Shown here: positions 1 to 38,835 of the stretch, piece by piece | Position numbering within the stretch: position 1 is the first letter of the stretch | Layout of the letters: every line of letters starts with the position of its first letter | From: a virus | Taxonomy: Duplodnaviria > Heunggongvirae > Uroviricota > Caudoviricetes | Length of the DNA: 38,835 nt | Direction: 5' to 3' (one strand) | Virus record (IMG/VR): IMGVR_UViG_2734482565_000006 | Made by a program: the position numbers and the translations under genes | The notes under the pieces: generated by a model | What the model saw: the letters and a program-made list of their open reading frames with translations, nothing else | What the model was told of the DNA's origin: nothing | The model's database searches: none

Positions 1-103
1 GCAGCCAGCTTTCCAGGGATTTCAGCAGCGGTTTCGTTTTCAACTGACGTTCGGCAAGGCGCTGTTTCAGCAGGAAGATGTCGTCAGAAGAGATGTCGTT
101 CAT
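1..103 (-). CDS. host gene, 5' end only (runs off window)
   Basis: Minus-strand ATG at 103..101 opens a frame reading MNDISSDDIFLLKQRLAERQLKTKPLLKSLESWL to the window edge; it lies outside the prophage and downstream of a hairpin at 104..127. No strong SD seen. Confidence 0.35.
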   Translation of the reverse strand, partial: MNDISSDDIFLLKQRLAERQLKTKPLLKSLESWL

Positions 104-152
104 AAGCCCGTATTTTACCGGGCTTATTCTGTGACAACCAGGATAAAGAGAT

Positions 153-180
153 TTACAGCATGGTCAGGGAGGTCAGCAGC
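153..180 (-). other. displaced 3' end of the host ORF interrupted by the prophage
   Basis: Minus-strand frame ...CTG CTG ACC TCC CTG ACC ATG CTG TAA (stop at 153..155) is in phase with the host ORF fragment at 38792..38835 when the prophage is removed at the CAGCAGC repeat. Confidence 0.45.
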
Positions 181-206
181 CGCTTAGGCTGTCTATAGCG
201 CGGCGA

Positions 207-277
207 TTTTTTTGATACCGATTTGCATTTCATTTGATACCGCTGAAAAACGCCGATACGCAACTTATTTGATACTA
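207..277. repeat. attR-side array of three closely spaced putative transposase-binding repeats (TTTGATACCGA-like)
   Basis: Motif TTTGATACCG at 211..220 and 233..242, and TTTGATACT at 268..276, in one orientation; the reverse complement recurs at the other prophage end. Confidence 0.6.
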
Positions 278-321
278 AATCGGCGCTTTTCTTTTGAGTT
301 TTAGAATGAGTTTTTAAGCGT

Positions 322-1059
322 TCATTCACTCTCTTTCAAACCAGTTTTAACTGTTTGTGGTTTTGGGTAAGGCTGGACTTTGAATAGCTTTGTGTTAAGG
401 CGTTTTCTGGCTCTCTTGTCCAGAAACCGGATGTAACGAAACTGACGGAATTTATGAACACTGGCTCTGTCGATATTAGCCCGCAGATGTTCACCTCGCT
501 GTCCTCCTCGTTTGATTGCATTCTTGCAAATCTCGTGATACCACTCGCCATCAAGTTCATAGAATGTTGTTTCATGACTGCCTACATAATCAAAATTGCT
601 TGCCTGGTACACGACACCAAGACAGCCACAACGCTCATCTGCAAACGACTGAACCCACTGCACCTGCGGATAAAGTTGTCTGATTAGTTTGAGCGCGTAA
701 CTGATTGCCCTTGATTCGGAGTTTCTCGGCATACAGTCATGCAGCCATAACCGGTTAAGCTCCATATATTCGCGGTTCTGCGTGCCAGTTACGACGCGTG
801 CACCATTGTTTGGATTAAGGGCATAACCCCATTGCATTACGCCAACCAGCTCCCGTTCTGAAAATATGCCCAGATGAAGGTAGGAATTATTTACGAAACG
901 ATGGCTGTAATGTTTATTGACGACGACCAGCCGGGCCAGCCAGCAACTTATTGTCTCAACCCGTAACTCACGGGAGCCATAACCGACGATATTGTCGTTA
1001 TAGTGAATAAGTTCAGGCGTGCTGATGATACGGGATGTAACTTGCTTTCTGTTCCCCAC
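322..1059 (-). CDS. mom: DNA modification protein Mom
   Basis: Located immediately downstream of and overlapping com at the Mu right end, as in Mu. The long ORF (322..1254) has no internal ATG near the com stop; the GTG at 1059..1057 is preceded by AAGGAA and gives about 245 aa. The start is inferred. Confidence 0.7.
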
Positions 1060-1213
1060 GACAGGATTTCCTTGTGTATGTGGGGTGCTCTGTGGCGCTC
1101 TGAGATGTGATTTGATTGAGGGTTTTACAGCGCGGACATTTAACTTCCAGATAACTGAAGCTGGCTCGTGCCAGTAGCTTGTTACAATGTCGGCACCGTA
1201 TGTTTCGATACAT
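1013..1213 (-). CDS. com: Com, zinc-finger translational activator of mom
   Basis: Translation [35 protein letters not shown]... matches the Mu Com pattern (IRCxxCNKLL...CPRCK, two CxxC pairs). It overlaps the mom 5' end. The start is taken at the internal Met of the 81-aa ORF. Confidence 0.8.
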
Positions 1214-1260
1214 GGCCGCATAACCTCCTGCTTTGTTGTTGATATCTTTATCACTCAATC

Positions 1261-1346
1261 GATCGACAAAAACGATCGATTTGATTTATTTAATTGATAC
1301 AACAAATAACACGAAATGTCATTAGCGAAAATTTATGAGTTTGATC
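1261..1346. promoter_or_regulatory. mom upstream regulatory region with three GATC (Dam) sites
   Basis: GATC at 1261..1264, 1274..1277 and 1343..1346, within about 130 bp upstream of com in an AT-rich tract. In Mu the mom promoter is controlled by Dam methylation of upstream GATC sites. Confidence 0.4.
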
Positions 1347-1469
1347 ACTAATTTTAAACGGTGCTGTAACGCATAAGTGCTGAATGATTGTACATTTGAA
1401 TACCGCAAAGCAAACAAATCAACTAATTTATAGAAGTCAATTGGTTAATTGCCAGCGTAAGAGGCTGCT

Positions 1470-1763
1470 ATGGACAATCATGTAACGACGAGAAATCGAA
1501 AAATGATTGAAAATGCGGAAATCTATAATGATTATTTTTCCGATTATTCAGATGCCTGCAAATACAGTTCGAGTGCGGGAGAGTTCATATGCTTCAACTT
1601 TTTTATTAAATCTTATGTTTTTCCTCCACAGCAAGAAGATGGAGGTGTGCCACCTCCTGAAATCACTTTGCACCGTATAGCCTCCGTCTCAATGATGGAG
1701 CAACAGGCTAATGAGCTGTATAGCATTCTGGGAACGATTCTACAAAAGCGTGAATCGGACTAA
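1470..1763 (+). CDS. hypothetical protein (AT-rich, divergent from com-mom)
   Basis: 97-aa ORF with AAGAGG 8 nt upstream of the ATG; low GC relative to the phage core; no recognisable motif. Confidence 0.5.
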   Translation: MDNHVTTRNRKMIENAEIYNDYFSDYSDACKYSSSAGEFICFNFFIKSYVFPPQQEDGGVPPPEITLHRIASVSMMEQQANELYSILGTILQKRESD

Positions 1764-1897
1764 TGATACCGGTTCATTTGCCTGCCCGGATGGGGAAGCA
1801 GGATTGACTGCTCCATAAGCAGCTATATTTCTGAATACGAAATACTATCCAGCGATTACATATGGCTGGATAGCGGCAAAGATGTTTTCATTAGTGT

Positions 1898-1925
1898 CAA
1901 ACCGGCAGAGGACACCACCGGTTTG
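1898..1925. terminator. hairpin between convergent genes (possible bidirectional terminator)
   Basis: CAAACCGG-12 nt-CCGGTTTG perfect 8-bp stem between the + ORF 1470..1763 and the - ORF 1931..2185; a second 9-bp-stem hairpin CTATCCAGC/GCTGGATAG lies at 1845..1873. The U-tract is weak. Confidence 0.3.
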
Positions 1926-1930
1926 TATTG

Positions 1931-2185
1931 TTACATCATGGTACTGTCAGTTCCGGGCTGAGCCGGGTCTGGTTGCTCTGGCTGCGCGTCGGTTTTCGGC
2001 TCATTATCAGCATCACTGGCCGCAACTGCTGGCCCAATAAGTTTTGCCAGCACTTCATCAACGTAAGTGTCGATTTGTGCCTCAAAATCCTTGCGGACCT
2101 GCGCTTTCAGCAACTTATTTACTTCACCGGAATACAGTGCCTGTTTTACCAGGTCTTCAGTGACGGTGCCTTTAATTTCTGGCAT
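1931..2185 (-). CDS. hypothetical protein (acidic, Pro/Gln-rich C-terminus)
   Basis: 84-aa ORF with a canonical AGGAGG SD 7 nt upstream of the ATG at 2185. Confidence 0.55.
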   Translation of the reverse strand: MPEIKGTVTEDLVKQALYSGEVNKLLKAQVRKDFEAQIDTYVDEVLAKLIGPAVAASDADNEPKTDAQPEQPDPAQPGTDSTMM

Positions 2186-2220
2186 GTATATCCTCCTTAT
2201 GCGGGAATAAAGCCCTGCAA

Positions 2221-2403
2221 TCAGGGCTGGGTCGGGTCTTTTGGGAGCGGAGTTACCTGCGCTGTTTTACTGAGTTTTTCAGCTGCTGCGTCCTCAATTT
2301 TGCGGCGAACATAATTTCTGATGGCCTTATAACCACCACTCACCAGATATAACGCACATACTGCCGTGCAGAAATACAATAAAATAAGCTGTAAAAATGT
2401 CAT
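2221..2403 (-). CDS. small membrane protein (one predicted TM helix)
   Basis: Start taken at the internal ATG 2403..2401, preceded by GGAGG. Product MTFLQLILLYFCTAVCALYLVSGGYK... has a hydrophobic N-terminal helix followed by a charged tail. Confidence 0.5.
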   Translation of the reverse strand: MTFLQLILLYFCTAVCALYLVSGGYKAIRNYVRRKIEDAAAEKLSKTAQVTPLPKDPTQP

Positions 2404-2499
2404 TATCCCTCCCAATTATTGACATGGTGTTGACACCGGTAATATCTGTTAGGTAAAAAGGTGCACTGCATTTTTTGCTTTGGATATAACGATCTTTTT

Positions 2500-2540
2500 G
2501 CCGCCGGTTTCTTGTTTTCCCTTACCGGCGGCATTTTTTT
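2500..2540 (+). terminator. intrinsic terminator (plus-strand orientation)
   Basis: GCCGCCGGT-15 nt-ACCGGCGGC stem followed by ATTTTTTTA, with CTTTTT just upstream. The T-tract is only on the + strand. Confidence 0.5.
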
Positions 2541-2547
2541 ATCCTGC

Positions 2548-4602
2548 TTACGCGTTATTCACTTCCACCACGATACTGTCAATCAGTACCGGGTAAGTCG
2601 CATTTTTAGTGATATCGGTCACGCGCAACTTGTCTGCCGTAAACGTGCCGACCGGAGACTGCGACAGCATGAATGGTGTCCCGTCCTTACCATCAATGAC
2701 CGGCGTCACCTCAATACTGTTGTTACCGGCAAAACGGAAGCCCAGCGTATGCCATTCGTTATTAAATGCGCCGAATGACCCCAGCTTCGTGTTCTGCGCC
2801 GTGTTTCCTTTGTGATACATCACGTTAAGGTCTGTGGCATCGCTCTGTACGTAGAACGATGCCAGCAGGTTATGACCGGCATTTCCTTCCAGAGTAACCC
2901 CTTGCGGCAGGGCAGAAACCGGCCAGTACAGCGCCAGTGCGTACTGATTAGCCGTAAGCGCGCCATCGAGTTTAAAACGACAACTGACAAGACCACCTTT
3001 ACCCAGCAGGTCCGCACCATTACCAGCATCATGCTCAAGGTACCAGGGGGCTCTTCCTGTTTCCTTGGTCAGTTTCATTGCCTTACCCCCGCTGGCTCCG
3101 GCATCATCCACGATTTGAGCCTTGCCACCTCCGGCAGCCCAACCCTGTGGTGTCAACCGTCCTTCAGACTCAGATGCCCGGTAAGCAAATAGCGTACTCA
3201 TCGTCGTGGTGTCTGCGGGTGGCGTGGACGGTTTTGATGGTGTATCAGGTGACGGCTTCTCATCCGGTGGTGTCACGGTCTGCCCACGCATCAGTTCAGC
3301 CGTGCGCCCTGCATGGAGCATAATAGCTGAGGCCAGACGGTCTGAAATGACGCCCCTGCGTGCCCATGAGCTGAAATGGCTGTCACGCTGTGTCGAAACA
3401 AAACTGCCCTGGGTTCGGGATGCTGCACCGTAATACCCGACAGCCACAATATCCGGGTCTTCCGCCGGAGCATTCGTTGGCGTGCTCTGTCCATTCTCAT
3501 CCGTCAGGAACGGTACAAAGAAAATTTTCTGTGCTTCCTTGCCTTTGTAGCCACCGTATACTGCCTCATATTTATCGGTGCCAGCGTTTTTCCAGTAATA
3601 CGTGGTATCACCGCAAATCCACGGCACCGTGGTGGCATTTCCACTCACGCACTGCGCAGCAAGCGGAGCCAGGTCAGTTCTGAACTGCTGAACCATGGCC
3701 GTGAATAAACTATTATGCTGCTGGCTTCCTGAGGCAAGGTCTGCCTCTCCCTGCATCCAGACCACAGCCAGAAGTTTGTTTTTCGGGTTTTTCGCCAGCG
3801 CGACTTTGGTGCGGCTTACCAGGTCCTGATACAGAGGTTTACCGGCCCCCCAGCGTGAAGAATCAGCGGAAGCACCGCTGGCCTCACTGAATGAGCCGTC
3901 GGCTCCAGTGGTGAATGCTGACCCGCCACGACAACAGGGCACCAGAAGTATCCCGGCATTCTGTGGGATATAGGGAAGCAGTTTTTTGGCAATATGCAAC
4001 CCCTGACCGACAGTCCCGTACTGGCCTTTTGCCAGATCAGCTTTCGGGTGGTTTATCCCGCTCATATCCTGAACATCATGCAGGCAGTGGTCTGCCGGAA
4101 TGATGTCGTTGTATGTACACGACGTACCGTTGGGCGTTACCGTACTGCGGCGTGCCAGTTGCTTAATGCGTGGGTCCGGGCGGTCAAACGAATCCGGTAA
4201 CGGCAGCCCCTCGCCGTAGGCCATGCCATTTGACTGACCCGCGAGAATGACAACAAAGTAATATTCCGGCTCTGAACTGCTGCCATTCGTGCTACCGGAA
4301 GGCCCGGCGTTATCCGGTGCATTCCAGTCGGAGGGCGTGAGCGTTCCGGCCACGTCAGATGTGATTGGAATGATGCCAGTCACGCCTGAACTGGTGATTT
4401 CTGCACTGGGATTACCGGATACCGGCATTACCCATAATGGCTCTTTCGTGCTGAAGCGGATCACGCAGTCTGCGAAGGTGATCCCCCCTTTATTACCCGA
4501 AGGGCGGAAAGGGCTTTCAATAAATGCCACCGTGCCACCGGCAACCTTGACTGAAAACTCTCCGGGCATGGCGGAGAGCATTTTCCACTTGGAGTCTGAC
4601 AT
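2548..4602 (-). CDS. SGNH-hydrolase / sialate-O-acetylesterase-like protein (prophage NanS-p-like) with C-terminal putative carbohydrate-binding domain
   Basis: 684 aa. A central block YFVVILAGQSNGMAYGEG ... VVWMQGEAD resembles the GQSN and QGE(A/S) motifs of SASA/DUF303 esterases. It sits as cargo between gin and com-mom; the SD is weak. Confidence 0.65.
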   Translation of the reverse strand: MSDSKWKMLSAMPGEFSVKVAGGTVAFIESPFRPSGNKGGITFADCVIRFSTKEPLWVMPVSGNPSAEITSSGVTGIIPITSDVAGTLTPSDWNAPDNAGPSGSTNGSSSEPEYYFVVILAGQSNGMAYGEGLPLPDSFDRPDPRIKQLARRSTVTPNGTSCTYNDIIPADHCLHDVQDMSGINHPKADLAKGQYGTVGQGLHIAKKLLPYIPQNAGILLVPCCRGGSAFTTGADGSFSEASGASADSSRWGAGKPLYQDLVSRTKVALAKNPKNKLLAVVWMQGEADLASGSQQHNSLFTAMVQQFRTDLAPLAAQCVSGNATTVPWICGDTTYYWKNAGTDKYEAVYGGYKGKEAQKIFFVPFLTDENGQSTPTNAPAEDPDIVAVGYYGAASRTQGSFVSTQRDSHFSSWARRGVISDRLASAIMLHAGRTAELMRGQTVTPPDEKPSPDTPSKPSTPPADTTTMSTLFAYRASESEGRLTPQGWAAGGGKAQIVDDAGASGGKAMKLTKETGRAPWYLEHDAGNGADLLGKGGLVSCRFKLDGALTANQYALALYWPVSALPQGVTLEGNAGHNLLASFYVQSDATDLNVMYHKGNTAQNTKLGSFGAFNNEWHTLGFRFAGNNSIEVTPVIDGKDGTPFMLSQSPVGTFTADKLRVTDITKNATYPVLIDSIVVEVNNA

Positions 4603-4687
4603 CGTCTTTTCTGCCTGTTTCTGAATTAAACAGAGTCAGAATAGCGACCGCTGAAAAATATGTGTTTTGCGGAAATTCAAAAAAGCG

Positions 4688-5260
4688 TCACGGTACTTTT
4701 GGTGACGGAGCTGGTGAGGCAGGAAAATAACGATAAAGGGTGGAAAGGCCAATATCAAATATCAGTGCGATTTGTTTACGGGACTCGCCATTAGCCAGCA
4801 AACGGGCGATTTGCTCCCGCTCTTTCTCTGTCAGTTTCTGAGGTCTGCCGCCATGACGCCCCTGAGCACGGGCAGCAGCAAGACCCGCGCGTGTACGTTC
4901 AATAATGAGTTCCCGCTCCATTTCCGCCAGCGCGCCCATTATATGGAAAAAGAAACGTCCCATGGGAGTGGATGTATCAATATTGTCCGTAATGCTGCGG
5001 AAGTTAACGCCGCGTTGCCGGAGTTCTTCTGTTAAAAGGACAAGGTGCTGCATACTGCGTCCAAGGCGATCCAGTTTCCAGACCAGCAGGGTATCCCCTG
5101 GCCGGAGTCGCTTTAATGCGCGTTTAAGTCCGGGACGCTCCCTTGTCTTACCGCTTATTCTGTCTTCGAAAAACAGCTCACATCCTGCACATTCCAGCGC
5201 ATTTCTTTGTAGCGCCGTATTCTGGTCATTTGTTGACACCCTGATATACCCAATCAGCAT
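4688..5260 (-). CDS. gin: serine DNA invertase Gin
   Basis: MLIGYIRVSTNDQ... is a resolvase/invertase N-terminal catalytic motif; 190 aa; C-terminal HTH; adjacent to an inverted-repeat-bounded tail-fibre segment. Confidence 0.95.
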   Translation of the reverse strand: MLIGYIRVSTNDQNTALQRNALECAGCELFFEDRISGKTRERPGLKRALKRLRPGDTLLVWKLDRLGRSMQHLVLLTEELRQRGVNFRSITDNIDTSTPMGRFFFHIMGALAEMERELIIERTRAGLAAARAQGRHGGRPQKLTEKEREQIARLLANGESRKQIALIFDIGLSTLYRYFPASPAPSPKVP

Positions 5261-5325
5261 ACGATTTCCTTATTATAAAAAGCCGGAATTGTCGCATGAG
5301 GAATAAAACAGAGTTAATCCTGGCT

Positions 5326-5351
5326 TTCCTGAAAACCTCGGTTTACGGGAA
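5326..5351. repeat. gix-like recombination site (gin-proximal)
   Basis: TTCCTGAAAACC TC GGTTTACGGGAA: imperfect palindrome around a central TC, similar to the gix/hix consensus. The inner arm begins a 71-bp inverted repeat (5337..5407) matching 6530..6600 with 2 mismatches. Confidence 0.6.
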
Positions 5352-5642
5352 ACGGTAAACAGGGCGGCGAATGCTCTGCCATCGGACGGCACCGCCGTTG
5401 CCGCGAATAGACTCGCCACCCCAAGAAATATTAATGGGGTTCCCTTTGACGGGACGCAGGATATCAGGCTGGGAGCAGAGAACAGGCAGGTAATGTACGG
5501 TGGGGCATATTACTCTGCGTACGGTAATGTTATGGCAGGCCTGCAGATTGACAGTAAAGTTGATGCTTCAAACGATTTTATAGCATTCAGACCCCTGCAA
5601 AAATTAGTCGGAGGTACATGGATTACGGTATCTCAGTTATAA
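5337..5642 (+). CDS. promoterless alternative tail-fibre C-terminal cassette (S'v), silent in this orientation
   Basis: No start codon. The frame [27 protein letters not shown]... matches residues about 175-200 of the S protein, then diverges to a different 75-aa tip ending TWITVSQL; stop at 5640..5642. Confidence 0.6.
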   Translation, partial: LGLRETVNRAANALPSDGTAVAANRLATPRNINGVPFDGTQDIRLGAENRQVMYGGAYYSAYGNVMAGLQIDSKVDASNDFIAFRPLQKLVGGTWITVSQL

Positions 5643-5693
5643 ATAGTCAGTAAATAATATATTTTAAAACAGATTTATTTCCAGGAGGATTTT

Positions 5694-6215
5694 ATGGAAC
5701 TAAAAAATATAACCCGTTATTATCCTGAAAATATGCCATATGGTAATAATGTTCAGTATTTCCAGAGTGAAGATGGTAAGGATTTCTACGAATCCCTGCC
5801 ATTATTCACCAAAAAATATAAACTTTGCATAACACCTGACAGCGGCGTTATCTGCTCAATATCACAGGACGCCTCGGCGCTGTATCCTGCGGGGTTTTCT
5901 GTGGTTGAGGTCGATGAACTCCCTGAAGGCACGGATATTTCAGGAAACTGGAAGTTTGATAATGGCATAATCTCCCGTATTCCGGTTAACTACGCAAGAA
6001 AACTGGAAGCAATGCGCCAGTCATATCTTAATCAGGCATATGAAAAAATTAATGACTGGAGAACGGAGCTACAACTGGGCACCATCAGCGATGAAGACAG
6101 AGCAGCACTTACCCAATGGATGGCATACATCAGTCAGGTGAAGAAAATGGAACTACCCGCCATTAAAACAGAAGCTGAATTTAACGCCATTAAATGGCCT
6201 GAGCAGCCACAGTAA
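5694..6215 (+). CDS. tail fibre assembly protein (U'-like)
   Basis: 173 aa with AGGAGG SD; Tfa-like composition and C-terminus; inside the invertible segment and in the inactive orientation relative to the late operon. Confidence 0.8.
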   Translation: MELKNITRYYPENMPYGNNVQYFQSEDGKDFYESLPLFTKKYKLCITPDSGVICSISQDASALYPAGFSVVEVDELPEGTDISGNWKFDNGIISRIPVNYARKLEAMRQSYLNQAYEKINDWRTELQLGTISDEDRAALTQWMAYISQVKKMELPAIKTEAEFNAIKWPEQPQ

Positions 6216-6218
6216 TAA

Positions 6219-6236
6219 AGAAGGCCGGAAGGCCTT
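6219..6236. terminator. hairpin between convergent U' and S genes
   Basis: GAAGGCC GGAA GGCCTTC 7-bp stem; on the minus strand it is followed by TTTATTA. Confidence 0.4.
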
Positions 6237-6246
6237 CTGAATATCA

Positions 6247-7128
6247 TTATATACTTGCAGCCGTCACCCATGCTCCATTTAACAGATACTGCAACGGCCG
6301 GTAATACACGCCGCCGACGTTATCTGCCGTATTCTTACCGACATCCTGTACTTTAATTCCGGTAAGAACATTGCCGCCCCCCAGATTCAGATCCCAGCTT
6401 TCCCATGTTCCGGGCATATGTGCGGTCACCGACCCCAGTCTTATGGCGGTTACTGTTCCTGATGAGATAGTGATATCCTGCGTCCCGTCAAAGGGAACAC
6501 CATTAATTGTGTGGGCATTTGCCAGCCTGTTCGCGGCAACGGCGGTGCCGTCCGATGGCAGGGCATTCGCCGCCCTGTTTACCGTTTCCCGTAAACCGAC
6601 GTTATCGATAAAAGCCCCTTTATCCGGAATGTCTGCGCCGTTCTGCTCCCTGCGCAGGTAACGGTTATCACCTTCGCTTTTGCTGTAAACATCCAGATTA
6701 TTACGGGCGGTTCCCTTATTCTCCAGGTCGGCGAGATTCTGATCCTTCGCCAGGGCATTAACGTCAGCGGGACCAAGACTGTTTTTTGTGGCAAGCGTCC
6801 CCAGACCAAGATAACCACGGGCCAGACGCTGGGCCTCCGCACCGGCATCAGCAATTTCTTTCAGGTTATTTTTCCGGGAAAAGGCATTCGCAGCGATAAT
6901 GGCTTTAATGGACAGCGTAAGCTGGTTTAACTGCGCCTTATCCGGCTGAATACTGGCTTCAGCCAGAATATTCAGCAGTTCGGCCTGGAGAATATTCAGC
7001 CAGTCCTGACCAATCCAGCTGATACCTTTTTGTCCGTCACCTTCGGTAAACCAGGTGGTGGTATTACTCTGCGCCGGTGCCAGCGCAGGCATATTCGCCA
7101 CGCCGGAATTATTATCAACATGAAACAT
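6247..7128 (-). CDS. tail fibre protein S (constant N-terminal part plus variable tip currently in frame)
   Basis: 293 aa; its start overlaps the gp48 stop; the C-terminal about 117 aa lie inside the invertible segment, and the gix-like site falls within the coding sequence. Confidence 0.75.
6586..6611. repeat. gix-like recombination site inside the S gene
   Basis: TTCCCGTAAACC GA CGTTATCGATAA; the inner half is identical to the reverse complement of the site at 5326..5351, with the central dinucleotide GA versus TC. Confidence 0.6.
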
Positions 7129-7688
7129 TAAATAGTCTCCTCTTCATGGCTGTTTGCATAAACGTAAATAAACGTCTGCCATGCAGGCTTATAACGGTTC
7201 AGAATACATTCCAGCGCACCGCCTTCATAAATACGCAGCGGCGTGAGAATATCATCCAGCACATTCATATTCCGGTAGCCGGTTTCACTGTTAATCGTGA
7301 CAATACTGACCCACTGCGAATCCGGTGAGGGCTGAATGTCAATCTGATAACCAAACTCCGCCGCAAACCGGATATAAAATTCACGGTTCAGCGAGGGCTT
7401 CATCCGGTATTTATTTCCGGCATAACGCTGTCGCTCCGTGAGGGTGGCTCCGGCCATATCACACTCGGGAAGCCCGAGATAACGCTCCCAGTCTTCCAGC
7501 AGCAGGCGCGACGTGTCAGGGAAACGCTCGGCAAGCAGCTGTTTACCCGTCCAGGATACACGCGCTGTCGAATGACTGAGGCCCAGACATAATGATGCCA
7601 GTACGGATGACGGACGCTTGTCCCATGCCAGCCCGTCAGGCAGTAACTGCAACAGGGCGCGCTGATGCGGGGTCAGGGTTACAGCCAT
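7128..7688 (-). CDS. baseplate/tail protein (Mu gp48-like)
   Basis: 186 aa; position between the baseplate J-like gene and the tail fibre gene; translationally coupled on both sides. Confidence 0.65.
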
Positions 7689-8761
7689 GTGATTTCTCCT
7701 ACCGTCAGCAGCTCACTGTCTCCCGCCTGAACTGACGTCAGCGGACTGCGCACTTCAAAATCCTCCAGATTTTTCACCCCTGCCACCGCCCGCCAGAAAG
7801 ACGACGGCAGAACCAGACCGCCGGGCCGGGATTCGTTATACAACAGGTCGGTCAGCGCCTGTTTTACGGCCGCCTGATTCTCCGGTGTTTTCGGGATGAT
7901 CCTGATGCTGAAGGGCACCGGCTTATTGGTCAGTTTAAACACGGTCACCGTCGGCCCCAGAGGCTGTCCGACAGGCTGGCCGGTCGCCGGATCATCATGA
8001 CTGCGGATATAATCCGCCACCCGCTGAACATCACCGTCACCGGGGAAAATATCCGGGTTATTATCCTGAACAAACGTTACCCCCACGCTGCCCGCCTGCG
8101 GCCATTCCGGGCGGCACCATGCCCGCGTCACGCCCGGCACTTCACGCGCCCAGCGTTCAAAATCATACTGCGTGCCGCCGGACGGTGGATTCTGCACCCG
8201 GAAAACCAGACGGGAAAGCAGCTCCGGCACGGTTTCCACATCCGCACCACCGGTGATCCCCGTTCCGGTCACCGTGGCCGTCTGGTTGATCCCCGCCTGC
8301 GGTGTGATAAATGTCAGTTTTGTCCCTGCCGGGGCATTCCCCGCACGACCGGCACTTTCGGCTTCCACACTGACATTCAGCGTACCGGCCTTACCGGTCA
8401 GGGAGGTGGTGATACGGTAAACCACGCCATCACTTCGCTGGAGAAGCACACCTTCCTTGATCCCCGCATCCGTGGTCAGCATCAGCTGAACCGGCCCGTC
8501 CCCCCGAGAGGCAGGCTTACGCATGACGCCCCAGAATGCACAGTGTTTCAGCAGTTCGGCTTCATCGGCTTCGGTCGGGATGATCTGACGCGCAATCCAG
8601 GCCAGATGCTCATGCTCCTGAGCAGATAACCCTGCCTGAGCGTAAGCAATGGCATTCAGGGTGGTTTCATTCACACCCGGCTGCGAGCCGGGCAGGCGCT
8701 GGCTGATATCCTGCTGTGTCTGCGTGATTAACTGTGCCAGCGGTAAAGGCTGATAAGGCAT
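7679..8761 (-). CDS. baseplate J-like protein (Mu gp47-like)
   Basis: 360 aa; position and size typical of the baseplate wedge J family in Mu/P2-type tails. Confidence 0.75.
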   Translation of the reverse strand: MPYQPLPLAQLITQTQQDISQRLPGSQPGVNETTLNAIAYAQAGLSAQEHEHLAWIARQIIPTEADEAELLKHCAFWGVMRKPASRGDGPVQLMLTTDAGIKEGVLLQRSDGVVYRITTSLTGKAGTLNVSVEAESAGRAGNAPAGTKLTFITPQAGINQTATVTGTGITGGADVETVPELLSRLVFRVQNPPSGGTQYDFERWAREVPGVTRAWCRPEWPQAGSVGVTFVQDNNPDIFPGDGDVQRVADYIRSHDDPATGQPVGQPLGPTVTVFKLTNKPVPFSIRIIPKTPENQAAVKQALTDLLYNESRPGGLVLPSSFWRAVAGVKNLEDFEVRSPLTSVQAGDSELLTVGEITWL

Positions 8762-9198
8762 TACTCCCCCTTAAGATCAGCATAAAAAATCATGGGCCTC
8801 ACTGAACCATCAGGCAGGGTTATGCGCACCGAAAGCGCCAGCCGCGCGTGTCCCACACGTTCTGCATGACAGACCACGGATGACGCCACGCCATCCTGAC
8901 TGAGCCAGCCCAGCGCCTCATCCGCGTAAGCACGGGCACGGCTTATCACCGAGGCCAGCGTTTTTTCCCGGCTGAGAAGCCACAGACGGGAGCCAATGGG
9001 GCGCGGGCGAAAACTGTCTCCCCACCATCCCCGGCGGTCGCGCGTACCGTCAGGGATTTCATCCGATGCCAGCGCCCGGCGGTCAGTAAACAGCGAAATC
9101 AGAACGGCCGTCAGCAGACTGTCATCCGTCAGCAAGTCGGCACCGTTCAGTTGCAGCGAACCGCACCCCTGATCCCATACAATTGCAATATCAGCCAT
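8761..9198 (-). CDS. baseplate protein (Mu gp46 / W-like)
   Basis: Start taken at the internal ATG (MADIAIVWDQG...), giving an 8-bp ATGGCTGA-type overlap with the upstream gene; the longer ORF to 9342 would overlap gp45 by about 150 bp. Confidence 0.6.
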   Translation of the reverse strand: MADIAIVWDQGCGSLQLNGADLLTDDSLLTAVLISLFTDRRALASDEIPDGTRDRRGWWGDSFRPRPIGSRLWLLSREKTLASVISRARAYADEALGWLSQDGVASSVVCHAERVGHARLALSVRITLPDGSVRPMIFYADLKGE

Positions 9199-9805
9199 TC
9201 TCCGGCGCTCCTGTCTTACTGCCTTTGCCGTTATCCTGATGCACATGGCCGGAATAGGTGATCCCGGCAATAACGGCATCAGACATCGTGAACAGCCCGT
9301 CTGATTTACCTGTACCATCAAGCACGAAATTACCCTTAACATGCAGGTTTTTATCCACCGTCACATTGCCCGTAAAGGTGGCCTCCGGCGTATCCACCCG
9401 CATCCCCTCATCGGCGTAAATCTCCAGCATTTTGCATGTCACAATAATGCGACCATCCTTTGTTAACCGTATCCGGTGCCCCTCATGGTGATACACCCCC
9501 GTATCTCCGGCTGTGAGTCCGGTCGGGCGGCTGCGCCGGTCTTCCACCACAAGCACCACAGTCTGATCCCGCTGTCCGCCCAGACAGGCAAAAAAGGTTT
9601 CCGCACCCGGCAGGGGAACGCTGATCTGCCCGTACTGCTGGGGACGCTCCACATCATCAAAGGTTTCGCCGTCCATGCCGGTGAGCTGCACATTCTGCAT
9701 TTTCAGTTCGTCATGTGTGCCGGTCAGAACGCCCCGGCCAAACAACAGGCGAATACCGCGCGTTACCGGGGCAATCAGGCGGCTGAACACTTCATCATTC
9801 ATCAA
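9191..9805 (-). CDS. baseplate assembly protein V / spike (Mu gp45-like)
   Basis: 204 aa; gpV-like size and position between the gp44 and gp46 homologues. Confidence 0.7.
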   Translation of the reverse strand: MMNDEVFSRLIAPVTRGIRLLFGRGVLTGTHDELKMQNVQLTGMDGETFDDVERPQQYGQISVPLPGAETFFACLGGQRDQTVVLVVEDRRSRPTGLTAGDTGVYHHEGHRIRLTKDGRIIVTCKMLEIYADEGMRVDTPEATFTGNVTVDKNLHVKGNFVLDGTGKSDGLFTMSDAVIAGITYSGHVHQDNGKGSKTGAPENG

Positions 9806-10919
9806 AGCTGATCCCCTGTTTTTTCATCTGCTGGCGAATAAAGGCATCAACATCGTCACCGGAACCACCCCGGCCCTTACTGTCCGGCTCTGCCGGAACG
9901 ATAAAGCCGTCACGCGGTGCCAGTACCAGCCGGGTGACTTCCCCGTTATGTTCATCAAGTAAAAACTCCACCTGACAGACCAGCAGTTCAGTCTGTTCTA
10001 TACCGAAACGCAGGGCTGAAACACCGGTCAGCAGATTGACATCCCATAACCGGCCATCATCCCGGAACCAGCCACGCACGGTGGCAGAAAACCGTTCTGA
10101 ACGGGCAATCGCACGGCGCATTTCACGCAGGGCACGCTGCCGTGCACCGGTGGTGTCTGTCTGTTGATCGGCGAGGATGATTTTCGACCGGTAGCGGCCG
10201 ATCTGCTCATCACTGATGACGCCCACAGGTGCTGCCAGACGGGCGGCGGATTCGCTGTCTCCCCGTTTGCCACCACCGCGCCCGTGTCCCCGGACACGGT
10301 ATTCGCTGTATCGTCCTCGCCAGTCCGTGTTGTAATCGGCATCAAGCAGGTTATCTCCCAGCACCAGTCTGTCCGTCTGCTGGCTTCCTGCCTGGGTGAA
10401 CACCAGATCGCCGTCAGCATTACTGGTCACCAGCACCCCGCGATGCCGGGCAGCACGGGTCAGCGCATCCGCCACGGTTTCTGAGTTTTCCAGCGTAAAA
10501 GAGCTGAAGGGGCGTGCAGCCGTGTCGTCGTTAACCTGCCAGCGCACGGCTATCCCGAAGGGCGCACATAAATCTGCGGCAATCTGTGCCAGCGTCCGGT
10601 TGCGCCACTGGCTGCCGGGATGGATGGCGGCACAGTCCACCAGGTCGCCGGTTTTATCCCGACCGCTGATGCTGATCTGATGACGGGTTGCACTGATCCG
10701 CTGACTGACCTGATCCAGCCAGCCACTGATGACCGTCTGCCCGTTAATTCTGAGCGTCAGGGACTGACCGGTTCGCAGGGCTGAGGGGATGCGCTCACCG
10801 GGCAGCATCAGCCCCAGTTCAAACGACCCGGCCAGATGCTCCAGCGAGCGACGGACGCTGACCGTCAGCCAGCCGGAAAAAATACTGCCACCGATATACA
10901 GTTCAATCCTGCTGCTCAC
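9795..10919 (-). CDS. tail/baseplate hub protein (Mu gp44 / Q, P2 gpD-like)
   Basis: 374 aa; follows the DNA circularisation gene and overlaps its neighbours, as in Mu. Confidence 0.7.
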   Translation of the reverse strand: MSSRIELYIGGSIFSGWLTVSVRRSLEHLAGSFELGLMLPGERIPSALRTGQSLTLRINGQTVISGWLDQVSQRISATRHQISISGRDKTGDLVDCAAIHPGSQWRNRTLAQIAADLCAPFGIAVRWQVNDDTAARPFSSFTLENSETVADALTRAARHRGVLVTSNADGDLVFTQAGSQQTDRLVLGDNLLDADYNTDWRGRYSEYRVRGHGRGGGKRGDSESAARLAAPVGVISDEQIGRYRSKIILADQQTDTTGARQRALREMRRAIARSERFSATVRGWFRDDGRLWDVNLLTGVSALRFGIEQTELLVCQVEFLLDEHNGEVTRLVLAPRDGFIVPAEPDSKGRGGSGDDVDAFIRQQMKKQGISFDE

Positions 10920-12261
10920 TGATCACCTCCACGCTGCGGCCACCCGGAACAAAAACCGGATCGGGGATATTGTTTCTGCGGACAAAATACTGCCAGCGAC
11001 TGCTGTTGCCGGTGGCACGGTACAGCGTGACCAGTGCCGGTTCGGTGGTGCGAACCATGACCTGAAAAGCACCGGGAAGATGCACGCTCCGTGTGGTTAA
11101 ATCTTCTGTCAGCGCAAGCCCTGCATCACGTAATGCAAGGGCAGTCCCGGTATAGCCCTGTGCGGACAGATCCAGCACCTGTTGTTCCATGGCATCGCTC
11201 AAATCCCGGTTGATACGCTGCACATCAGCAGAACTTTCCAGCCAGGCCAGTCCGCCCGAACGGTCAGTATCCTGAACGTGCGTCGTATTCTGCCGGATGA
11301 CCTGATCCAGCAGTTTTCCGAGCGTCTGTGCCTGCGACACCAGGGTTGCACTCTGCATCACGCTCCGCAGCAGACGGATATTTTTCTGTGCCGCAGGCGT
11401 CAGGCCAATCAGGCGCTGTGGATCATCCTGTTCGCTGAGGGTGTAACGCAGGGAGGAAAGTGTGCGGTACAGCTGCGGCATGGCCTGCTCTGCCATGCTG
11501 TCACGGTTTGTGGTCAGGCTGCCGGACGGCGTTCCGGCTTTTCCGGTCAGAGACAGGGAAGGATCGCCGGGCAGCCCGGTCAGCACGGCAAACATTCCGG
11601 CCAGCGATTCAGCCATGCGACGGGGCGCATTAATCAGGGCGGCGGCATTGCCTTTCAGGGCAGTAAAACTGGCCGTAAAGGCACTGATATCCTGCACAAT
11701 CCCCATCCCCGAAACGGCATTCTCCAGTGCATCAATCTTATCGCTGATGGTGTCGGTCATGGCCTGTACATCATGCAGACCGTCTGAAATCACCGTCCAG
11801 CCGTCTGAAAGCGTGTTAAACAGCTGATTCATTGCTGAGCCGCTTTTCTGCTCCAGCGCAGCTGCCGTATCTTCTGCCACCGCAGGGGCGGTATCGTCAC
11901 TGGCGGGGATCACGTTGATCGTGAACTCAACCGTTCCCTGCTCGCTGGCGTTATAACGGCTTTCAAAGCTGTTTATCAGCACGTTTAACGTGCCGTAATC
12001 CGGGTGCATCAGTTCACCGGCACCGGGTGCACGCAGCGCATCACGCAGGCGGCTTCGCTGTGTCTGAAGATCGTCTCCGGTCACCAGAACCGTGAATGTG
12101 AACTCCGGGAGTTTTGGCCCCAGATCATCCGCACCGCCGCTTTCACGCAGTGGGTATTCACGGCGCACAATGTTACGTCCGCCCCGTTCCCGCTGCTCCT
12201 GATAAACCAGGAACGGTACGCCACGAAAGGAGCCACGCCCCGGCGTGTCAGTAGAGGCCAT
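10903..12261 (-). CDS. DNA circularisation protein (Mu gp43 / P-like)
   Basis: 452 aa, immediately downstream of the tape measure gene; Ala/Leu-rich helical protein. Confidence 0.7.
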   Translation of the reverse strand: MASTDTPGRGSFRGVPFLVYQEQRERGGRNIVRREYPLRESGGADDLGPKLPEFTFTVLVTGDDLQTQRSRLRDALRAPGAGELMHPDYGTLNVLINSFESRYNASEQGTVEFTINVIPASDDTAPAVAEDTAAALEQKSGSAMNQLFNTLSDGWTVISDGLHDVQAMTDTISDKIDALENAVSGMGIVQDISAFTASFTALKGNAAALINAPRRMAESLAGMFAVLTGLPGDPSLSLTGKAGTPSGSLTTNRDSMAEQAMPQLYRTLSSLRYTLSEQDDPQRLIGLTPAAQKNIRLLRSVMQSATLVSQAQTLGKLLDQVIRQNTTHVQDTDRSGGLAWLESSADVQRINRDLSDAMEQQVLDLSAQGYTGTALALRDAGLALTEDLTTRSVHLPGAFQVMVRTTEPALVTLYRATGNSSRWQYFVRRNNIPDPVFVPGGRSVEVISEQQD

Positions 12262-14305
12262 AGTTCCCTCCGTTCCAGACGTTCACATCCAGGCCATGCT
12301 GTGCGGTATCATCCACATCAATACTGCGCGCCCGCCAGCCTTCAGGGGCAACAAGCTCCACCCGTGCGGCGGTTTTCGCGGTGGCCTGTCCGCCGTTTTC
12401 GTCACTGCCGCCACGCAGTTTCTGCCAGGCCTGCGTCAGCCAGCCCCCCAGATAATCACCGAGATAGCTGCCCACCGTGGAACCAATGGCAACCCCGACC
12501 GGACCGGCAGCCGCCCCCAGCGCGCCACCGGCGATACTTCCGGCAAGGGAACCCACGGCACCGGCTTTATCGGCTGCACTGGCGCTGCTGTCCAGCAGTA
12601 CAGGAGCCGCCATGGCACCGGCCCACAGGGCACCACCACCCAGCCGACCGGCACCACGGAACAGCCCGGCAAAACGCCCCAGCCCCATGCGGTTTCCGGC
12701 CGCCGTTAGCAGACCACCGGCACGGCTCATCATACGACCGAAGAAGCCCTGTTTACCGGCACTCTCCGCCAGTTGCTCACCGGCAGTCACGACGGTCGTG
12801 ACACCCCGTCCACGTCCGGGGCCGCGTTTTTTACGGCCGCGCACGGTTTTGCCGTCACCGCTGACCACCACATCCCCGCCACCTGAGGCCAGGCCACCCG
12901 CAGGCCAATTGGTGACCAGCACGGGCTGAACGGCAGCCGGATTTACCCCGGTAAGGAAATTCAGGAACCGGCCAGCGCGTCCGGGCTGCGTTCCCGGTAC
13001 AGTGGTCTGCGGTTTGCGGAAGGGCGACGTCAGCACGGAGGTCATCGCCATGCCATAGCGTAAGGGGGTTGCGCCGAGACGTAATGCCCCCGTCCCCGCA
13101 AACCTGAGCACCTTCAGCGCACGGGAGGCGAGATACATATACATCAGGTACTTTGCGGCGGTCTGCGCACCCTGACCAATGCGATCCAGCGCATCGCCAT
13201 AACCGGCGTCGCGCAGTGCCTGAAGCGTTTCCCTGACTTTCTGAATGACCCGGTAAAAGCCGGTCGCAGCGTCTCTGGCATACTCAAATCCCTGATTCAG
13301 GGCTGAGGCCGTCTGTGTGGCCAGCTTATCCTGTAAGCCGCTTTTCTGTGCCGCATCAGCATAATCCAGAAAGCCTTTCAGGCTCTTTTTCAGGCTGTCA
13401 AACGGTCCCTTTGCCATCACCTCGCGGGCAAATCCGTCCCAGACATCGCCCATCATGGACGTCATTCCCGTCCAGGAATTCATGGCGTTTTTCTGGGCAC
13501 CTTTTGCCTGTTCGGCCATCACCTGAAATAACAGGCGAATGCTGTCCGGTCCCAGTTTTCCTTTCTCGCCTTTCTCACGGATGATCTTCTGGTTTACACC
13601 CAGCTTATCGGCCAGCAACTGGTAAACGTTAATCCCGTATCCGGTCAGAATATTGGCGTCCGCTGCCTGGATACTCTGGCGGGCAAACATCTGTTTGAGT
13701 TGCAGGGACGCACCCTGTGCATCTGACAGTGACCAGCCGTGATAGCCGCCCTGATCCTGAAGCATGGTAATAAAGCGACGGGCTTCCCTGTCACTCATAC
13801 CGAACCCGCGACTGGAGGCGTATTCCTGCATAACCCCCGCCAGCCCCCAGGTGGTGTCTTTGGCGTTCTGTACCGCCCAGGCTTTCACTGCTTCCGTTTT
13901 TGCCGTATCGCCATGATTAATGGCGTTGAGACGCAGAATATAGTTCTCCATCTCTGCGGCCGGGCGGATAAAGGCTTTATTAAACCCGTAGACCGCAGCC
14001 CCTCCCGCCAGCATCCCGTAAAGGTTGCTTATCCGCCCGATGGTGCCGGTAATGCTGCCCTGAAGGCGGTCAAAATCTGACGTCACCGTGCGGATACTGC
14101 CACGAACACCGGCAAGCGTTCGCTGCATACGGGAGCCGACAAGTTCTGTCTCCTGACCGGCACGACGTGCTGCATTTCCAAGACCACCCAGCCCCGTCCT
14201 GCCGGAACGGGAGAATGCCCCCAGCTCCTGTGACCACTGGCGGGATTTGGCAGAAATATTGCCGAGTAAATCGACAATCAGGGAGGCTTTCAGGTTTTTT
14301 GCCAT
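12248..14305 (-). CDS. tail tape measure protein
   Basis: 685 aa; extended Gly/Ala-rich C-terminal region and helical N-terminal part; positioned after the tail tube and chaperone genes. Confidence 0.85.
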   Translation of the reverse strand: MAKNLKASLIVDLLGNISAKSRQWSQELGAFSRSGRTGLGGLGNAARRAGQETELVGSRMQRTLAGVRGSIRTVTSDFDRLQGSITGTIGRISNLYGMLAGGAAVYGFNKAFIRPAAEMENYILRLNAINHGDTAKTEAVKAWAVQNAKDTTWGLAGVMQEYASSRGFGMSDREARRFITMLQDQGGYHGWSLSDAQGASLQLKQMFARQSIQAADANILTGYGINVYQLLADKLGVNQKIIREKGEKGKLGPDSIRLLFQVMAEQAKGAQKNAMNSWTGMTSMMGDVWDGFAREVMAKGPFDSLKKSLKGFLDYADAAQKSGLQDKLATQTASALNQGFEYARDAATGFYRVIQKVRETLQALRDAGYGDALDRIGQGAQTAAKYLMYMYLASRALKVLRFAGTGALRLGATPLRYGMAMTSVLTSPFRKPQTTVPGTQPGRAGRFLNFLTGVNPAAVQPVLVTNWPAGGLASGGGDVVVSGDGKTVRGRKKRGPGRGRGVTTVVTAGEQLAESAGKQGFFGRMMSRAGGLLTAAGNRMGLGRFAGLFRGAGRLGGGALWAGAMAAPVLLDSSASAADKAGAVGSLAGSIAGGALGAAAGPVGVAIGSTVGSYLGDYLGGWLTQAWQKLRGGSDENGGQATAKTAARVELVAPEGWRARSIDVDDTAQHGLDVNVWNGGNYGLY

Positions 14306-14308
14306 GGG

Positions 14309-14509
14309 TTACTGCTTCGTTCTGAGAATTTTTTCGGTCTGTCGGCAGTGCCGGTAAAGCTGCGATAAGGGGAGGTTAAGCGCCCACTCCGGGCCGCTTT
14401 TTGTCACCATCCCCAGCACAATTGCGGCTTCTTCAATCTGATCCCGGCACTGCATCTGGTCGCCCCCGTTCAGCGACCAGCTTTCCGGCCATCGCGGAAT
14501 CAAGCAGGC
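14309..14509 (-). CDS. open frame filling the gap between tail chaperone and tape measure (possible +1 recoding extension or independent small ORF)
   Basis: A 66-codon open window in the +1 frame relative to gp41 begins right after a UAA at 14510..14512, overlaps the last 25 codons of gp41 and ends 4 nt before the tape measure ATG. An internal ATG at 14455 has GGGGG upstream. Confidence 0.3.
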   Translation of the reverse strand, partial: ACLIPRWPESWSLNGGDQMQCRDQIEEAAIVLGMVTKSGPEWALNLPLSQLYRHCRQTEKILRTKQ

Positions 14510-14909
14510 TTACTGCCGCCATCAGTCGGGAGAGATCGCGCTCGCTGAGCTGTCCTATCTGACGCGGAGACAATGGCCCCTCAATCTGGCCGACAGCGGC
14601 AATCTGACGGCGCAGCAGCGCAATGCCGCGCAGTGCCGGTGAGGCCACAAGAACCGGACCGTTTCGGGTTTCCATAAGACGCTCGGCCTCGCTCTCCGCA
14701 TCAATGCTGTCTTTTGCCGTCAGTTCGCGGAAGGTGACGCGGTATTCACGGGATTCCCCGAACGGCAGACCGTCGAGCAGATCCACATAGCCGTTCGCCA
14801 GTTGTTCAGCCAGCCCGGCGGTGCGGGGATCGCCGTCTTCAAGTGCATCCCGGATAGCCTCCATCACGGCCTCGTCAGAAACCGCCGTTTTTTTCTTACG
14901 TGTGCTCAT
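14433..14909 (-). CDS. tail assembly chaperone-like protein (Mu gp41-like)
   Basis: 158 aa, acidic, located between the tail tube and tape measure genes. Confidence 0.6.
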   Translation of the reverse strand: MSTRKKKTAVSDEAVMEAIRDALEDGDPRTAGLAEQLANGYVDLLDGLPFGESREYRVTFRELTAKDSIDAESEAERLMETRNGPVLVASPALRGIALLRRQIAAVGQIEGPLSPRQIGQLSERDLSRLMAAVSLLDSAMAGKLVAERGRPDAVPGSD

Positions 14910-14923
14910 TACATTTTTCCTGA

Positions 14924-15289
14924 TTACTGGACACGGGTACTGGTGGCGCTGGCGAACTTCGCGGAGATATCACCACCACCGTCAAGCGAGGCCGGTTCAC
15001 TGCTCCAGGCCTTCGTCATCATGTGGACTTCACCGGTATCGGCCACGAACTCAATCGTGACCGCAGTCCAGGTGTTGATTTCATCGGCAGCCGGTGAACC
15101 TTCTCCGCCCGCCGGGAATTTACAGTCCAGCGTCGCCTCACGGGGTTTCTCGCGATAGCCGTAAACTTTCGCGCCTTTCACCACTTCACGCTCAAAGCCG
15201 GACGGGGAGAACGTGGCCCCCTCAAGGGTGTCGTACTCCTGCCCGTTCACACGGATGGTGGCCGTGCCCTGATACTGTTTTCCGCTCAT
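14924..15289 (-). CDS. tail tube protein (Mu M-like)
   Basis: 121 aa, immediately downstream of the sheath gene. Confidence 0.8.
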   Translation of the reverse strand: MSGKQYQGTATIRVNGQEYDTLEGATFSPSGFEREVVKGAKVYGYREKPREATLDCKFPAGGEGSPAADEINTWTAVTIEFVADTGEVHMMTKAWSSEPASLDGGGDISAKFASATSTRVQ

Positions 15290-15297
15290 GCCTTACC

Positions 15298-16800
15298 TCA
15301 CAAAATGAAACGGATCTGCGCGGCCATGAAGCGGAACTGGTTAACCAGATCCGGTGTACACATCACATCCAGACGGTTACGGTCTTTTGTGTTGCGCTCC
15401 ACGAGCAGATTCTTTTTAAAGGTGTCCAGATTTTCGACCAGTCCCAGATCCACCCATTCTTCCCCCAGCGAAATTAACTGAAGTTTCATGATCTCCGGTG
15501 TCACGATATTCTGACCGGCACGAACGGGCGTCCCGTCATCAGCCAGTTTATGGCGCGGAAAACGCTGCGTGATAAAGGTGCGCAGGGAATAACGCAGATA
15601 TGACAGGGTGTAGATGGTTTCCACATCCAGATAGCTGGGATCGATTTCGCCGTATGCATTCTGACGGTACATCGTCACCTGACGTTCAATCTGCACCACA
15701 TCCGCGGCCGCGACGGTCACCGTGGACATGCCGGTATAAAGCAGGCTGTTTCGCTCTTCCCGCGTCAGACGATCCGGTGCTTCAGGTGCCATACGGGCAG
15801 GCAGCGCCAGTGTCTGTAATGGTCGGGCCGGATCCGTTGACAGGGAGGGCGCACAGACCGCACAAATGGAGGCAGCCCAGACATAATCCGGCTCTGGTGC
15901 TTTAGGAATAGAAGTGCAGGTAAACAGGAAGTCATTACGGGATTCACCAAAACTGGTTGCCGTACCGAAGGTGCCGGTATGCGCCATCCAGACCATACCG
16001 TCCGACATTTTTACCGGTCCCCAGCGTTTCAGCAGTTCATCCGCCAGAATTTTGAGATTTGCCGCATCCTTATAGGGCATGACGATGTAGTTGTACTGAC
16101 GATTCCCCATCCCTGAGACGCTACGGGTGATATCGGGGTTTGTTGCCTTCTGTGTTGGCGCGACGAGCTCCAGCGTAAGACCGGCCGGTGTAGTTTCACC
16201 GTCATAATAGTTCACCCGTAAATCATGAGCTGAGCATTCACCGATAAAGCGGGCGTTAACCCCCATGCTGCCTTTAAGTCCTTCAGCATTATCACCACTG
16301 ACTTCAGCTGCGATAGCAGTGAATGGCGCATCAGTGTCAGCGTTAATGACCTTAGCCAGCTCTTCCACAAGCTCTTTACCTTTTTTCCCCTTACTGACGG
16401 GCAGGAGGTAACGGCGACCGCCGATGTAAACACTTAACACCCCGTCTGCCAATGCTGTTCCAATGATATTCATCACGCATGCCCTGGACTGACCTGTTCC
16501 AGCCCCCTGTGCAATGGCATATAACTCTGTGTCAGGGTTAATGGCGATAAATTCCTCTACCATCAGTGCAATCATGGAACCTCGCCCCCAGAGTTCTCTT
16601 GCTTGTGAAGCTCGGGTAATACGTACTGGTACATCAAGCTGACCGCGCCCCTGAATGGTAGTGTCTTTCATTGCAGCCTGACCAAACAACAGTACCGCCT
16701 GACGCTGTGGTGGAGTGCCGGTCACGGCCATTGAATTATTGATTTCAATCTGTACCAGCGGAATGCGATTGTTATCGCCGATATAATCAAAGTTAATCAT
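15298..16800 (-). CDS. contractile tail sheath protein (Mu L-like)
   Basis: 500 aa; ATGA start/stop overlap with the upstream gene; size and position of the sheath. Confidence 0.85.
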   Translation of the reverse strand: MINFDYIGDNNRIPLVQIEINNSMAVTGTPPQRQAVLLFGQAAMKDTTIQGRGQLDVPVRITRASQARELWGRGSMIALMVEEFIAINPDTELYAIAQGAGTGQSRACVMNIIGTALADGVLSVYIGGRRYLLPVSKGKKGKELVEELAKVINADTDAPFTAIAAEVSGDNAEGLKGSMGVNARFIGECSAHDLRVNYYDGETTPAGLTLELVAPTQKATNPDITRSVSGMGNRQYNYIVMPYKDAANLKILADELLKRWGPVKMSDGMVWMAHTGTFGTATSFGESRNDFLFTCTSIPKAPEPDYVWAASICAVCAPSLSTDPARPLQTLALPARMAPEAPDRLTREERNSLLYTGMSTVTVAAADVVQIERQVTMYRQNAYGEIDPSYLDVETIYTLSYLRYSLRTFITQRFPRHKLADDGTPVRAGQNIVTPEIMKLQLISLGEEWVDLGLVENLDTFKKNLLVERNTKDRNRLDVMCTPDLVNQFRFMAAQIRFIL

Positions 16801-17078
16801 CAGGACGTCCCCTTATCTGATGCTGCGGTTTTTTCAGCCACCGCCGCAGTTTTTTCTGCTACCGCTCCCGCTGGTTTTGCCGCCGCGCCGGTATTAGCAG
16901 TTGTGGCAGCCGGGGCAGGCTCCGCCGTTTTATCCACCACAATGACGTCGCCATCATTAAGACGGCGGCACCAGAACGGAGTGAAGGGTTTCTCTTCCCC
17001 GTCCTGAGAGAGCGGAGTCATCGTGTCGGGATCGCGGATCAGGCATCCCGGCGCAGGTTTAATAAAAATGGTTGTCAT
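16800..17078 (-). CDS. small Ala-rich protein (Mu gp38-like)
   Basis: 92 aa with a tandem AAVAEKTAA peptide repeat; position between the K-like and sheath genes. Confidence 0.55.
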   Translation of the reverse strand: MTTIFIKPAPGCLIRDPDTMTPLSQDGEEKPFTPFWCRRLNDGDVIVVDKTAEPAPAATTANTGAAAKPAGAVAEKTAAVAEKTAASDKGTS

Positions 17079-17081
17079 CTG

Positions 17082-17645
17082 TTATTCCTCTGACAGTCCG
17101 GCGTTTTCACCGGCGGCAGTTGCACCAGGCAGACGGATGTGTGCCTTAAATTCCGGCGTGCCTTCCGGTTCGGTAAAGGTTTCGTAATGGCGCAGGAAAT
17201 CATCCAGCGAGCTGATATCCGTCAGCGGGTCGATCATTTCCTCGCATGAGAAATACAGGGCGTACATCACGGCACCGCTGCCTGCCTGCGTTTCGGTGTA
17301 ACCGTTGACCGCCTTTTCAAAGTAAAGCGGTGAGGTTTTTTCTGCTCTGAAGCCGTCCAGCACGGTAATCAGGCGGGCCACAATCTGATAAAGCCCGGGA
17401 CGGCTGACCTCACGGCCATTGAGCATGTCGCCGATGACGTAGAACACCCAGTGACTGACCAGACGCCCACGGGTACGCCCTTCACCGGCACCCAGCCAGG
17501 CAACATAGATAGCCGGGGCGTTAATCAGCATGGTGCGCAGTACGCTGTCGCTCCAGTCGCCGGGATGTGTGTCAACAGACACCAGTTCATTCCCGAAATA
17601 CTCACGGATACGGGCGATGTACGCCTGCTCGGTTTCCGTAATCAT
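17082..17645 (-). CDS. head-tail joining / tail completion protein (Mu gp37 / K-like)
   Basis: 187 aa; called from conserved position in the Mu late operon. Confidence 0.6.
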   Translation of the reverse strand: MITETEQAYIARIREYFGNELVSVDTHPGDWSDSVLRTMLINAPAIYVAWLGAGEGRTRGRLVSHWVFYVIGDMLNGREVSRPGLYQIVARLITVLDGFRAEKTSPLYFEKAVNGYTETQAGSGAVMYALYFSCEEMIDPLTDISSLDDFLRHYETFTEPEGTPEFKAHIRLPGATAAGENAGLSEE

Positions 17646-18061
17646 ATAAAGCCCTTCTGGTTGCGCCCGAACACCGCCGCATCAGACTGCACCTGCGGTA
17701 AATCCCCGGATTCAGGGGCCGCACCGTCTGTATCCACGCCGACCGGCACGTTACCGTTCATGACATCTTTCAGCCAGGCCAGCGCCTCACGGTAACGGTC
17801 ACGCGCCTGATCGGATGCCCGCTGATCGCACAGGTAATAAAAGGCAATCGTGCAGCAATGCTGAACAAGGACCGCCGGAACCACCGCCAGCGGCAGCGTG
17901 TAACGGGAAGACAGATAGCTGTCGATAAGGGCAGACGCGTCCGTCAGTGCCCGGTTCAGCTTGCGCGTGTCCGGTTCATCCGAACGGGGCACGGCCAGTA
18001 ATGGCCTGAGCAAATCCTCGCGGTAACGTGCCCGCATATCGGTTTCGGTGGCGTAATTCAT
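17642..18061 (-). CDS. head completion protein (Mu gp36 / J-like)
   Basis: 139 aa; 4-bp overlap with its neighbours; called from position. Confidence 0.6.
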   Translation of the reverse strand: MNYATETDMRARYREDLLRPLLAVPRSDEPDTRKLNRALTDASALIDSYLSSRYTLPLAVVPAVLVQHCCTIAFYYLCDQRASDQARDRYREALAWLKDVMNGNVPVGVDTDGAAPESGDLPQVQSDAAVFGRNQKGFI

Positions 18062-18417
18062 GCGCGCGCCTTTTTCGCCTGTCTGGCGTTATTGCCGGTC
18101 TTTTTCCGGGGAGCATCCTGTACGGTTTCGGCTTCGGCTAAATCTGCACCGGTCTCTGCATGAACCACACCCGCCACGGCTCCCGCATCATCACCAGGCG
18201 TCTGTAGTATTCGTACAGTGAGGCATGGCTCCGCTTCCAGTCGGGCAAGCTGCTCCGGGGTGACGTCAACCTGCTGGCGTCCCCGCATGAACAGGAACCC
18301 CGCACGACGAAAATGCGTACGACTGCAACGCACTTCTGCCAGTACCGTGACAGGACTGTCACCACTGACCTGAAGGCCTGAATCATCTGTTGCTGCCACA
18401 GTGTGATGTTCATTCAT
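18058..18417 (-). CDS. hypothetical head-associated protein (Mu gp35 position)
   Basis: 119 aa ORF immediately after the major head gene; basic C-terminus. Confidence 0.5.
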   Translation of the reverse strand: MNEHHTVAATDDSGLQVSGDSPVTVLAEVRCSRTHFRRAGFLFMRGRQQVDVTPEQLARLEAEPCLTVRILQTPGDDAGAVAGVVHAETGADLAEAETVQDAPRKKTGNNARQAKKARA

Positions 18418-18460
18418 ATTTGCCCTCCGCAGGGGCCGGGCCGTAAGCCCGGCTCACCGT

Positions 18461-19408
18461 TTACAGATAATCCGCGACAACCAGCTCCAGCTTGCCCTTC
18501 ATCTCGTTAGAGACTGTGGCGTTACCGTCTGCGAACAGCTCGCGCTCCAGCAGCTGCACCGCCTGTTTTTCCAGCGAGGTGGGGACAACAATATGGGTGG
18601 GTTTGATGCCGAGTTTGCGGCCACCGTCAGCCTTAAAGTCACGCATGGCTGACCAGCCGTGCCACAGCGCATCCAGCGTCAGCGGTGACTGCATCATGTA
18701 GGCCATCTGCCAGAAGCCGTAGCCCACATTGCGACGGGCGGAAGCACCGAACACAAACTCGTTATCAGTAAACGCACGGCCTTCATCGACTTTTGTCTGG
18801 GCAACCAGTTCGGCTTTGCGGCGATCCTGATAAATCAGCGGTTTTACCGCGCGGGAGCAGTCAAGCAGATACCAGGCCGGGCCGCTGTAATCCGCCTGTG
18901 CACCGACAGAGCCGGTTTTTGCCACAAACATATTGCTGACCATCTGTGCATCACCGGAGCCATCCACTTTGGGGTAAACAGGGTGTTCGGTATCAAAGAA
19001 GTTCTGGCCGTCATAGCAGGCCGCATTCAGACCATCACGCAGTGCAGCAAAGACCAGTTCATCCGGTTGTGCCGCAGCGGCACGACCCATTTCCTGGAAT
19101 AACGGGGAGTAGATGCCGAGATTGTCGTCTTCAAAGTCATCGCGGCTAATGGCAACGGTGCCTTCAAAGGTTTTGTTCACGATGGCGTAGCCATAGGCTT
19201 TCATCTTCTCGATGACGCGGGAGCCGATCCACTCACGGAACTGCGGGAACTGCCCCAGCCAGCCGTAGGTGTTGGATTTCGAGGTGGACGGCACGGTCAT
19301 CGCAATTTTCTGGTACTGCGACGGAGCCATGGACATCCCGGCCTGAAAATCAGAACGGTAGCCCGTCATCAGGGCGGTGATCATCGCCGGTGTAATCGGG
19401 GTAGGCAT
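18461..19408 (-). CDS. major head subunit (Mu T-like)
   Basis: 315 aa; directly follows the protease/scaffold gene with an ATGA-type overlap. Confidence 0.85.
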   Translation of the reverse strand: MPTPITPAMITALMTGYRSDFQAGMSMAPSQYQKIAMTVPSTSKSNTYGWLGQFPQFREWIGSRVIEKMKAYGYAIVNKTFEGTVAISRDDFEDDNLGIYSPLFQEMGRAAAAQPDELVFAALRDGLNAACYDGQNFFDTEHPVYPKVDGSGDAQMVSNMFVAKTGSVGAQADYSGPAWYLLDCSRAVKPLIYQDRRKAELVAQTKVDEGRAFTDNEFVFGASARRNVGYGFWQMAYMMQSPLTLDALWHGWSAMRDFKADGGRKLGIKPTHIVVPTSLEKQAVQLLERELFADGNATVSNEMKGKLELVVADYL

Positions 19409-20541
19409 TATTGCATTTCCTCTTTCATTTTCAGGAACTCGGCTTCGGTTTTACCCAACAGACGTGCGGCGGCGATATCTTCAGCCGACAGCACAGCGGT
19501 GGCGGTCTTTTTATCCGGCACGGTTACGGTGTCGGTCTGAAGAGTGGTCAGAGCCGCAACCGGCTGGCGGGCGTCAAGCTGTGCAGAAAGTGCCGCGACG
19601 CCAATCTGTTGTCCGAGTCCTTCCATGTATCCGCGTTCGCTTTTGAAAATGCGTCCTTCGGACTCGGCCTTATCCAGCAACTGCTCCAGCGTGGTGCTGC
19701 CGTGTTGTGCCGACAGCGCGGCATATTCGGTACGCAGGGCGTTATACGTCTCAACGGGCACATATTTCGTCAGATCAATAGTGCCGCCAGTTGGTGTGCC
19801 TTTTGCGGTTTCCAGTTCTGCCGACAGGCTGGCAACCTGCGTTTTCAGGGTGTCGTGCGCATCCGCACGGGTTTTGATCCCGGTAAGGGCAGACAGCGCC
19901 GCCGTGCCCAGTTCCGGTGTAAATTCGTCACCGTCAGCCACGGTCAGACCGAGCGCCGTCAGCAACTGGCGTAATTGCTCATTCATGGGGGATTGCTCCT
20001 GAGAAGGGGAAACGACATAGAGATCATCAGCACTGAGTGCCGCGACAGGGTTCATACCCGTAATACCCGGATCATTCGTCAGGGAAGCCATGCGCAACAG
20101 GTAGGGTTCCCCGGTGTCAGCGAAATAATGCATATATGCAGACAGATAGGCATATTCACGGTCATCAATATGTTTTTGTGCCTGTGGTGTCCATTCAGGT
20201 TTAATGAAAATCCCCTGACCCTCACGCCATTCGATGTTTTCCGGCTTAACCCATCCTGCAGCAATAGCCTTGAATCCGTTTTTCTGCGCATTCACGGAGT
20301 GATGGTCATAATCAATCAGTAACGGCTGATGCAGGGCGGAAAGCCCGGCTTTCATCCGGTTACAGGCGGATTCGTTAATCAGCCAGCCTTCAGTCGGTTT
20401 TTCCGGGCGACCGTCACGGGCCTTTACCCGACCGGCTGGCAGTAACTGACACCATCCGTCGCCGGATGCAGTCAGCGAAGCTGAAAGCACGGCTAAACCG
20501 GAGGGGCGATTTGCGTCTTTTGGGTGATTTTCTGTCTTCAT
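19408..20541 (-). CDS. head protease / scaffold protein (Mu I-like)
   Basis: 377 aa with an N-terminal protease-like region and a C-terminal Ala/Leu/Thr-rich helical scaffold-like region; preceded by a 177-bp intergenic region. Confidence 0.8.
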   Translation of the reverse strand: MKTENHPKDANRPSGLAVLSASLTASGDGWCQLLPAGRVKARDGRPEKPTEGWLINESACNRMKAGLSALHQPLLIDYDHHSVNAQKNGFKAIAAGWVKPENIEWREGQGIFIKPEWTPQAQKHIDDREYAYLSAYMHYFADTGEPYLLRMASLTNDPGITGMNPVAALSADDLYVVSPSQEQSPMNEQLRQLLTALGLTVADGDEFTPELGTAALSALTGIKTRADAHDTLKTQVASLSAELETAKGTPTGGTIDLTKYVPVETYNALRTEYAALSAQHGSTTLEQLLDKAESEGRIFKSERGYMEGLGQQIGVAALSAQLDARQPVAALTTLQTDTVTVPDKKTATAVLSAEDIAAARLLGKTEAEFLKMKEEMQ

Positions 20542-20718
20542 ACCGGCAGCATAAGCCGGGTATTTTTGGGGCTGGTTTTGCGGGACTTCAGAAAGTGCTG
20601 ACAGGGGGGGAATGAGAAAGGCGCTTCACGCAGATTTTAAAGCCCGTTAAATACAGGTTAGAAAATCACGACACGCGCCTGAAGGGGGTAAGGTAATACG
20701 TTTGCATACCTTAAACCA

Positions 20719-21192
20719 TTACGGCGTTTCTGTGGCCTTTTTAAAGCGTTTTCTGATTTCGTCCATGATCTCCTGTTCTGCCACCTGATCAAAGCCCATA
20801 TACGGACGTGCGCCAATGGCCGCCGGTCCCGGTGGCATACCAGGCAGGCCACCCCACTGATGAATGGCTGCATAAGGTTCATTTGATCCAATCAGCGCCC
20901 AGGTATCGCCATAATCCGTGGTCAGGCGGCGGGCCAGATCGCCGTTCAGCGTCAGGATTTTGCCGGGCGTGTATCCCTTACGGGTACGCCACTCACGGTA
21001 AGGATCTGACCAGTCATGCCAGCGTTCACCATCCGGCTCTTTTTCCTGCTCAAACGCCATTTCTGACGATGACAGAAGACTCGCCGCCACACTGCGGGCC
21101 AGGTCTTTTCCGCCGCCCACAAACTGAAGCCGGGCAAACACTCGCTGGAGACGCGTAACGTCAACAACGACAGCTGCATCAATGGATGACAT
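20719..21192 (-). CDS. virion morphogenesis protein (Mu G-like)
   Basis: 157 aa; position between the F-like and I-like genes. Confidence 0.7.
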   Translation of the reverse strand: MSSIDAAVVVDVTRLQRVFARLQFVGGGKDLARSVAASLLSSSEMAFEQEKEPDGERWHDWSDPYREWRTRKGYTPGKILTLNGDLARRLTTDYGDTWALIGSNEPYAAIHQWGGLPGMPPGPAAIGARPYMGFDQVAEQEIMDEIRKRFKKATETP

Positions 21193-21313
21193 ATTGCCTC
21201 CGCATAAAGGATGAATATAAAATAAACAGGCGGTCAGTGTACGCTTAACTGGTAAAGTCGGTGCCTGCCTCCGGGTGGATCATGTATGCGGGTTCGACCC
21301 CCGCCACTGACCG

Positions 21314-22645
21314 TTAATCAATTTGTCCTTCCAGCACCTCAAGCATTCCGCCCCGGATATCCGATTTCAGCTTATCCATATTGATAACCCGGTAAGCATT
21401 CACAATCACATCCAGTTTGTCGGGCTGACGTTTCAGACTGTACGGTGCATTAACGGCAATCTGCACACTGCCATCCTGATTTTCCACGATATACATCAGA
21501 TTGTTGTGCCGTTTGTCCCACAGTACCGCTTTTGGCCTTGCCAGCATTGCCGGTAAGCGCCCGAAGTCCTCCGGCGTCAGAGCGATGCCGTCATTCTGAT
21601 GTTTCACACTGTCCGCATGGAGCACATTTTTACCGCTCATCGCCAGCAGGCGGGCCGGTGGCGTTCCCGTCCGGCTTTCCACTGCCTGCGCAATGCTTTC
21701 AGTCATAAAGCCCAGCGTGCGGATATCGTTACCACCTCGCCGGGTCTGCATGATGTTTTTTGCCCAGATGCGGAACGCCAGCTGCCGCTCCGGGCTGTTG
21801 TTCATCTCCTGAACCACCATTTCCCGTAACGCCGGGCTTTTCACCTCGATCAGTTTGCGGATCAGCGCCTGGTCTGTGCCGAACGCTGCCGAGCCGGGGT
21901 TATATGACCAGCCCACATCCGGTGTCATGGTTCTGGCGCCATCTGAATATGTGGTCACCGGCATTTCTCTGACTTCTCCGGTCTGTTTATCCACGCCAGC
22001 CTCAACATTGCGGGTGGAGAGATGATCCTCACCGGATGAAACGGATAACCCCATTGCATCCAGACGGGCCTGAGACAATGGCCGCACACGGCAGCGGCAG
22101 TTCCAGCCATTGGGCGGGTAGTGTGTTTTCCAGAACGGATCGTCATAGCGGAATACCAGACCGTTAAGGGCGGAATGCGACGGGCGGGTACGGCTGTCCA
22201 TGACCGCCACATACTGCCAGAACGGATGCGTGTCCGTGTTGTTCATCATCTGCGTGTAACGCCCGGCATTGTAAGCCACACGGGTGTTCACGTTGTAAAT
22301 CAGCGCCAGACGACGGGGACTGCCCTGCTGCACTTCTTCCGCGTTACCGTCGCTGTCCACCACAATCTGCTTTCCCCACCATCCCAGCTTTTGCAGGCGT
22401 GGCGTCAGTGTGCGGATAAATTCTTTCTGTGAAATCCCCTCATCAATGGCCCGCTGCACTTCGGCCTGTAATGTGGTTACCACATCCAGCCGTGCCGTTT
22501 TTGCTGCCGTGAATGAGCGGGCATGAACATCCGCGTCTGTTTCGAACCAGTTCCAGCTGATATGCGCCCCTTTGGCGCGGAAGTATGCCACCGTCTCTTT
22601 TGAGGGAAGCGTGGCGGCATAACCTAAATCAATCCCCTGAGCCAT
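21314..22645 (-). CDS. head morphogenesis protein (Mu F-like)
   Basis: 443 aa; overlaps the portal gene 3' end. Confidence 0.8.
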   Translation of the reverse strand: MAQGIDLGYAATLPSKETVAYFRAKGAHISWNWFETDADVHARSFTAAKTARLDVVTTLQAEVQRAIDEGISQKEFIRTLTPRLQKLGWWGKQIVVDSDGNAEEVQQGSPRRLALIYNVNTRVAYNAGRYTQMMNNTDTHPFWQYVAVMDSRTRPSHSALNGLVFRYDDPFWKTHYPPNGWNCRCRVRPLSQARLDAMGLSVSSGEDHLSTRNVEAGVDKQTGEVREMPVTTYSDGARTMTPDVGWSYNPGSAAFGTDQALIRKLIEVKSPALREMVVQEMNNSPERQLAFRIWAKNIMQTRRGGNDIRTLGFMTESIAQAVESRTGTPPARLLAMSGKNVLHADSVKHQNDGIALTPEDFGRLPAMLARPKAVLWDKRHNNLMYIVENQDGSVQIAVNAPYSLKRQPDKLDVIVNAYRVINMDKLKSDIRGGMLEVLEGQID

Positions 22646-24218
22646 CCAGCATCCCCTTCATTTCCGCAGCAAACATGGCATCACTGAGCAGCGTCATCAG
22701 GCGGGAATCATCCATTTCACGGTAAAGGGCAGGCAGGTCTGCCAGTGCCTCCGCCAGCCCCCGCGTTCTGATGACATCAATGACCGGCTCCAGCACCGGA
22801 TCGATGGCCTCCTGTAAGCGGCGGGCAGGCACCGCGTCCCCCATGTCGTCCAGTTCATCACGCGGCGTGTTTTTCGCTTCCGGCAGTCGGGCTGAAAGCG
22901 CCGTCTGTTCTGTCTTTTCCTGTTTTTCCGGTAGCGTTTCCCTGTCAGGCATGGCCGGTTCATTACTGCTCTGACGGACACGGAATATGGCTTCACCGGG
23001 CGTGGGCTGTGGAATACCGGTCTGATCCCGTACCCAGGGATCAGGAATATCCATCCCCGCACTGAGTTGCATCACCGCACTGGCTATTTTGGTGATATCC
23101 CCCGGTTCTTTGGTCTGGAAACAGATACGCGGCAGGCGACGGATATCAATGGCGTGGGCGGTGTTCAGGGCATACAGCGGATACACCAGATCGCGGTTCA
23201 GGGTTGCAGCCAGCTGGCGTAAATCAGAATCCCTGATTTCCCGGCGCACCTCGTTATGCACCTCACCCAGCGAGCGCGCGCCTTTGTCTCCGGCTTCTGT
23301 GGTCAGCGTGCCGCCGAGTATTGCTTTGGAGATGGAACGCTCACCCCACGAAATCATGGTTTCAAACGGATCGGCCTGACCGTTCGCTGCCGCCTGAAAC
23401 TCCAGCGACATCCCGGCCGGGATGATCCCGCCTGTACGTCGCCCGATATCCATCACCGCCCGCATCAGGGCACTTTTCTGCTCCGGTGTTGCCCCGGACG
23501 GGTATTTCCCGACCTTCATTGGCAGGCCGTACACCTCCAGAAATTCCGCCAGATCGCGCACGGAATAGTTTTTGAAAATGAACGGCCAGATAAGCGTTCT
23601 GACAAGCCCCGTCGCACCACCGTAGCCGGTGCGTGAACGCGACTGATGCACTATCCAGCCAAAGGGCTGAAACGCCACCCCGGCATGGCTGCCGTCACGC
23701 AGCCGCAGTTCGCTCAAATCATCCGGGTTAAGGCAGAAATGCCCGCTGTCACGCCAGCGGATGGCGCGGATGATGTGCATTTTACCGAGCATCCCGTGCT
23801 CAATTTCCATGCAGGAATAGCCCTTCAGGATGGCATCCGTGGCGTCAAACAGCATGGCATCAAACCAGTCTGCGGAATGCAGATATTCGTCGAGCATTTC
23901 CGCGTCCTTTTTCTCATTCGCGCTGGCGTTCGGTGGCGGCTCAATACTCCATGGCACCCCCTGAATGGCAAGACGTCGCTTGCCCAGCTCCGCAAAAAGG
24001 TGGGTGTCCTTTTCTTCAATATCAGCGGCCAGATCGGACTGGGCAATCAGATCGCCACGTTCAGCCCCGCGAAGGCACTGCGCCGCCCGGTTCGGGGTGA
24101 TACCCGAAGCCGGATGTTCAATATAACGGCTGGCAATCTGCGGAATATCCAGCGCGGCACTCTGCATCTCCGGGTCAAAGGAGAAAGGTTTTCCGTCAGT
24201 ATCAATGATGCGTCCCAC
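22629..24218 (-). CDS. portal protein (Mu gp29-like)
   Basis: 529 aa, directly downstream of the large terminase with a start/stop overlap. Confidence 0.85.
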   Translation of the reverse strand: MGRIIDTDGKPFSFDPEMQSAALDIPQIASRYIEHPASGITPNRAAQCLRGAERGDLIAQSDLAADIEEKDTHLFAELGKRRLAIQGVPWSIEPPPNASANEKKDAEMLDEYLHSADWFDAMLFDATDAILKGYSCMEIEHGMLGKMHIIRAIRWRDSGHFCLNPDDLSELRLRDGSHAGVAFQPFGWIVHQSRSRTGYGGATGLVRTLIWPFIFKNYSVRDLAEFLEVYGLPMKVGKYPSGATPEQKSALMRAVMDIGRRTGGIIPAGMSLEFQAAANGQADPFETMISWGERSISKAILGGTLTTEAGDKGARSLGEVHNEVRREIRDSDLRQLAATLNRDLVYPLYALNTAHAIDIRRLPRICFQTKEPGDITKIASAVMQLSAGMDIPDPWVRDQTGIPQPTPGEAIFRVRQSSNEPAMPDRETLPEKQEKTEQTALSARLPEAKNTPRDELDDMGDAVPARRLQEAIDPVLEPVIDVIRTRGLAEALADLPALYREMDDSRLMTLLSDAMFAAEMKGMLDGSGD

Positions 24219-25885
24219 TACCAGCCCCCCCGATCAAATTCATGATATGCCTCATCGTCATCACGATAACCGCCCTCCATTGCCCGCGACCGCTCCTGTA
24301 GCGCCTGACAGGCTGATTCATCCAGGATGAAGCCCTCCATGTATGACGCCCGGTTTGCCATACAGAGCGCCACGGCAAAATCACCATGGCGGCGGGCGTT
24401 CGCAGCCGTTGCGTTCTGGTCCTTCGTGCGCCCCTTGTCGATTTGCGGGATACCATTCACTACCTTCACATGGCGCAAATCATCAAGCGTGGTCTGATGG
24501 CGGGCGACGAGGATATTCTGATCTTCAAACTCGGCTTTCAGTTTTGGCATCCACTCGCCGTACCACTTCGGCGACAACATCACGCAGTCGATGATGTCCG
24601 GGCCAAAGGCCAGCAGTGCGGCCTCTGCCAGATAGCCGCCGTTACCGGTGGCGTCGAACGCCGCACCGACCAGCGCCGGAACGCGGGTCAGGATGTACAT
24701 CATCACCTGTTCCTGCTGGGCATACGGCAGGTTGCGCAGCTCCACGCGAAACACCTCGCGCTTTGCCAGGGATTCGGTGATTTCCAGCAGCACAAAGCAG
24801 GACAGGTCACCGGTGCGGGCAAAGTCTTCCCCGAAGCTGAAGCGGGAACGGGGATTTAATTTCTCTAAAAGCGGTTTTAAATGTTCTTCACACCAGGTTA
24901 AAACTTCCGATTCACGCAGCCATGCGGCACGGCTGATGAAGTTGTCCGGGGCTTCAAACGTCAGAATCGGGATGTCGCGGATCATCGCCATTTCAATAAG
25001 CGCGTGGGGGATATAGGCACCGCCGGATTTTTTCGGGATACAGCCGTATTCCTCGTCGGCATCCTCACGGGTCGGGGCGTTTTTGTAGAGATCATCACGC
25101 CATTTCTGCTCGCTTTCCGGTGACCATTCCTGATCGGTGACGTAACAGATACGACGGTACAGCCCGTCCGCAATGGCATCATCCAGGGTTATGCGGTGGA
25201 CGCTGTAATCCTTGCGCCCCTCGCGGGCTTCCTGAATGTACTGATTAAACAGATTATCGACGCCGTTATGCGTGGAGATAATACGCACGCGCGCGCCCCA
25301 CATAGTGAGCGCCATTGCCGCCTTGAGAAGCTCATCCAGTGACTCGTGGAACGCGGCTTCATCAATCACCACATCCCCCTGAAGGCCGCGCAGGTTTGAC
25401 GGACGGGAAGACAATGCCTGAATTTTGAATCCACTGTTCGGAAAGCGGATCATGTAGGTCAAAATTTCTTCTTTTTTATCCCGATCCCAGAATGTCTGCT
25501 CATACACATCAGCATCTGCCAGCTGGTTAAAGGCACGGGAGAACAGCGCGCAGGCAGAAATATATTCCAGCGCCATCTCCTGCTTTGATCCCACATAAAA
25601 CACATTGCGGCCACCACGACGCTTCGGTTTTGCAGCAGTAATGACGTTACGCCCGGCTTCCGCCCAGGTAAGACCGGTGCGGCGGGATTTCTCCGCGATG
25701 CAGACCTGACTTTCATCTGCAAACCAGCGGGCCTGATAATCCAGAAACACCGGCATATCACCGGGCAAATCAAGGCTGTCCGGCACATCCACGCCCAGCA
25801 GGGCTTTTTCACCTGACAGATCAATTTTGCGGGGAGGCGTCATTTGCATCAGTGAAGGCGACGTTTCTCTGGCTTTGTTCATCAT
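24218..25885 (-). CDS. terminase large subunit (Mu gp28-like)
   Basis: 555 aa; its position and size fit the terminase ATPase-nuclease subunit; start ATGATG overlaps the stop of the upstream small ORF. Confidence 0.9.
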   Translation of the reverse strand: MMNKARETSPSLMQMTPPRKIDLSGEKALLGVDVPDSLDLPGDMPVFLDYQARWFADESQVCIAEKSRRTGLTWAEAGRNVITAAKPKRRGGRNVFYVGSKQEMALEYISACALFSRAFNQLADADVYEQTFWDRDKKEEILTYMIRFPNSGFKIQALSSRPSNLRGLQGDVVIDEAAFHESLDELLKAAMALTMWGARVRIISTHNGVDNLFNQYIQEAREGRKDYSVHRITLDDAIADGLYRRICYVTDQEWSPESEQKWRDDLYKNAPTREDADEEYGCIPKKSGGAYIPHALIEMAMIRDIPILTFEAPDNFISRAAWLRESEVLTWCEEHLKPLLEKLNPRSRFSFGEDFARTGDLSCFVLLEITESLAKREVFRVELRNLPYAQQEQVMMYILTRVPALVGAAFDATGNGGYLAEAALLAFGPDIIDCVMLSPKWYGEWMPKLKAEFEDQNILVARHQTTLDDLRHVKVVNGIPQIDKGRTKDQNATAANARRHGDFAVALCMANRASYMEGFILDESACQALQERSRAMEGGYRDDDEAYHEFDRGGW

Positions 25886-26130
25886 GCTTTACCTGTCAGA
25901 ATGCTTTTGATTCGGGACTCAAGCTCTTCAGTCATCACGTCCACGCCGCTCAACTCATCAGTGGCAGCCTCTGCCAGCAGCGAATGCAGTTGTTCCAGGG
26001 ATATTTCCCCGGCAATGCTGAGTTCAGTCAACTCACGACATACCTTTATGGTTTCAGGAGGTAACTGTGTTGCAAGACTGAATGCTTTCTGATGGGCACT
26101 GCTCATCAGTGAGCGGTTATCTGTTGCCAT
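25882..26130 (-). CDS. small protein whose C-terminus duplicates the small-terminase C-terminal tail
   Basis: 82 aa with AGGAGGTG SD; C-terminus AEAATDELSGVDVMTEELESRIKSILTGKA versus TerS C-terminus ANAVTDELRGVDGMSEQIEFRIRQMLLGKA. The DNA is also similar (25950..25980 vs 26200..26230). Translationally coupled to TerL. Confidence 0.6.
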   Translation of the reverse strand: MATDNRSLMSSAHQKAFSLATQLPPETIKVCRELTELSIAGEISLEQLHSLLAEAATDELSGVDVMTEELESRIKSILTGKA

Positions 26131-26140
26131 GATTCACCTC

Positions 26141-26722
26141 CTACGCCTTACCCAGCAGCATCTGCCTGATACGGAATTCGATCTGCTCGCTCATGCCATC
26201 CACGCCGCGCAACTCATCGGTGACCGCATTCGCCATCTCTTCAGCAAATGCGGCCCGGATTTCTTTTTCACGCTTAATGCTGCGCTCGGCGGCACTTTCT
26301 GCACGCTGTGCCGACAGGAGGATGTCCTTAATAAGGCGCATATCCACATCGCTGTCGCTGTTCAGGGATTCGGTGGCGGCACGCAGACGGCGGTACATCA
26401 GGGCACGGGACATCTCCAGAATCAGTGCCGTGGTTTCACCGGTCGGCTTATCCCCCAGTTCGGCCATCATGGCTTTTGTCTGCTCGCGTAAATCACGCAG
26501 ATTACGGGCAATCAGCTCATTACGGGAGGCTTCCCGGCTGATGGCCGCCGGTGAGAGCTGCTGCTCTTCCGGCAGACCTGCTTCACGGATCAGACGGTTG
26601 ATTTCCTCGCGGATCTGGACCTGCGTCAGACGTTTTTCACGCAGCATTTCCAGCAGCGGCTTACGGATGCTGTCGGGGAGCAAATCCACCTTGCGTACAC
26701 GGCCACGCGCTGGCTTATCCAT
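26141..26722 (-). CDS. terminase small subunit (Mu gp27-like)
   Basis: 193 aa; N-terminal basic DNA-binding region; immediately upstream of the terminase large subunit region. Confidence 0.75.
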   Translation of the reverse strand: MDKPARGRVRKVDLLPDSIRKPLLEMLREKRLTQVQIREEINRLIREAGLPEEQQLSPAAISREASRNELIARNLRDLREQTKAMMAELGDKPTGETTALILEMSRALMYRRLRAATESLNSDSDVDMRLIKDILLSAQRAESAAERSIKREKEIRAAFAEEMANAVTDELRGVDGMSEQIEFRIRQMLLGKA

Positions 26723-26724
26723 CG

Positions 26725-27015
26725 TTACCCCCTTGCGCGTGGTTTCTTCACACCCGGAACGGTGGCGCGGCCTTCCGCCACATCCTGACCCCGGCCGGTC
26801 AGTTCAGCGATGAAATAACCGTTAACAAGCGTGCGCTTACGCACCAGTCCCTGCTCGGCAAGCCAGGCAATGTGGGTATGAACGGTGTCGCGGGACACGC
26901 GGTGACCGTAATCATCCAGGCAGTCCTGAAGCACGGATTCGCCCAGTTCGCCGTTGTAATCCGCCAGCGACCGCAGAATGACAAGACGCTGATCTTCAGT
27001 AATGAAATCACTCAT
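26725..27015 (-). CDS. conserved Mu-like late protein (gp26 position), possible winged-helix
   Basis: 96 aa ORF upstream of the terminase small subunit. Confidence 0.5.
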   Translation of the reverse strand: MSDFITEDQRLVILRSLADYNGELGESVLQDCLDDYGHRVSRDTVHTHIAWLAEQGLVRKRTLVNGYFIAELTGRGQDVAEGRATVPGVKKPRARG

Positions 27016-27319
27016 TGTGTTTTTTCCTTACAGCCTGCTCCAGCAGCAGTTCGTTCTGATGGGAGACGGATTTCAGGGTGGCATTGGTGGCCTTAAGCTC
27101 ACCGCGCAGGGTGGTGATTTCGATATTGAGTCTGTTCACCTCCTGCTGCGTGGGCAGGCCGGAAATCCGGCTCTCCACCCGCTCAACCCGGTCGGAGAGT
27201 TTTTCAAAGGCCTCGCGGGGGACAAAGGTTTTGCGCATCAGCGCCATGAAGATCCCCCCGGCTGTGGCCGTTGCCGACAGGATCGGCACGACATAATCTT
27301 TAACGATGCTGACCCACAT
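27008..27319 (-). CDS. membrane protein (Mu gp25 position; possible lysis accessory)
   Basis: 103 aa with an N-terminal hydrophobic helix (VVPILSATATAGGIFMALM) and a C-terminal coiled-coil-like region. Confidence 0.5.
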   Translation of the reverse strand: MWVSIVKDYVVPILSATATAGGIFMALMRKTFVPREAFEKLSDRVERVESRISGLPTQQEVNRLNIEITTLRGELKATNATLKSVSHQNELLLEQAVRKKHNE

Positions 27320-27527
27320 GACCGGCCTCCATGATGTTCTGGCAGTTCACACAACGGATGGCATCCGGCACGGCAACCAGACGGGCAGCCGGAATGTCAC
27401 CCCCGCAGTCCGCGCATACACGCCTGCCCGGTGTCTCCGCCACCCGGCGCTTACGTGTCAGCCGGTCACAAAGGGCGCGTTCTGTTGCACGCTCCATGAC
27501 TGCCTGAGCACAATCTGAATCATCCAT
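27300..27527 (-). CDS. TraR/DksA-type C4 zinc-finger protein
   Basis: CADCGGDIPAARLVAVPDAIRCVNC four-Cys motif; start taken at the internal ATG 27527 preceded by AAGGA. Confidence 0.65.
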   Translation of the reverse strand: MDDSDCAQAVMERATERALCDRLTRKRRVAETPGRRVCADCGGDIPAARLVAVPDAIRCVNCQNIMEAGHVGQHR

Positions 27528-27537
27528 ACCTTTTTCC

Positions 27538-27909
27538 TTACTTCGTCTTTCCTGCCGGAACAGCAGTCGTTCCGGCCATATCAGTAAATTCATGCTGTCG
27601 CTGTGTCTCCAGACGGCGGATGCTGGCCTTGTCCACGTTGCAGTTTTTAATCACCGCCAGCAGTTGCAGGTTGTAAGTGACCGATGCACCAAACGTGAAC
27701 GGCTGCGGCGCGGGAGGGACCAGGCAGTCAGCCAGCCATTCAGCGGGGATCGGCACCGGCTTCACCGGCACGTATTTCACAGACGGCCCGCCGCACCCGG
27801 TCAGCCACATCATCAGGCACAGGCACAGCGGCAGCAGGCACCGTTGCCAGTGACCGGCGGACAATGCTCTGCTGTTCCTCGCTGTGCTGCATGTTCTGCT
27901 GTTTTTCAT
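27538..27909 (-). CDS. o-spanin (Rz1-like outer-membrane lipoprotein), overlapping the Rz 3' end in the +1 frame
   Basis: Lipobox LTGC followed by a Pro-rich mature region (PVKPVPIPAEW, VPPAPQP). The start is uncertain (ATG 27909, TTG about 27864 or ATG 27813). Confidence 0.55.
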   Translation of the reverse strand: MKNSRTCSTARNSRALSAGHWQRCLLPLCLCLMMWLTGCGGPSVKYVPVKPVPIPAEWLADCLVPPAPQPFTFGASVTYNLQLLAVIKNCNVDKASIRRLETQRQHEFTDMAGTTAVPAGKTK

Positions 27910-28090
27910 TCGTGGCCGCCTTGCTGATTTGTGAAATGAGTTGCAGGGTGCGTTGCTGGTTTGCCAGCACCAGACGGGCTTCGTCCCGTTCACGCACAAG
28001 CACATGATTATTGTCCTCAAGGCGCTGCGTCTTCTGGTGCATTCCCCATACCACGGCAGCCAGCACGCTCATCACCCCCAGCGCCGCCAT
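27740..28090 (-). CDS. i-spanin (Rz-like)
   Basis: N-terminal TM helix (AALGVMSVLAAVVWGM) followed by a charged coiled-coil-like domain; start taken at ATG 28090 with GGAGG upstream. The longer ORF to 28261 would overlap the lysozyme gene. Confidence 0.55.
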   Translation of the reverse strand: MAALGVMSVLAAVVWGMHQKTQRLEDNNHVLVRERDEARLVLANQQRTLQLISQISKAATNEKQQNMQHSEEQQSIVRRSLATVPAAAVPVPDDVADRVRRAVCEIRAGEAGADPR

Positions 28091-28202
28091 ACAGCCTCCG
28101 GCAATCAGGGCCGGTAAGGGATTGTTCACCGCAGACACAGCACACCCCGCAGCAGCACAACGGCACACAGCAGCGCAATCATGAGCGGTCGCCAGAAGCG
28201 GT

Positions 28203-28703
28203 TCAGACTTTCGGCAAATCGTAACGACATAACCATTCATCCGCCGAACGGCGGGCCTCAAGACCGGGGAGTTTTACCCCCTTTGAATAAATCCAGCGGA
28301 TATACTGCTTACAGGACGCGGGCATCTGCCCGGCATTGATAAGGCGCAGGAGCGTGGAGTTGCGAAAGTTCGTTTCACCGGCCCAGAAAATCCAGGAGGC
28401 CAGCGCCACCGTCTGACCACGGGTAAGCGGCACCTGAACATGACGATCGATAGCCGCAAAGGCCCATTTCATGTCCTTTTCCAGCAGCTCCAGACACTCT
28501 TCATCAGTTTTTGTCATCCCCGGTTTCACATCCGGGCCGGTATGGCCGTAACAGATGGTGGGGGTGCCGGTGGGATCAATGTACGTGGTGTTTTCTTTCC
28601 CTTCCCAGTAGCCGGTGTAGTGCGTGGCAATGGTGAACGTCCCGGCTCCGGCCAGAACAAGGGCAATCAGCTTTTTACGCAGGGGTGCGGGGAGTTTTGG
28701 CAT
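28203..28703 (-). CDS. lys: SAR endolysin (phage lysozyme, GH24-like)
   Basis: 166 aa; N-terminal signal-anchor-like hydrophobic segment (LIALVLAGAGTFTIA) then a lysozyme-like domain (...ICYGHTG..., ...RGQTVALASW...). Confidence 0.85.
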   Translation of the reverse strand: MPKLPAPLRKKLIALVLAGAGTFTIATHYTGYWEGKENTTYIDPTGTPTICYGHTGPDVKPGMTKTDEECLELLEKDMKWAFAAIDRHVQVPLTRGQTVALASWIFWAGETNFRNSTLLRLINAGQMPASCKQYIRWIYSKGVKLPGLEARRSADEWLCRYDLPKV

Positions 28704-28774
28704 TGTTACGCTGTCTCATGGTGTTCTCTGAGTCAGCGTAACCGTGAGGAAAAGGGGGCAGGATTTGCGGAATA

Positions 28775-29197
28775 TCAGAAAAGCCGTGGCTGCGTGCGTT
28801 CCTGATGCAGGCGACGCTGGTTGCGGATAACGGAGTAAATCTGCGTCTCTGACATCTGGTAGTGGCGGCGCAGGGTTTCAATTTTTTCGCCCTGGCTCCA
28901 GCGGGAAAAAATTTCATTATTGCGCAGTTCGGTGAAAAGGGATTCACCGACCGGGAGATAATAACCACGCCCGCCCATGTACCCGGCCTGTGCGGCTGCA
29001 ACCTTACGGGCAAGCATTCCCGCCTGAGCAGGTTCAATCCCCTGACGGTGCAGTTCAGCACTGATCACATCAACCAGGTCCCGCAGCGTGCCGGGCCAGT
29101 TCTTTTTCAGCTCATCATCAGGAATATCATCCAGACGGTCAATCAGCGCGTGCAGCTGTTCGCTGTCACCAAACATGCTCATCTGTGTTTCAGCCAT
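28775..29197 (-). CDS. mor: Mor/C-family transcriptional activator
   Basis: 140 aa; the only Mor/C-family gene seen between gemA and lys; acidic N-terminus and C-terminal HTH (...ETLRRHYQMSETQIYSVIRNQRR...) as in Mu Mor. Confidence 0.8.
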   Translation of the reverse strand: MAETQMSMFGDSEQLHALIDRLDDIPDDELKKNWPGTLRDLVDVISAELHRQGIEPAQAGMLARKVAAAQAGYMGGRGYYLPVGESLFTELRNNEIFSRWSQGEKIETLRRHYQMSETQIYSVIRNQRRLHQERTQPRLF

Positions 29198-29267
29198 ACC
29201 CGCCTCCGGTCATCATTACACAGGGCAAGTTTAAAATAAAAATCCCGCGCTGTGGCGGGATTTGGGG

Positions 29268-29780
29268 TTAACGGGGGAATGATTTTTCATACAGCCTGCA
29301 AACACGCTCATAACTCATCACTGCACGTTCCGACATATCCAGGGCTGCCAGCATTTTGCGGCGGTGCCAGCGTTTGAGACGCTCCAGCACATCAGAGGCC
29401 AGCGCGGGTTGTTGCTCCAGCCACTGCCAGTTAGCCACACCTTCGCCGTCGTTCTGCGCGGCCGTCTGCGATTTCACCCAGCGGTTAAGGGCCGTTTCCC
29501 CGCCATCAGAGATAAATCCCTGCCGGTGCATCACTTTCCAGATGGCGCGAATTTTGGCGGTCACCGTACCCGGTTTTAAGGCCCGGTTAACCGGCTTCTG
29601 ACGCACTTTAAAACCGCGTTTTTTGAAAACATCCAGCACGCGGGATAACTCACCGGGTGACATATCACGGCAACTGGATTTGCCGGTGGCTGCCAGCAGC
29701 GCGGATGTATAGGTATCATGGTCAAGCTGTAGATCGCGTTTTGCGACATGTATTAAGGTAATCAGGGAAGCGCGATTCAT
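29268..29780 (-). CDS. gemA: GemA-like regulatory protein (Mu gp16 family)
   Basis: 170 aa; located immediately upstream of mor, as in Mu. Confidence 0.8.
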   Translation of the reverse strand: MNRASLITLIHVAKRDLQLDHDTYTSALLAATGKSSCRDMSPGELSRVLDVFKKRGFKVRQKPVNRALKPGTVTAKIRAIWKVMHRQGFISDGGETALNRWVKSQTAAQNDGEGVANWQWLEQQPALASDVLERLKRWHRRKMLAALDMSERAVMSYERVCRLYEKSFPR

Positions 29781-29850
29781 TATCGTGGCTCCATAAAAAA
29801 TGGGCGGTGTTACCGCACCGCCATGTCAATTAACATAAAAGGAAAAATCT

Positions 29851-30090
29851 ATGTCAGATATAAAAAATGCACTTGATGTTGCCGCATTCACAATGGCTGG
29901 AAATCTTATGGTAACCCTGTTCGATAAGGGGCTGATTTCCCGTGAGGAGGCAATACATATTATCAATCTCGCTCAAAAAAACTCTACCCCGGAAAATGCA
30001 GAAGATATCCAGGATGGCTCATATATTAATACCGACTGGCATTTCGACAATCTCCGGGCCTGTATGGGGATTACCGCTGAAAAAGATTAA
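29851..30090 (+). CDS. hypothetical protein (plus-strand gene inside the minus-strand early operon)
   Basis: 79-aa ORF, AT-rich, convergent with the neighbouring gene. Confidence 0.45.
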   Translation: MSDIKNALDVAAFTMAGNLMVTLFDKGLISREEAIHIINLAQKNSTPENAEDIQDGSYINTDWHFDNLRACMGITAEKD

Positions 30091-30358
30091 AAATTTTTGC
30101 ATAATGTTCAGATGTAAGAATTGCTGAACCATCAACACCGAGCCTACGGCGAACGTATTCCTCGCGGGCTATTTTATTATCCAGAGATACAGCATCCTTA
30201 ATCAGGTTAATCTCCCGCTCCATTATCAAAAGGGCTTCTCTGGCTGCAAGATTTTCTTTTATCGCATATTCGATAATGTCCCGCATACGTTCAAGCATGC
30301 CGATTTTAGCCAGTTCTTCGTCGATAGATTTAGGCGCAAATTTGATTTCTTTTTCCAT
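30071..30358 (-). CDS. hypothetical protein
   Basis: ORF with start at ATG 30358 preceded by GAGGAT; helical, charged. Confidence 0.45.
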   Translation of the reverse strand: MEKEIKFAPKSIDEELAKIGMLERMRDIIEYAIKENLAAREALLIMEREINLIKDAVSLDNKIAREEYVRRRLGVDGSAILTSEHYAKIFNLFQR

Positions 30359-30359
30359 A

Positions 30360-30503
30360 TTATTCATCCTCACAATTTATACATGCAGTGTCGTCGCCCA
30401 TATCGCAGTGGTTACATTTTATCTCACCACAATGTGGGCACTCTTTCAGATACTCCGGGTCCTCATTTCCACAGGTGGGACATTCAACAATTTGCTCATC
30501 CAT
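30360..30503 (-). CDS. small double-CxxC zinc-ribbon protein (47 aa)
   Basis: Not in the ORF track (<60 aa). Translation MDEQIVECPTCGNEDPEYLKECPHCGEIKCNHCDMGDDTACINCEDE has CPTC, CPHC, CNHC and CINC motifs; tightly packed between flanking genes. Confidence 0.4.
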   Translation of the reverse strand: MDEQIVECPTCGNEDPEYLKECPHCGEIKCNHCDMGDDTACINCEDE

Positions 30504-30828
30504 TATGTATCCCCTGTAATTCCGGCAAGGCCGAAAGATGGCACCAGTGCGTCACCTGTCCGTCCTCATCTTCAAGGCAGGCTCCGGTTTCTTCATCAAT
30601 AAAAAAGCCTTCATACCCCATATGGCCGATGCGCAGTTCCTGTTGGTCACCATACTGAACAATCAGCACGACAGCCTCCATATCAGGCGGAAATGCGTCA
30701 TCCAGTGAATGCCAGGGATAACCGCGCAAATCCCCGAAATAAACGCCGGTCAGCGTTCCGCCACAGAGCGGCATTCCGGCGGCACACACAAGAGGTTCAT
30801 CTGATTCAACAAATAAGGTCGTTATCAT
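30496..30828 (-). CDS. hypothetical acidic protein
   Basis: 110-aa ORF in the early-region operon; 4-bp overlap with the upstream gene. Confidence 0.45.
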   Translation of the reverse strand: MITTLFVESDEPLVCAAGMPLCGGTLTGVYFGDLRGYPWHSLDDAFPPDMEAVVLIVQYGDQQELRIGHMGYEGFFIDEETGACLEDEDGQVTHWCHLSALPELQGIHNG

Positions 30829-31376
30829 GGCGTTAACTCCCGTAATACAGCGTCCTCGGCAGTCCGGCGACGGTAATAAACTGCGTGAGCAGAATGTTCA
30901 GATATTCCAAACTTTTCGCCAATTTCCCGGAATGACAGACGGCGTGGGTAATCGGAATCACGCAGCTCACGTATAAGACGTACATCATCATCAGATATGC
31001 GCGTGCCGGGGCGTAACTCTCCGCACTTTGTTAATCCAGCACCAATCATTCCTGCCCGACATCTGACAGAATCTTTATTACGTCCGAGATATTCTCCCAT
31101 TTGCTGGCAGGTCATTGTTCTGGCATTTTTTCGAATAAACTTATCTTCATCAGGTGTAAATCTTGGGTGTTTATATTTCAGTAACTCCGGGTATGAACTG
31201 CGCAATACACCAGTCCGGTTATATACAGCCCAGACAGTTCTTTTTATTCTGGCAGCAATATCCTTAACCGGGGTGGATGAATAAAGCGCAATCAGCAGCG
31301 CATCTTCTTCAGGTGTCCACGGACGGACATGAGCGGGGGCGCGACCTTTTAGTCCCATGGGTTGTAATTTCATCAT
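30825..31376 (-). CDS. protein with three Myb/SANT-like internal repeats (putative DNA-binding)
   Basis: Repeats PWTPEEDALLIALY..., RFTPDEDKFIRKNA..., RISDDDVRLIRELR... each followed by a basic helix. Confidence 0.5.
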   Translation of the reverse strand: MMKLQPMGLKGRAPAHVRPWTPEEDALLIALYSSTPVKDIAARIKRTVWAVYNRTGVLRSSYPELLKYKHPRFTPDEDKFIRKNARTMTCQQMGEYLGRNKDSVRCRAGMIGAGLTKCGELRPGTRISDDDVRLIRELRDSDYPRRLSFREIGEKFGISEHSAHAVYYRRRTAEDAVLRELTP

Positions 31377-31379
31377 GCA

Positions 31380-31895
31380 TCACCCCCTGACTCGCTTTTC
31401 AGCAGCATAAAACTCATCAGACAGTATTTCGGTCATTTTCTGTTTTGCGGGTTTTACGCCGCACTGAAGGTAAATCACATCGTCAACGCAGAACCACTTC
31501 ACAGGGCCAAACAGGATTGCCGAGAAATCAATACCCAACCAGAACAACAGCGCATCGGTTCTGGCATACGTGACGGGCGAATATTCACGCCACAGACTGT
31601 TCAGTTCATCAGAGGCAACACGCAGGGTTTTAGGGATACGTGATGTGCGCGGTGTGCAGCTCCAGCCATTCGACGCAGTCGGTTTTCGCCATAAGTCGCG
31701 ATGAAAAGGATATTTGTCCTCCGTAAAACGCAGTCCCTTAAAGTAAAATCCACTGATACCGGATACAAATACCGACCGGCACGCAACATTCAGCACGGCC
31801 TCAAGGCGTTTTGCCTCATCCTTAACTTTCTGGCAGTCCTGCTGGTATTTTTGCCACGCAGCCAGCGCGGAAGGGTTTGATGTTTTAAAGAACAT
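31380..31895 (-). CDS. hypothetical protein
   Basis: 171-aa ORF with an ATGA-type overlap with the upstream gene. Confidence 0.5.
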   Translation of the reverse strand: MFFKTSNPSALAAWQKYQQDCQKVKDEAKRLEAVLNVACRSVFVSGISGFYFKGLRFTEDKYPFHRDLWRKPTASNGWSCTPRTSRIPKTLRVASDELNSLWREYSPVTYARTDALLFWLGIDFSAILFGPVKWFCVDDVIYLQCGVKPAKQKMTEILSDEFYAAEKRVRG

Positions 31896-32428
31896 TACGC
31901 CACCTCCGCAGATATCCCGGCAGGCGCTGCTGTCCGGTCAACAATCAGGTAGCGCAGAACATGTTCAGTGATATTCCAGCCGCTTAAACCGCAGATAATG
32001 ACGCCCAGGCGTATGTCGATATACGCCATCACAAACTGGGGCACGCCTTCTTTCATGGCCTGCTCATCAACTTCAGCCACCACATAAACGGTTTCACAGG
32101 TCAGAACGCCCTGAGCAAATTCCCACGCCATCGACGGAATATCATGCCCCTCAATCCATGGCAGGGATTTTCTGAAGCCGCACCACTGAACATCATCAGC
32201 CGCAGATTCCTGGCTGCATTTGCGACGAACCGGCTGCACCGGGCGGGGACGCGGAATATCATAAAAACCGTTACATTCCGTCAGCACGCCTGCATCAACC
32301 GCATCACGCAGAAAATAAACCATGGAGGATGGCGGCATATTCATTTTTTCAGCCAGTACACCGCAGGTCAGGCGGCCATAAATACACAGCCAGTTTTTAA
32401 CCCCTTCAAGCACTTTTGCATCAATCAT
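31895..32428 (-). CDS. hypothetical protein
   Basis: 177-aa ORF downstream of gam. Confidence 0.5.
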   Translation of the reverse strand: MIDAKVLEGVKNWLCIYGRLTCGVLAEKMNMPPSSMVYFLRDAVDAGVLTECNGFYDIPRPRPVQPVRRKCSQESAADDVQWCGFRKSLPWIEGHDIPSMAWEFAQGVLTCETVYVVAEVDEQAMKEGVPQFVMAYIDIRLGVIICGLSGWNITEHVLRYLIVDRTAAPAGISAEVA

Positions 32429-32573
32429 GATTTATTTCCCCACCACATTATTAATGACGATATAAACGTATTTCATATTTCTTAACCCTTATTTTCTGTT
32501 TTCAGGCGCAAGCAGTCCCCTGACGCGAGCGCCATAATTAAAATGAAGTGATATTTAATTGATTAATGCGGTG

Positions 32574-33104
32574 TTATTTATTCAGTCCGGCGTCCTGTTC
32601 AAAAGGCTCGACATAAAAACTTTCAGCGCCTTTATTCACCTTGATACCGGCAATGCCTTTCACAGCATCCGGCTCCGCCAGGACGGCTTCCTTGTTCACT
32701 TCCTCTTTCGTGCGGATGAAACGCTCAAGCCCCATACGGCGCAGCATTTCAATCACACCTTCCACATCACGGCTGACGCTGCATGATGGCGTTCCCAGCC
32801 GCCATGACACCGTTCCGGTGGTCAGATTGGCTGTTTTGGTTTTGCCGCCGTTCGTCAGCTCATCACGGTTGGTTTTGCACCAGTCCTGAATCCCTTTAAA
32901 AAGCACTTTGATTTGCTTTTTAAGATTTTCAATCTGCGGCGTATAACGGGCGGTGATTTCTGCCACTTCGTCATTCATCGCCGTTTCCAGGCGCAGCGCC
33001 TCTCGCTGAATATCTCCCAGGGTGCGGATATCACGGCTGACTTCTTCCCGGGTCTGCGGTGCCGCCTCGGCTGCGGCCTTTAATTTTGTAACGCGTTTAG
33101 CCAT
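32574..33104 (-). CDS. gam: host-nuclease inhibitor Gam
   Basis: 176 aa; blocks LRLETAMNDEVAEIT, NRDELTNGGKTKTANLTTGTVSWR and ERFIRTKEEVNKEA match the Mu Gam family pattern. Confidence 0.9.
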   Translation of the reverse strand: MAKRVTKLKAAAEAAPQTREEVSRDIRTLGDIQREALRLETAMNDEVAEITARYTPQIENLKKQIKVLFKGIQDWCKTNRDELTNGGKTKTANLTTGTVSWRLGTPSCSVSRDVEGVIEMLRRMGLERFIRTKEEVNKEAVLAEPDAVKGIAGIKVNKGAESFYVEPFEQDAGLNK

Positions 33105-33115
33105 TTTGTTTTTCC

Positions 33116-33409
33116 TTATTGCAGTGTGCCTGATGCTTTATGCACGCGGTGGCGTTTAATGATGGCATCCGCTCCAAAAGACTGTGCAGATGCCTGAAAT
33201 TCCGCTGAGAGAAACTGAATAATTGCAGGACTGTGATACTGGAGAATACTTGCATAAACGTCACAGAGTGACGTCGGCCTGTTATCCGTATCACGTTCTG
33301 TTTTCACATCCACTCCAATCTTTTCATGCACTTCAACACAGTCATTGCCTGCCAACTTTTCGTCATGCGAAACATGATTAAATTCAAAAATAACGCGTAC
33401 TTTGCTCAT
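33116..33409 (-). CDS. hypothetical protein, tandem paralogue B
   Basis: Start taken at MSKVRVIFEFNH...; shares its N-terminal motif with the adjacent upstream ORF. Confidence 0.5.
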   Translation of the reverse strand: MSKVRVIFEFNHVSHDEKLAGNDCVEVHEKIGVDVKTERDTDNRPTSLCDVYASILQYHSPAIIQFLSAEFQASAQSFGADAIIKRHRVHKASGTLQ

Positions 33410-33413
33410 GGAA

Positions 33414-33686
33414 TTACCCCTGTTGATTAAATTCATTACCGTTAATAACCCCGGAAGCCATGCCTCTGTCTTTCATGAATGCACTGGCTTTCATTGCCAC
33501 AAACTCTGCGAAGTTTCTGCTTTCTGCCAGCATAACCACCCCAAAAATCATGGCGGGTCCATTATCTTTCTTCTTTATTCCGGTTGAACGTATATCCAGA
33601 CTTACCCCTCTGTGCGTGCTGCCATCAGAGTTTTTGCAGATAACATCTTCCTTGTATTCGAAAATAATGCGTACGACTTTACTCAT
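33414..33686 (-). CDS. hypothetical protein, tandem paralogue A
   Basis: MSKVVRIIFEYKEDV...; same N-terminal signature as 33116..33409; AT-rich. Confidence 0.5.
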   Translation of the reverse strand: MSKVVRIIFEYKEDVICKNSDGSTHRGVSLDIRSTGIKKKDNGPAMIFGVVMLAESRNFAEFVAMKASAFMKDRGMASGVINGNEFNQQG

Positions 33687-33964
33687 CCTCTGGTCCTCGT
33701 TCTGTTTGGATAACTGACCCGGCGTCTAACCTCACGGCAGAACCGAATCATGGCATTAAAGGCTTCTTCCTCCGTCACCGCTTCCGGTATCCCCGGAACC
33801 AGTAACTGCTCCTGTTCATCACGTCCATGACGCGCCATAACCTCAATCACATGCCGTACCGTGGCAGGCTTTCCGGCAACTATCGGCAATGCACCTTCCG
33901 GCAGGACGTAACCAAACTCAATAAGACCACTCGACCACGCCCATGCAATGAGATTTTTTTTCAC
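33683..33964 (-). CDS. hypothetical protein
   Basis: 93-aa ORF with a 4-bp overlap with its downstream neighbour. Confidence 0.45.
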   Translation of the reverse strand: MKKNLIAWAWSSGLIEFGYVLPEGALPIVAGKPATVRHVIEVMARHGRDEQEQLLVPGIPEAVTEEEAFNAMIRFCREVRRRVSYPNRTRTRG

Positions 33965-33965
33965 C

Positions 33966-34232
33966 TCACACCTCCCAGTAAACCGTGCAGCCGCTGATGC
34001 GGGTGGCCTTCACACGGCGGCGCAGGCCGTTGGTCTGTATGGTGATTTCAATTTCACCGGTTCCCTGCACGTTGCCTACCGGCGGCGTGGTTTTCAGTGC
34101 AAAACGTTGCGGATAGCGCTTACTGCGTTCCAGTACCGCACCGGCAAGTTCGGTCAGACGGCGCGCGCTGTTCAGGGAGTCGAATAAATTCATTTTGTTA
34201 CCGCAGGATTGCATATTCATATAACACCTCAT
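33966..34232 (-). CDS. hypothetical protein
   Basis: 88-aa ORF; start uncertain (several in-frame Met near the N-terminus). Confidence 0.4.
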   Translation of the reverse strand: MRCYMNMQSCGNKMNLFDSLNSARRLTELAGAVLERSKRYPQRFALKTTPPVGNVQGTGEIEITIQTNGLRRRVKATRISGCTVYWEV

Positions 34233-34460
34233 TTAGCTGACTTGTTTCGCACCAACAGAACGGCATATTCCGCTGTAAACTTCTGTCGCACCTTCGCGAT
34301 CAAGTCCGGCAGATATCACCATTCGTGTGCGGTCATTAAATTCAAAAAGTAAATCGCCACATTCTTTATTTTCGGCCAGTGAAATCACCTTCACGTTATC
34401 GAAATTAACCAGGTAAAAGCGTCCGTAAATATCAGGAATATTAAATACCGCCATAATCAC
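34233..34460 (-). CDS. hypothetical protein
   Basis: 75-aa ORF immediately downstream of B with a 4-bp overlap. Confidence 0.45.
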   Translation of the reverse strand: MIMAVFNIPDIYGRFYLVNFDNVKVISLAENKECGDLLFEFNDRTRMVISAGLDREGATEVYSGICRSVGAKQVS

Positions 34461-35398
34461 ACCTGTGAGAGTAATTCAGGGTTGGTATAAACCTCTTTAA
34501 AGGCCGCATTAATATGTTTTTCTGTCAGCGCCGCGCCTTCACCGCTGGCGGTGAGCCACGCCTGGTTAAGCGTATGTGTCAGAACGCGTAACGCTCCCGG
34601 CTTTTCAGCGATAGCCTGCATGACGGCCAGCTCGGCCTCACCACTGATCCCCCACGCCATGGCAATGGCCAGCACATCCGCCTTTTTGGCCTTGCGAAGT
34701 TGTTTTGTACGGGCAAGACGGCTGAACAGGCGCGATAAATCATCAAAGGCGCGGCGTCCACCTTTAAACAATCCGCGCGGGTTACCAATAAGCACCATCC
34801 CGATCCCCGTGGCGTCCTGAATTGCCCGGAGTTGCTCCAGACCGTCAATACCAAGATGATCCGCCTCATCCACAATCACCAGTCCACGCGTTCCCATCAG
34901 GCGACGGCGGATGGCGCGGGATAATGCCCCTTTGTTCGCGCGGGTGTAATCAATCCCCAGCGCATCGGCCAGCTCCAGCAGACACTCCGTGACGCTGGAG
35001 TGCGCGGGTGACAGGGTGATCATCCAGGTGTTTGGTTGCTCCTGGCAGTAATTACGGGCAGTGGCCGTTTTACCCACACCCGGTACGCCCACAATAACGT
35101 TAATACAGCCCATCAGGCGAACCGCCTGAAACAGTGCGCGCAGCTCCTGGACTGTCTGAGTTTCCACAAACTGCGGCGGTTCCGGCAGTGCGCTTTGTTT
35201 ATTCCAGTTCTCATACCAGGAGCGCAGGGAAGCAGCCACAGCAGCGTTATCGCCTTTATATTTTCCCTTACGGAAAGCCGATAATGTGCCGTCGGAAATT
35301 CCCGCCTCTCTGGCGATGGCATACTGCGTCAGTACGCCGCCATCAATAAGTTCATCAATGGTCTTGATTACATCGTTAATATCGGTCATATTATTCAC
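34457..35398 (-). CDS. B: transposition protein B (AAA+ ATPase target-DNA activator)
   Basis: 313 aa; Walker A VGVPGVGKT, Walker B-like LVIVDEADHL; N-terminal HTH; immediately downstream of the transposase. Confidence 0.9.
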   Translation of the reverse strand: MNNMTDINDVIKTIDELIDGGVLTQYAIAREAGISDGTLSAFRKGKYKGDNAAVAASLRSWYENWNKQSALPEPPQFVETQTVQELRALFQAVRLMGCINVIVGVPGVGKTATARNYCQEQPNTWMITLSPAHSSVTECLLELADALGIDYTRANKGALSRAIRRRLMGTRGLVIVDEADHLGIDGLEQLRAIQDATGIGMVLIGNPRGLFKGGRRAFDDLSRLFSRLARTKQLRKAKKADVLAIAMAWGISGEAELAVMQAIAEKPGALRVLTHTLNQAWLTASGEGAALTEKHINAAFKEVYTNPELLSQV

Positions 35399-35471
35399 CT
35401 CGCTTGAGACAGCATTCTCCGAGACTGAAACCTCAAATAACCTGAGTCACCCCTCGGGTTATTTTTTTATT

Positions 35472-37559
35472 TCAGGCCAGCGGATCACTTTCTTTTAATT
35501 TCGCTTCGAGCAGTTGCAATCCCCGCTGGAAATTACGCTCGTATTCTTCATCAGGTTCATCGTCAGCGACCGGTTGCTGAACGGTCACCGTATTACCCAC
35601 AGGGCGGTATATGTTTTCCAGCCAGGGCTCCTGCGGCTTGTGCTCCAGCACGTTGACAACCTCATCCTCGGCATCACGGATTTTTTCCTCTGCGCGTTTA
35701 CGCATGCCTTTAAGGCGCTGCTGCTGTTTGTAGTATTCCGCGCTGACAGGGAAGGCTTCGCGTTTATTGCCGTCCCATACCGCCTCGCAAATCACGCTGC
35801 CATCCGGGCGGCGCACGGTAATTCGTTCGGCATCATGAATGTCATAGCTGATAAGTACCTTACGGCCATGCTCGTCACGCAGCTCGGGCGCGTAGTAAAT
35901 ATTATTCAGCCAGCGTATTTCACAGCGTCTTACAGGGCGCTCCACCATCGGCCGGAACATATCCCGCAGTTCAACATCGGACAGCCATTCAATTTCCGTG
36001 TCCTCTTCCGCCAGGCGTTTTTTTCTGAACTCCGCCGGGCTGTAATGTTTACCGTTCGGCTTCATGGGTAATTCATCGTGCGGCCGGTTGTTGTACCACT
36101 CAACACCGTCACGAATGGCATCAATCAGTTCAGACCAGGACGGTAAATCACGCATCGCTGACTGCTGCCGGGCGTTCAGCCGTTTGCCCTGTTGCAGGGC
36201 ACTGAATGCCGAGCGTAAATCGCGGTTGGTTTTACGTAACGTCTCGCGATCTGCTCCTTTCCCGAAATAGGTGCGGTATTTACGGGCTATGCGCATCGGT
36301 AATGTGCGGTTAAGCCGTTCGATAATGCCCCGTCCCTGCGGATTACCGGCAATCCCTGTCGGGTGATTAATCCCCAGTCGTGGCAGTATCCCCACAATCT
36401 CCTTATCCAGGACGTCGGCGGTTTCCCCGGAGCCATTATCCGAGTAATACAGAAACGGTTTGCCATGATGGCGAATACCGTGCTGTATGGCACCGGCTAC
36501 GGCGAAAACATTTTCAGCCAGGTCAAGGCTCCAGCCCACCACAAAGCGCGTGCCACCGTCGATAACAAAGGTCACTTCCGGTGCGAATGGCCGCCCGTGA
36601 ACCGGGTGCGCGCATTTCAGCTTCATGCCGTGACCGTCACCAATCCAGACATAATTCACCGGCATTCTGGACCAGTCGCGGCGCGTGAATCCCTCAAGCT
36701 GACGGTATTCACTGCCAGTTACCCGGCCTTTTTGTTTCACCACTTCCGGCAGTTTCTTCATTGCGCGGCGAATGGTGTCATAAGAGGGCATGATATCGAG
36801 CATATAAGGCTCATCAGCGTGCCGGTGCTGCCATTCAGCAACAAAATCCTCGTAAGCCTCGGTCATTGGTCGGCCGTTTGACTGGCGATACTGCGCCAGA
36901 AATTCGGGCAGCCAGTTAATATCTTCGGCTTTTATTTCCTGGCGTTTACCCGGTGCCAGTAAAAGCAGGCGTTCAGCGGCGTTCTGTGCCTTGTTAAAGG
37001 CCGCAATCCAGCGTTTCAGCGTGATTTCACTCAACGCGCGGCTGTTTCCCTTTTTGGCGTTCGCCGTCTCAACCATTGCCACAATGCGCTCGTCCAGTTG
37101 TGATCGTGCCAGGCTGTTAACGAGGAACCGGATAGCTTTAGCGCAGCTGAAACCGGGTTGTTGCGTGAATTTCAGCACCTCACTGACGATCGCAATGCGT
37201 GCGTCTGCCACCTGGCGCTGGTTTTCAGTCAGGGCATTGAGGCGTTCGACCATCAGTTGTGGTGATCCGCGATATGCCTCCACCGCATCAACCACGGCAG
37301 ACGAGCGTCTGGCCTTTGTCACCACCGGAGCCGGTGATTCATCGGCTTTTTGCGTCATCAGTTGCAGGGCATAACGTTCGCGTAATGCCTGCTGTGTCAC
37401 TTCAGGTAAACAGTCAATGCTGTATTCAAAACCTTTAGCGCCTTTCTTGCGGCGTCTGCTGGTTTCGCTGGTTGCATACTTCCTGATTGAATAGCGAACG
37501 CCTTGCTCCGTTCCCGGCATCCCCGGTAATCCAACCAGTTCTTTAACTGAAGCAAACAT
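35472..37559 (-). CDS. A: DDE transposase A (MuA-like)
   Basis: 695 aa; N-terminal Mu-type DNA-binding domain (LVGLPGMPGTEQGVRYSIRK...KKGAKGFEYSIDCLPE); follows ner by 3 bp. Confidence 0.95.
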   Translation of the reverse strand: MFASVKELVGLPGMPGTEQGVRYSIRKYATSETSRRRKKGAKGFEYSIDCLPEVTQQALRERYALQLMTQKADESPAPVVTKARRSSAVVDAVEAYRGSPQLMVERLNALTENQRQVADARIAIVSEVLKFTQQPGFSCAKAIRFLVNSLARSQLDERIVAMVETANAKKGNSRALSEITLKRWIAAFNKAQNAAERLLLLAPGKRQEIKAEDINWLPEFLAQYRQSNGRPMTEAYEDFVAEWQHRHADEPYMLDIMPSYDTIRRAMKKLPEVVKQKGRVTGSEYRQLEGFTRRDWSRMPVNYVWIGDGHGMKLKCAHPVHGRPFAPEVTFVIDGGTRFVVGWSLDLAENVFAVAGAIQHGIRHHGKPFLYYSDNGSGETADVLDKEIVGILPRLGINHPTGIAGNPQGRGIIERLNRTLPMRIARKYRTYFGKGADRETLRKTNRDLRSAFSALQQGKRLNARQQSAMRDLPSWSELIDAIRDGVEWYNNRPHDELPMKPNGKHYSPAEFRKKRLAEEDTEIEWLSDVELRDMFRPMVERPVRRCEIRWLNNIYYAPELRDEHGRKVLISYDIHDAERITVRRPDGSVICEAVWDGNKREAFPVSAEYYKQQQRLKGMRKRAEEKIRDAEDEVVNVLEHKPQEPWLENIYRPVGNTVTVQQPVADDEPDEEYERNFQRGLQLLEAKLKESDPLA

Positions 37560-37561
37560 AA

Positions 37562-37792
37562 TTACGCGACCTTACGAATGTAGCGGCTGGGCCAAATCTC
37601 CTCGGGCGGCACCCCCAGGCATTCCGCGATAATCCCCTCATACTTGGGAACATGGCGGTATACCGCGTTGTACAGATTGTTCTGACCCACGCCAGCTTTA
37701 CGGGCCAGCGCCCTCATGCTTCCTTCTCTGGCTCTGACTTCCCCCAAAATTCTTTGAGGATGCCAATCAGGCTTAACTTCATTTCTCGCCAT
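37562..37792 (-). CDS. ner: Ner-like DNA-binding regulator
   Basis: 76 aa; DWHPQRILGEVRAREGSMRALARKAGVGQNNLYNAV...EEIWPSRY matches the Mu Ner pattern (DWHRADVIAGLKKRKLSLSALSRQFGYAPTTLANAL...EVIWPSRY). Confidence 0.85.
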   Translation of the reverse strand: MARNEVKPDWHPQRILGEVRAREGSMRALARKAGVGQNNLYNAVYRHVPKYEGIIAECLGVPPEEIWPSRYIRKVA

Positions 37793-37977
37793 GATTCATC
37801 TATCCTAAAAAGTTACGAAATTTGATAACTAAACTTAGTTATCAAGTTTGATATAAGTATTGATCCACTTCTGCTTCATGTAAAGCAAAAAAAACATCTT
37901 TCTTTTGTCTATTGTGGATCAATGGTTGCTGACAACACTAAAAGTTAATAATTTCAAATTGATAGGAAGAAAAGAAA
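37793..37977. promoter_or_regulatory. divergent early/repressor promoter-operator region
   Basis: AT-rich 185-bp gap between ner (-) and the repressor (+). Perfect palindrome TTGATAACTAA-ac-TTAGTTATCAA at 37822..37845; inverted repeat ATTGATCCAC (37859..37868) / GTGGATCAAT (37914..37923). Confidence 0.5.
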
Positions 37978-38523
37978 ATGAACAAGCAAACAACAACATC
38001 TCTTTCTTTTCCTGGTGGTAGAAAAGAAAGCATTGCTGAGCGTCTGAAAAGGCTGATTGGCTCCCGCAGCGTCAGAGCTGCAGCAAGAGATTGGGGGCTT
38101 TCATTTTCAACACTAAACAATTATCTGTCTCGTGGCACTGAGCCATCCTTAAGTGTCGCCCTTCAGATTGCGTCTATCGAAGGAGTAAGTGTTGAGTGGC
38201 TATGTGGATTCAGTGATGCATCACAAGTGAATCGGTGTGAGATCAAGGAAAATCAAGATGAAAGCAAGAAGATAATTATGACGATTATCAGCGCACTTGA
38301 TGAAAAAGACTTAGAGCAGCTATCGAAAAATTTGGTTCTGAATGGAGCCAAGTACTTAGCTCGGTTGTTAGAGCCTGAAAATCAAGATCTAATCCGCTTA
38401 GAAGGAAGGAAAAGAATAGCTGCATTACAGCTTGAAGGTATGTCTGACGAACGCGTCAGAGAGATTTTGGAAGAAACTGAGAGAAGTCGCAAATCTAACG
38501 CGGTAGAACCAAAAGCGGGTTAA
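37978..38523 (+). CDS. prophage repressor (XRE/CI-type HTH, no peptidase domain)
   Basis: 181 aa, divergent from ner-A-B next to attL. N-terminal RDWGLSFSTLNNYLSRGTEPSLSVALQIASIEGVSVEWL has an XRE-family HTH pattern; it lacks the MuA-like motif. Confidence 0.65.
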   Translation: MNKQTTTSLSFPGGRKESIAERLKRLIGSRSVRAAARDWGLSFSTLNNYLSRGTEPSLSVALQIASIEGVSVEWLCGFSDASQVNRCEIKENQDESKKIIMTIISALDEKDLEQLSKNLVLNGAKYLARLLEPENQDLIRLEGRKRIAALQLEGMSDERVREILEETERSRKSNAVEPKAG

Positions 38524-38597
38524 TAGCATTAGCCCGCATTTTGCACTATATCGAGTATTTCGCATTGTTTGGAACGCCTTAAAAGACTAAAACCACA

Positions 38598-38752
38598 GTA
38601 TCAAATGAGTTGCCGATTTTATAATAAATGACTAATTATTGCACAATCGGTATCAAATAGACCTTATCCGCACATCTAGCCATCACCTGTTTTATTTCAG
38701 TATCTTACAGGTGATTTCACCTCCTTTCACTAAACCCCTTGTCGGTATCAAA
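38598..38752. repeat. attL-side array of three dispersed putative transposase-binding repeats (reverse complement of TTTGATACCGA)
   Basis: AGTATCAAA 38598..38606, CGGTATCAAA 38648..38657, TCGGTATCAAA 38742..38752. The wide spacing (51 and 95 bp) contrasts with the contiguous sites at the other end. Confidence 0.55.
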
Positions 38753-38756
38753 TGAT

Positions 38757-38835
38757 TCACCTGGTTATATGTCGCCAGTCGATACCTTCCAGCAGCATCG
38801 CCAGCTGCGCCTGTGTAAGGAACACTTTGCCATCA
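38757..38835 (-). CDS. interrupted host gene, 5' portion, now terminating inside the prophage end
   Basis: Minus-strand frame ...DGKVFLTQAQLAMLL (host, 38835..38792) continues as EGIDWRHITR and stops at TGA 38757..38759 inside the prophage; the original C-terminus TSLTML is at 153..180. Confidence 0.4.
   Translation of the reverse strand, partial: DGKVFLTQAQLAMLLEGIDWRHITR

Follow-up and report, generated by a model that had tools for sequence, protein, structure and literature searches.

An Sp18-type Mu-like prophage in the tnpB gene of an IS66-family insertion sequence, flanked by a 4-bp target duplication

Where does a Mu-like prophage end and its target begin when a short repeat near both borders seems to mark the insertion site? 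The stretch of DNA analysed here (38,835 nucleotides; hereafter the window) raises this question, since CAGCAGC heptamers lie close to both of its extremities. An earlier note had correctly placed these heptamers at 174..180 and 38790..38796 and had recognised a Mu-like prophage between them—a reading with which the gene content and the relatives agree, as the window consists almost entirely of prophage—and had taken the repeat as the trace of integration into a host open reading frame. Our analysis supports a different account of the borders and the target. It is very probable that DDE transposition brought a 38,576-bp Sp18-type Mu-like phage (194..38769) into an IS66-family (ISEc8-like) insertion sequence, where it interrupts tnpB at codons 103/104. 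The features at the two borders, with flanking sequence in the window amounting to 193 nt on the left and 66 nt on the right, are the following:

1..103, minus strand: 5' part of tnpC, the IS66-family transposase gene (start codon 103..101)
153..193, minus strand: 3' fragment of tnpB, codons 104-115 and stop (...QPKRLLTSLTML*), severed by the prophage
174..180, no strand: left CAGCAGC, pre-existing tnpB sequence (Leu-Leu codons), not a target duplication
190..193, no strand: left TGTC, one copy of the actual target duplication (4 bp)
194..38769, minus strand: Sp18-type Mu-like transposable prophage, 38,576 bp, 5'-TATAGCG...GGTTATA-3'
38770..38773, no strand: right TGTC, the second copy of the actual target duplication (4 bp)
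38770..38835, minus strand: upstream part of tnpB, interrupted (...DGKVFLTQAQLAMLLEGIDWR)
38790..38796, no strand: right CAGCAGC, pre-existing tnpB sequence

Judged from these flanks, the insertion target is the tnpB accessory gene of an insertion sequence and not a chromosomal gene; the open reading frame had been taken for one of the host. The flanks share 99.5% identity with ISEc8 tnpB and tnpC, tnpA and the ends of the insertion sequence (IS) lying outside the window; positions 1..193 and 38774..38835, once joined, align to intact ISEc8 over 207 nt without a gap at that same identity. Across the empty site, intact ISEc8 reads ...cgcttaggcTGTCgccagtcg..., and the genuine C-terminus of TnpB is ...AMLLEGIDWRQPKRLLTSLTML*. 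An uninterrupted ISEc8 copy (L001) contains both heptamers, 36 nt apart (...ggtCAGCAGCcgcttaggcTGTCgccagtcgataccttcCAGCAGCatcg...), as two Leu-Leu codon pairs of tnpB, so that neither CAGCAGC nor the GCAGC within it can be the target duplication. The left flank runs through 193 and the right flank restarts at 38770; the two join at a single TGTC, 13 nt to the right of the left heptamer and 16 nt to the left of the right one, and not at the repeat as had been predicted. Excision at the heptamers does leave the open minus-strand frame described before (...AMLL/TSLTML*), but the join drops 36 nt, or 12 codons (EGIDWRQPKRLL), of the true TnpB, because both heptamers are already present at that distance in the uninterrupted element; the frame is kept because 36 is a multiple of 3, and for no further reason.

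The borders first proposed, an element of 181..38791 (or 181..38789) with a 5-bp GCAGC or 7-bp CAGCAGC duplication, a CA end and a host frame restored on excision, draw on real heptamers, on the frame that stays open after deletion between them and on the precedent of Mu, whose duplications measure 5 bp and whose terminus is CA (PMC8705779). Against them stand, besides the two heptamers of the uninterrupted IS, the identity of 181..193 and 38770..38789 as IS and not phage sequence, the end of homology among independent prophage copies at 194 and 38769, and the distance of the proposed ends from the first binding-core repeat described below, 28 and 37 nt as opposed to a symmetric 15 nt for the true ends. 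The CA read as the repressor-side terminus (38790-38791) is likewise IS sequence. We attach practically no probability to this reading.

The preferred reading places the junctions at 193|194 and 38769|38770; what is the left end for the phage itself, the repressor side, lies at high coordinates in the window. Independent insertions support these borders. In 19 further insertions at distinct sites, all belonging to this phage family, the mom-side end starts exactly at TATAGCG (window 194). The repressor-side end was also read in seven of those 19: six have ...GGTTATA (38769), and L008 has ...GGTTACA. With the window, this makes eight insertions known at both ends, each of them bordered by a perfect 4-mer (TGTC, TGTT, CGTA, CGTC, CACA, TGCG, TCTA and AGAG). 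A readable target duplication thus exists, as claimed before, with TGTC as its sequence and 4 bp, not 5, as its length. A second empty site was obtained from L002: joined through a single TGTT, its flanks match intact ybaE across 88 nt with 100% identity, and of the 5,371 genomes with a match, 4,658 reach an identity of no less than 99%. Moreover, the GenBank record LC727895.1 annotates 4-bp repeat regions as 'duplication due to insertion of Mu_JNE122137', which we confirmed in the sequence as AGAG on both sides; the 4-bp duplication is in this sense already known, while our full-text literature searches for such a duplication in E. coli Mu-like phages found no paper stating or analysing one. 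Integration at many sites (the window and 19 others) with a fixed short duplication is the behaviour of a transposable phage. An apparent asymmetric preference for pyrimidines at duplication positions 1 and 3 held in 8/8 sites and weakened to 15/19 after 11 sites were added, and was dropped.

Could the duplication nevertheless be canonically 5 bp, with one junction base mutated or, equivalently, an element one base shorter at one end? The Mu-type A and B proteins would fit such a scheme, as would the published transposable phages, for which a transposable-phage laboratory gave duplications of 5 or 6 bp in 2021 (PMC8705779). In the window, however, the fifth base is mismatched on both sides (CTGTC versus aTGTC; TGTCt versus TGTCG), and in the DNA alignments used to compare the ends of the six other E. 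coli insertions known at both ends (L002-L007) the flank base after the right-hand repeat equals the element's T in 0/6 and that before the left-hand repeat equals the element's A in 1/6. In LC727895.1 the comparison covered the four annotated bases on either side (AGAG), and the two empty sites, ISEc8 tnpB and ybaE, are compatible with that length only. A mutated 5-bp duplication is accordingly very improbable.

The elements of the two ends, in which the cores are putative transposase-binding sites, are:

194..277, plus strand: mom-side (attR-type) end, with a 28-bp imperfect terminal inverted repeat
209, 231 and ~266: putative transposase-binding cores of the mom-side end, (C/T)ATTTGATAC(C/T)(G), the ~266 copy read by eye
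38596..38769, minus strand: repressor-side (attL-type) end
38743-38754, 38648-38659 and 38596-38607, minus strand: putative binding cores of the repressor-side end, the first of them 15 nt from the terminus

The three mom-side copies are closely spaced, the first 15 nt from the terminus, and the first repressor-side copy is separated from the other two, like L1 from L2/L3 in Mu. The motif has nine matches as against 3.4 expected, five of the nine being located at the two ends, symmetrically placed 15 nt from 194 and 38769. From these repeats we infer the transposase-binding sites of the phage: a putative core, CATTTGATACCG, present three times per end in opposite orientation, which would correspond to the inverted end repeats of transposable phages. 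Both ends in the window finish in TA-3', not CA-3'. Termini of the form 5'-TA...TA-3' recur in six other E. coli copies; in one relative the repressor end carries TG and the mom end TA. TG-CA has been called conserved in every Mu- and B3-like phage then described, and the Leptospira TA group shows that TA-3' termini can be transposition-competent (both PMC8705779). A scan of the contigs of species-representative genomes with a degenerate two-termini pattern (TATARCSMGGYGAWTYWTTTGATACCGA) gave no match.

On this basis, the A transposase would bind three putative sites per end, the first 15 nt from each terminus, and nick the 3' ends (TA-3' in this copy); together with a MuB-like ATPase it would then join them to target phosphates staggered by 4 nt, and gap repair would leave the 4-bp duplication. 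The prophage might instead have reached this place with IS sequence attached, either because IS66-family copies underwent homologous recombination or because a composite unit moved. IS66-family copies are indeed multi-copy (median two places per genome), the tnpC of the window is rearranged, and in some relatives (AP043639, CP069093, AP022815) the two ends lie at distant genome positions, which implies recombination between copies. Recombination of this kind may also have moved the prophage-bearing IS at a later time. Whatever the later history, the junctions are a clean transposition product, in which the phage termini are exact, 4 bp are duplicated and the IS is colinear in all other respects, and we regard arrival with the IS as unlikely. 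Transposition into this tnpB copy, and with it the earlier claim of a transposition-mediated integration inside an open reading frame, is the reading that we retain.

As to the consequences at the target, the interrupted tnpB now continues into the phage end as HITR*, giving a truncated TnpB that ends ...EGIDWR-HITR*. Furthermore, window 49..193 matches ISEc8 at L001 1501..1645, and window 5..64 matches L001 377..436, about 1.06 kb deeper into tnpC; the tnpC of this IS copy thus appears to be internally deleted. With TnpB truncated and tnpC apparently deleted in its interior, the insertion site is probably selectively neutral. A search of 5,426 complete E. coli genomes did not reveal this junction in an IS66-family tnpB. 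The integration, described before as recent, may be so; the facts in favour are the perfect duplication and the absence of the junction from the complete E. coli genomes of the collection.

The element between these borders carries a complete set of Mu-type genes—c, ner, A, B, gam, mor, lysis, head, contractile tail, an invertible fibre segment with gin, and com/mom—distributed as follows:

322..1059, minus strand: mom (Pfam Mom, 7.8e-78)
1013..1213, minus strand: com, mapped from the relatives' annotated Com onto window ORF 1013..1258
1931..2185: DUF826, after the SASA esterase cargo gene
2221..2403: DUF1378, after the SASA esterase cargo gene
2548..4602, minus strand: cargo gene for a 684-aa SASA esterase + DUF6645 protein
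4688..5260, minus strand: Gin-like serine recombinase (Resolvase + HTH_7)
5331..6606, no strand: invertible host-range segment, inverted repeats 5331-5466 and 6471-6606
5694..6215, plus strand: tail-fibre assembly gene, within the invertible segment
6247..7128, minus strand: tail-fibre gene S, its 3' part overlapped by the invertible segment
7128..29780, minus strand: late region (baseplate, tape measure, tube, sheath, major head, protease, portal, terminase, lysis, Mor, gp16)
34457..35398, minus strand: B, MuB-type AAA+ target-DNA activator (AAA_22 + Phage-MuB_C; 48% identity to MuB)
35472..37559, minus strand: A, 695-aa DDE transposase (HTH_Tnp_Mu_1 + Mu-transpos_C; 23% identity to MuA)
37562..37792, minus strand: ner-type early regulator (HTH_35)
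37978..38523, plus strand: c-type repressor, divergent from ner (weak HTH_3 match)

The Pfam domains of A and B, together with those of ner and c, place a transposase, an AAA+ ATPase and a regulatory switch at one genome end. A matches MuA with E = 1e-13; its predicted catalytic residues are D308, D374 and E414, and its catalytic core aligns to the RSV/ASV integrase (TDNGS...VERAN), which makes it retroviral-integrase-like. At 38,576 bp, with Mor, gp16, the portal (DUF935), the gpT major head protein, sheath, tube, tape measure and baseplate, the element has the size (~36-40 kb), late activator and morphogenesis genes of a transposable phage. The morphogenesis gene names were taken from the annotation of near-identical relatives with the same ORF lengths as the window; late-region ORFs all equal the relatives' annotated lengths, and each major window ORF is as long as its annotated counterpart in L002/L003. 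Judged by these lengths, the prophage gene set is apparently intact, as the earlier note had held. The 684-aa cargo protein is 63-68% identical to the 'yjhS / 9-O-acetyl-N-acetylneuraminic acid deacetylase' of Stx phages (NanS-p type). NCBIfam assigned no names to the cargo proteins, and PADLOC found no defence-system match among the tested proteins of the cargo and semi-essential regions. A 'tRNA-OTHER' annotated by PGAP in relatives (window ~21233..21312) was unsupported by ARAGORN and by Rfam at gathering thresholds.

The element is an ordinary, already known prophage type. Among 5,426 complete E. coli genomes, 226 carry at least 80% of the mom-side end region; over the mom end, identity to the O157:H7 copies amounts to 95.7%, and 'Inserted Mu-like phage' records share 92% identity over 76% of 24.8 kb. 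The annotated gene tables of relatives are colinear with the window, and nucleotide identity, synteny, com/mom, the gin-linked invertible segment and the NanS-p-like cargo all agree with Sp18-like membership, an assignment made via relatives that have been described as Sp18-like. The ends of Sp18 are said to have been analysed in the Mu genome paper of Morgan et al. 2002. Such Mu-like phages are termed Sp18-like in PMC10132054, where their insertion sites vary and often lie in other mobile elements (6/10); the relatives have been called Sp18-like and transposition-competent (PMC10132054, PMC7430833, PMC2669165), and Sp18 was predicted to be intact, with its DNA packaged (PMC2669165).

What the window holds is therefore one more member of an E. 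coli prophage family that is common and has been annotated before; the duplication proposed for it was a chance repeat inside the target gene. The case exposes a trap—a short, frame-restoring repeat is no evidence of target duplication—and the ends of transposable phages need to be fixed by independent insertions or an empty site. It also bears on an abundant lineage, including Sp18 of O157:H7, with 4-bp instead of 5-bp duplications and possible TA instead of CA termini, whose ends would be misplaced by prophage-boundary tools and assumptions based on Mu (5 bp, TG/CA). We tentatively propose, at somewhat less than even confidence, that the Sp18-type lineage is a mechanistically distinct Mu-like branch, whose transposase would unite end-binding and C-terminal domains of the MuA type with a DD(40)E core that is compact and retroviral-integrase-like, attack the target with a 4-nt stagger (yielding 4 bp, not 5 or 6 bp) and tolerate both TA-3' and CA-3' termini. 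For MuA-family transpososomes, the lineage is a natural place to study what determines the stagger at the target and the terminal dinucleotide that is required.

Among known systems, the closest are Sp18 of E. coli O157:H7 Sakai and the Sp18-like phages of STEC and commensal E. coli (e.g., Mu_JNE122137, LC727895.1), which have the same gene order, a size of ~38.6-39.3 kb, 92-100% DNA identity to the window across the compared regions and the common mom-side terminus TATAGCG, with the 4-bp duplication also in LC727895.1. The window copy differs in its position within an IS66-family tnpB, an otherwise unseen junction, and in its repressor-side terminus (...TATA, whereas Mu_JNE122137 has the canonical ...TACA); the O157 copies have a different immunity region, covering only 39% of the repressor-end query. 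Mu itself (Muvirus mu, NC_000929) shares the plan of the window: c and a ner-A-B early region, gam, mor, lysis, head and contractile tail, an invertible fibre segment with a serine invertase, com-mom at the far end, three plus three end-binding sites (putative in the window) with the first attL-side site set apart, a B protein 48% identical, the N-terminal and C-terminal domains of MuA, and integration by transposition at many sites. In contrast, DNA similarity to Mu is confined to ~600 bp at ~72% in the portal/minor-head region, and A is only 23% identical to MuA, with a catalytic D-E spacing of 40 residues as opposed to 56 and a better alignment to retroviral integrase cores. Neither the end sequences nor the binding motif are related to those of Mu, the duplication measures 4 bp instead of 5 bp, the termini are TA...TA and not TG...CA, and extra cargo (NanS-p-like esterase, DUF1378, DUF826) lies between gin and com. 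With 4 bp in 8/8 insertions, termini other than 5'-TG...CA-3' and no close relationship to Mu, D108 or SfMu, the phage falls outside Muvirus sensu stricto. Finally, the B3/D3112-type phages and the Leptospira TA-TA prophages are, like the window element, transposable and equipped with rve-like DDE transposases; they make 6-bp duplications with Tn552/B3-type transposases, whereas the window element makes 4-bp duplications with a transposase that has MuA-specific terminal domains and a MuB-like partner.

A query joining 1..180 to 38797..38835, close to the join that the earlier note had suggested at a CAGCAGC repeat, was searched against 5,426 complete E. coli genomes. It returned thousands of matches, all in IS66-family elements (ISEc8 tnpB/tnpC), so that what had been taken for a host ORF is an insertion sequence. 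Every match was split in two pieces, covering 207 nt of record for 171 nt of query; the empty site is therefore 36 nt longer than that join and does not close at the repeat, an outcome that the earlier note itself had named as refuting its reading. An uninterrupted ISEc8 copy (L001, NZ_CP033401.1) reads ...ggtCAGCAGCcgcttaggcTGTCgccagtcgataccttcCAGCAGCatcgcc... across the site. Both heptamers do occur, at 174..180 and 38790..38796, but they pre-exist in L001, 36 nt apart—where they encode Leu-Leu pairs in the TnpB C-terminus (...AMLLEGIDWRQPKRLLTSLTML, then stop)—and are not a target duplication. Excision at the repeat leaves the frame open, as the earlier note held, solely because the 36 nt lost make up whole codons, twelve of them from TnpB (EGIDWRQPKRLL). 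Between the heptamers, the window is filled by minus-strand phage ORFs and, towards the right end, by a repressor ORF on the plus strand.

When 1..193 was joined to 38774..38835, so that one TGTC remained, the alignment to L001 1501..1707 was gap-free, with 99.5% identity over 207 nt. This places the last flank base on the left at 193 and the first on the right at 38770, with the following duplication:

190..193 and 38770..38773, TGTC target duplication, on both sides of the element

The base left of TGTC is C in the insertion sequence versus phage A at the right junction, and the base right of it is G versus phage T at the left junction; a fifth duplicated base is thus impossible. The element is an intact Sp18-type Mu-like prophage, 194..38769, with a 4-bp TGTC duplication in an IS66-family tnpB. 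A second empty site, reconstructed from a related prophage in ybaE, confirms the 4-bp length: when a single TGTT is kept between its flanks, they match intact ybaE at 100% over 88 nt, and intact ybaE matches them at ≥99% identity in 4,658 of 5,371 matching genomes. GenBank LC727895.1 moreover annotates 4-bp repeat_regions as 'duplication due to insertion of Mu_JNE122137', so the 4-bp duplication had already been recognised by database submitters. We found no paper stating it for these E. coli phages; it may stand in the 2002 Mu genome paper, which reportedly analysed the Sp18 ends.

The tnpC gene of the hosting IS66-family copy seems internally deleted, with ~1.06 kb missing and a short overlap at the joint (window 49..193 matches L001 1501..1645, and 5..64 matches 377..436 at 90%). 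If the deletion is real, this copy would be transposase-defective.

The mom-side (low-coordinate) end region is present (≥80%) in 226 of the 5,426 genomes, at many different loci. Six whole prophages were aligned at both ends (in ybaE/sgrR-family, a diguanylate cyclase gene, bcsA, xdhA, flgL and elyC); we also took a further twelve mom-side junctions, representing eleven distinct sites, and the 'inserted Mu-like phage' of a Stx1a phage record. Conservation always begins exactly at TATAGCGCGGCG (window 194), and in the six whole prophages and the window it ends exactly at ...CACCTGGTTATA (38769). The flanking repeats—TGTC, TGTT, CGTA, CGTC, CACA, TGCG, TCTA and AGAG—measure 4 bp every time. The window's own junction is shared by none of the 5,426 genomes, which fits a private, possibly recent event and gives no date. 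In element orientation, the duplicated 4-mer carries a pyrimidine at position 1 in 15 of 19 sites, and likewise at position 3 (window 190..193 and the related insertions L002-L020); this bias, noticed post hoc, may reflect a weak asymmetric target preference or chance. Some relatives have themselves been hit by insertion sequences: ISEc43 and ISEc22, both of the IS66 family, in L007 (NZ_AP045820.1), and ISKpn26 in L004 (NZ_CP145714.1). In AP043639, CP069093 and AP022815 the prophage has its two ends widely separated or oppositely oriented, a sign of rearrangements among multiple copies.

Together the termini make up a 28-bp inverted repeat, imperfect (20/28 positions) and starting TATA. A 12-mer core, CATTTGATACCG, has plus-strand copies at 209 and 231 (and a degenerate one near 266) and minus-strand copies at 38743, 38648 and 38596; the overall count is nine matches versus 3.4 expected. 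The first copy stands 15 nt from each proposed terminus, a symmetry lost with the earlier ends at 181 and 38791 (28 and 37 nt). Mom-side copies are contiguous, and the first repressor-side copy is ~95 nt from the next; R1-R3 and L1/L2-L3 of Mu are similarly arranged. Six sites are reported for Sp18, as relayed from earlier work in PMC2628397, in agreement with this layout. The mom-side terminus is TATAGCG in 20/20 copies examined. The repressor-side dinucleotide is polymorphic in the lineage: ...GGTTATA (38766..38769) in the window and six other copies, all with TA rather than CA at both 3' ends, and ...GGTTACA, the canonical CA, in Mu_JNE122137 (L008 94..97). The TA/TA copies stand at no fewer than seven different sites, so TA ends are evidently competent for transposition.

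Pfam assigned the following domains:

A, HTH_Tnp_Mu_1 and Mu-transpos_C
B, AAA_22 and Phage-MuB_C
ner, HTH_35
repressor, HTH-type
invertase, Gin-like resolvase
mom, Mom

Annotated relatives carry the full Mu plan (gam, mor, lysis, terminase, portal, protease, gpT head, sheath, tube, tape measure, baseplate, tail fibre and com), and every major window ORF equals its counterpart in length; at this level, the earlier description as apparently intact is supported. A PGAP 'tRNA-OTHER' feature lies between their minor-head and virion-morphogenesis genes (window ~21233..21312); ARAGORN detected no tRNA in the window and no Rfam family reached gathering score there, and the feature probably reflects an error of annotation or a structured element of no assigned class. 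Two further regions stand out:

1931..4602, minus, cargo cassette between the gin-like invertase and com/mom
5331..6606, invertible tail-fibre segment, with inverted repeats 5331-5466 and 6471-6606 (93-97% complementary)
5694..6215, plus, tail-fibre assembly gene, the sole one inside the segment
6247..7128, minus, fibre gene S

Mu has nothing comparable to the cassette at this place. Its 684-aa protein (SASA esterase and DUF6645) shares 63-68% identity with the Stx-phage 'yjhS 9-O-acetyl-N-acetylneuraminic acid deacetylase' (NanS-p type) and is followed by DUF1378 and DUF826 genes, small genes that we take to adjoin nanS-p in Stx phages. In that case the cassette would seem to have been acquired from lambdoid/Stx phages; PADLOC gave no match within it. 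In the present orientation the assembly gene faces away from S, and the expressed S variant therefore has no adjacent assembly gene. By the offset of annotated gene coordinates, the window is apparently ~57 nt shorter than the related prophage L003 between invertase and assembly gene.

B is 48% identical to MuB, and A only 23% to MuA. Against the PDB, the catalytic core of A matches RSV/ASV integrase (TDNGS...GNSQGQAMVERAN) rather than the MuA core; D308, D374 and E414 form the predicted triad, in which D and E are spaced 40 residues apart (56 in MuA). Junctions, duplication, conserved termini and repeated end motifs can be read directly, and a mechanism may be proposed in which A would bind the end repeats and nick the 3' ends of the element; A and the MuB-like ATPase would then transfer these ends to target phosphates 4 nt apart, and gap repair would yield the 4-bp duplication.

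The prophage is thus an ordinary and known one; what had been misread are its borders and duplication. Some wider interest attaches only to its variant of Mu-type transposition (4-bp duplication, TA termini and an integrase-like core), which characterises the whole lineage and can already be seen in public annotation. In DNA sequence the element stands well apart from Mu, D108 and SfMu (~72% identity over ~600 bp); its close relatives are O157:H7 copies and the 'Mu-like phages' that occur as insertions within Stx phages. Such phages, named Sp18-like, have variable insertion sites, often in other mobile elements, and Sp18 DNA is packaged efficiently (PMC10132054, PMC7430833, PMC2669165). The duplication is 5 bp in Mu and 6 bp in B3-type phages, and every Mu- or B3-like phage described before the TA-TA prophages of Leptospira had conserved TG-CA termini (PMC8705779). 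The element's lineage has all general features of transposable phages and all those of the Sp18-like group, but none of those that mark Mu sensu stricto: a 5-bp duplication, TG/CA termini and close sequence similarity.

Follow-up and report, generated by a model that had tools for sequence, protein, structure and literature searches.

TA termini and a 4-bp target-site duplication at the ends of an Sp18-type Mu-like prophage

Introduction

Where does the Mu-like prophage in this DNA begin on its mom side, and is an end that departs from the Mu pattern a damaged end or a working one? The window (the whole stretch of viral DNA analysed, 38,835 nucleotides) raises the question at positions 181-280, which read cgcttaggctgtc TATAGCGCGGCGATTTT TTTGATACCGA TTTGCATTTCA TTTGATACCGC ... 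TTTGATACTAA. A sequence-only reading took this stretch for the attR end of a Mu-family prophage, set the boundary at 181 with an apparent CG dinucleotide, and offered three explanations for the lack of the usual TG: a boundary offset by a few bases, a family that tolerates a non-canonical terminus, or a mutated terminus that impairs the prophage. The ends of phage Mu have three sites each, are cleaved after the terminal A and undergo staggered strand transfer, and two textbook constants of Mu, its terminal CA and its 5-bp stagger, also hold for HIV integration (PMC3562280). As of 2021, every Mu-like or B3-like end then described was TG-CA, the duplication being 5 bp for Mu and 6 bp for B3 (PMC8705779).

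Results

Boundaries of the prophage and its insertion site

Both ends of the window were compared with 5,426 complete E. coli genomes by megablast. The outermost ~190 and ~65 bases of the window belong to a multi-copy element that thousands of chromosomes and plasmids carry, and the interior is a prophage found at many different loci; 226 complete E. coli genomes match the mom end near full length. We read the insertion sites from the assembled genomes and aligned the junctions of 10 independent insertions (L001-L010) with those of the window. The shared sequence opens exactly at 194 (TATAGCGCGGCGATTTTTTTGATACC, the same in all 11) and closes exactly at 38769, where the window and L001-L005 read ...GATTCACCTGGTTATA and L006-L010 read ...GGTTACA. 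Homology between the window and the 10 E. coli insertions is thus confined to the stretch from TATAGCGCGG... through ...GGTTA(C/T)A, and Sakai Sp18 behaves likewise. IMG/VR supplied 15 further mom ends and 21 distinct c-end flanks, which are consistent with these boundaries. Together with uninterrupted ISEc8, the junctions of the independent insertions place the prophage at 194..38769 of the window (38,576 bp), with TATAGCGCGG... as its first bases and ...CCTGGTTATA as the last bases before 38770 in the window copy. The mom-side end, attR (194..321, + strand), opens with the terminal 5'-TA (194-195) and extends as far as the mom stop codon, as defined by the start of homology and an alignment of 11 ends, and the c-end dinucleotide at 38768..38769 (+ strand) is TA-3' here and CA-3' in O157-type copies, as seen in the junction alignments. 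An offset boundary, the first of the three explanations, therefore holds, the true boundary lying 13 bp further in, at 194 and not at 181.

The flanks on both sides are ISEc8 (IS66 family), oriented on the - strand: 1..193 holds the start of a transposase gene (~1-103) and the last codons of tnpB (153-193), and 38770..38835 is the interrupted part of tnpB by comparison with ISEc8. In uninterrupted ISEc8, 1-193 runs straight into 38774-38835. The prophage sits within the final 13 codons of tnpB. The reverse case is seen in L005, where two IS66-family elements are inserted within the Sp18-type prophage.

Repeats at the two ends

The three repeats that the sequence-only reading had placed at 211, 233 and 268 are real, as is their close packing in the manner of Mu R1-R3. 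All three lie on the + strand in the same orientation. The motif scan shows that R1 (211..221) has the exact core TTTGATACCGA, 18-28 nt from the terminus; with the aid of alignment, R2 (233..243) is seen to have the core TTTGATACCGC with one mismatch, 22 bp past R1 as in Mu and 40-50 nt from the terminus, and R3 (268..278) the core TTTGATACTAA with two mismatches, 75-85 nt from the terminus. Three inverted copies on the - strand mirror them at the opposite end in the same scan, namely L1 (38742..38752, exact), L2 (38647..38657, exact) and L3 (38595..38605, TTTGATACTGT, two mismatches), at 18-28, 113-123 and 165-175 nt from the c-end terminus. L1 and R1 are symmetric, with 17 nt separating each from its terminus.

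Such clustering is far from what chance would give. With up to two mismatches, TTTGATACCGA has 20 matches in the window against 8.8 expected from shuffles, and three matches in one 68-nt span on one strand have a Poisson probability of ~1e-7 per span, or ~1e-4 corrected for all spans. The exact 11-mer TTTGATACCGA occurs four times in the window against 0.02 expected, three of the four within 125 nt of the true ends, and six matches of the TTTGATACCGA type cluster within at most ~175 nt of the two ends. In the alignment of 11 ends, the TTTGATAC cores at 18, 40 and 75 are invariant across 5 lineages in which spacers and flanks have diverged. A search of IMG/VR with the pattern TTTGATAC-N14-TTTGATAC returned, among the matches listed, mostly unrelated iterons and ~10 true relatives. 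Several repeats per end, inverted between the ends, are a mark of transposable (Mu-like) phages that the sequence of this prophage bears. On these grounds, it is very probable that the transposase of an Sp18-type prophage binds the repeats as its R1-R3 sites; should each site span ~22 bp, the length in Mu, R1 would abut R2.

R3 lies in a second feature. An inverted repeat with 13-nt arms (GAAAAACGCCGAT / ATCGGCGCTTTTC, 92% complementary) at 245..291 encloses it, as found by repeat search and RNA folding. Read as mom-sense RNA (- strand), 245-291 folds with -21.6 kcal/mol (z = -4.6) and adjoins a U run, and this hairpin is probably the intrinsic terminator of mom, overlapping attR. A terminator scan with a short-loop rule did not call the hairpin at 245-291; a weak stem across the prophage junction that came from the terminator scan was disregarded. 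Equivalent hairpins of other sequence enclose R3 in two lineages (L061 and the Yersinia-phage type), and none is found in L068 and L163.

The repeats could in principle bind another protein, such as a repressor or a host factor, or merely belong to the mom terminator, since R3 is inside a strong hairpin that resembles one. We regard this as unlikely, because the same motif recurs inverted at the opposite end at an identical distance from the terminus, because the cores are invariant even in the lineages that lack the hairpin (L068 and L163), and because the 22-bp R1-R2 spacing and the layout of L1, gap, L2 and L3 copy those of Mu.

Other matches and words lie outside the six sites. The fourth exact TTTGATACCGA (18987-18997, - strand) and a one-mismatch copy (18602-18612, + strand) are within the major head gene in mid-prophage. 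The exact copy is kept in all E. coli family members checked, and its conservation may simply be that of coding sequence. The spacer between L1 and L2 contains a near-perfect palindrome, AGGTGATTTCACCT (38709-38722), with words related to CAGGTGA nearby at 38681-38687 and, on the opposite strand, at 38757-38763; the palindrome might serve as the target of a regulator or of a host bending protein.

Transposition genes

The gene layout is Mu-like, with mom/com on the left and MuB-like, transposase, ner-like and repressor-like genes on the right, and the gene set and the boundaries together bear out the earlier assignment of this region to the mom-side end of a Mu-family prophage. The mom ORF (322..1254, - strand) has its Mom domain at residues 96-298 of the mechanically called frame; the Mom annotated in relatives has 245 residues (~322-1059). 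A MuB-like AAA+ transposition ATPase with Phage-MuB_C and AAA_22 domains is encoded at 34457..35398 (- strand), and transposase A, an intact protein of 695 residues, at 35472..37559 (- strand). A repressor-like HTH protein (c) at 37978..38523 (+ strand) was identified by a domain match and is annotated as a transcriptional regulator in relatives. The A and B reading frames are open in the window copy, and the A and B genes stand next to one end, as in transposable (Mu-like) phages.

A has the domains HTH_Tnp_Mu_1 (the Mu N-terminal DNA-binding domain), rve (a weak match) and Mu-transpos_C, and domain searches and alignment give D308, D374 and E414 as its putative DDE residues, in the motifs WIGDGHG, YYSDNGSG and GIIERLNR. 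It is 23% identical to MuA over the full length, and closer to the transposases of D3112-like phages (~30%) and Pseudomonas phage VW-6B (47%) than to MuA. In a phmmer search against PDB, the matches were confined to the I-alpha domain of MuA and the cores of retroviral integrases.

The transposases of copies with a TA c end and a CA c end are 94% identical, and nearly all differences fall in the first ~60 residues, which indicates that essentially one catalytic core serves both CA and TA. The variable first ~60 residues are a Mu I-alpha-like domain and co-vary with the repressor/ner module and with the c-end dinucleotide. This co-variation suggests a modular exchange of the immunity/enhancer-recognition region.

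No RNA genes were found in the window by ARAGORN and Rfam. In most relatives, RefSeq has a 'tRNA-OTHER' feature located between the genes for head morphogenesis and virion morphogenesis (17774-17853 in L001, corresponding to ~21193-21313 of the window); ARAGORN and Rfam find nothing there in the window.

Terminal dinucleotides and mobility of TA-ended copies

The mom end is 5'-TA in 27/27 Sp18-type copies examined, so the transferred strand ends ...TA-3'; these include 15 ends from IMG/VR contigs, all TATAGCG.... The c end is ...CA-3' in some Sp18-type copies and ...TA-3' in others, the window among them, and the 21 distinct c-end flanks from IMG/VR comprise 16 of TG type and 5 of TA type. This interchange of TA and CA at the c end implies that the penultimate base need only be a pyrimidine. 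Of all dinucleotide steps, CA and TA deform most readily, and a mutagenesis study of Mu ends reportedly implicated flexibility at the terminal step.

When 11 mom ends from 5 lineages were aligned, the flanks were unrelated and homology began at the same T in each. Positions 4-7 (AGCG) are invariant in these ends, and at position 2 four lineages have A and one (L077/L163) has G. The c ends of relatives with a transposase 80% identical (L206, L208 and L210) or 56% identical (L215-L217) open with TATAGAGAGG, TATGAAGAGG or TATTGAGAAGG, each next to a different flank, and the Yersinia phage records vB_YpM_5, vB_YpM_6 and Tongde share the mom end TAAAGCGCGC. A scan of genome contigs with the degenerate end pattern TNTANCNNGGNGANTNNTTTGATACC yielded, among the matches listed, 13 chance matches, all in unrelated taxa.

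At least 10 different sites carry TA-TA copies that share more than 99% identity. These sites include ISEc8, sgrR, a diguanylate cyclase gene, bcsA, flgL and ydcF/elyC along with four or more others, and the duplication is perfect at every one. Therefore, the TA end works and is not decayed. Many unrelated insertion sites with a short duplication are characteristic of transposable (Mu-like) phages. Sp18 DNA is also known to be efficiently packaged, and the location of Sp18 varies between O157 strains (PMC2669165, PMC7430833).

These observations bear on the last of the three explanations, a mutated terminus, and on the broader idea that the TA termini are products of decay and that the prophage is grounded and transposition-defective. 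CA is deemed the conserved cleavage dinucleotide of Mu and retroviral ends (PMC3562280), and the TA-TA ends of Leptospira prophages were termed unusual in 2021 (PMC8705779), which lends the idea some appeal. It is nevertheless very unlikely for a mom end that is TA in every Sp18-type copy and for near-identical TA-TA copies spread over so many loci with perfect 4-bp duplications; moreover, the A and B genes are intact and two other lineages are also TA-TA. The second explanation, tolerance of a non-canonical terminus, fares better: the terminus is indeed non-canonical, but it is TA and not CG.

A 4-bp target-site duplication

A perfect 4-bp direct repeat adjoins the ends in 17/17 independently paired insertions. 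The pairs are the window and L001-L010 (TGTC, TGTT, CGTA, CGTC, TGCG, TCTA, TGTA, GTAC, CTCT, TGAT and CGTG), Sakai Sp18 (TTTA) and five IMG/VR pairs from the same contig or the same genome (TGAT, TGTT, TTCT, GGCA and GACT); further loci were seen as unpaired end flanks. In the window, the two TGTC copies lie at 190..193 and 38770..38773, as seen from the junctions and the empty site. Uninterrupted ISEc8 reads ...CCGCTTAGGCTGTCGCCAGTCG..., the window reads ...GGCTGTC, then 194..38769, then TGTCGCC..., and the empty site, GGCTGTCGCC, has a single TGTC. Three empty sites were checked, those of the window (ISEc8), L004 (flgL) and L010 (nadB). When the flgL and nadB sites were rebuilt with one 4-bp copy, 196/196 bases matched other E. 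coli genomes in one piece. A fifth repeat base fits in 1/11 insertions per side, as chance predicts. A duplication of this length implies a spacing of 4 nt between the target phosphates that the two active sites attack.

As a control, the same procedure was applied to phage Mu in E. coli W, and it returned TGTATTG...GCTTCA with a 5-bp GCCGC repeat. The flanks are unlike a simple insertion in two other cases, the Mu copy of strain ST18 and the record of Yersinia phage Tongde, and the duplication was not readable there. Among relatives with a transposase 80% or 56% identical, 3/3 pairs (mom and c ends from one contig or one genome) have 4-bp repeats (GCAC, CGAC and AGCA) and TA-TA ends. TA ends and 4-bp repeats are therefore a property of the clade and not of one damaged copy. 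We also tried reading the junctions with 5-bp repeats that take in the element's own terminal T or A; each such parse fits 1/11 insertions (L010 and L003), and they fail at the empty sites of the window, L004 and L010.

In phage orientation, the 17 duplications have a pyrimidine at position 1 in 14/17 and G at position 2 in 11/17, roughly YGTN in this small sample. If the target preference is asymmetric, insertion orientation would depend on the target sequence. In the circular assembly of Yersinia phage vB_YpM_6 (MT374854.1, ~3228-3365), non-phage DNA between the mom and c ends is bounded by ATTC twice, as would be expected if a single insertion that duplicated 4 bp had supplied both flanks; no such matching 4 bases are seen in the sister record vB_YpM_5.

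A canonical terminus could still be sought in the TG at 190-191, with a 5-bp Mu-like duplication. Many duplications of the family open with TG or CG and so mimic a TG terminus in a single copy, and the RefSeq feature of Sakai Sp18 is drawn as if from an imperfect 5-bp repeat. This placement is highly improbable, since the bases equivalent to 190-193 vary by insertion (TGTT, CGTA, CGTC, TGCG, TCTA and others), TGTC occurs once in empty ISEc8, and the empty flgL and nadB sites fit 4 bp only. By the terms of the sequence-only reading, its boundary would be refuted by related elements with a true TG terminus elsewhere and a different 5-bp duplication. Related elements do refute it, since the terminus lies elsewhere and the duplication is a different one, but they are TA and 4 bp, not TG and 5 bp. 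The model of that reading, an element beginning at 181 with CG, flanked by 5-bp GCAGC and ending in an expected CA at 38791-38792, is practically excluded even though GCAGC does occur at 176-180 and 38793-38797, because both copies lie in tnpB and, like 181-193 and 38770-38792 (the supposed CG and CA included), belong to the continuous ISEc8 sequence found in thousands of uninterrupted copies, because the empty site refutes it, and because 181-193 is common to no other insertion.

Discussion

The sequence comparisons establish the limits of the element, its TA termini, the 4-bp duplication, the conserved and symmetric repeats, and the repeated movement of TA-ended copies. Taken together, it is highly likely that 194-321 is the attR of an intact Sp18-type Mu-like prophage, that the TTTGATAC-core repeats are its R1-R3 transposase sites, and that its strand transfer has a 4-nt stagger. 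A is only distantly related to MuA, and the Mu mechanism is therefore transferred to it by analogy. By this analogy, we infer that the transposase (gene 35472-37559) is the repeat-binding protein. It would bind R1-R3 and L1-L3 and pair the two ends, and each 3' strand would be nicked right after the terminal A, preceded here by T at both ends (5'-TA...TA-3'). The 3'-OH ends would then be joined to target phosphates 4 nt apart in a staggered strand transfer, and gap repair would leave the 4-bp duplication, TGTC here.

On a wider scale, an enterobacterial Mu-like clade that comprises the Sp18-type prophages and the relatives at 80% and 56% transposase identity, including the Yersinia phage matches, may use 3' ends of TA or CA and a 4-nt stagger, breaking both Mu hallmarks. 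We put this forward tentatively, as a reading with slightly less than even prospects. If it is true, the clade offers a natural, genetically tractable setting in E. coli in which to study how the target stagger is determined and why other systems conserve CA. The natural end variants can be used to probe the role of the penultimate base and the geometry behind the length of the stagger. The family is present in hundreds of complete E. coli genomes. Its functional attR end, with a TA terminus and a 4-bp duplication, is a real if modest departure from the Mu paradigm.

The Sp18-type element and its family were already known; the exact termini and the duplication length appear to be new. Our search of the openly available literature found no 4-bp duplication or TA ends for Mu-like or Sp18-type phages, and the papers on SfMu, KS10, the O157 prophage pool and CC119 mention Sp18 without its ends or duplication. 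In practice, Sp18-type prophages, the RefSeq Sakai feature among them, have had their boundaries mis-set by a few bases, and tools that seek TG...CA with 5-bp repeats will miss or misplace these prophages.

The closest known system is Sp18 of E. coli O157:H7 Sakai, which belongs to the same family, has a mom end identical over at least 45 nt and has the same gene order. The near-identical ends, transposase and gene order make the window prophage an Sp18-type element, and the transposase of an O157-type copy (L010, strain F1273) is 94% identical to that of the window. The window copy differs from Sp18 in its TA-3' in place of a CA-3' c end and in another immunity/N-terminal A module. Sakai Sp18 itself reads ...ttcTTTA|TATAGCG...GGTTACA|TTTAata and is 38,755 bp long. 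The RefSeq feature 'prophage Sp18, Mu-like phage' (NC_002695.2, 5040971-5079729) begins at GTAACC, one base short of the true c end (TGTAACC), and ends ...CTATATAAAG, five bases past the true mom end; it looks as if its ends were drawn from the imperfect 5-bp repeat TAAAT/TAAAG, and the corrected ends give a clean 4-bp TTTA/TAAA. Earlier work already credits Sp18 with six putative transposase-binding sites (PMC2628397, citing Morgan 2002).

By their published description, the Leptospira prophages of the WETA1 group resemble the window prophage in being transposable, with TA...TA ends and identical copies at different sites, on which ground they were judged active; they differ in their 6-bp duplications, B3/Tn552-like transposases and spirochaete hosts (PMC8705779). 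The window prophage thus shares the TA at both ends with this group, but has a duplication of 4 and not 6 bp. Among transposable phages of Pseudomonas, the junctions of the D3112-like phage Ab30 are offset by 5 bp (PMC5977238) and B3 makes a 6-bp duplication; D3112-like and B3-like phages are reported to be TG-CA ended (PMC8705779).

Compared to Mu, the likeness lies in the architecture. Both have three sites per end, inverted between the ends, with the first site abutting the terminus, an R1-R2 spacing of 22 bp, and a spacer of ~85-95 bp that sets L1 apart from L2-L3; in both, the A+B pair adjoins the c end and mom/com lie at the opposite end. A sequence scan of the Mu ends placed R1 at 6-27, R2 at 28-49, R3 at 56-77 (inverted), L1 at 6-27 and L3 at 151-172 nt from the terminus, and did not recover L2. 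The differences lie in the details. R3 is inverted in Mu and direct in the window prophage, the site sequences are unrelated (a TTTGATACCGA core here, ...RCGAAAR in Mu), and the second D and the E are ~40 residues apart in the A protein compared to 56 by the residue numbers of MuA. Two defining features of Mu sensu stricto, the 5'-TG...CA-3' termini and the 5-bp duplication, are replaced here by a TA terminus at the mom end, TA or CA at the c end, and a duplication of 4 bp.

Follow-up and report, generated by a model that had tools for sequence, protein, structure and literature searches.

A NanS-p-family esterase gene with a different N-terminal domain between gin and com/mom of Mu-like Escherichia coli prophages

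Introduction

NanS-p esterases allow pathogenic E. coli to feed on the O-acetylated sialic acids of gut mucus. Their described carriers have so far been lambdoid prophages, chiefly Stx phages. For the product of L0105 from phage 933W, experiments showed esterase activity on Neu5,9Ac2 as well as de-O-acetylation of mucin glycans, and the experimental demonstration of these activities is confined to lambdoid alleles (review PMC8065619). Virions of phage phi24B contain the NanS-p homolog gp84 in abundance. The DUF1737 domain of this protein, which is described as consisting of one helix and three strands, was reported in 2026 to form hexamers on the hexons of the phi24B capsid and thus to serve as a capsid anchor (bioRxiv 10.64898/2026.04.10.717836).

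Two further relatives frame the comparison. The chromosomal NanS (YjhS, PDB 3pt5) is a single-domain protein of ~326 aa belonging to the nan regulon. An esterase of the Sp18-type prophage of E. coli O157:H7 (WP_010917876.1, 679 aa) resides, like the gene described here, in a Mu-like prophage. Our literature searches for a link between NanS-p and Mu-like or Sp18 prophages gave no match. Here, we show that a nanS-p-type gene is carried by a Mu-like prophage lineage. The enzyme family is already well studied; what is new is the replacement of DUF1737 by an unrelated beta domain of ~95 aa.

Results

The esterase gene lies in the gin-com interval of a complete Mu-like prophage

The window, by which we mean the whole analysed stretch of 38,835 nucleotides (IMG/VR record IMGVR_UViG_2734482565_000006), is a complete Mu-like prophage that encodes the transposition proteins MuA and MuB, a portal of the Mu type, MuF, protease I, the major head protein gpT (18461-19408), a sheath protein (15298-16800) and a tape measure. 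Pfam matches to Mu-transpos_C, Phage-MuB_C, Portal_Mu, Phage_Mu_F, Mu-like_Pro and Mu-like_gpT back this class. The right end of the prophage maps to ~187-194 in the window, where homology stops at differing chromosomal sites in different genomes. Identical prophage ends at varied loci across genomes are among the features that identify it as a Mu-like transposable prophage.

The initial annotation had placed a 684-aa gene between gin and mom, and the open reading frame and its neighbours, identified by Pfam, PHROG and RefSeq, bear this out (Table 1). The same coding sequence is present in the RefSeq annotation of identical prophages (WP_001284083.1). It had also stated correctly that Mu has no gene between gin and com-mom: in NC_000929, the 94 bp from the end of gin (35673) to the start of com (35768) hold no annotated gene. 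A Mu-proper-like E. coli prophage resembles Mu in that gin adjoins com. The gin, com and mom genes of the window are homologous to those at the right end of Mu (~70-72% nucleotide identity, 70% for gin) and share their order and orientation, but the gin-com gap is filled with ~3.4 kb of cargo, comprising the esterase module and a variable AT-rich segment. The GC content of the esterase gene (52-58%) is similar to that of the remaining phage, the sole AT-rich segment being found at 1-2.5 kb.

Located just past the tail-fibre/G-segment genes, the esterase gene is encoded on the late-gene strand. In lambdoid prophages, nanS-p occupies a late-region position downstream of Q/stx and upstream of the holin gene S. 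In contrast, the gene in the window lies between gin and com/mom and is therefore not subject to Q-dependent late transcription.

Table 1. Features of the esterase locus; positions refer to the window, and amino acid numbers to the esterase.
Feature	Position	Strand	Remarks
mom	322..1059	-	Mom family (Pfam), RefSeq annotation; downstream neighbour
com	1013..1213	-	Zn_ribbon_Com (Pfam), RefSeq annotation; downstream neighbour
DUF826 small protein gene, 84 aa	1931..2185	-	PF05696 E = 6e-16, phrog_311
DUF1378 small protein gene, 60-64 aa, hydrophobic N-terminus	2221..2415	-	PF07125 E = 1.2e-31, phrog_494
GC-rich hairpin, 10-bp stem	2497..2534	.	just 3' of the nanS-p stop; inside lambdoid-shared DNA
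nanS-p-type sialate O-acetylesterase gene	2548..4602	-	684 aa, ATG start, stop codon 2548-2550 (ORF listing)
C-terminal lectin-like jelly-roll domain, aa 469-684, DUF6645	2551..3198	-	6yp6, PF20350
Linker 2, aa 431-468, Pro/Ser/Thr-rich	3199..3312	-	length varies among aligned homologs
SASA/SGNH catalytic domain, aa 112-430	3313..4269	-	match to 3pt5, motifs
Linker 1, aa 98-111, low-complexity, predicted disordered	4270..4311	-	junction where lambdoid NanS-p homology begins
N-terminal domain, aa 1-97, predicted small all-beta cupin-like barrel, in the place of DUF1737	4312..4602	-	
gin-type DNA invertase	4688..5260	-	upstream neighbour; Resolvase + HTH_7 (Pfam), phrog_125

Catalytic and C-terminal domains are those of NanS-p

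Judged from its sequence, the gene product is a genuine member of the NanS-p family, a sialate O-acetylesterase with an altered N-terminus. Residues 110-428 matched the solved structure of E. coli NanS (PDB 3pt5) with E = 1.8e-117, Pfam SASA (PF03629) was found with E = 1.5e-13, and the protein matched phrog_143 (E = 1.7e-296). Because the match to solved NanS reaches E = 2e-117, a chance match is ruled out. The esterase-like motifs noticed in the initial annotation are present as GQSN(G) at aa 122-126 and QGEAD at aa 284-288. In an alignment of 16 homologs, G122-Q-S124-N125, Q284-G-E286 and the Block V residue H409 are invariant (roles and definitions of the SASA motifs follow PMC9487903). 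The catalytic domain is homologous to chromosomal NanS throughout; the two proteins share the GQSN/QGE/His arrangement and both lack the Block V Asp. NanS differs in consisting of this domain alone, while the phage-borne protein has in addition an N-domain, two linkers and a C-terminal carbohydrate-binding domain.

The long beta-rich C-terminal region turned out to be the lectin-like jelly-roll domain of NanS-p. Residues 469-683 matched the solved C-terminal domain of NanS-p (PDB 6yp6) with E = 7e-98, and PF20350 (DUF6645) was found with E = 7e-68. Probably, this domain is a carbohydrate-binding module. All proposed sugar-binding aromatics are conserved, Y554, Y559, Y584 and F654 corresponding to Y510, Y515, Y540 and F611 of the phi24B/933W protein (PMC10462455). 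With dN/dS values of 0.09 for the catalytic and 0.12 for the C-terminal domain, both are under purifying selection. Linker 2 is 100% identical to that of certain lambdoid alleles.

Homologs were found in 349 phage records, mainly from Stx phages, at ~65% identity and including 933W L0105. The lambdoid/Stx proteins (933W L0105/z1466; phi24B vb_24B_21 = gp84) share the SASA domain, the lectin-like C-domain, the motifs and the binding aromatics; identity amounts to 65% with 933W L0105 and up to ~90% overall with other lambdoid alleles. Hence, the SGNH/sialate-O-acetylesterase assignment was supported by profile search, one of the checks originally proposed for it, as well as by comparison with solved structures and phage genomes, and the likeness to prophage NanS-p proteins, put forward as an analogy, goes back to true homology (65% to 933W L0105, 92-95% in segments to other lambdoid alleles). 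With NCBIfam and PADLOC, neither the esterase nor the two small proteins nor the + strand ORF gave a meaningful match, and the esterase sequence contains no signal peptide or membrane anchor. The full-length AlphaFold2 (AF2) model, computed from the single sequence, had a pLDDT of 33 and was unusable.

DUF1737 is replaced by an orphan N-terminal domain

Lambdoid NanS-p proteins carry DUF1737 at their N-terminus, whereas the protein in the window starts with an unrelated all-beta domain of ~95 aa. Residues 1-116 had no Pfam match at E <= 10, including DUF1737 (PF08410), and no PHROG covers aa 1-70. Reading the N-terminus as a diverged DUF1737 was rejected, as alignment of the two alignments by hhalign gave a probability of 0.6%. 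A start of the open reading frame further into the gene was discarded as well, since the first codons preserve the protein sequence despite saturation of their synonymous sites. Between alleles, pN of the N-domain is 0.24 compared to a saturated pS of 0.79, which shows that purifying selection acts on it.

The AF2 model of the N-domain, based on an alignment of only 10 closely related sequences, has beta strands over aa 7-79 (pLDDT 70-86), and pLDDT falls below 50 from aa 83 on. Fold searches returned weak cupin-like matches only. The best Foldseek match in BFVD had E = 0.012, the matches being small uncharacterised phage proteins, and E was >= 0.06 against the PDB.

Relatives of this domain are exceedingly rare. 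A HMMER scan of 1.84 billion representative proteins yielded 4 matches, two of which were fragments of the query and one spurious. The sole true distant relative, P0126, is a Salmonella Mu-like prophage protein with 30% identity, the same fusion and the same genomic position. A word-indexed search recovered fragments only, GTDB species-representative genomes contained no relatives, and a search of IMG/VR found two E. coli allele groups and nothing else. There are no paralogs of the N-domain among the proteins of the window itself, such as tail fibre and head proteins. Across these collections, the domain thus appears to be confined to Mu-like prophages of E. coli/Shigella and Salmonella, where it is always fused to the esterase.

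A three-gene module is shared with lambdoid prophages

The two small genes that the initial annotation had seen inserted together with the esterase gene belong to DUF1378 and DUF826, the same pair found behind nanS-p in lambdoid phages. In RefSeq, the DUF1378 gene starts at 2403. It stands after nanS-p in lambdoid prophages and in 34 Mu-like loci from IMG/VR, and the DUF826 gene has the same position in lambdoid prophages, directly before the holin gene. The lambdoid order is nanS-p, DUF1378, DUF826, holin. Where the contig extends far enough, Mu-like loci in IMG/VR have the order gin, nanS-p, DUF1378, DUF826, a variable segment, com and mom; the exceptions are a few loci without detectable gin and two (L011 and L016) with lambdoid genes downstream. 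A block of 84% DNA homology to lambdoid loci runs from 4272 to 2345, beginning near codon 111 of the esterase gene and ending within that for DUF1378. The module of nanS-p, DUF1378 and DUF826 is therefore common to Mu-like and lambdoid/Stx prophages, although the carrier in the window is a transposable Mu-like myovirus and the nanS-p carriers among Stx phages are lambdoid.

The hairpin behind the esterase gene has a free energy of ~ -22 kcal/mol (z = -4.5 on the sense and -4.8 on the antisense strand). A U-run is present on the + (antisense) strand only and is missing from the sense strand. A scan of positions 1-5700 for the sigma-70 promoter consensus found 6 sites compared to 7.4 expected, none of them directly upstream of the esterase gene. 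Promoters and terminators in this region were not enriched over shuffles, and no sense-strand terminator exceeded chance. Of the proposal that the gene is a moron, the cargo nature holds; for an own promoter, the consensus scan gave nothing above chance.

Alleles, recombination and abundance

The Sp18-type esterase of E. coli O157:H7 has the same architecture of Mu-type N-domain, SASA domain and DUF6645, and its locus the same order of gin, esterase, DUF1378, DUF826, variable ORF, com and mom. It is nevertheless a different, old allele with 67-68% identity overall and 60% in the N-domain, and its body is nearer to the 933W NanS-p than to the window's protein. Conversely, the esterase body of the window is 92-95% identical by segment to lambdoid alleles and only 59-80% to this other Mu-type allele. 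In general, the bodies of DUF1737-type proteins (~647 aa) and Mu-type proteins (680-691 aa) are up to ~90% identical. These comparisons indicate that the esterase body is exchanged with lambdoid alleles while the N-domain stays with the phage type.

Among 5426 complete E. coli genomes, the Mu-type N-domain occurs in 205 as the Sp18 type and in 28-32 as the window type, together ~4%, the Sp18-type allele being far commoner (205 genomes versus ~30). The domain is intact across the > 230 complete genomes carrying it. Besides O157:H7 with its Sp18-like prophages, further STEC serotypes carry it, for example O145:H28 and O111:H8. Within the Sp18-like lineage of Mu-like prophages, the module is fixed and not a one-off insertion.

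Discussion

The family membership, architecture, catalytic and binding residues, synteny, domain swap and selection on the N-domain documented above make it quite probable that the gene encodes a NanS-p sialate 9-O-acetylesterase, part of a module shared with lambdoid phages and with a swapped N-domain. For its substrate, expression timing, release route and the role of the N-domain, we infer the following. Ser124 of the GQSN motif would act as nucleophile and His409 as base, with a SASA-type Gln/QGE oxyanion arrangement. The enzyme would take O-acetyl groups off 5-N-acetyl-9-O-acetylneuraminic acid and O-acetylated sialoglycans such as mucins, and the C-terminal lectin-like jelly-roll domain may keep it on the glycan. 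The protein is most likely made from the rightward transcripts of the phage and most likely released by prophage lysis of part of the population, and Neu5Ac would therefore become available to surviving lysogens. The Sp18-like lineage carries the module between gin and com/mom, and the esterase body continues to recombine with lambdoid alleles.

Where the enzyme is located is a separate matter. The Mu-type N-domain might dock the esterase on the capsid, sheath or baseplate of the Mu-like virion, just as DUF1737 does on phi24B. We regard this as possible but rather doubtful; since it concerns only the location of the enzyme, it is compatible with the explanation given above. The abundance of gp84 in phi24B virions and its DUF1737 hexamers on capsid hexons (bioRxiv 10.64898/2026.04.10.717836) provide the precedent, the only one known, although this anchoring domain is absent from the window's protein. 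Moreover, DUF1737 alone was swapped, for a domain seen only in Mu-like prophages, in a protein whose body is exchanged with lambdoid alleles; a folded N-domain subject to selection and followed by a disordered linker is tether-like; and the location of the gene on the late-gene strand, immediately behind the tail-fibre/G-segment genes, is in accordance with a virion protein. However, the N-domain resembles no known decoration, tail or adaptor protein in sequence or fold. DUF1737-type NanS-p is also found in prophages with differing head genes (lambda-like Nu1/GpA terminase; a P2-like phage), and the type of N-domain is therefore not simply matched to the type of capsid. In addition, the major head protein of the window is 90% identical to that of the Sp18-type prophage compared to only 60% for the N-domain. 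Divergence similar to that of the N-domain was seen only in the sheath (71%), a 92-aa ORF (64%) and the tail-fibre genes, and this comparison of co-divergence with virion proteins points to nothing definite.

A broader and speculative idea, which we think unlikely, is that NanS-p proteins are modular decoration enzymes with an exchangeable N-terminal docking module matched to the carrier phage, DUF1737 docking to phi24B-type capsids and the orphan beta domain to the Mu-like virion. If this were true, the particles of Mu-like myoviruses from E. coli and Salmonella would bear an enzyme that modifies sialoglycans or mucus, and the ~95-aa domain would represent a new virion-binding fold.

Instead of host mucin sialic acids, the target of the esterase could be the bacterial surface, with removal of O-acetyl groups from O-antigen or capsule (e.g. 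O-acetylated polysialic acid) assisting adsorption or changing the surface of the lysogen, by way of receptor modification or lysogenic conversion. Such a function has been raised for NanS-p generally (review PMC8065619), the esterase has a carbohydrate-binding module, and SGNH esterases do occur fused to tail proteins of phages, as seen from a weak match to the tail protein family phrog_25867 and from a minor tail protein of an Arthrobacter phage (29% identity). It is improbable nonetheless, given a catalytic domain 65-95% identical to enzymes active on free Neu5,9Ac2 and mucin glycans, the match to the catabolic chromosomal NanS (E = 2e-117) and a gene that is neither inside nor fused to a tail-fibre or tailspike gene. 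Because the esterase lacks a signal peptide or membrane anchor, the lysogen's own surface would be out of reach.

That the N-terminal ~100 aa are a functionless recombination leftover, a junk leader on a relocated NanS-p that arose by fusion to a local reading frame, would suit the generic predicted fold and the lack of detectable relatives outside the esterase fusion among 1.84 billion representative proteins, but is highly improbable in view of the purifying selection (non-synonymous 0.24 against saturated synonymous sites), the 60% identity kept between two old E. coli allele groups, the 30% identity in Salmonella with unchanged architecture and genomic position, the compact beta domain predicted with pLDDT 70-86 and an intact domain in > 230 complete E. 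coli genomes.

In summary, a second, unrelated phage type, the Sp18-like Mu-like prophages found in ~4% of complete E. coli genomes, carries the NanS-p module. The Mu-like copy should be taken into account when the nanS-p genes of a strain are counted or knock-outs are designed. As the esterase body recombines with lambdoid alleles, it is a possible site of recombination between Mu-like and lambdoid prophages. Should the Mu-type domain be a merely neutral or stabilising appendage, the locus would be nothing more than a familiar cargo gene moved to a new place. The clean replacement of DUF1737 provides a direct handle on the question whether phage-borne NanS-p is a free public-good or a virion-bound enzyme.

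Results

A NanS-p-type esterase between gin and mom

The initial annotation had placed a 684-aa gene product, together with two small genes, between gin and com-mom, and the ORF listing, RefSeq and the annotation of the neighbouring genes bear this out. All six genes of the region share one strand, and RefSeq also has the esterase CDS in other E. coli genomes whose prophage is identical. The window is a complete Mu-like prophage encoding MuA, MuB, the Mu portal, MuF, protease I, gpT, sheath and tape measure. Its right end lies at ~187-194, where homology to other genomes ends at differing chromosomal sites. In contrast, phage Mu has no gene between the end of gin (35673) and the start of com (35768), as had been claimed, and in a Mu-proper-like E. 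coli prophage, too, gin and com have no gene between them.

Genes of the gin-mom region in the window
Feature	Position	Strand	Basis
mom	322..1059	-	Pfam, RefSeq annotation
com	1013..1213	-	Pfam, RefSeq annotation
DUF826 protein gene	1931..2185	-	Pfam, PHROGs
DUF1378 protein gene	2221..2415	-	Pfam, PHROGs
Esterase ORF (ATG start, 684 aa)	2548..4602	-	ORF listing
Gin-type invertase	4688..5260	-	Pfam, PHROGs, RefSeq

The esterase matches SASA (PF03629) and DUF6645 (PF20350) in Pfam and phrog_143 in PHROGs (E = 1.7e-296), and aa 469-683 match the solved NanS-p C-terminal domain 6yp6 (E = 7e-98). Both motifs first noticed by eye are confirmed: GQSN(G) spans aa 122-126 and QGEAD aa 284-288. Hallmarks of SASA proteins are the Block I GQSN serine, (H)QGE and the Block V histidine, and NanS lacks the Block V aspartate (PMC9487903). 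The hallmarks, in the window protein S124, Q284-G-E286 and H409, are unchanged across 16 aligned homologs, with the Block V aspartate absent as in NanS. [quoted passage not shown] Comparison of two old alleles gives a dN/dS of 0.09 in the catalytic domain and 0.12 in the C-terminal one. Motifs, solved-structure and profile matches and selection thus support the esterase reading, which had been offered by analogy and now stands on homology. At the level of sequence, the window protein is shown to be a NanS-p-family esterase with its predicted catalytic and carbohydrate-binding residues intact.

Homologs were found by tblastn in 349 of 50,697 phage records, mostly Stx-converting phages, which are ~65% identical from aa ~94 to the end. 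Among them is L0105 of phage 933W. Experiments have demonstrated that L0105 and its EDL933 and O104:H4 paralogs remove O-acetyl groups from Neu5,9Ac2 and mucin glycans and enable growth on Neu5,9Ac2 (review PMC8065619).

A module common to Mu-like and lambdoid phages

In lambdoid prophages the gene order is nanS-p, DUF1378, DUF826, holin, endolysin, and the small genes beside the window esterase belong to the same two families. DNA homology to lambdoid loci (84%) extends from window position 4272 (esterase aa ~111) past the stop codon to 2345, inside the DUF1378 gene. With shared families and this homology block, the three-gene module is common to both phage types.

The 34 IMG/VR contigs with the Mu-type gene carry gin, esterase, DUF1378, DUF826, variable segment, com and mom as far as each contig reaches; the exceptions are a few without detectable gin and two (L011, L016) that run into lambdoid genes downstream. 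An O157:H7 Sp18-like prophage has the identical order, its esterase being WP_010917876.1. Among 5426 complete E. coli genomes, DNA encoding the window-type N-terminus occurs in 28-32 and that of the Sp18 type in 205, a sum that agrees with the 226 genomes containing com-mom of this lineage. Given the matching counts and the preserved order, the module is a standing feature of the Mu-like prophage lineage and not a sporadic insertion. In O157:H7 FRIK2533 (L008), the esterase-bearing Sp18-like prophage is inserted in dcuC, directly adjoining the nanRATEK operon for sialic-acid catabolism; Mu-type transposition probably brought it there by coincidence.

By segment, the window esterase body has 92-95% identity with DUF1737-bearing alleles of lambdoid phages (100% in linker 2, aa 431-468) but just 59-80% with the Mu allele of the Sp18 type, whose body is nearer to 933W NanS-p (76-84%). 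A body closer to lambdoid alleles than to the other Mu allele shows recombination across phage types, by which catalytic and C-terminal parts have been swapped as the N-terminal domain stays with its phage type. In L011 (754-9074) and L016 (3545-11865), Mu-like tail genes lie upstream of a Mu-type nanS-p that is followed by lambdoid DUF1378/DUF826, endolysin, Rz and Nu1/terminase genes. These junctions may reflect Mu-like x lambdoid recombination via nanS-p paralogs, or assembly chimeras.

An N-terminal domain specific to Mu-like prophages

A search of 5.8 billion proteins returned two homolog architectures, one of ~647 aa with DUF1737 (PF08410), SASA and DUF6645, the other of 680-691 aa without DUF1737 and covering the full query. 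In the alignment, the two classes are homologous from the EPEYY motif (aa ~111) onward; what precedes this motif in all Mu-type proteins is a conserved ~97-aa segment and a low-complexity linker. Pfam gave nothing for this segment even with a cut-off of E <= 10, and no PHROGs family covers it. Kinship with DUF1737 was rejected (profile-profile probability 0.6%). From a shallow alignment, AlphaFold predicts a compact all-beta domain (strands aa 7-79, pLDDT 70-86) and, behind it, a disordered linker. Window and Sp18-type alleles differ here by a saturated pS of 0.79 and a non-synonymous difference of 0.24. The segment is a genuine protein domain under selection. When 1.84 billion representative proteins were scanned exhaustively with HMMER, a single true distant relative turned up (30% identity). 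It, too, is joined to a GQSN esterase by a linker rich in Pro and Thr, and it is encoded just downstream of gin in a Salmonella Mu-like prophage.

The NanS-p gp84 of phi24B is an abundant virion protein whose DUF1737 hexamers sit on capsid hexons, the esterase being cleaved off later (2026 preprint). By analogy, the Mu-type N-domain could dock the esterase onto a Mu-like virion, which would be compatible with its enzymatic role. Its restriction to the Mu-like phage type, the selection acting on it and the tether-like layout of a folded domain before a disordered linker fit this idea. However, none of the virion-binding proteins known is similar to it, the phages that carry NanS-p of the DUF1737 type differ widely in their heads (lambda-like prophages and, judging by eye, a P2-like phage), and in two prophages compared the N-domain is 60% identical although the major head proteins are 90% identical. 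We regard docking as rather unlikely. In P2-like vB_EcoM-569R5 (L045 1-1251, Peduoviridae), the NanS-p homolog lies just after the lysis genes and its N-terminus looks DUF1737-like by eye. If it is DUF1737, this type extends beyond the lambdoid phages.

Other features of the prophage

Between DUF826 and the com/mom promoter region lies a variable AT-rich segment (1323-1901, 40-45% GC) with a 97-aa ORF on the opposite, + strand (1470..1763, WP_000571916.1), which has no match in Pfam, PHROGs, NCBIfam or PADLOC. In the Sp18-type prophage this position is taken by unrelated DNA with a different ORF, so that the segment looks like a cargo hot-spot. Just upstream of com, a GATC-containing palindrome (1257-1281, ATCGATCG-N7-CGATCGAT), 92% identical in the Sp18-type prophage, may be part of a Dam-sensitive mom control region. 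Most virion proteins of the window and the Sp18-type prophage L046 are 90-99% identical, but within 15298-17078 the tail sheath reaches just 71% and a neighbouring 92-aa ORF just 64%. The immunity region is ~42% identical, and the overall pattern is mosaic. Adjoining gin, an invertible tail-fibre segment (5273-7128) carries on the + strand a tail-fibre C-terminal fragment and assembly gene, opposite the expressed fibre gene. Aligned with the Sp18-type prophage, the window shows an inverted match of ~136-147 bp (5331-5466 and 6458-6603), probably the gix-bearing repeats.

Discussion

The experimental record of the family suggests that the esterase would strip sialic acids, both free and mucin-bound, of their 9-O-acetyl groups. 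Its sequence contains no signal peptide or hydrophobic N-terminal stretch, and the substrate is presumably reached on lysis of induced cells, as for other NanS-p proteins. The gene lies 3' of gin on the late-gene strand after an 85-bp spacer, and our scan found no promoter-like or sense-strand terminator-like site above chance expectation. Directly 3' of the nanS-p stop codon is a GC-rich hairpin with a 10-bp stem (2497-2534; ~-22 kcal/mol, z ~-4.5 to -4.8), also present in lambdoid phages; it has a U-run on the + (antisense) strand only and is flanked by A-runs on the sense strand. In relatives without gin (L023 2640-2860, L030 7795-8015, L016), ~150 bp of the gin 3' end is kept directly upstream of nanS-p and adjoined by a tail-fibre assembly gene. 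The retained remnant implies that gin was deleted in these prophages. The simplest guess is that transcription would occur by read-through from gin or the tail-fibre operon.

Good descriptions already exist of the enzyme family, its activity and C-terminal domain, and of where the module sits in Stx phages, and RefSeq has listed the gene ever since the O157:H7 genomes as 'DUF6645 domain-containing protein' or 'sialate O-acetylesterase'. In the searchable literature we found no mention of the module as a fixed feature of a Mu-like transposable prophage lineage, of a non-homologous N-terminal domain replacing DUF1737 in Mu-like prophage NanS-p, or of the nanS-p body recombining across phage types. 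Unlike the usual family member, the window NanS-p lacks DUF1737 and its gene lies outside a lambdoid late region; it is therefore a variant rather than a plain member of the family. The esterase itself is ordinary, and the N-terminal swap offers a concrete if small lead as to whether phage NanS-p enzymes are bound to virions.

Follow-up and report, generated by a model that had tools for sequence, protein, structure and literature searches.

A shortened Mu-type invertible segment with two tail-fibre tips and a single assembly gene in Sp18-type prophages

How does a phage that switches between two tail-fibre tips manage with a gene for only one fibre-assembly protein? In phage Mu, fibre assembly from S requires the U protein (Tfa), and each of the two fibre ends produced by the invertible G segment is followed by a co-oriented assembly gene of its own (S-U and S'-U'). 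This rule does not hold in the Mu-like E. coli prophage described here, where a single gene of the assembly family (Pfam Caudo_TAP), U', accompanies two alternative tips, so that one orientation of the segment has no co-transcribed chaperone. In the orientation present in our sequence it is the expressed tip, Sv, that lacks a co-oriented assembly gene. The initial annotation left three explanations side by side, namely that this tip folds without a chaperone, that the prophage is locked in a defective orientation, or that U' is expressed from a promoter of its own. We consider it probable that the host-range switch of Sp18-type Mu-like prophages is a cut-down version of the Mu G segment in which one shared Tfa is expressed in either orientation.

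The window, i.e., the whole 38,835-nt stretch of DNA that was analysed, is a complete Mu-like transposable prophage encoded on the minus strand (Table 1). Its gene order agrees with that of phage Mu and more closely with that of prophage Sp18 of E. coli O157:H7 Sakai; the Sp18-type order of gp48, S, convergent tfa, silent tip, invertase, DUF6645 and com-mom is present in the window, and its constant part of S is 95–98% identical to the Sp18-type loci L033–L038. The baseplate genes gp47 and gp48 sit right upstream of the fibre gene S.

Table 1. Features of the window (positions counted from its first letter)
Feature	Position	Strand or location	Description
com/mom	322-1258	left end	Pfam Mom E = 1.6e-77
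Gin-type serine DNA invertase, 190 aa	4688..5260	minus	Pfam Resolvase E = 1.6e-51 and HTH_7 E = 4.9e-15; 74% identical to Mu Gin
Left gix-like crossover site, invertase side	5326..5351	plus	central TC at 5338-5339; TTCCTGAAAACC-TC-GGTTTACGGGAA; 21/26 vs Mu gix
Inverted repeat, 136 nt	left arm 5331..5466, partner 6471-6606		arms complementary over 86 nt (93%) and 37 nt (97%)
Silent alternative tip S'v, class 'a'	5340..5642	plus	in frame with constant S after in-silico flip
Tail-fibre-assembly (Tfa) gene U', 173 aa	5694..6215	plus	Pfam Caudo_TAP (PF02413) E = 4.8e-19, 69.2 bits vs cut-off 22.1
GC-rich hairpin, 8 bp	6219..6238	between two convergent stop codons	AGAAGGCC-TTCC-GGCCTTCT then TTATTACTGT; terminator-like on minus strand
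Expressed variable tip Sv, class alpha	6247..6598	minus	part of the 293-aa S ORF; homologous to the C-terminal ~70 aa of Mu S and S'; dN/dS 0.09–0.17
Right gix-like crossover site, inside S	6586..6611	minus	plus-strand central GA at 6598-6599; minus-strand reading TTATCGATAACG-TC-GGTTTACGGGAA; 22/26 vs Mu gix
Tail fibre S, 293 aa	7128-6247	minus	ORF spans right-hand site
Constant N-terminal part Sc, 176 aa	6599..7128	minus	47% identical to Mu S residues 1-191; PDB 5yvq_A E = 9e-46, 8ju3_A E = 9e-47
Baseplate wedge protein gp48	7128..7688	minus	directly upstream of S; Pfam Phage_Mu_Gp48 E = 7.5e-22
Transposase A and B candidates	35472-37559, 34457-35398	right end	putative, by size and position only
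Repressor-position ORF	37978-38523	plus	putative role, by size and position only

The segment is bounded by two 26-bp Gin-type sites in opposite orientation, both with TC as central dinucleotide, whose crossover centres are 1,260 bp apart (the Mu gix reference used for the site comparison was TTATCCAAAACC-TC-GGTTTACAGGAA). The boundaries originally proposed for a gix-bounded segment of about 1.26 kb, 5326-6611, are the exact outer edges of these two sites. A 136-nt inverted repeat has these sites at its outer ends, and both of its arms encode one common protein stretch. An intact Gin homologue, with Ser at position 9 of its N-terminus (MLIGYIRVSTNDQ), adjoins the invertible segment. In Mu, a Fis-dependent recombinational enhancer acts in cis from within the 5' part of the invertase gene; over positions 60–180 the invertase gene of the window has 63–80% DNA identity to Mu gin in 30-nt windows, sequence being no measure of Fis binding.

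Of the ~115 C-terminal residues of the 293-aa fibre that inversion between the two sites replaces, about 74 are unique to Sv. When the segment is flipped in silico, an in-frame 277-aa S-S'v fibre results, with U' starting 51 nt downstream, which is the S-S'v-U' set that the initial annotation had expected from inversion. Both Sv and S'v align to the final ~70 residues of Mu S and S' and retain the terminal motif, the C-terminus of Sv being Y.RP.Q..NG.W...S as in the Mu tips. The S'v of the window itself carries a 57-bp in-frame deletion at 5456/5457, located between CAGGA repeats, relative to the near-identical locus L001, where the sequence QDINITSGITQQDADSRYI is present. S'v has its long form in every complete E. 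coli genome in which the tip occurs (20/20), and the deletion is private to the window; the silent tip of the window's own copy may therefore be impaired, though it is still in frame.

The product of U' matches the Mu U chain 5yvq_B (E = 4e-16), and the protein may be required for folding of the fibre tip, stay bound to it, or both. The gene is co-oriented with the silent S'v and convergent with the expressed S-Sv. A six-frame search of the 38.8-kb window with a profile HMM of 51 Tfa proteins recovered U' at E = 5.6e-63 and no second Tfa (next match E = 3.5), and accordingly no co-oriented assembly gene on the minus strand; a Tfa query against the genome contig collection returned zero matches. 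The anatomy first described for this locus, with Sv in frame with S, S'v silent and a lone assembly gene co-oriented with S'v, is correct, as is its asymmetry. The hairpin between the two convergent genes is found again in L003, a locus without the invertase.

The asymmetry is not confined to one prophage. Matches were found in 237 of 5,426 complete E. coli genomes, O157 Sakai among them, and about 40 loci, including Sp18, share the single-Tfa layout at Tfa identities down to 60%, with the common order invertase, site, tip, tfa, hairpin, opposing tip, site, constant part of S. As judged from these sequences, the single-chaperone arrangement is a family trait of Sp18-type Mu-like prophages rather than a degenerate one-off. 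Inversion, which the initial annotation had wanted to see detected, happens in nature in relatives of the window copy: L002 (NCCP 13983) corresponds exactly to L001 (JE86-ST05) turned round at the centres of the sites, the two differing by 5 mismatches in this alignment and by 818 when aligned colinearly. Among 32 loci, drawn from E. coli genomes and from contigs of IMG/VR, about 24 have the orientation of the window and about 8 are flipped, and both orientations are seen in each of three Tfa allele groups. The cores of the two sites agree in 24/24 loci that have both (TC/TC in 22 of them); in Sp18 and one other locus the cores are TT/TT, i.e., the change is present on both sides.

Within this E. 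coli family the chaperone-less position is always occupied by one tip class, ending in ADN[IV]GGVYYRP..Q....N.AW.T..S, while the Tfa-linked position is occupied by three other, unrelated classes, and Tfa alleles reassort freely against both tips. Nei-Gojobori estimates of dN/dS are 0.04–0.18 at the Sv position, where dS is above 1, and 0.04–0.44 at the S'v position. By these estimates both tips, as well as Tfa, are under purifying selection, and both tips are, on the strength of dN/dS, functional. The suggestion that the prophage is locked in a defective orientation must be rejected in view of the intact invertase, the matching site cores, the flipped relatives and the purifying selection on the chaperone-less tip.

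Does Sv need a chaperone? Outside the family, we surveyed 63 loci with Sv-class tips, one of which ends at a contig edge just past the tip, leaving 62 that could be read. In 62/62 of these a co-oriented ORF overlaps the stop codon of the tip or begins no more than 14 nt away; of the 50 distinct downstream products, 49 belong to Caudo_TAP. The nearest outside relatives of U' (57–61% identity) mostly come after Sv-class tips. Together with the C-terminal motif, the surveyed loci and the relatives of U' suggest that Sv needs Tfa. TfaMu remains bound to the fibre tip, according to the summary of North et al. 2019 given in PMC9608196; the paper on the short fibre of phiTE (PDB 9cuy), which has an Sv-like tip, makes no mention of a chaperone.

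A prophage of Citrobacter braakii ATCC 51113 (locus L170) offers a further comparison. Like the window, it has the Mu-type arrangement gp47-gp48-S, with 74% identity in the constant part of S, together with a Gin homologue and a single Tfa gene convergent with the expressed S. Unlike the window, it has three gix-like sites, two silent cassettes and an S protein of 472 aa, and its Sv-class tip is the one linked to Tfa.

Whether Tfa would be made while Sv is on can be approached through prophages that have lost the ability to switch. One common deletion, spanning the interval between the 3' end of the invertase gene and the last ~60 nt of S'v, has removed the invertase and S'v from 8 viral contigs as well as from at least five E. 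coli genomes (e.g., strain M3). These derivatives, otherwise whole 35-36-kb prophage contigs, are fixed in the Sv-on state, and in all of them a full-length Tfa gene remains convergent with S-Sv. Between invertase-less copies, Tfa has dN/dS of 0.10–0.23 at dS of 0.1–0.43 (Nei-Gojobori), although this diversity may reflect recombination rather than accumulation after the deletion.

Published expression data from a Sakai lysogen are also relevant. Bergholz et al. 2007 followed an uninduced culture with 70-mer oligonucleotide arrays, which report relative changes only (PMC2241611). ECs4990 (Tfa) and ECs4991 (the silent tip) share a profile, rising by log2 2.1 from 4.6 h to 5.5 h, whereas over the same interval ECs4989 (S) rises by about 0.3 and ECs4993 stays flat (PMC2241611). 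The segment is Sv-on in the Sakai reference genome; the source of these signals is Sp18, whose Tfa is 61% identical to that of the window, the culture may have contained both orientations, and cross-hybridisation with a paralogous module is possible. Taken together, the invertase-less derivatives and the Sakai arrays point to a separate transcription unit consisting of the silent tip and tfa, and suggest that Tfa is available in the Sv-on state.

The proposal that U' has its own promoter thus stands in one part and not in the other: independent expression is the best supported of the three explanations, by the invertase-less derivatives and the Sakai arrays, but no promoter was found. Consensus scans detected no plus-strand sigma-70-like site in the window between 4500 and 7300 and none upstream of Sp18 tfa. 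A 9/12 match, TGGACA-17-CATATT, lies across the deletion junction of L003, where the number of hits is no higher than in shuffled sequence. The Mu C-protein box, searched as TTATN6ATAA (a pattern verified at Mu Pmom), occurs once in the window, at 2197-2210, which is not close to U'. A late-promoter motif derived from the putative Plys and PI of the window phage, CCGCAAA-N22-TTAYGCT, has in its relaxed form four matches in 77.6 kb of two-strand sequence, one of them upstream of U' (5595-5629). This candidate was set aside because it is without the extended CTGAAnTy box, overlaps the conserved PLQK/WITV codons and is absent from other Tfa alleles.

In the mechanism that we propose, the Gin homologue recombines the two 26-bp sites, one of which is inside S, and flips 1,260 bp, and the flip exchanges Sv for S'v and back; these recombination and tip-swap steps are established. 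Both tips would then share the single Tfa as their chaperone, or cap. With S'v on, its gene would follow S-S'v in the transcript of the late tail operon. With Sv on, as in the window, Tfa and the silent tip would form a separate transcript that starts somewhere between the invertase start and U' and runs toward the hairpin dividing Tfa from S-Sv. One chaperone gene would suffice for both tips probably because Tfa is also transcribed independently of the fibre gene.

A different reading of the same layout is that Sv-class tips trimerise without Tfa, so that the switch alternates between a Tfa-capped fibre (S'v) and a bare one (Sv), and U' serves S'v only. A special property of this class could explain why it always takes the chaperone-less position opposite three unrelated Tfa-linked classes, and the empty promoter searches for U' are in keeping with it. 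This is the first of the explanations originally offered, and we regard it as unlikely: the Sv tip preserves the C-terminal motif of the Tfa-dependent Mu tips, and outside the family a Tfa gene comes right after the Sv-class tip in every one of the readable loci. Moreover, in C. braakii the Sv-class tip is itself the Tfa-linked one, and the invertase-less derivatives, which have only the Sv tip, nevertheless keep Tfa intact and constrained.

It is also conceivable, but quite improbable, that the Sv-on state yields fibre-less or non-infective particles, the segment being an on/off switch or the decaying remnant of a four-gene G segment. An expressed operon without a co-oriented Tfa would fit such a view, as would the private deletion in S'v of the window and the absence of the module from the cultured phages of the phage collection examined. 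Decay is difficult to reconcile, however, with strong purifying selection on tips in the Sv position at dS greater than 1, and Sv-on is both the commoner state and the one fixed in the invertase-less prophages. Sp18, Sv-on in its reference genome, is spontaneously induced, packages DNA efficiently and releases Mu-like particles, the paper being silent on fibres and infectivity (Asadulghani et al. 2009, PMC2669165). As for the source of the chaperone, we rate as very improbable indeed that Tfa is supplied in trans, by other resident prophages or by flipped sister genome copies in the same cell. The free reassortment of Tfa alleles against both tips would agree with a supply in trans, and the Tfa proteins of Mu, P2 and lambda are partly interchangeable. 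Against this, the Tfa of a resident prophage is normally repressed and would be an unreliable source in a new host, and retention of Tfa in the invertase-less derivatives would be left unexplained. Gin inversion is, in addition, reportedly infrequent both in lysogeny and in lytic growth (PMC10434027).

If, as we propose, one Tfa is shared and expressed in either orientation, a further idea can be put forward tentatively, in the knowledge that it could well be wrong. Small invertible cassettes may be possible because one promiscuous Tfa serves all tips, provided by a dedicated silent tip and tfa unit that is independent of orientation, active even in lysogens and induced on entry into stationary phase, with the chaperone regulated apart from the fibre. 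The "silent" cassette would, in that case, therefore be transcribed. Should one Tfa indeed fold several unrelated tips in either orientation, the minimum retargeting cassette would be only about 75–100 codons with no matching chaperone, and such a cassette would retarget a contractile-tail phage or tailocin. The textbook view, in which every alternative fibre comes with an assembly gene of its own, would then not be general.

The P1 C segment (cin), the e14 P segment (pin) and the Min system of p15B use recombinases of the same family and likewise join a constant fibre N-terminus to alternative C-termini; to our knowledge, they have one Tfa per alternative fibre end. The prophage family (Sp18) and its invertible region had already been noted: Asadulghani et al. 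2009 described the host-specificity region of Sp18 as invertible, with genes distinct from those of Mu (PMC2669165). In the literature searched, no paper was found on the single-chaperone layout or its expression, and reports on SfMu and Yersinia Mu-like phages, whose G segments are full-size, do not cover the single-Tfa variant. Sp18 (ECs_4989-ECs_4992) has an architecture identical to that of the window and differs in its tip classes (beta for Sv, c for S'v) as well as in the Tfa identity and site cores given above.

The comparison with the G segment of Mu (S-U / U'-S', gin), proposed in the initial annotation, holds in that the switch is of the same kind, with one Tfa in place of two. The segment follows gp48, is served by an invertase closely related to Gin and is bounded by nearly the same gix sites; the crossover falls within S after about 170 codons, the constant N-terminal part is recognisably that of Mu S (Table 1), the tips share a C-terminal motif, and com/mom are at the same end of the genome. 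The difference in scale is considerable, the segment measuring 1.26 kb compared to about 3 kb in Mu and its variable parts about 100-117 aa compared to 320-335 aa. Unlike Mu, the window also has extra genes, namely DUF6645/SASA esterase, DUF1378 and DUF826, between the invertase gene and mom.

The silent alternative fibre tip, S'v, carries an in-frame 57-bp deletion that is private to the window. The missing stretch is QDINITSGITQQDADSRYI, the deletion lies between CAGGA repeats, and the long form is present in all complete E. coli genomes with that tip (20/20) as well as in all IMG/VR copies. The expressed tip, Sv, has a match in Pectobacterium phage phiTE, at the C-terminal end of its short tail fibre (residues 463-552 of PDB 9cuy chain c; E = 1.6e-9), and this class of tip therefore occurs also in one unrelated, flagellotropic myophage.

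In the invertase-less locus of E. coli M3 (L003) and in further derivatives of that kind (L020, L024-L029), the invertase and most of S'v were removed by one deletion, and these loci are consequently fixed in the orientation that places Sv in frame with the constant part of S. Several different Sv alleles are found among them, which implies that tips were later exchanged through recombination. Across the junction left by the deletion lies a pair of hexamers that weakly resembles a promoter. The crossover sites vary among relatives as well: in Sp18, the Mu-like prophage of E. coli O157 Sakai, and in L037 the core dinucleotide is TT rather than TC at both sites, so the central dinucleotide was changed jointly at two sites in this lineage. 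The module of the Citrobacter braakii prophage is a multi-inversion form of the single-chaperone design found in the window.

Coordinates of the features discussed (window positions unless another locus is named)
Feature	Position	Strand	Description
S'v	5340-5642		57-bp deletion at 5456/5457
Sv tip	6247-6504	-	phiTE-like
Invertase-less locus	L003 3003-3308		E. coli M3
Sp18 crossover sites	L169 38337 and 39699		TT core
Mu-type fibre module	L170 4819-7223		Citrobacter braakii ATCC 51113; three gix-like sites, two silent tip cassettes, one Tfa, Gin homologue
CTGAAnTyCCGCAAA-N22-TTAYGCT	28728-28770 and 20541-20583	-	motif common to both sites
SASA/DUF6645 protein	2548-4602	-	684 aa; sialate O-acetylesterase (SASA) domain, DUF6645 C-terminus
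CCGCAAA-N21-CTATTCT	4630-4672
DUF826 and DUF1378 genes, adjoining 97-aa ORF	1931-2415 (-) and 1470-1763 (+)		between esterase gene and com/mom
Mu-type C-box	2197-2210

The longest motif in the table occurs once upstream of the lysis genes and once upstream of the head protease/scaffold gene, and Sp18 has kept it as well. This motif, which is unlike the Mu C-box (TTATN6ATAA), may be what the late activator of the window phage recognises. The sole perfect Mu-type C-box in the window, TTATGCGGGAATAA, is a single match within chance expectation (25/100 shuffles). The start codon of the DUF826 gene follows 12 nt downstream, a spacing that is unsuitable for a C-dependent promoter of this gene. In lambdoid prophages, DUF826 and DUF1378 genes are usually found close to the lysis genes; the plus-strand ORF beside them in the window belongs to no Pfam family. 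Mu has no gene at the position of the SASA/DUF6645 gene, i.e., between the invertase and mom. The shorter motif, upstream of this gene, resembles the putative late promoters of the window phage, and the encoded protein may be a late-expressed esterase, either a virion component or a receptor modifier.

Follow-up and report, generated by a model that had tools for sequence, protein, structure and literature searches.

A probable Mu-type programmed frameshift extends the tail assembly chaperone of an Escherichia coli Mu-like prophage

What is encoded in the short gap between the tail assembly chaperone gene and the tape measure gene of a Mu-like prophage, and how do ribosomes reach it? The window analyzed here, the whole stretch of 38,835 nucleotides, is an E. 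coli Mu-like prophage distinct from Mu itself. According to its list of open reading frames (ORFs), the whole tail region lies on the minus strand, and the genes follow the order sheath, tube, gp41-like protein and tape measure, a contractile-tail module of the Mu-like kind (table 1). A preliminary description of this DNA had proposed that the 125 bp between the chaperone and tape measure genes are not intergenic. The gap does prove to be coding, although its length is 127 nt (14432..14306).

Table 1. Coordinates of the tail genes and of the elements at the junction of the chaperone and tape measure genes
Feature	Coordinates	Strand	Basis
Tail sheath gene	15298..16800	−	Pfam Phage_sheath_1 and Phage_sheath_1C
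Tail tube gene	14924..15289	−	Pfam Tail_tube, E 3e-30
gp41-like tail assembly chaperone, zero frame, 158 aa + stop	14433..14909	−	ORF list, Pfam, PHROGs
Slip site GG_GGG_CGA	14460..14467	−	sequence, relatives
Extension ('T' part), −2/+1 frame	14309..14461	−	translation, tblastn, phrog_12783, codon-position variation
Stop-to-stop open stretch, 66 sense codons	14309..14512	−	sequence
ATG 14455-14453 of a 48-codon ORF, lineage-specific	14453..14455	−	window-type sequences only
Stem 5' arm GCAGUGCCGG, candidate 3' frameshift stimulator	14444..14453	−	folding, alignment, shuffles
Stem 3' arm CCGGCACUGC	14345..14354	−	same basis as 5' arm
Tape measure protein gene, 685 aa	12248..14305	−	Pfam TMP_3, E 2e-17; start homologous to Mu's

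The ORF upstream of the gap belongs to the Pfam family Gp41_Mu (PF23746; E 3.3e-32, 111 bits against a cut-off of 27), matches the 'tail assembly chaperone' family phrog_508 (E 5e-43) and is ~50% identical to Mu gp41 (tblastn, E 2e-27), from which it differs by an N-terminus that is 14 residues longer (158 versus 144 aa). Its match to Phage_TAC_7, a model that covers P2 E, is weak and falls below the cut-off (23.6 against 25 bits). Mu was reached by protein-level searches only, and DNA-level searches of a phage collection, for near and distant relatives alike, returned only two records of Stx-converting phages, in which the gap is unannotated. An 801-nt query around the site is 100% identical in the chromosomes of E. 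coli JE86-ST05 and 600029, and related copies are present in 228 of 5426 complete E. coli genomes.

The open stretch reported in the preliminary description is present as claimed. In the +1 frame relative to the chaperone gene, 66 sense codons (14509..14312) lie between one TAA at 14512-14510 and another at 14311-14309; this run overlaps the last ~25 chaperone codons, and 3 nt (CCC) separate its closing stop from the tape measure ATG at 14305. Taken alone, a run of this length is unremarkable: 8% of the stop-free runs in the +1 frame of the long ORFs of this window reach at least 66 codons, and from 16% of in-gene positions the +1 frame is open for 51 codons (P ~0.16 in a window of 54% G+C). 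Thus, the open stretch can be regarded as real because it is conserved in relatives, and not because of its length. The −1 frame is indeed closed, as had been stated, with several stops in the overlap and closure 19 codons past the slip site, and a −1 shift of the lambda or P2 type was excluded on this ground.

Near the end of the chaperone gene lies the sequence GAA_CGG_GGG_CGA (14471..14460), which corresponds to codons 147-150 of 158, with CGG (14468-14466) encoding R148, GGG (14465-14463) G149 and CGA (14462-14460) R150. These 12 nt, GAACGGGGGCGA, are identical to those of Mu despite the divergence of the flanking protein. In the GenBank record of Mu (AF083977) the product Mu_56, named 'tail assembly chaperone frameshift product', is annotated as a 'verified −2 translational frameshift' with a note citing PMID 15469818, and the length of its two-piece CDS, 188 aa, is that expected of a −2 join rather than of a +1 join. 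The shift in Mu is likewise described as −2 in PMC5009743, and its efficiency has been given as ~2.2% (PMC3498833). It has been explained as tandem −2 slippage on GG_GGG_CGA, where the tRNA-Arg in the A site finds a better match in the −2 than in the −1 frame (PMC3458567), and the Mu 10-mer alone gave 14% shifting in a purified in vitro system (bioRxiv 10.1101/2025.10.02.679949). Our literature search by motif string returned only unrelated papers on EGR1 sites.

The likeness to Mu is not confined to the 12 nt. It includes the position of the gene between those for the tube and the tape measure, membership of the Gp41_Mu family, the target frame, the downstream stem described below, and a homologous extension (53% identity, E 3e-13 in tblastn) that ends just before the tape measure start. 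This extension comprises 50 codons (14461..14312) and the stop TAA at 14311-14309. It belongs to phrog_12783 (E 1e-36), which PHROGs labels 'unknown function'; no model in Pfam or NCBIfam covers it, and no sequence relative of the fusion protein was found in the PDB. The two systems also differ. The zero-frame tail past the slip site has 8 residues here and 6 in Mu, an ATG in the extension frame occurs in this lineage but not in Mu, and the extension stop is separated from the tape measure ATG by 3 nt with almost no Shine–Dalgarno (SD) sequence here, whereas Mu has 14 nt with an annotated AGGA. Furthermore, the Mu shift has been verified experimentally, whereas the present one is predicted from the sequence. 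Every defining feature of a Mu-type frameshifted chaperone that lends itself to such a comparison was found in the prophage. We are therefore highly confident that the chaperone reading frame is recoded into the −2/+1 frame at GG_GGG_CGA by a programmed frameshift of the Mu type. The recoding system is a known one, and the prophage is a new, so far unannotated member of it. With respect to the '+1 recoding' of the preliminary description, the continuation of the chaperone into the +1 frame is upheld and the direction is probably wrong, given that the identical site of Mu is a verified −2 site.

Conservation was assessed in two sets of relatives. The first consisted of seven annotated phages, namely, Mu, D108, Pasteurella Pmp9, Alteromonadaceae B23, Shewanella MuM16-2, Vibrio 1.028.O and Vibrio martha, and the second of 80 IMG/VR loci. 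From 86 sequences and the window, 60 distinct regions were obtained; D108 was examined apart, and one locus (L038) was set aside owing to an indel in its G-run. The 60 relatives derive from phages of Escherichia, Yersinia, Shigella, Pasteurella, Vibrio, Shewanella and Alteromonadaceae and from IMG/VR contigs. All 60 distinct relatives have G_GGG_CGA in register towards the 3' end of the chaperone ORF, and 52 of them carry the full GG_GGG_CGA. The preliminary description had suggested a comparison of the overlap frame across related prophages and had named stops in that frame as evidence against its proposal; the extension frame is open for 47-52 codons in 60 of 60. At each of 25 representative loci the extension ends within −23 to +14 nt of the tape measure start. 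In the 70 IMG/VR loci with the full GGGGGCGA motif the −1 frame runs into a stop after 2-35 codons, and the seven annotated phages and the sampled variants with four G's have it closed as well.

Loci from other species were collected by a scan of genome contigs with alignment A4, which is narrower than the seven-phage alignment A1, the latter being too diverse. Eleven usable loci were found, in Citrobacter, Kluyvera, Erwinia, Sodalis, Pantoea, Apirhabdus and [Haemophilus] felis, and nine of these have both the extension frame and the slip site intact; the two others are the copies in Erwinia and in Kluyvera genomosp. 3.

The pattern of substitution provides a further line of evidence. Within the clade of the window, in the part of the gap that does not overlap gp41, the variable columns number 12, 5 and 27 at the first, second and third codon positions of the extension, and the codon differences from the window are 9 synonymous to 3 nonsynonymous in one close relative (L021) and 10 to 3 in another (L022). 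This excess of variation at third positions is what marks a translated sequence, and it shows the extension to be under protein-coding selection. Based on these comparisons, we conclude that the gap is coding and that a conserved slip site gives access to it from the chaperone frame.

The second proposal of the preliminary description was that the gap yields an independently initiated 48-aa peptide from the ATG at 14455, and hence a protein translated separately from the chaperone. The length of 48 codons is correct, and the start codon is not conserved: it is found only in window-type sequences, is replaced by GCG in relatives that are ~85% identical (L021-L029), and has no counterpart in the Mu clade, where no start codon lies near this position and three sequences lack ATG, GTG and TTG throughout the extension frame. 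A G-run 7 nt upstream of this ATG could form an SD-like duplex of −9.0 kcal/mol, equal to those of real genes of the window; this G-run is the slip site itself. Several annotations also favor a separate gene. D108 is annotated with gene 41.5, PGAP calls a 48-aa hypothetical protein in strain M3, and PHROGs keeps the extension as the stand-alone phrog_12783, so that gene 41.5, phrog_12783 and WP_001149937.1 all present the stretch that is a frameshift extension in Mu as a stand-alone hypothetical protein of ~48 aa. The gene 41.5 call, however, requires a CTG start. We regard such small-ORF records as an annotation convention, and not as evidence of a separate gene. Moreover, conservation of the extension begins at the slip site, upstream of ATG 14455, with the residues GD or GE; the ATG stands at the foot of the conserved stem; and a search of the gap found no promoter or terminator. 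A separate 48-aa gene is, on this evidence, a very improbable account of the gap. Independent initiation may occur a little, as a minor by-product in the window-type lineage, and is not what conserves the sequence.

With a frameshift at the end of the chaperone gene as the favored explanation, its direction has to be considered, since −2 and +1 slips enter the same frame, −2 adding one residue, and the sequence alone fits both. In a +1 slip the P-site tRNA-Gly would move from GGG to GGC while the rare CGA waits, which would give a fusion of 199 aa, one junction residue shorter, with the junction peptide RGDQMQCRDQIE. Decoding of CGA is slow in E. coli, a property that counts in favor of such a slip. 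In addition, variants with four G's retain everything that a +1 slip needs and lose perfect −2 re-pairing, and the in vitro reporter used for the Mu site did not separate −2 from +1. Against these points stands the identical site of Mu, annotated as verified −2 with a 188-aa product and called −2 in reviews. Codon choice points the same way: in 52 of 60 relatives the codon that precedes GGG has GG as its last two bases, and of the six Arg codons only CGG or AGG are used there, a preference that only a backward slip explains. Finally, a 3' stem at short spacing pulls the mRNA towards −1 or −2, and in a eukaryotic system −2 shifting was favored over −1 when the spacer was short (PMC3458567). We thus consider the +1 slip unlikely, and the shift at 14467..14460 is, by analogy with Mu, most likely −2.

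The four-G variants bear on this question in their own right. Eight of the 60 relatives have AAG, CAG or TCG before GGG_CGA and keep the homologous extension. Across all loci, variants with AAG, CAG, TCG or GCG in this position and an intact extension were seen in L032-L036, L042, L075, L076, L092, L099 and L101. With four G's, perfect re-pairing of the P-site tRNA after a −2 slip is impossible, and these variants may shift less, differently or by +1. At the other extreme, one locus (L095) has a run of seven G's at the slip site.

The same fusion could in principle arise from RNA polymerase slippage on the run of five G's, with one G lost or two gained, such that the frames are joined in a minority of mRNAs. 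The site is a homopolymer, and database versions with four G's and fused frames do exist (L093, L094 and L038). Known cases of transcriptional slippage use longer runs of A or T, for which five G's are short. Furthermore, slippage of the polymerase assigns no role to the invariant CGA or to a stem at ribosome-scale spacing, and the four-G variants retain the extension. The Mu 10-mer also shifts in a purified translation system, though transcription occurs there too. Taken together, these observations leave a transcriptional origin of the fusion exceedingly improbable, and we retain slippage of the ribosome as the explanation.

The fused versions deserve separate mention. In Erwinia tracheiphila ICMP 5845 (L093, 1347), Kluyvera genomosp. 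3 YDC799 (L094) and the IMG/VR locus L038, the site reads CGG_GGC_GAG, with four G's where close relatives have five, and the chaperone and extension as a result form a single ORF. A second deletion in a G-run is found downstream in L094 and L038. These copies reflect either homopolymer sequencing error or prophage decay; were the L093 sequence genuine, it would be a natural 'fusion-only' allele. In Apirhabdus apintestini (L102; CP138906, ~1100-1150) there is an additional disruption of the gp41-like frame upstream of an intact slip site and extension, and this copy is likely a decaying prophage or an assembly error.

Downstream of the slip site, comparison of relatives reveals a conserved RNA stem. 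In the minimum free energy (MFE) fold of the window, the 5' arm begins 6 nt after CGA and is perfectly complementary to the 3' arm (table 1), the two enclosing a loop of 89 nt. The helix recurs in Mu, where it reaches 12 bp, GCGGUGCCGGAA/UUCCGGCACUGC, and RNAalifold predicts it independently from 32 distinct sequences of the window/Mu clade aligned without gaps. Across the E. coli/Mu clade it is a long-range helix of 10-14 bp with a loop of 85-89 nt that spans most of the coding region of the extension. Within its 10-bp core, 319 of 320 cells form standard pairs. The pair 33-129 (numbering of alignment A2), which joins the third position of a Cys codon in the first arm with the third position of an Arg codon in the second, occurs as CG in 13 sequences, UG in 13, UA in 5 and UU in 1, and never as C-A. 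One G-C to A-U double change is seen at each of the pairs 32-130 and 36-126, and one of these two changes alters the amino acids on both sides, Cys to Tyr together with His to Tyr. The entropy of third codon positions is 0.27 bits in the arms and 1.2 outside, and near-invariant third positions account for 6 of 8 in the arms versus 2 of 39 elsewhere. This low entropy indicates a constraint on the arms beyond that imposed by the protein.

Shuffling supports the placement of the stem as well. For the window, a stem of equal strength at the same spacing appeared in 1 of 1000 dinucleotide shuffles, and for eight representatives a stem 4-6 nt after CGA was matched in 1-13 of 1000. The Pasteurellaceae-type clade has a local hairpin, spaced exactly 6 nt from CGA, in which pairs covary, and stems of unrelated sequence are found in other lineages, namely, GGGGUGGGUGCG/CGCAUUCACCCU in L078, CGCAGCGGCC/GGCUGCUGCG in L089 and AAGUCGCUGACU/AGUCAGCGAUUU in Vibrio 1.028.O. 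In the B23-like and Shewanella/martha lineages, a test for ungapped stems gave nothing significant, and only interrupted stems are present there. The compensatory changes are few, amounting to four pairs and eight cells; a covariation score as high as the observed one arose in 49 of 500 shuffles, and an equal percentage of paired positions in 273 of 500. The arms encode the conserved residues C-R and R-H-C, and their conservation is accordingly in part at the level of the protein. The fold energy of single sequences and of the whole region is ordinary (z ~−1), and the case for the stem therefore rests on the comparative data. An Rfam search at the slip site identified no family. We found no description of this stem in the literature, and it may already stand in Xu et al. 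(2004; PMID 15469818) or Baranov et al. (2006).

In the MFE fold of the window the slip site is also enclosed by a 9-bp hairpin, CUGGUCGCU/GGCGACCAG, which pairs 14480-14472 with 14464-14456 and places the slip site in its loop and 3' arm. Neither Mu nor the relatives at 85% identity are able to form this hairpin. It looks lineage-specific, and it was dropped as a candidate regulator.

On the basis of these features and of the Mu precedent, we infer that ribosomes slip at this site in the prophage and propose the following scheme. The majority of ribosomes would terminate at the gp41 stop at 14433 and produce the 158-aa chaperone. A minority, perhaps a few percent, would slip 2 nt back on GG_GGG_CGA, while tRNA-Gly occupies GGG and tRNA-Arg the rare CGA, and the stem probably stimulates this step. 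The slipped ribosomes would then read the 50 codons of the extension up to its stop and yield a predicted fusion of 200 aa, join(14909..14460, 14461..14312). The predicted junction peptide is RGRDQMQCRDQIE for a tandem −2 slip and RGGDQMQCRDQIE for a −2 slip of the P-site tRNA only.

The two-product arrangement suggests a role in tail assembly by analogy with lambda gpG/gpGT, of which the Mu-type frameshift is a functional analogue; the functional model of gpG/gpGT on which we draw is that of PMC5009743. The N-terminal part shared by both products would bind or coat the tape measure protein, and recruitment of the tube subunit would fall to the extension. The frequency of slipping would fix the ratio of the two chaperone forms, and, as in lambda, neither would end up in the virion. 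The analogy holds at the level of function: no sequence similarity to lambda G/T was detectable, and lambda gpG/gpGT and P2 gpE/gpE+E' employ a −1 slip on an X_XXY_YYZ heptamer, whereas the site here is GG_GGG_CGA and leads into the −2/+1 frame.

The near absence of an SD sequence before the tape measure gene raises a further possibility. The SD interaction of ATG 14305 amounts to −1.4 kcal/mol, compared with −4 to −10 kcal/mol for neighboring genes, and initiation of the tape measure might be coupled to frameshifted ribosomes. We tentatively suggest, as a proposal that we hold with less than even confidence, that the −2 slip of Mu-like tail chaperones depends on a stem 4-6 nt past CGA and that, in this prophage, the tape measure protein is made in part through re-initiation by the ribosomes that have shifted. 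If re-initiation is true, the dosage of the tape measure protein would be tied to the frequency of the slip.

As a discovery the present finding is modest, in that it re-identifies a mechanism established for Mu in 2004. The elements that are possibly new are the 3' stem at fixed spacing, the natural four-G variants and the near-absent SD sequence before the tape measure ATG. To our knowledge, natural −2 frameshifts are rare. The comparison shows that the invariant core of the site is G_GGG_CGA and not the full run of five G's, that four-G variants exist in nature, and that most lineages have a stem at a fixed short spacing; the set of relatives is thus a ready collection of natural variants for the study of −2 stimulation.

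For annotation, this locus should be represented in the manner of the Mu record, by a joined CDS with ribosomal slippage. RefSeq and PGAP leave the frameshift product unannotated in both JE86-ST05 and M3. In the RefSeq version of JE86-ST05 (L010, NZ_AP022815, 1196-1801) no feature fills the gap and the tape measure gene is marked as a frameshifted pseudogene, and in strain M3 (L011, 1049-1195) the protein called in the gap is WP_001149937.1. The two Stx-converting phage records (LC727881.1 and LC727895.1; L003) contain an inserted Mu-like phage that is ~90% identical to the window across the junction of the chaperone and tape measure genes, and in both records this insertion is annotated as a misc_feature only.

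Follow-up and report, generated by a model that had tools for sequence, protein, structure and literature searches.

The small open reading frame between the two terminase genes of this E. coli Mu-like prophage, here called ORF82 for its 82 residues, is a chimera of a prior small gene of that position and the tail of the small terminase, because the tail alone is duplicated from terS and residues 1-55 are homologous to genes of the same slot that have no such tail. The window is the whole 38,835-nt stretch that was analyzed (IMG/VR record IMGVR_UViG_2734482565_000006). We consider it somewhat probable that ORF82 is a lineage-restricted accessory gene, left by an out-of-register recombination that kept the 3′ end of terS in frame. 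The protein is already catalogued, as a hypothetical protein in the PGAP annotation and as a full-length match to phrog_30922 (PHROG 30922), a family of no assigned function (E = 6.9 × 10−52, residues 2-82 on profile positions 2-82 of 82). Its chimeric nature and its allele series appear to be undescribed, and nothing on a phage-encoded mimic of a TerS tail came up in the literature searched. ORF82 is a case of the familiar phage mosaicism that creates genes at junctions, not a new kind of system or a new packaging component.

Gene order and translation signals

The gene block around ORF82 is all on the minus strand and follows the order of the Mu late operon. It holds a gene for a DUF2730 (gp25-like) protein, a winged-helix gp26-like gene (26725-27015), and gp27 (26141-26722), which encodes the Mu-type small terminase (TerS) of 193 aa, matching PF11985 (Phage_Mu_Gp27) with E = 3 × 10−33 over profile positions 1-173 and phrog_426, the terminase small subunit, with E = 1.8 × 10−54. 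ORF82, with 82 codons and a stop (25882-26130), comes 10 nt after gp27 and overlaps terL by 4 nt. TerL, a large terminase of the Mu gp28 type with 555 aa (24218-25885), is encoded upstream of a Mu-type portal gene (PF06074) and matches phrog_2, terminase large subunit, with E = 5 × 10−43. In phage Mu, just 7 nt separate gp27 from gp28, in agreement with the statement in the preliminary description that Mu has no gene between its terminase genes. The TerL identity of this Mu-type protein is recognized only by PHROGs; there is no Pfam or NCBIfam match, PGAP calls the window gene a hypothetical protein, and the RefSeq record of Mu gp28 (NC_000929 12899-14554) carries the label "putative portal protein".

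The stop codon of gp27 is embedded in TAGGAGGTGAATCATG and therefore forms part of a near-consensus Shine-Dalgarno site for ORF82 (GGAGGTGA, 26134-26141), which is read from the sequence, overlaps that stop, and is 5 nt upstream of the start codon. This site is identical across the B, C and D alleles that are defined below. The start codon itself (26128-26130) is GTG rather than ATG in 6 of 11 haplotypes, including the commonest, with the Shine-Dalgarno site unchanged. At the other end, the ORF82 stop and the first ATG of terL overlap as ATGA (25882-25885, by sequence and PGAP coordinates), which reads GGTAAAGCATGATGAAC on the coding strand, with stop and start written as GCATGATGAAC. The second ATG of terL is the PGAP start, with a 1-nt overlap to the ORF82 stop (TGATG), and the same TGATG junction joins gp27 to terL in relatives without the ORF. 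No Shine-Dalgarno site of its own is obvious for terL, which abuts the ORF82 stop codon. Over 25500-27400 on the coding strand, there is no sigma-70-like promoter site and no convincing terminator, the sole terminator match being weak and inside terL.

The coupling of ORF82 to terL that had been proposed agrees with the ATGA overlap. As part of the late operon, ORF82 would probably be translated from its strong Shine-Dalgarno site, and termination at ATGA/TGATG would probably hand ribosomes on to terL, as termination of gp27 would in the relatives without the ORF. These sequence signals make it probable that ORF82 is translated and that ribosomes re-initiate at terL.

The two parts of ORF82

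The C terminus of ORF82 had been described as a copy of the TerS C terminus in both protein and DNA, and this stands on proper alignment. BLASTP aligns ORF82 residues 52-82 to Gp27 residues 163-193 without a gap, with 18 of 31 positions identical (58%), 24 of 31 positive and E = 3 × 10−10, and the alignment score is reached by 0 of 2000 shuffles. The DNA identity to the tail of the neighboring gp27 is 67% over 93 nt, with a local alignment score of 43, where a similarly sized shuffled control gave 17.2 ± 2.1. The upstream copy of the repeat, Gp27 residues 163-193 (MANAVTDELRGVDGMSEQIEFRIRQMLLGKA), lies at 26144-26236, and the downstream copy, ORF82 residues 56-82 (ATDELSGVDVMTEELESRIKSILTGKA), lies at 25885-25965. 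The tail motif is also C-terminal in Mu gp27 and in Salmonella, Citrobacter and Vibrio-phage homologs; ORF82 has the motif to its closing GKA and is 53% identical to Mu gp27 over the tail. What ORF82 shares with the Mu Gp27/DUF3486 family (PF11985, phrog_426) is these last ~27-31 residues, with the pattern TDEL-x-G-x-D-x-M-[ST]-E-x-L-E-x-R-I-x-x-I-L-x-GKA, and an end that, as in that family, overlaps the terL start codon. The ORF82 tail keeps 13 of the 17 invariant or near-invariant Gp27 tail positions, hydrophobic face included, and is changed at four Gp27-conserved positions (R172S, G176V, S178T and L190T). Its DNA is less close to the tail of the neighbor, at 67%, than to the gp27 tail of related prophages with no slot ORF (A type), at 77% nucleotide identity. 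The A-type tail is canonical (LESRIK-IL-GKA), and the tail of the neighboring, B-type gp27 is derived (IEFRIRQMLLGKA).

Neither Gp27 nor any other part of the window detectably resembles ORF82 residues 1-51 at the protein or DNA level, the local score to Gp27 residues 1-162 being 25 versus 26.2 ± 4.5 for shuffles (p = 0.59), so the duplication is limited to about 27-31 codons. ORF82 has no match to PF11985 at E < 0.1, and it is not a TerS. Unlike Gp27, it is without the N-terminal DNA-binding helices and the long helical core; in its AlphaFold2 model the tail is preceded by just three short helices, with no helix-turn-helix-like region or oligomerization core. We considered whether ORF82 might be a truncated or duplicated C-terminal half of terS and rejected this, as residues 1-51 are unlike Gp27 in protein or DNA in any frame. 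The suggestion in the preliminary description that ORF82 is a remnant of a partial terS duplication is therefore right for the tail, which does derive from terS, and wrong for the N-terminal 55 residues, which belong to an independent slot family.

The N-domain of ORF82, residues 1-55 (25966-26130), is predicted to be a three-helix unit, and is assigned by homology to the tail-less slot genes. The slot, after the gp27 stop and before terL, is common to the window, to locus L010, and to loci L016, L038 and L042. BLASTP matches residues 1-55 to ORF67 (P0012) with 54% identity and E = 2 × 10−20; ORF67 is a 67-aa protein of another Mu-like prophage (L010), where it is preceded by the same gp27 tail and the same Shine-Dalgarno site. 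A more distant match is ORF65 of Citrobacter, with 35% identity and E = 4 × 10−7 by BLASTP, and hhalign joins the N-domain to the ORF65 family (P0133-P0148; 65 aa, in Salmonella and Citrobacter prophages) with a probability of 75% and E = 2.7 × 10−5. The phrog_30922, ORF67 and ORF65 proteins thus share with ORF82 both the gp27-terL slot and a homologous N-domain, and a Gp27-like tail is absent from ORF67 and ORF65. ORF67 differs further in being followed by a 120-nt spacer, with terL uncoupled; ORF65 ends in ...VKKV, yet it is ATGA-coupled to terL. An HMMER profile search of 1.84 billion representatives finds four clusters only, and the slot family is therefore narrow. Searches of Pfam, NCBIfam and PDB sequences with ORF82 give nothing meaningful, and Foldseek against the PDB gives no match below E = 2.

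Alleles at the junction and the origin of ORF82

The gp27-terL junction is a variable spot in an otherwise highly similar backbone. In allele A, found in most E. coli copies, there is no slot ORF and gp27 overlaps terL; several Salmonella-like IMG/VR loci are likewise without a slot ORF. Allele B, with ORF82, is that of the window and its close relatives. Allele C (L010-L015) has ORF67, then the 120-nt spacer and a different TerL leader. Allele D (L022, L027) is C minus the ORF, with the remnant MATDWFSYE*; codons 1-4 of the slot ORF run straight into the bases immediately before the C-type terL start (~3080-3130 in both loci), and in this allele nature has removed the slot gene cleanly. Allele E has ORF65, ATGA-coupled to terL, in Citrobacter loci L016 and L042 and in L038. 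Allele F (L041, ~3085-3350) has an 87-aa ORF with only its first eight residues (MQQKYDWY) in common with ORF65 and the rest unrelated, so it is another cassette swap at this junction. Alignment of the alleles also places the downstream end of the divergent cassette within terL, as a variable TerL N-terminal leader (MMNKARETSPSLMQMTPP, 25832-25885 in the window) that differs among alleles A, B, C/D and E and gives way to conserved sequence from RKIDL onward.

This prophage type is carried by 231 of 5426 complete E. coli genomes, and ORF82 is in 25 of the 231. The conservation in close relatives that the preliminary description looked for is therefore largely missing, as about 89% of the related prophages in E. 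coli have no ORF82. ORF82 is dispensable, given this count and the natural alleles that have no ORF or only a deletion remnant. The C-type allele has no match among the complete E. coli genomes, and a search of genome contigs with Gp27 gives two loci only. In E. coli JE86-ST05, JE86-ST02 and strain 48, the ORF82 prophage is present in 2-3 copies, or the gp27 region in up to four, which suggests that these Mu-like elements are active now or were recently. ORF82 resembles morons and the ORFs of mosaic junctions in being small and optional, polymorphic for presence or absence, and placed between conserved genes where modules meet; it is unlike morons in that no promoter or terminator of its own was found, and in being embedded in the late operon, coupled to terL, and in part copied from an essential neighbor.

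ORF82 and ORF67 are collinear until ...LLAEA in the one and ...LVAHA in the other, after which ORF82 continues as the Gp27 tail. The switch point is an Ala-x-Ala codon triplet, which reads GCGCACGC in ORF67, GCGAACGC in gp27 and GCAGAGGC in ORF82, with junction microhomology of GCGcACGC in ORF67 to GCGaACGC in gp27. The B-type TerL leader is A-like, as is the ORF82 tail. From these features we infer that two alleles of enterobacterial Mu-like prophages recombined out of register. The left parent would have been a C-like genome with gp27 and a small, fast-evolving slot gene, and the right parent an A-like genome with a canonical gp27 tail overlapping terL. A single microhomology-mediated crossover at the Ala-x-Ala triplet would then have made one reading frame of the ~55-residue N-domain and the terminal ~27 codons of terS, keeping the native stop/start overlap. 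The frame that stays open to the terL junction would be the most likely reason why this recombinant survives.

A search of IMG/VR and JGI metagenomes for a donor of the ORF82 tail and B-type TerL leader gave further ORF82 loci only; no donor phage with a Gp27 tail matching the ORF82 tail DNA turned up, so the right-hand parent is a putative one. The tail was probably gained and not lost, since the outgroup ORF65 is tail-less and parsimony then favors this polarity of B versus C. That the ORF-less allele A arose lately from B, by a deletion between its tail repeats, is unlikely, since the A-type tail fits the Salmonella/Citrobacter/Mu consensus and, over its 3′ half, departs from the ORF82 tail at about 8 of 39 nt.

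Selection and a possible role at TerL

The slot family is truly protein-coding. Omega is 0.30 for the N-domain of ORF82 versus ORF67 (Fisher p = 0.0009) and 0.33 for the ORF65 proteins of L016 versus L038 (p = 0.003); the slot proteins are small, helical and fast-evolving at these values of about 0.3, and the flanking gp27 and terL have omega of 0.01-0.08. Polymorphism was counted among 30 copies of the B population in 11 haplotypes. ORF82 is in frame in 30 of the 30, one haplotype having a 6-nt in-frame deletion. ORF82 as a whole has 18 synonymous and 28 nonsynonymous variants, for a neutral expectation of 13.6 to 31.2 and a probability of 0.10 of seeing as many synonymous ones or more; its tail has 5 and 5, for an expectation of 3.1 to 6.7 and a probability of 0.16. 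In gp27 at the same loci the counts are 47 and 3 (expected 16.0 to 33.1, probability <10−4), and in the gp27 tail 7 and 0 (expected 1.9 to 4.9, probability 2 × 10−4), the protein sequence of the Gp27 tail being invariant in all B- and C-type loci. From 7:0 in the one tail and 5:5 in the other, it follows that the TerS tail is strongly constrained and the copy not demonstrably so. ORF82 polymorphism, tail included, is indistinguishable from neutral at the low power given by 46 variants. In the comparison of the ORF82 tail with its parent tail, omega is about 0.3 (p = 0.04), which together with the 13 retained positions of 17 hints at residual constraint beyond an open frame.

Residue 72 in the tail (25915-25917) has an S/F polymorphism, TCC/TTC, in which F is the commoner. 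With F, the ORF82 tail reads LEFRIK and resembles the IEFRIR of the neighboring Gp27 tail. Gene conversion from one repeat to the other might account for this, and so might a single-base change by chance.

The AlphaFold2 model of ORF82, of modest confidence (pLDDT 70), has helices at 3-21, 25-39 and 45-60, a low-confidence loop at 60-67 and a helix at 68-79. The Gp27 model, of low confidence (pLDDT 63), begins with short N-terminal helices and continues with the long helices of the core, which a loop at 172-178 separates from a last helix at 179-189. In these models both tails look like a loop followed by a tethered short amphipathic helix, of 11 residues in ORF82, with the pattern L-x-x-x-I-x-x-I-L. 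We know of no biochemical characterization of a TerS-TerL interface of the Mu type. In lambda and in P22, TerS binds TerL through its C-terminal region, and the TerS-binding site of P22 is in the first 23 residues of TerL (reviewed in PMC9611059). By analogy, it is plausible that the tail is a TerL-docking peptide, and the borrowed tail of ORF82 may dock where the TerS tail does. Because ORF82 is dispensable and weakly constrained, any effect on terminase would be modulatory at most, and ORF82 might act as a modulator of TerL, though with weak support.

In its direct form, the copied tail would occupy the TerS-docking site on TerL as a competitor made in step with TerL, tuning or delaying holoenzyme assembly or packaging initiation. 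The conserved tail positions that ORF82 keeps, the modeled helix tethered behind a flexible loop, the lambda and P22 precedent, the tail-versus-parent omega, and the strong Shine-Dalgarno site with coupling to terL all agree with that. Against them stand the near-neutral 5:5 of the tail beside 7:0 in the real one, the four substitutions at Gp27-conserved positions, and the many sister prophages and deletion alleles that do without the gene, and we hold such competition to be rather unlikely. A tail-swap version, in which ORF82 mimics the TerS tail to dock its N-domain on TerL, and so times or biases packaging initiation or masks TerL from host sensors, is doubtful to a slightly greater degree. 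A further proposal makes ORF82 an adaptor that repairs a mismatch, its A-like tail bridging a C-type Gp27 tail (IEFRIRQML) to an A-like TerL N terminus through the N-domain. The divergent cassette does run from the last part of the gp27 tail through the slot ORF and into terL for ~18 codons, the ORF82 tail and the B-type leader are both A-like, and the P22 site is at just that end of TerL. The adaptor is nonetheless disfavored, since one Gp27 tail works beside unlike TerL leaders, whether or not the slot encodes a protein; in C and D it goes with a leader quite different from that of B, and D has no slot protein. The strong purifying selection expected of an essential adaptor is also not seen. 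We regard it as very improbable. Covariation between tail and TerL leader was considered as well and is unsupported, there being too few allele types and one Gp27 tail with two leaders.

ORF82 might instead be a functionless scar, an untranslated or inconsequential leftover of recombination, without consequence for terL expression too. The near-neutral polymorphism would fit, as would the narrow distribution (4 clusters among 1.84 billion representatives) and the frameshifted or shortened variants in assemblies (P0010, P0011, P0003 and P0004). The intact frame of all 30 copies speaks against it, although neutral drift would give zero stops with a probability of about 0.3. So do the near-consensus Shine-Dalgarno site conserved across alleles, the omega of about 0.3 for the N-domain family, significantly below 1 over deeper divergence, and a terL that abuts the ORF82 stop with no obvious Shine-Dalgarno site of its own. 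A mere scar is thus distinctly unlikely in our estimation, and the chimeric accessory gene is the reading that we retain.

If ORF82 does dock on TerL, the closest functional analogy is to the small proteins that bind terminase subunits, Gpi of the satellite PLE, which binds TerL (PMC11417361), and Rpp of PICI, which binds TerS (PMC6739421). Those are encoded by parasites of phages and ORF82 by the phage's own late operon, no kinship in sequence is to be expected, and mimicry of a TerS tail is not the mechanism described for either. A tail that binds TerL would be a natural domain graft mapping the Mu-type TerS-TerL interface, its ~27-residue loop-helix would be a portable TerL-docking module of Mu-type small terminases, and the alleles with no ORF, a tail-less ORF, a tailed ORF and a remnant, on a near-isogenic backbone, would be a ready test set. 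Even without binding, ORF82 would indicate that out-of-register recombination between phage alleles can build an in-frame gene from the essential 3′ end of a neighbor, and that translational coupling can hold an ORF open with little sequence constraint. Either way, the current understanding of packaging is unchanged.

Codons 2-18 of ORF82 (26077-26127) are hypervariable, with pS of 0.27 versus 0.05 in codons 18-51, and strain M18 (L002) has MEKNIRALIISARHEAFN in place of the MATDNRSLMSSAHQKAFS of the window, the M18 block partly resembling ORF67. Slot-gene alleles have probably recombined further here. A small inverted repeat covers ORF82 codons ~5-11 (26098-26117, no strand assigned), and hairpins of differing sequence are found at codons ~5-12 of the slot ORF in the window, in L010 (5016-5038) and in L002 (~2620-2645), of which that of L010, the C type, alone clearly exceeds shuffles in stability (z = −3.1). 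In the C type, the 120-nt spacer (L010 5181-5300, minus strand) has an antisense ORF of 39 aa (MMLQTQLELLERYLSG...) with a good Shine-Dalgarno site, and the 10-bp hairpin at L010 5016-5038 is terminator-like and lies downstream of it on that ORF's strand; the ORF could be a tiny opposite-strand gene within the cassette.

Follow-up and report, generated by a model that had tools for sequence, protein, structure and literature searches.

The region described here spans positions 29851 to 31376 of a 38,835-nt stretch of viral DNA (Caudoviricetes; IMG/VR record IMGVR_UViG_2734482565_000006), which is referred to below as the window. Its limits coincide with two start codons, that of a 79-aa gene on the plus strand (29851) and that of a 183-aa gene on the minus strand (31376). 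The genes of this region and an adjoining hairpin are as follows:

29803–29822, minus strand: GC-rich hairpin (GGCGGTG-N6-CACCGCC) followed by a T-run, from a terminator scan and RNA folding
29851–30090, plus strand: gp15-like gene for an acidic (pI 4.5) helical protein of 79 aa (open reading frame, Shine-Dalgarno sequence, phrog_32893 with E 1.3e-45, PGAP)
30071–30373, minus strand: homologue of gp14 (E15), 95–100 aa according to the start codon chosen (49% identity to Mu gp14 over 94 aa, E 1.6e-29; phrog_6075)
30360–30503, minus strand: short form of gp13 (E14), 47 aa, pI 4.05 (88% identity to residues 20–60 of Mu gp13, 41 aa, E 5.5e-32; phrog_5584, E 3.1e-26)
30496–30828, minus strand: very acidic (pI 4.05) protein of 110 aa (phrog_6925, E 2.1e-51; weak DUF551 match, E 0.062)
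30825–31376, minus strand: basic (pI 9.9) predicted DNA-binding protein of 183 aa with three tandem three-helix HTH domains (AlphaFold2, hhalign, phrog_323 with E 5.3e-53)

E. coli chromosomes carry this region with 100% identity. Pfam profiles reveal the Mu-like markers Gam, Gp11_C, GemA, and Mor in the window, which also holds Mom, a Gin-type invertase, and, in the position of the repressor, an HTH_3 protein, while the transposase and the MuB-type ATPase are known from the names assigned by PGAP in an identical E. coli genome. Identity to the Mu orthologues reaches 68% for gp11, 55% for gp12, 88% for the gp13 core, 49% for gp14, and 48% for GemA. Read along the early (minus) strand, the succession is gp11, gp12, the 183-aa gene, the 110-aa gene, the short 47-aa gp13, gp14, the opposite-strand gp15-like gene, the terminator-like hairpin, gemA, and the Mor/C-type activator. 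The orthology to Mu and these markers bear out a preliminary description of this DNA, which had placed the stretch among the early-region, non-structural genes of a Mu-like prophage.

The stretch probably represents the distal, "semi-essential" part of a Mu-type early operon in a Mu-like prophage of E. coli and not a foreign island, a reading that includes the roles discussed below. Identities, orthology, synteny, purifying selection, domain architecture, and charge are direct observations, whereas the mechanistic roles are what we infer. The stretch is largely ordinary, because two of its three seemingly odd genes are the counterparts of Mu gp13 and, by position and at profile level, of gp15, and the third already carries a Myb-like name in RefSeq; for a Mu specialist, there is nothing surprising here. 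Compared with Mu, only the 183-aa and 110-aa genes have been inserted, between gp12 and gp13. The semi-essential early-region genes of Mu have stayed uncharacterised for decades, and a literature search found no functional study of Mu gp9, gp13, gp14, or gp15. No Rfam family was found in the whole window at the gathering threshold, none of the seven proteins searched matched the PADLOC defence models, and NCBIfam yielded no useful match. A regulatory or host-interaction role for these genes is a reasonable guess.

The opposite-strand gene and the hairpin before gemA

The plus-strand open reading frame that had been noticed in the otherwise minus-strand early operon is indeed present (29851–30090, 79 aa). 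That it is a real gene and not a chance reading frame is indicated by an AAGGA Shine-Dalgarno sequence 8 nt 5' of the ATG, by its annotation in the identical genome as a PGAP hypothetical protein (WP_001280088.1), by dN/dS values of 0.17–0.28 against its relatives, and by homologues with 31–49% identity. In other Mu-like prophages, homologues with 37–49% identity occupy the same slot in the same orientation, and residues D9, F13, N18, L23, G27, and H64 are invariant in the family. Its transcription runs against that of the early operon: it diverges from gemA and converges on the gp14-like gene, with an overlap of 20 nt. Every examined locus having the gp14-like gene (the window, L007, L010, L025, and L044) also has a gp15-like gene. 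To find loci in the genome collection, a GemA alignment worked where a scan with a gp14 alignment gave no match.

The start codons of the 79-aa gene (29851) and of gemA (29780) leave a spacer of 70 nt, the same length as in Mu (NC_000929), where Mup15 occupies 7896–8162 on the complement strand and gemA is placed at 8233. Comparison of the 79-aa protein with Mu gp15 by hhalign gives a probability of 93% (E 3.1e-7) over residues 1–54 only, and Mu gp15 in turn matches phrog_32893 with E 5.9e-4; pairwise BLAST between the two proteins is not significant. By position, the 79-aa gene corresponds to Mu gp15, which its product resembles remotely and at the level of profiles only. The break in strand is probably inherited from the Mu lineage and not the product of an insertion, given that the gene shares the position and orientation of Mu gp15 as well as this profile match. 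The AlphaFold2 model of the 79-aa protein, built from nine sequences, shows four helices, the first of 23 residues (pLDDT 80), and a fold search with it against PDB and BFVD retrieved no significant match (best E 1.9 and 0.52, respectively). The extended Mu gp15 reading frame (F-134, Q38493) appears at rank 4 in the viral fold library, with a TM of 0.59 that is not significant.

The hairpin lies just outside 29851–31376, within the 70 nt that separate the plus-strand gene from gemA, and directly 5' of the gemA Shine-Dalgarno sequence. It is kept in Mu, in strain TOE17, and in loci L007, L010, L025, L044/L045, and L017. Its stem shows one compensatory change from T-A to C-G, and two G-T pairs in it can form only on the gemA (early) strand. 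Runs of 6–8 T residues follow it in the window, L017, and L044/L045, and a weaker one in Mu (CCCTTTCC), where termination may be weak due to this poor T-run. From these features, the hairpin resembles an intrinsic terminator or attenuator acting on the early-strand transcript. As such, it would restrict read-through to gemA and mor. The arrangement of gp14-like gene, gp15-like gene, hairpin, and gemA is conserved in Enterobacteriaceae and Photobacterium.

In the proposed mechanism, the gp15-like gene would have its own promoter and be transcribed convergently against the early operon; this convergence suggests that it is probably expressed mainly in the lysogen, when the early promoter is repressed. 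Early transcripts would cross the gene in antisense and then reach the hairpin. A sigma-70 promoter scan found sites no more often than in shuffled sequence, none of them convincing for the plus-strand gene, and reading the spacer by eye revealed no good -35/-10 pair. A broader proposal is that gp14, the opposite-strand gp15-like gene, the hairpin, and gemA-mor make up a convergent-transcription timing device common to Mu and a clade of Mu-like phages from Escherichia to Photobacterium. Lysogen transcription of the gene for the small acidic protein would collide with or mask early read-through, the hairpin would attenuate entry into gemA-mor, and the pair would set the timing of the Mor/C-type activator, while the slot itself would accommodate other cargo expressed in the lysogen (DUF2513 and HTH genes). 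We regard this proposal as speculative and unlikely.

The divergent layout, the fixed spacer of about 70 nt, and the conserved inverted repeat could also be read in terms of a DNA-binding regulator, with the gp15-like protein acting on a divergent gemA-mor promoter in the manner of a repressor/Cro-type switch that times middle transcription. The same slot in other Mu-like prophages holds divergent DUF2513 genes (TOE17, L017, and L018), whose products may bind DNA, and in Vibrio a 77-aa open reading frame that has a Cro/CI-type HTH look by eye only. However, the 79-aa protein is acidic, its model contains no HTH, and it has no profile match to DNA-binding families. In addition, the loop of the inverted repeat varies and its stem co-varies with G-U pairs, so that an RNA hairpin fits better than a protein operator, and a regulator of this kind is improbable. 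The gp15 gene and the hairpin constitute a conserved unit before gemA and a testable handle.

The cysteine-rich protein

The preliminary description had also pointed to an unannotated 47-aa protein with four CxxC motifs, tightly packed between genes, and both the reading frame and its omission by PGAP have been confirmed. The label "Cys4" given to it was an understatement, as the motifs (CPTC, CPHC, CNHC, and CINC) contain eight cysteines. These residues (C8, C11, C22, C25, C30, C33, C41, and C44) are invariant or nearly so in an alignment of 12 sequences that includes one aberrant member. Nor can it be maintained that none of the three genes has a named Mu early counterpart, since the 47-aa protein is a homologue of gp13/E14 (88% identity) and the plus-strand gene takes the position of gp15 with a profile match to it.

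The 47-aa gene starts at its own ATG behind an AGGGGA Shine-Dalgarno sequence, and its first 8 nt are shared with the end of the 110-aa gene upstream, stop codon included (ATGGATGA). The gene ends, with its stop at 30360–30362, 1 nt before the ATG chosen by PGAP for the downstream gp14-like gene. Against Mu gp13, the dN/dS ratio is 0.03 with synonymous sites saturated (15.5/22), and this low ratio in spite of saturation indicates that the Cys-rich core is kept under strong selection. Within the gp13 family, the N-terminus is variable (45–70 aa in total) and the 41-aa core is constant.

PGAP leaves the gene unannotated in the identical genome and in two relatives, and none of the 14 carrier genomes has an extra annotated feature under the 47-aa match. 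This omission is one reason to ask whether the reading frame might be an untranslated remnant of gp13, which lost its N-terminus when the 183-aa/110-aa cassette was inserted and is hence skipped by gene callers. The 19 N-terminal residues of Mu gp13 are indeed missing, PGAP does not call the frame in any of the three relatives examined, and the 45–47-aa short-form representatives in the protein collection all come from Logan/ENA gene calls and none from NCBI. Its own ATG and Shine-Dalgarno sequence, an overlap with the upstream stop that is typical of translational coupling, the dN/dS ratio, and the variability of the N-terminus around a constant core all argue against such a remnant. We therefore consider a decayed gp13 very unlikely. 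The finding is of value for annotation, as a gene under strong purifying selection has been missed by PGAP in the three Mu-like prophages of E. coli that were examined.

On this protein, the Pfam models for zinc ribbons stay under their threshold (16.8 vs 25.7 bits). It probably binds two zinc ions, as judged from the CxxC pattern only, and it would fold around two Zn(Cys)4 centres. Due to its strongly acidic character, it is more likely to bind protein than nucleic acid.

The triple-HTH protein, its acidic neighbour, and the distribution of the genes

The AlphaFold2 model of the 183-aa protein (mean pLDDT 84.6) consists of three helical bundles (H22–59, H75–110, and H129–169), whose relative orientation is uncertain (pTM 0.57). 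Repeats 1 and 2 align with each other by hhalign with a probability of 98% (E 1.6e-13), whereas repeat 3 aligns with either of them with a probability of only 8–18% (E 1e-3 to 4e-3). The family profile, when compared with PDB sequences, finds c-Myb R2R3 (E 1.2e-6, positions 18–106), B-Myb (E 9.6e-5), and the CRISPR-repeat-binding protein Cbp (2lvs, E 5e-4, positions 29–114). Foldseek searches with the whole model returned weak matches (best E 0.059) with 2lvs on top, a weakness attributable to the flexible linkage of the three domains; for this protein, the comparison of the sequence profile with PDB was more informative than Foldseek.

Repeat 3 shows a sub-threshold HTH_AsnC-type match (residues 130–164) and HTH_10 matches, with Sigma70_r4 matches in homologues, so the third domain appears closer to a sigma70-region-4/AsnC-type HTH than to a Myb-type one. 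Thus, of the three Myb/SANT-like repeats originally proposed, repeats 1 and 2 are sustained by their profile alignment to c-Myb R2R3, and repeat 3 has to be reassigned. As with the zinc-ribbon models on the Cys-rich protein, the Pfam Myb models (PF00249/PF13921) remain below the gathering cut-off on the 183-aa sequence (19.7 vs 24.4 and 16.5 vs 22.9 bits), and several homologues have precomputed PF00249 or PF13921 matches. In the identical genome, PGAP names the product "SANT/Myb-like DNA-binding domain-containing protein". Close homologues are named by PGAP as AsnC/Lrp factors, an identity that was considered and rejected, given that no RAM/AsnC_trans_reg domain is present and the model is composed of all-helical HTH repeats; the label "AsnC family protein" on these relatives is a misleading one, assigned at the level of a domain.

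Sequence-specific DNA binding by the 183-aa protein is suggested indirectly by its pI of 9.9 and its predicted fold. It would bind double-stranded DNA via three tandem recognition helices, as c-Myb R2R3 or archaeal Cbp do, with the helices expected in successive major grooves, and soon after induction it would serve to regulate in a sequence-specific manner or to organise DNA.

The 110-aa gene begins on the last 4 nt of the 183-aa gene (30825–30828), for which reason the pair looks translationally coupled. In Mu-like prophages of Salmonella and E. coli, the gene right after the Myb-like one encodes a relative of the 110-aa protein (79–92% identical); Mu itself has no counterpart. The 109-aa upstream neighbour found in P2-like prophages was compared with it and belongs to a different family.

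The genes of the stretch are distributed differently from one another. L007, L010, L025, and L044 have the gp14-like and gp15-like pair but neither the Myb-like gene nor gp13; Mu-like prophages of Salmonella have the Myb-like and 110-aa genes but neither gp13 nor gp15; and P2-like prophages have the Myb-like gene alone, next to replication gene A. A megablast search of complete E. coli genomes found the Myb-like gene in 200/5426, the 79-aa and 47-aa genes in 14/5426 each, and the full 2-kb arrangement in 14/5426. In strain TOE17, other genes fill the gp13, gp14, and gp15 slots and the Myb-like/110-aa pair stays; the gp13 slot does not always hold gp13, as TOE17 and L010 have unrelated small proteins there. 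On account of these different distributions, the three features do not form a single module.

These data bear on the original proposal that the plus-strand, Cys-rich, and Myb-like genes constitute one acquired accessory island, foreign to Mu, with a joint regulatory or host-interference function. The G+C content of the region (0.40–0.47, against 0.537 for the whole prophage), the proximity of three genes of unknown function within 1.5 kb, and the rarity of the full arrangement are compatible with such an island. Nevertheless, Mu has counterparts, ordered alike, for two of the three genes (clear homology in the case of gp13, position and a profile-level match in that of gp15), each part is found without the others in other prophages, the Myb-like gene is present in 200 genomes compared with 14 for each other gene, and in TOE17 the Myb-like/110-aa pair is kept although other genes take the gp13, gp14, and gp15 slots. 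The genes are distributed independently and only the 183-aa and 110-aa genes are inserted relative to Mu; the single-island proposal is largely refuted by synteny and highly improbable. With the stretch read as a Mu-like early operon, the triple-HTH gene, being common to the early operons of Mu-like and P2-like phages, represents a second testable handle.

Comparison with Mu and other known systems

Mu gp15 (Mup15, NP_050619; the older "F-134" ORF) is, like the window gene, the sole opposite-strand gene of the distal early region. Each diverges from gemA across a 70-nt spacer that contains the GGCGGTG...CACCGCC hairpin, and each converges on gp14, which it overlaps. They differ in their PHROG (32893 for the window gene and 8747 for Mu gp15), in length (79 aa and 88 aa, respectively), and in their C-terminal halves, which are unrelated, the WHLDNL motif of the window family being absent from Mu gp15. 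The revised GenBank record of Mu (AF083977) now annotates Mu_54 (7960–8127, plus strand) with no complement-strand gene there, omitting gp15, and the third codon positions of gp15 and Mu_54 coincide, the phase in which shadow ORFs can arise, but that the plus-strand frame of the window is merely a non-coding shadow of an early-strand gene, as this record implies, is scarcely credible in view of the stops in all three early-strand frames opposite to it (longest antisense ORFs of 40–46 aa, with TTG starts), its conservation down to 31% identity with six invariant residues, a dN/dS below 0.3, a nine-sequence AlphaFold2 model of its product at pLDDT 80, and the complement-strand gene annotated in RefSeq Mu. 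With the window frame accepted as coding, the comparative evidence favours the original complement-strand gp15 of Mu over the Mu_54 of the revised record, which is itself probably a shadow ORF.

Mu gp13 (E14, Mup13; PHROG 5584) lies directly upstream of gp14 in the early operon, as does the 47-aa gene of the window. The window protein is shorter (47 aa vs 60 aa), as it lacks the 19 N-terminal residues of the Mu protein, its upstream neighbour is the 110-aa gene instead of gp12, and this short form has no annotation in the RefSeq genomes examined.

The 183-aa protein shares with the Myb domain and with archaeal Cbp (2lvs) the tandem three-helix HTH repeats and the same repeat spacing. It differs in that most of the tryptophans that recur at regular intervals in Myb are replaced in its family, with only W20 invariant, and, unlike eukaryotic Myb, it is found in a bacterial-phage context and has no transactivation or SANT partner domains.

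Its relative in Mu is gp9 (E8), which belongs to the same PHROG (323, "transcriptional regulator, D5-like"; E 1.3e-28 for gp9) and aligns to repeats 2–3 of the 183-aa protein with 27% identity. At the position that gp9 has in Mu, the window contains no gp9. The 183-aa protein would be a three-repeat relative of gp9/E8 that travels among the early operons associated with replication in Mu-like and P2-like phages. The two proteins are basic, belong to the early set, and are built of tandem HTH domains; gp9 has two repeats in 95 aa and is encoded upstream of gam, whereas the 183-aa protein has three repeats and is encoded between gp12 and gp13, together with its 110-aa partner.

Early genes of the prophage and their Mu counterparts

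The window is a complete Mu-like prophage, mostly encoded on the minus strand. Pfam identifies Gam, Gp11_C, GemA, and Mor-family activator domains, together with Mom, a Gin-type invertase, a tail-fibre assembly protein, and an HTH_3 protein at the repressor position. Several E. coli chromosomes are 100% identical to the 2-kb region around 29851-31376, and farther along in them PGAP calls a Mu transposase and an AAA ATPase. The late genes have a G+C content of about 0.55-0.58, against a lower 0.40-0.51 in the early region studied; the bounds of the latter, 29851 and 31376, coincide with the start codons of two ORFs, of 79 aa and 183 aa.

Genes in and around 29851-31376
32574-33104, minus strand, Gam
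31895-32428, minus strand, gp11-like
31380-31895, minus strand, gp12-like
30825-31376, minus strand, 183-aa protein
30496-30828, minus strand, 110-aa protein
30360-30503, minus strand, 47-aa protein
30071-30373, minus strand, 100-aa protein (gp14/E15)
29851-30090, plus strand, 79-aa protein
29268-29780, minus strand, GemA
28775-29197, minus strand, Mor/C-like activator
28203-28703, minus strand, lysozyme

The ORFs and features of the preliminary description were confirmed, but its proposal that no gene here matches a named Mu early gene is wrong, since the 47-aa protein matches gp13/E14 at 88% identity over residues 20-60 (E 5.5e-32), the 100-aa gene encodes gp14/E15 (49% identity, E 1.6e-29), and the order gp11-gp12-...-gp13-gp14-...-gemA, common to the window and Mu, is Mu's own. 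Identity to Mu reaches 68% for gp11, 55% for gp12, and 48% for GemA. Only the 183-aa and 110-aa genes, sited between gp12 and gp13, are extra relative to Mu. The idea of an island lacking Mu counterparts was consequently rejected, while the early, accessory-type character of the genes and the Myb-like nature of the 183-aa protein hold.

The proposed single module was rejected as well. The gp14-like/gp15-like pair, the Myb-like/110-aa pair, and gp13 are each found without the others; in E. coli TOE17, the gp13, gp14, and gp15 slots hold other genes and the Myb-like/110-aa pair is kept. Among 5426 complete E. coli genomes, the Myb-like (183-aa) gene occurs in 200, and the 79-aa and 47-aa genes in 14 each. 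The main value of these data lies in annotation corrections and in a conserved gp15-hairpin-gemA unit. Identities, gene order, selection, domain architecture, and charge are observed; the roles proposed below for the proteins and the hairpin are predictions. Literature searches found no work on the function of gp9, gp13, gp14, or gp15.

Outside this region, a 684-aa protein (2548-4602, minus strand) with a SASA (sialate O-acetylesterase-like) domain and DUF6645 is encoded between the Gin-type invertase and mom, a position at which Mu has no corresponding gene. The gene may represent a moron, or its product a tail-associated esterase.

The divergent gp15-like gene and the hairpin before gemA

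The plus-strand 79-aa ORF is a real gene, since it is preceded by an AAGGA Shine-Dalgarno sequence, matches phrog_32893 (E 1.3e-45), is called by PGAP, and shows a dN/dS of 0.17-0.28 against its relatives. An exhaustive HMMER search of 1.84 billion representatives yielded a small family of nine members, in whose alignment D9, F13, N18, L23, G27, and H64 are invariant. Synteny is strict within the family. The genes for two members from other Mu-like prophages, P0038 (49% identity) and P0041 (37%), have the position and strand of the window gene: they point away from GemA across a spacer of about 70 nt and converge on a gp14-like gene, which they overlap. When 33 loci anchored on GemA were surveyed across different species, further members came to light beside gp14-like genes, one on a Klebsiella replicon (L025) and one in Photobacterium (L044). 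The protein is acidic (pI 4.5) and is modelled as four helices (pLDDT 80); fold searches with this model returned no informative relatives.

In the RefSeq Mu record (NC_000929), Mup15/gp15 lies on the complement strand (7896-8162), 70 nt from gemA. Its residues 1 to 54 align to the 79-aa family profile (hhalign probability 93%, E 3.1e-7), it cross-hits phrog_32893 (E 5.9e-4), and position, orientation, spacer, and hairpin all agree between the two loci. An older, N-terminally extended gp15 ORF, F-134 (Q38493), ranked fourth, non-significantly, when a viral fold library was searched with the 79-aa model. Pairwise BLAST of the 79-aa protein against gp15 is not significant, so the probable homology is remote. 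Being transcribed against the early operon, the gp15-like gene would probably be expressed while the early promoter is inactive.

The Mu records themselves conflict, as the revised GenBank entry AF083977 replaces gp15 with Mu_54 (7960-8127, early strand). Both frames share third codon positions, a relation typical of shadow ORFs. Frame conservation favours gp15 as the true gene, because the complement-strand frame is conserved in distant Mu-like prophages and the window has no early-strand ORF there. The position that separates gp14, or whatever replaces it, from gemA is variable; in other Mu-like prophages it holds alternative genes divergent from gemA.

Alternative genes in the gp15 slot
L004 1746-2156, E. 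coli TOE17, DUF2513 gene
L017 about 3520-3974, Citrobacter braakii, DUF2513 gene
L018 about 3530-3942, Edwardsiella, DUF2513 gene
L037 / L040, Vibrio scophthalmi, 77-aa ORF, Cro/CI-type HTH-like by eye

Frameshifted versions of the 79-aa gene occur in public assemblies (P0035 and P0036, and P0032 at another site), with C-termini corresponding to the +1-frame ORF 29942-30127. Two of them shift at an A7 tract inside the gene (29975-29981), which could reflect pseudogenisation, slippage, or assembly error.

The 70-nt spacer before gemA contains a hairpin, GGCGGTG-N6-CACCGCC (29803-29822, minus strand), followed on the early strand by CATTTTTTAT and the gemA Shine-Dalgarno sequence. Mu (L003 8194-8213) and at least seven Mu-like prophages (among them L007, L010, L025, L044/L045, TOE17, and L017) share this hairpin at the corresponding position, with variable loops, one compensatory T-A to C-G change, and two G-T (G-U) pairs valid only on the gemA strand. 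A run of 6-8 T follows in the window, L017, and Photobacterium, and is weak in Mu. The hairpin is a putative intrinsic terminator or attenuator that would act on early-strand transcripts immediately ahead of gemA-mor and limit read-through into these genes. The Mu gem operon has been reported, as cited in PMC3820752, to be constitutively expressed in lysogens (Paolozzi and Ghelardini 1992), and molecular-level characterisation of GemA is still lacking (PMC12407980).

The Cys-rich gp13 homologue

The 47-aa protein, labelled "Cys4" in the preliminary description, has the motifs CPTC, CPHC, CNHC, and CINC and so in fact holds eight cysteines, enough for two predicted Zn(Cys)4 sites. All eight are kept across family members of 45-70 aa, which vary at their N-termini; Pfam zinc-ribbon models score below threshold. 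Against Mu gp13, differences affect 15.5 of 22 synonymous and 6.5 of 101 non-synonymous sites (dN/dS 0.03). An AGGGGA Shine-Dalgarno sequence precedes the ORF, whose ATG and the stop codon of the upstream gene overlap (ATGGATGA). Its description as unannotated is true for RefSeq E. coli, although Mu gp13 is annotated: PGAP leaves the ORF without annotation in one identical genome and two relatives, and none of the 14 E. coli genomes carrying it has an extra annotated feature under the match. The very low pI (4.05) points to a protein target and speaks against direct contact with nucleic acid; the gp13 homologue may be a two-zinc mini-protein binding such a target.

The triple-HTH protein and its acidic partner

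The AlphaFold2 model of the basic 183-aa protein (pI 9.9), built from a 22-sequence alignment (pLDDT 84.6), shows three 3-helix bundles. The description of three Myb-like repeats applies to repeats 1 and 2, which are homologous to each other (probability 98%); repeat 3 is weakly similar to them and is an HTH of another type, matching AsnC-type, HTH_10, and sigma70-r4 models. The Pfam Myb score falls under the gathering cut-off. Alignments of the family profile were obtained with c-Myb R2R3, at equal repeat spacing (E 1.2e-6), and with 2lvs, a Cbp-type CRISPR-repeat-binding protein that is the top Foldseek hit too. PGAP names the protein "SANT/Myb-like DNA-binding domain-containing protein" and its close homologues "AsnC family protein", a mislabel, because the RAM domain is absent. 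The protein, predicted to be produced soon after induction, would bind DNA sequence-specifically through three recognition helices.

Despite its narrow distribution (E. coli and Salmonella), the family is mobile. Mu-like prophages of Salmonella have the homologue after gp12 and before an acidic partner of 108-110 aa. In P2-like prophages and Citrobacter phage Shae_phiSM, homologues with 37-44% identity are encoded in the early operon, immediately upstream of the replication endonuclease gene A (L013 / L014 7001-7564 and L051 3501-4052). In the Salmonella loci L013 and L014, the homologue is downstream of a Dam-type methyltransferase and overlaps the start of gene A.

The 183-aa gene overlaps that of the acidic 110-aa protein (pI 4.05) by 4 nt, and Mu-like prophages of both E. 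coli and Salmonella keep the pair together. Opposite charge, overlap, and joint occurrence suggest that the 110-aa protein is the acidic partner, or an antagonist, of a DNA binder; apparently coupled to the 183-aa protein in translation, it may modulate it.

The single Mor/C-family activator of the window (28775-29197, minus strand), directly upstream of the lysozyme gene, is 40% identical to Mu C versus 28% to Mor. Mu has a separate middle operon and a second activator, neither of which the window contains, which suggests a simpler transcription cascade than that of Mu. At Mu's gp9 position the window has no gp9. PHROG 323 contains both the 183-aa protein and Mu gp9/E8, which has two repeats and aligns to repeats 2-3 of its three-repeat relative.
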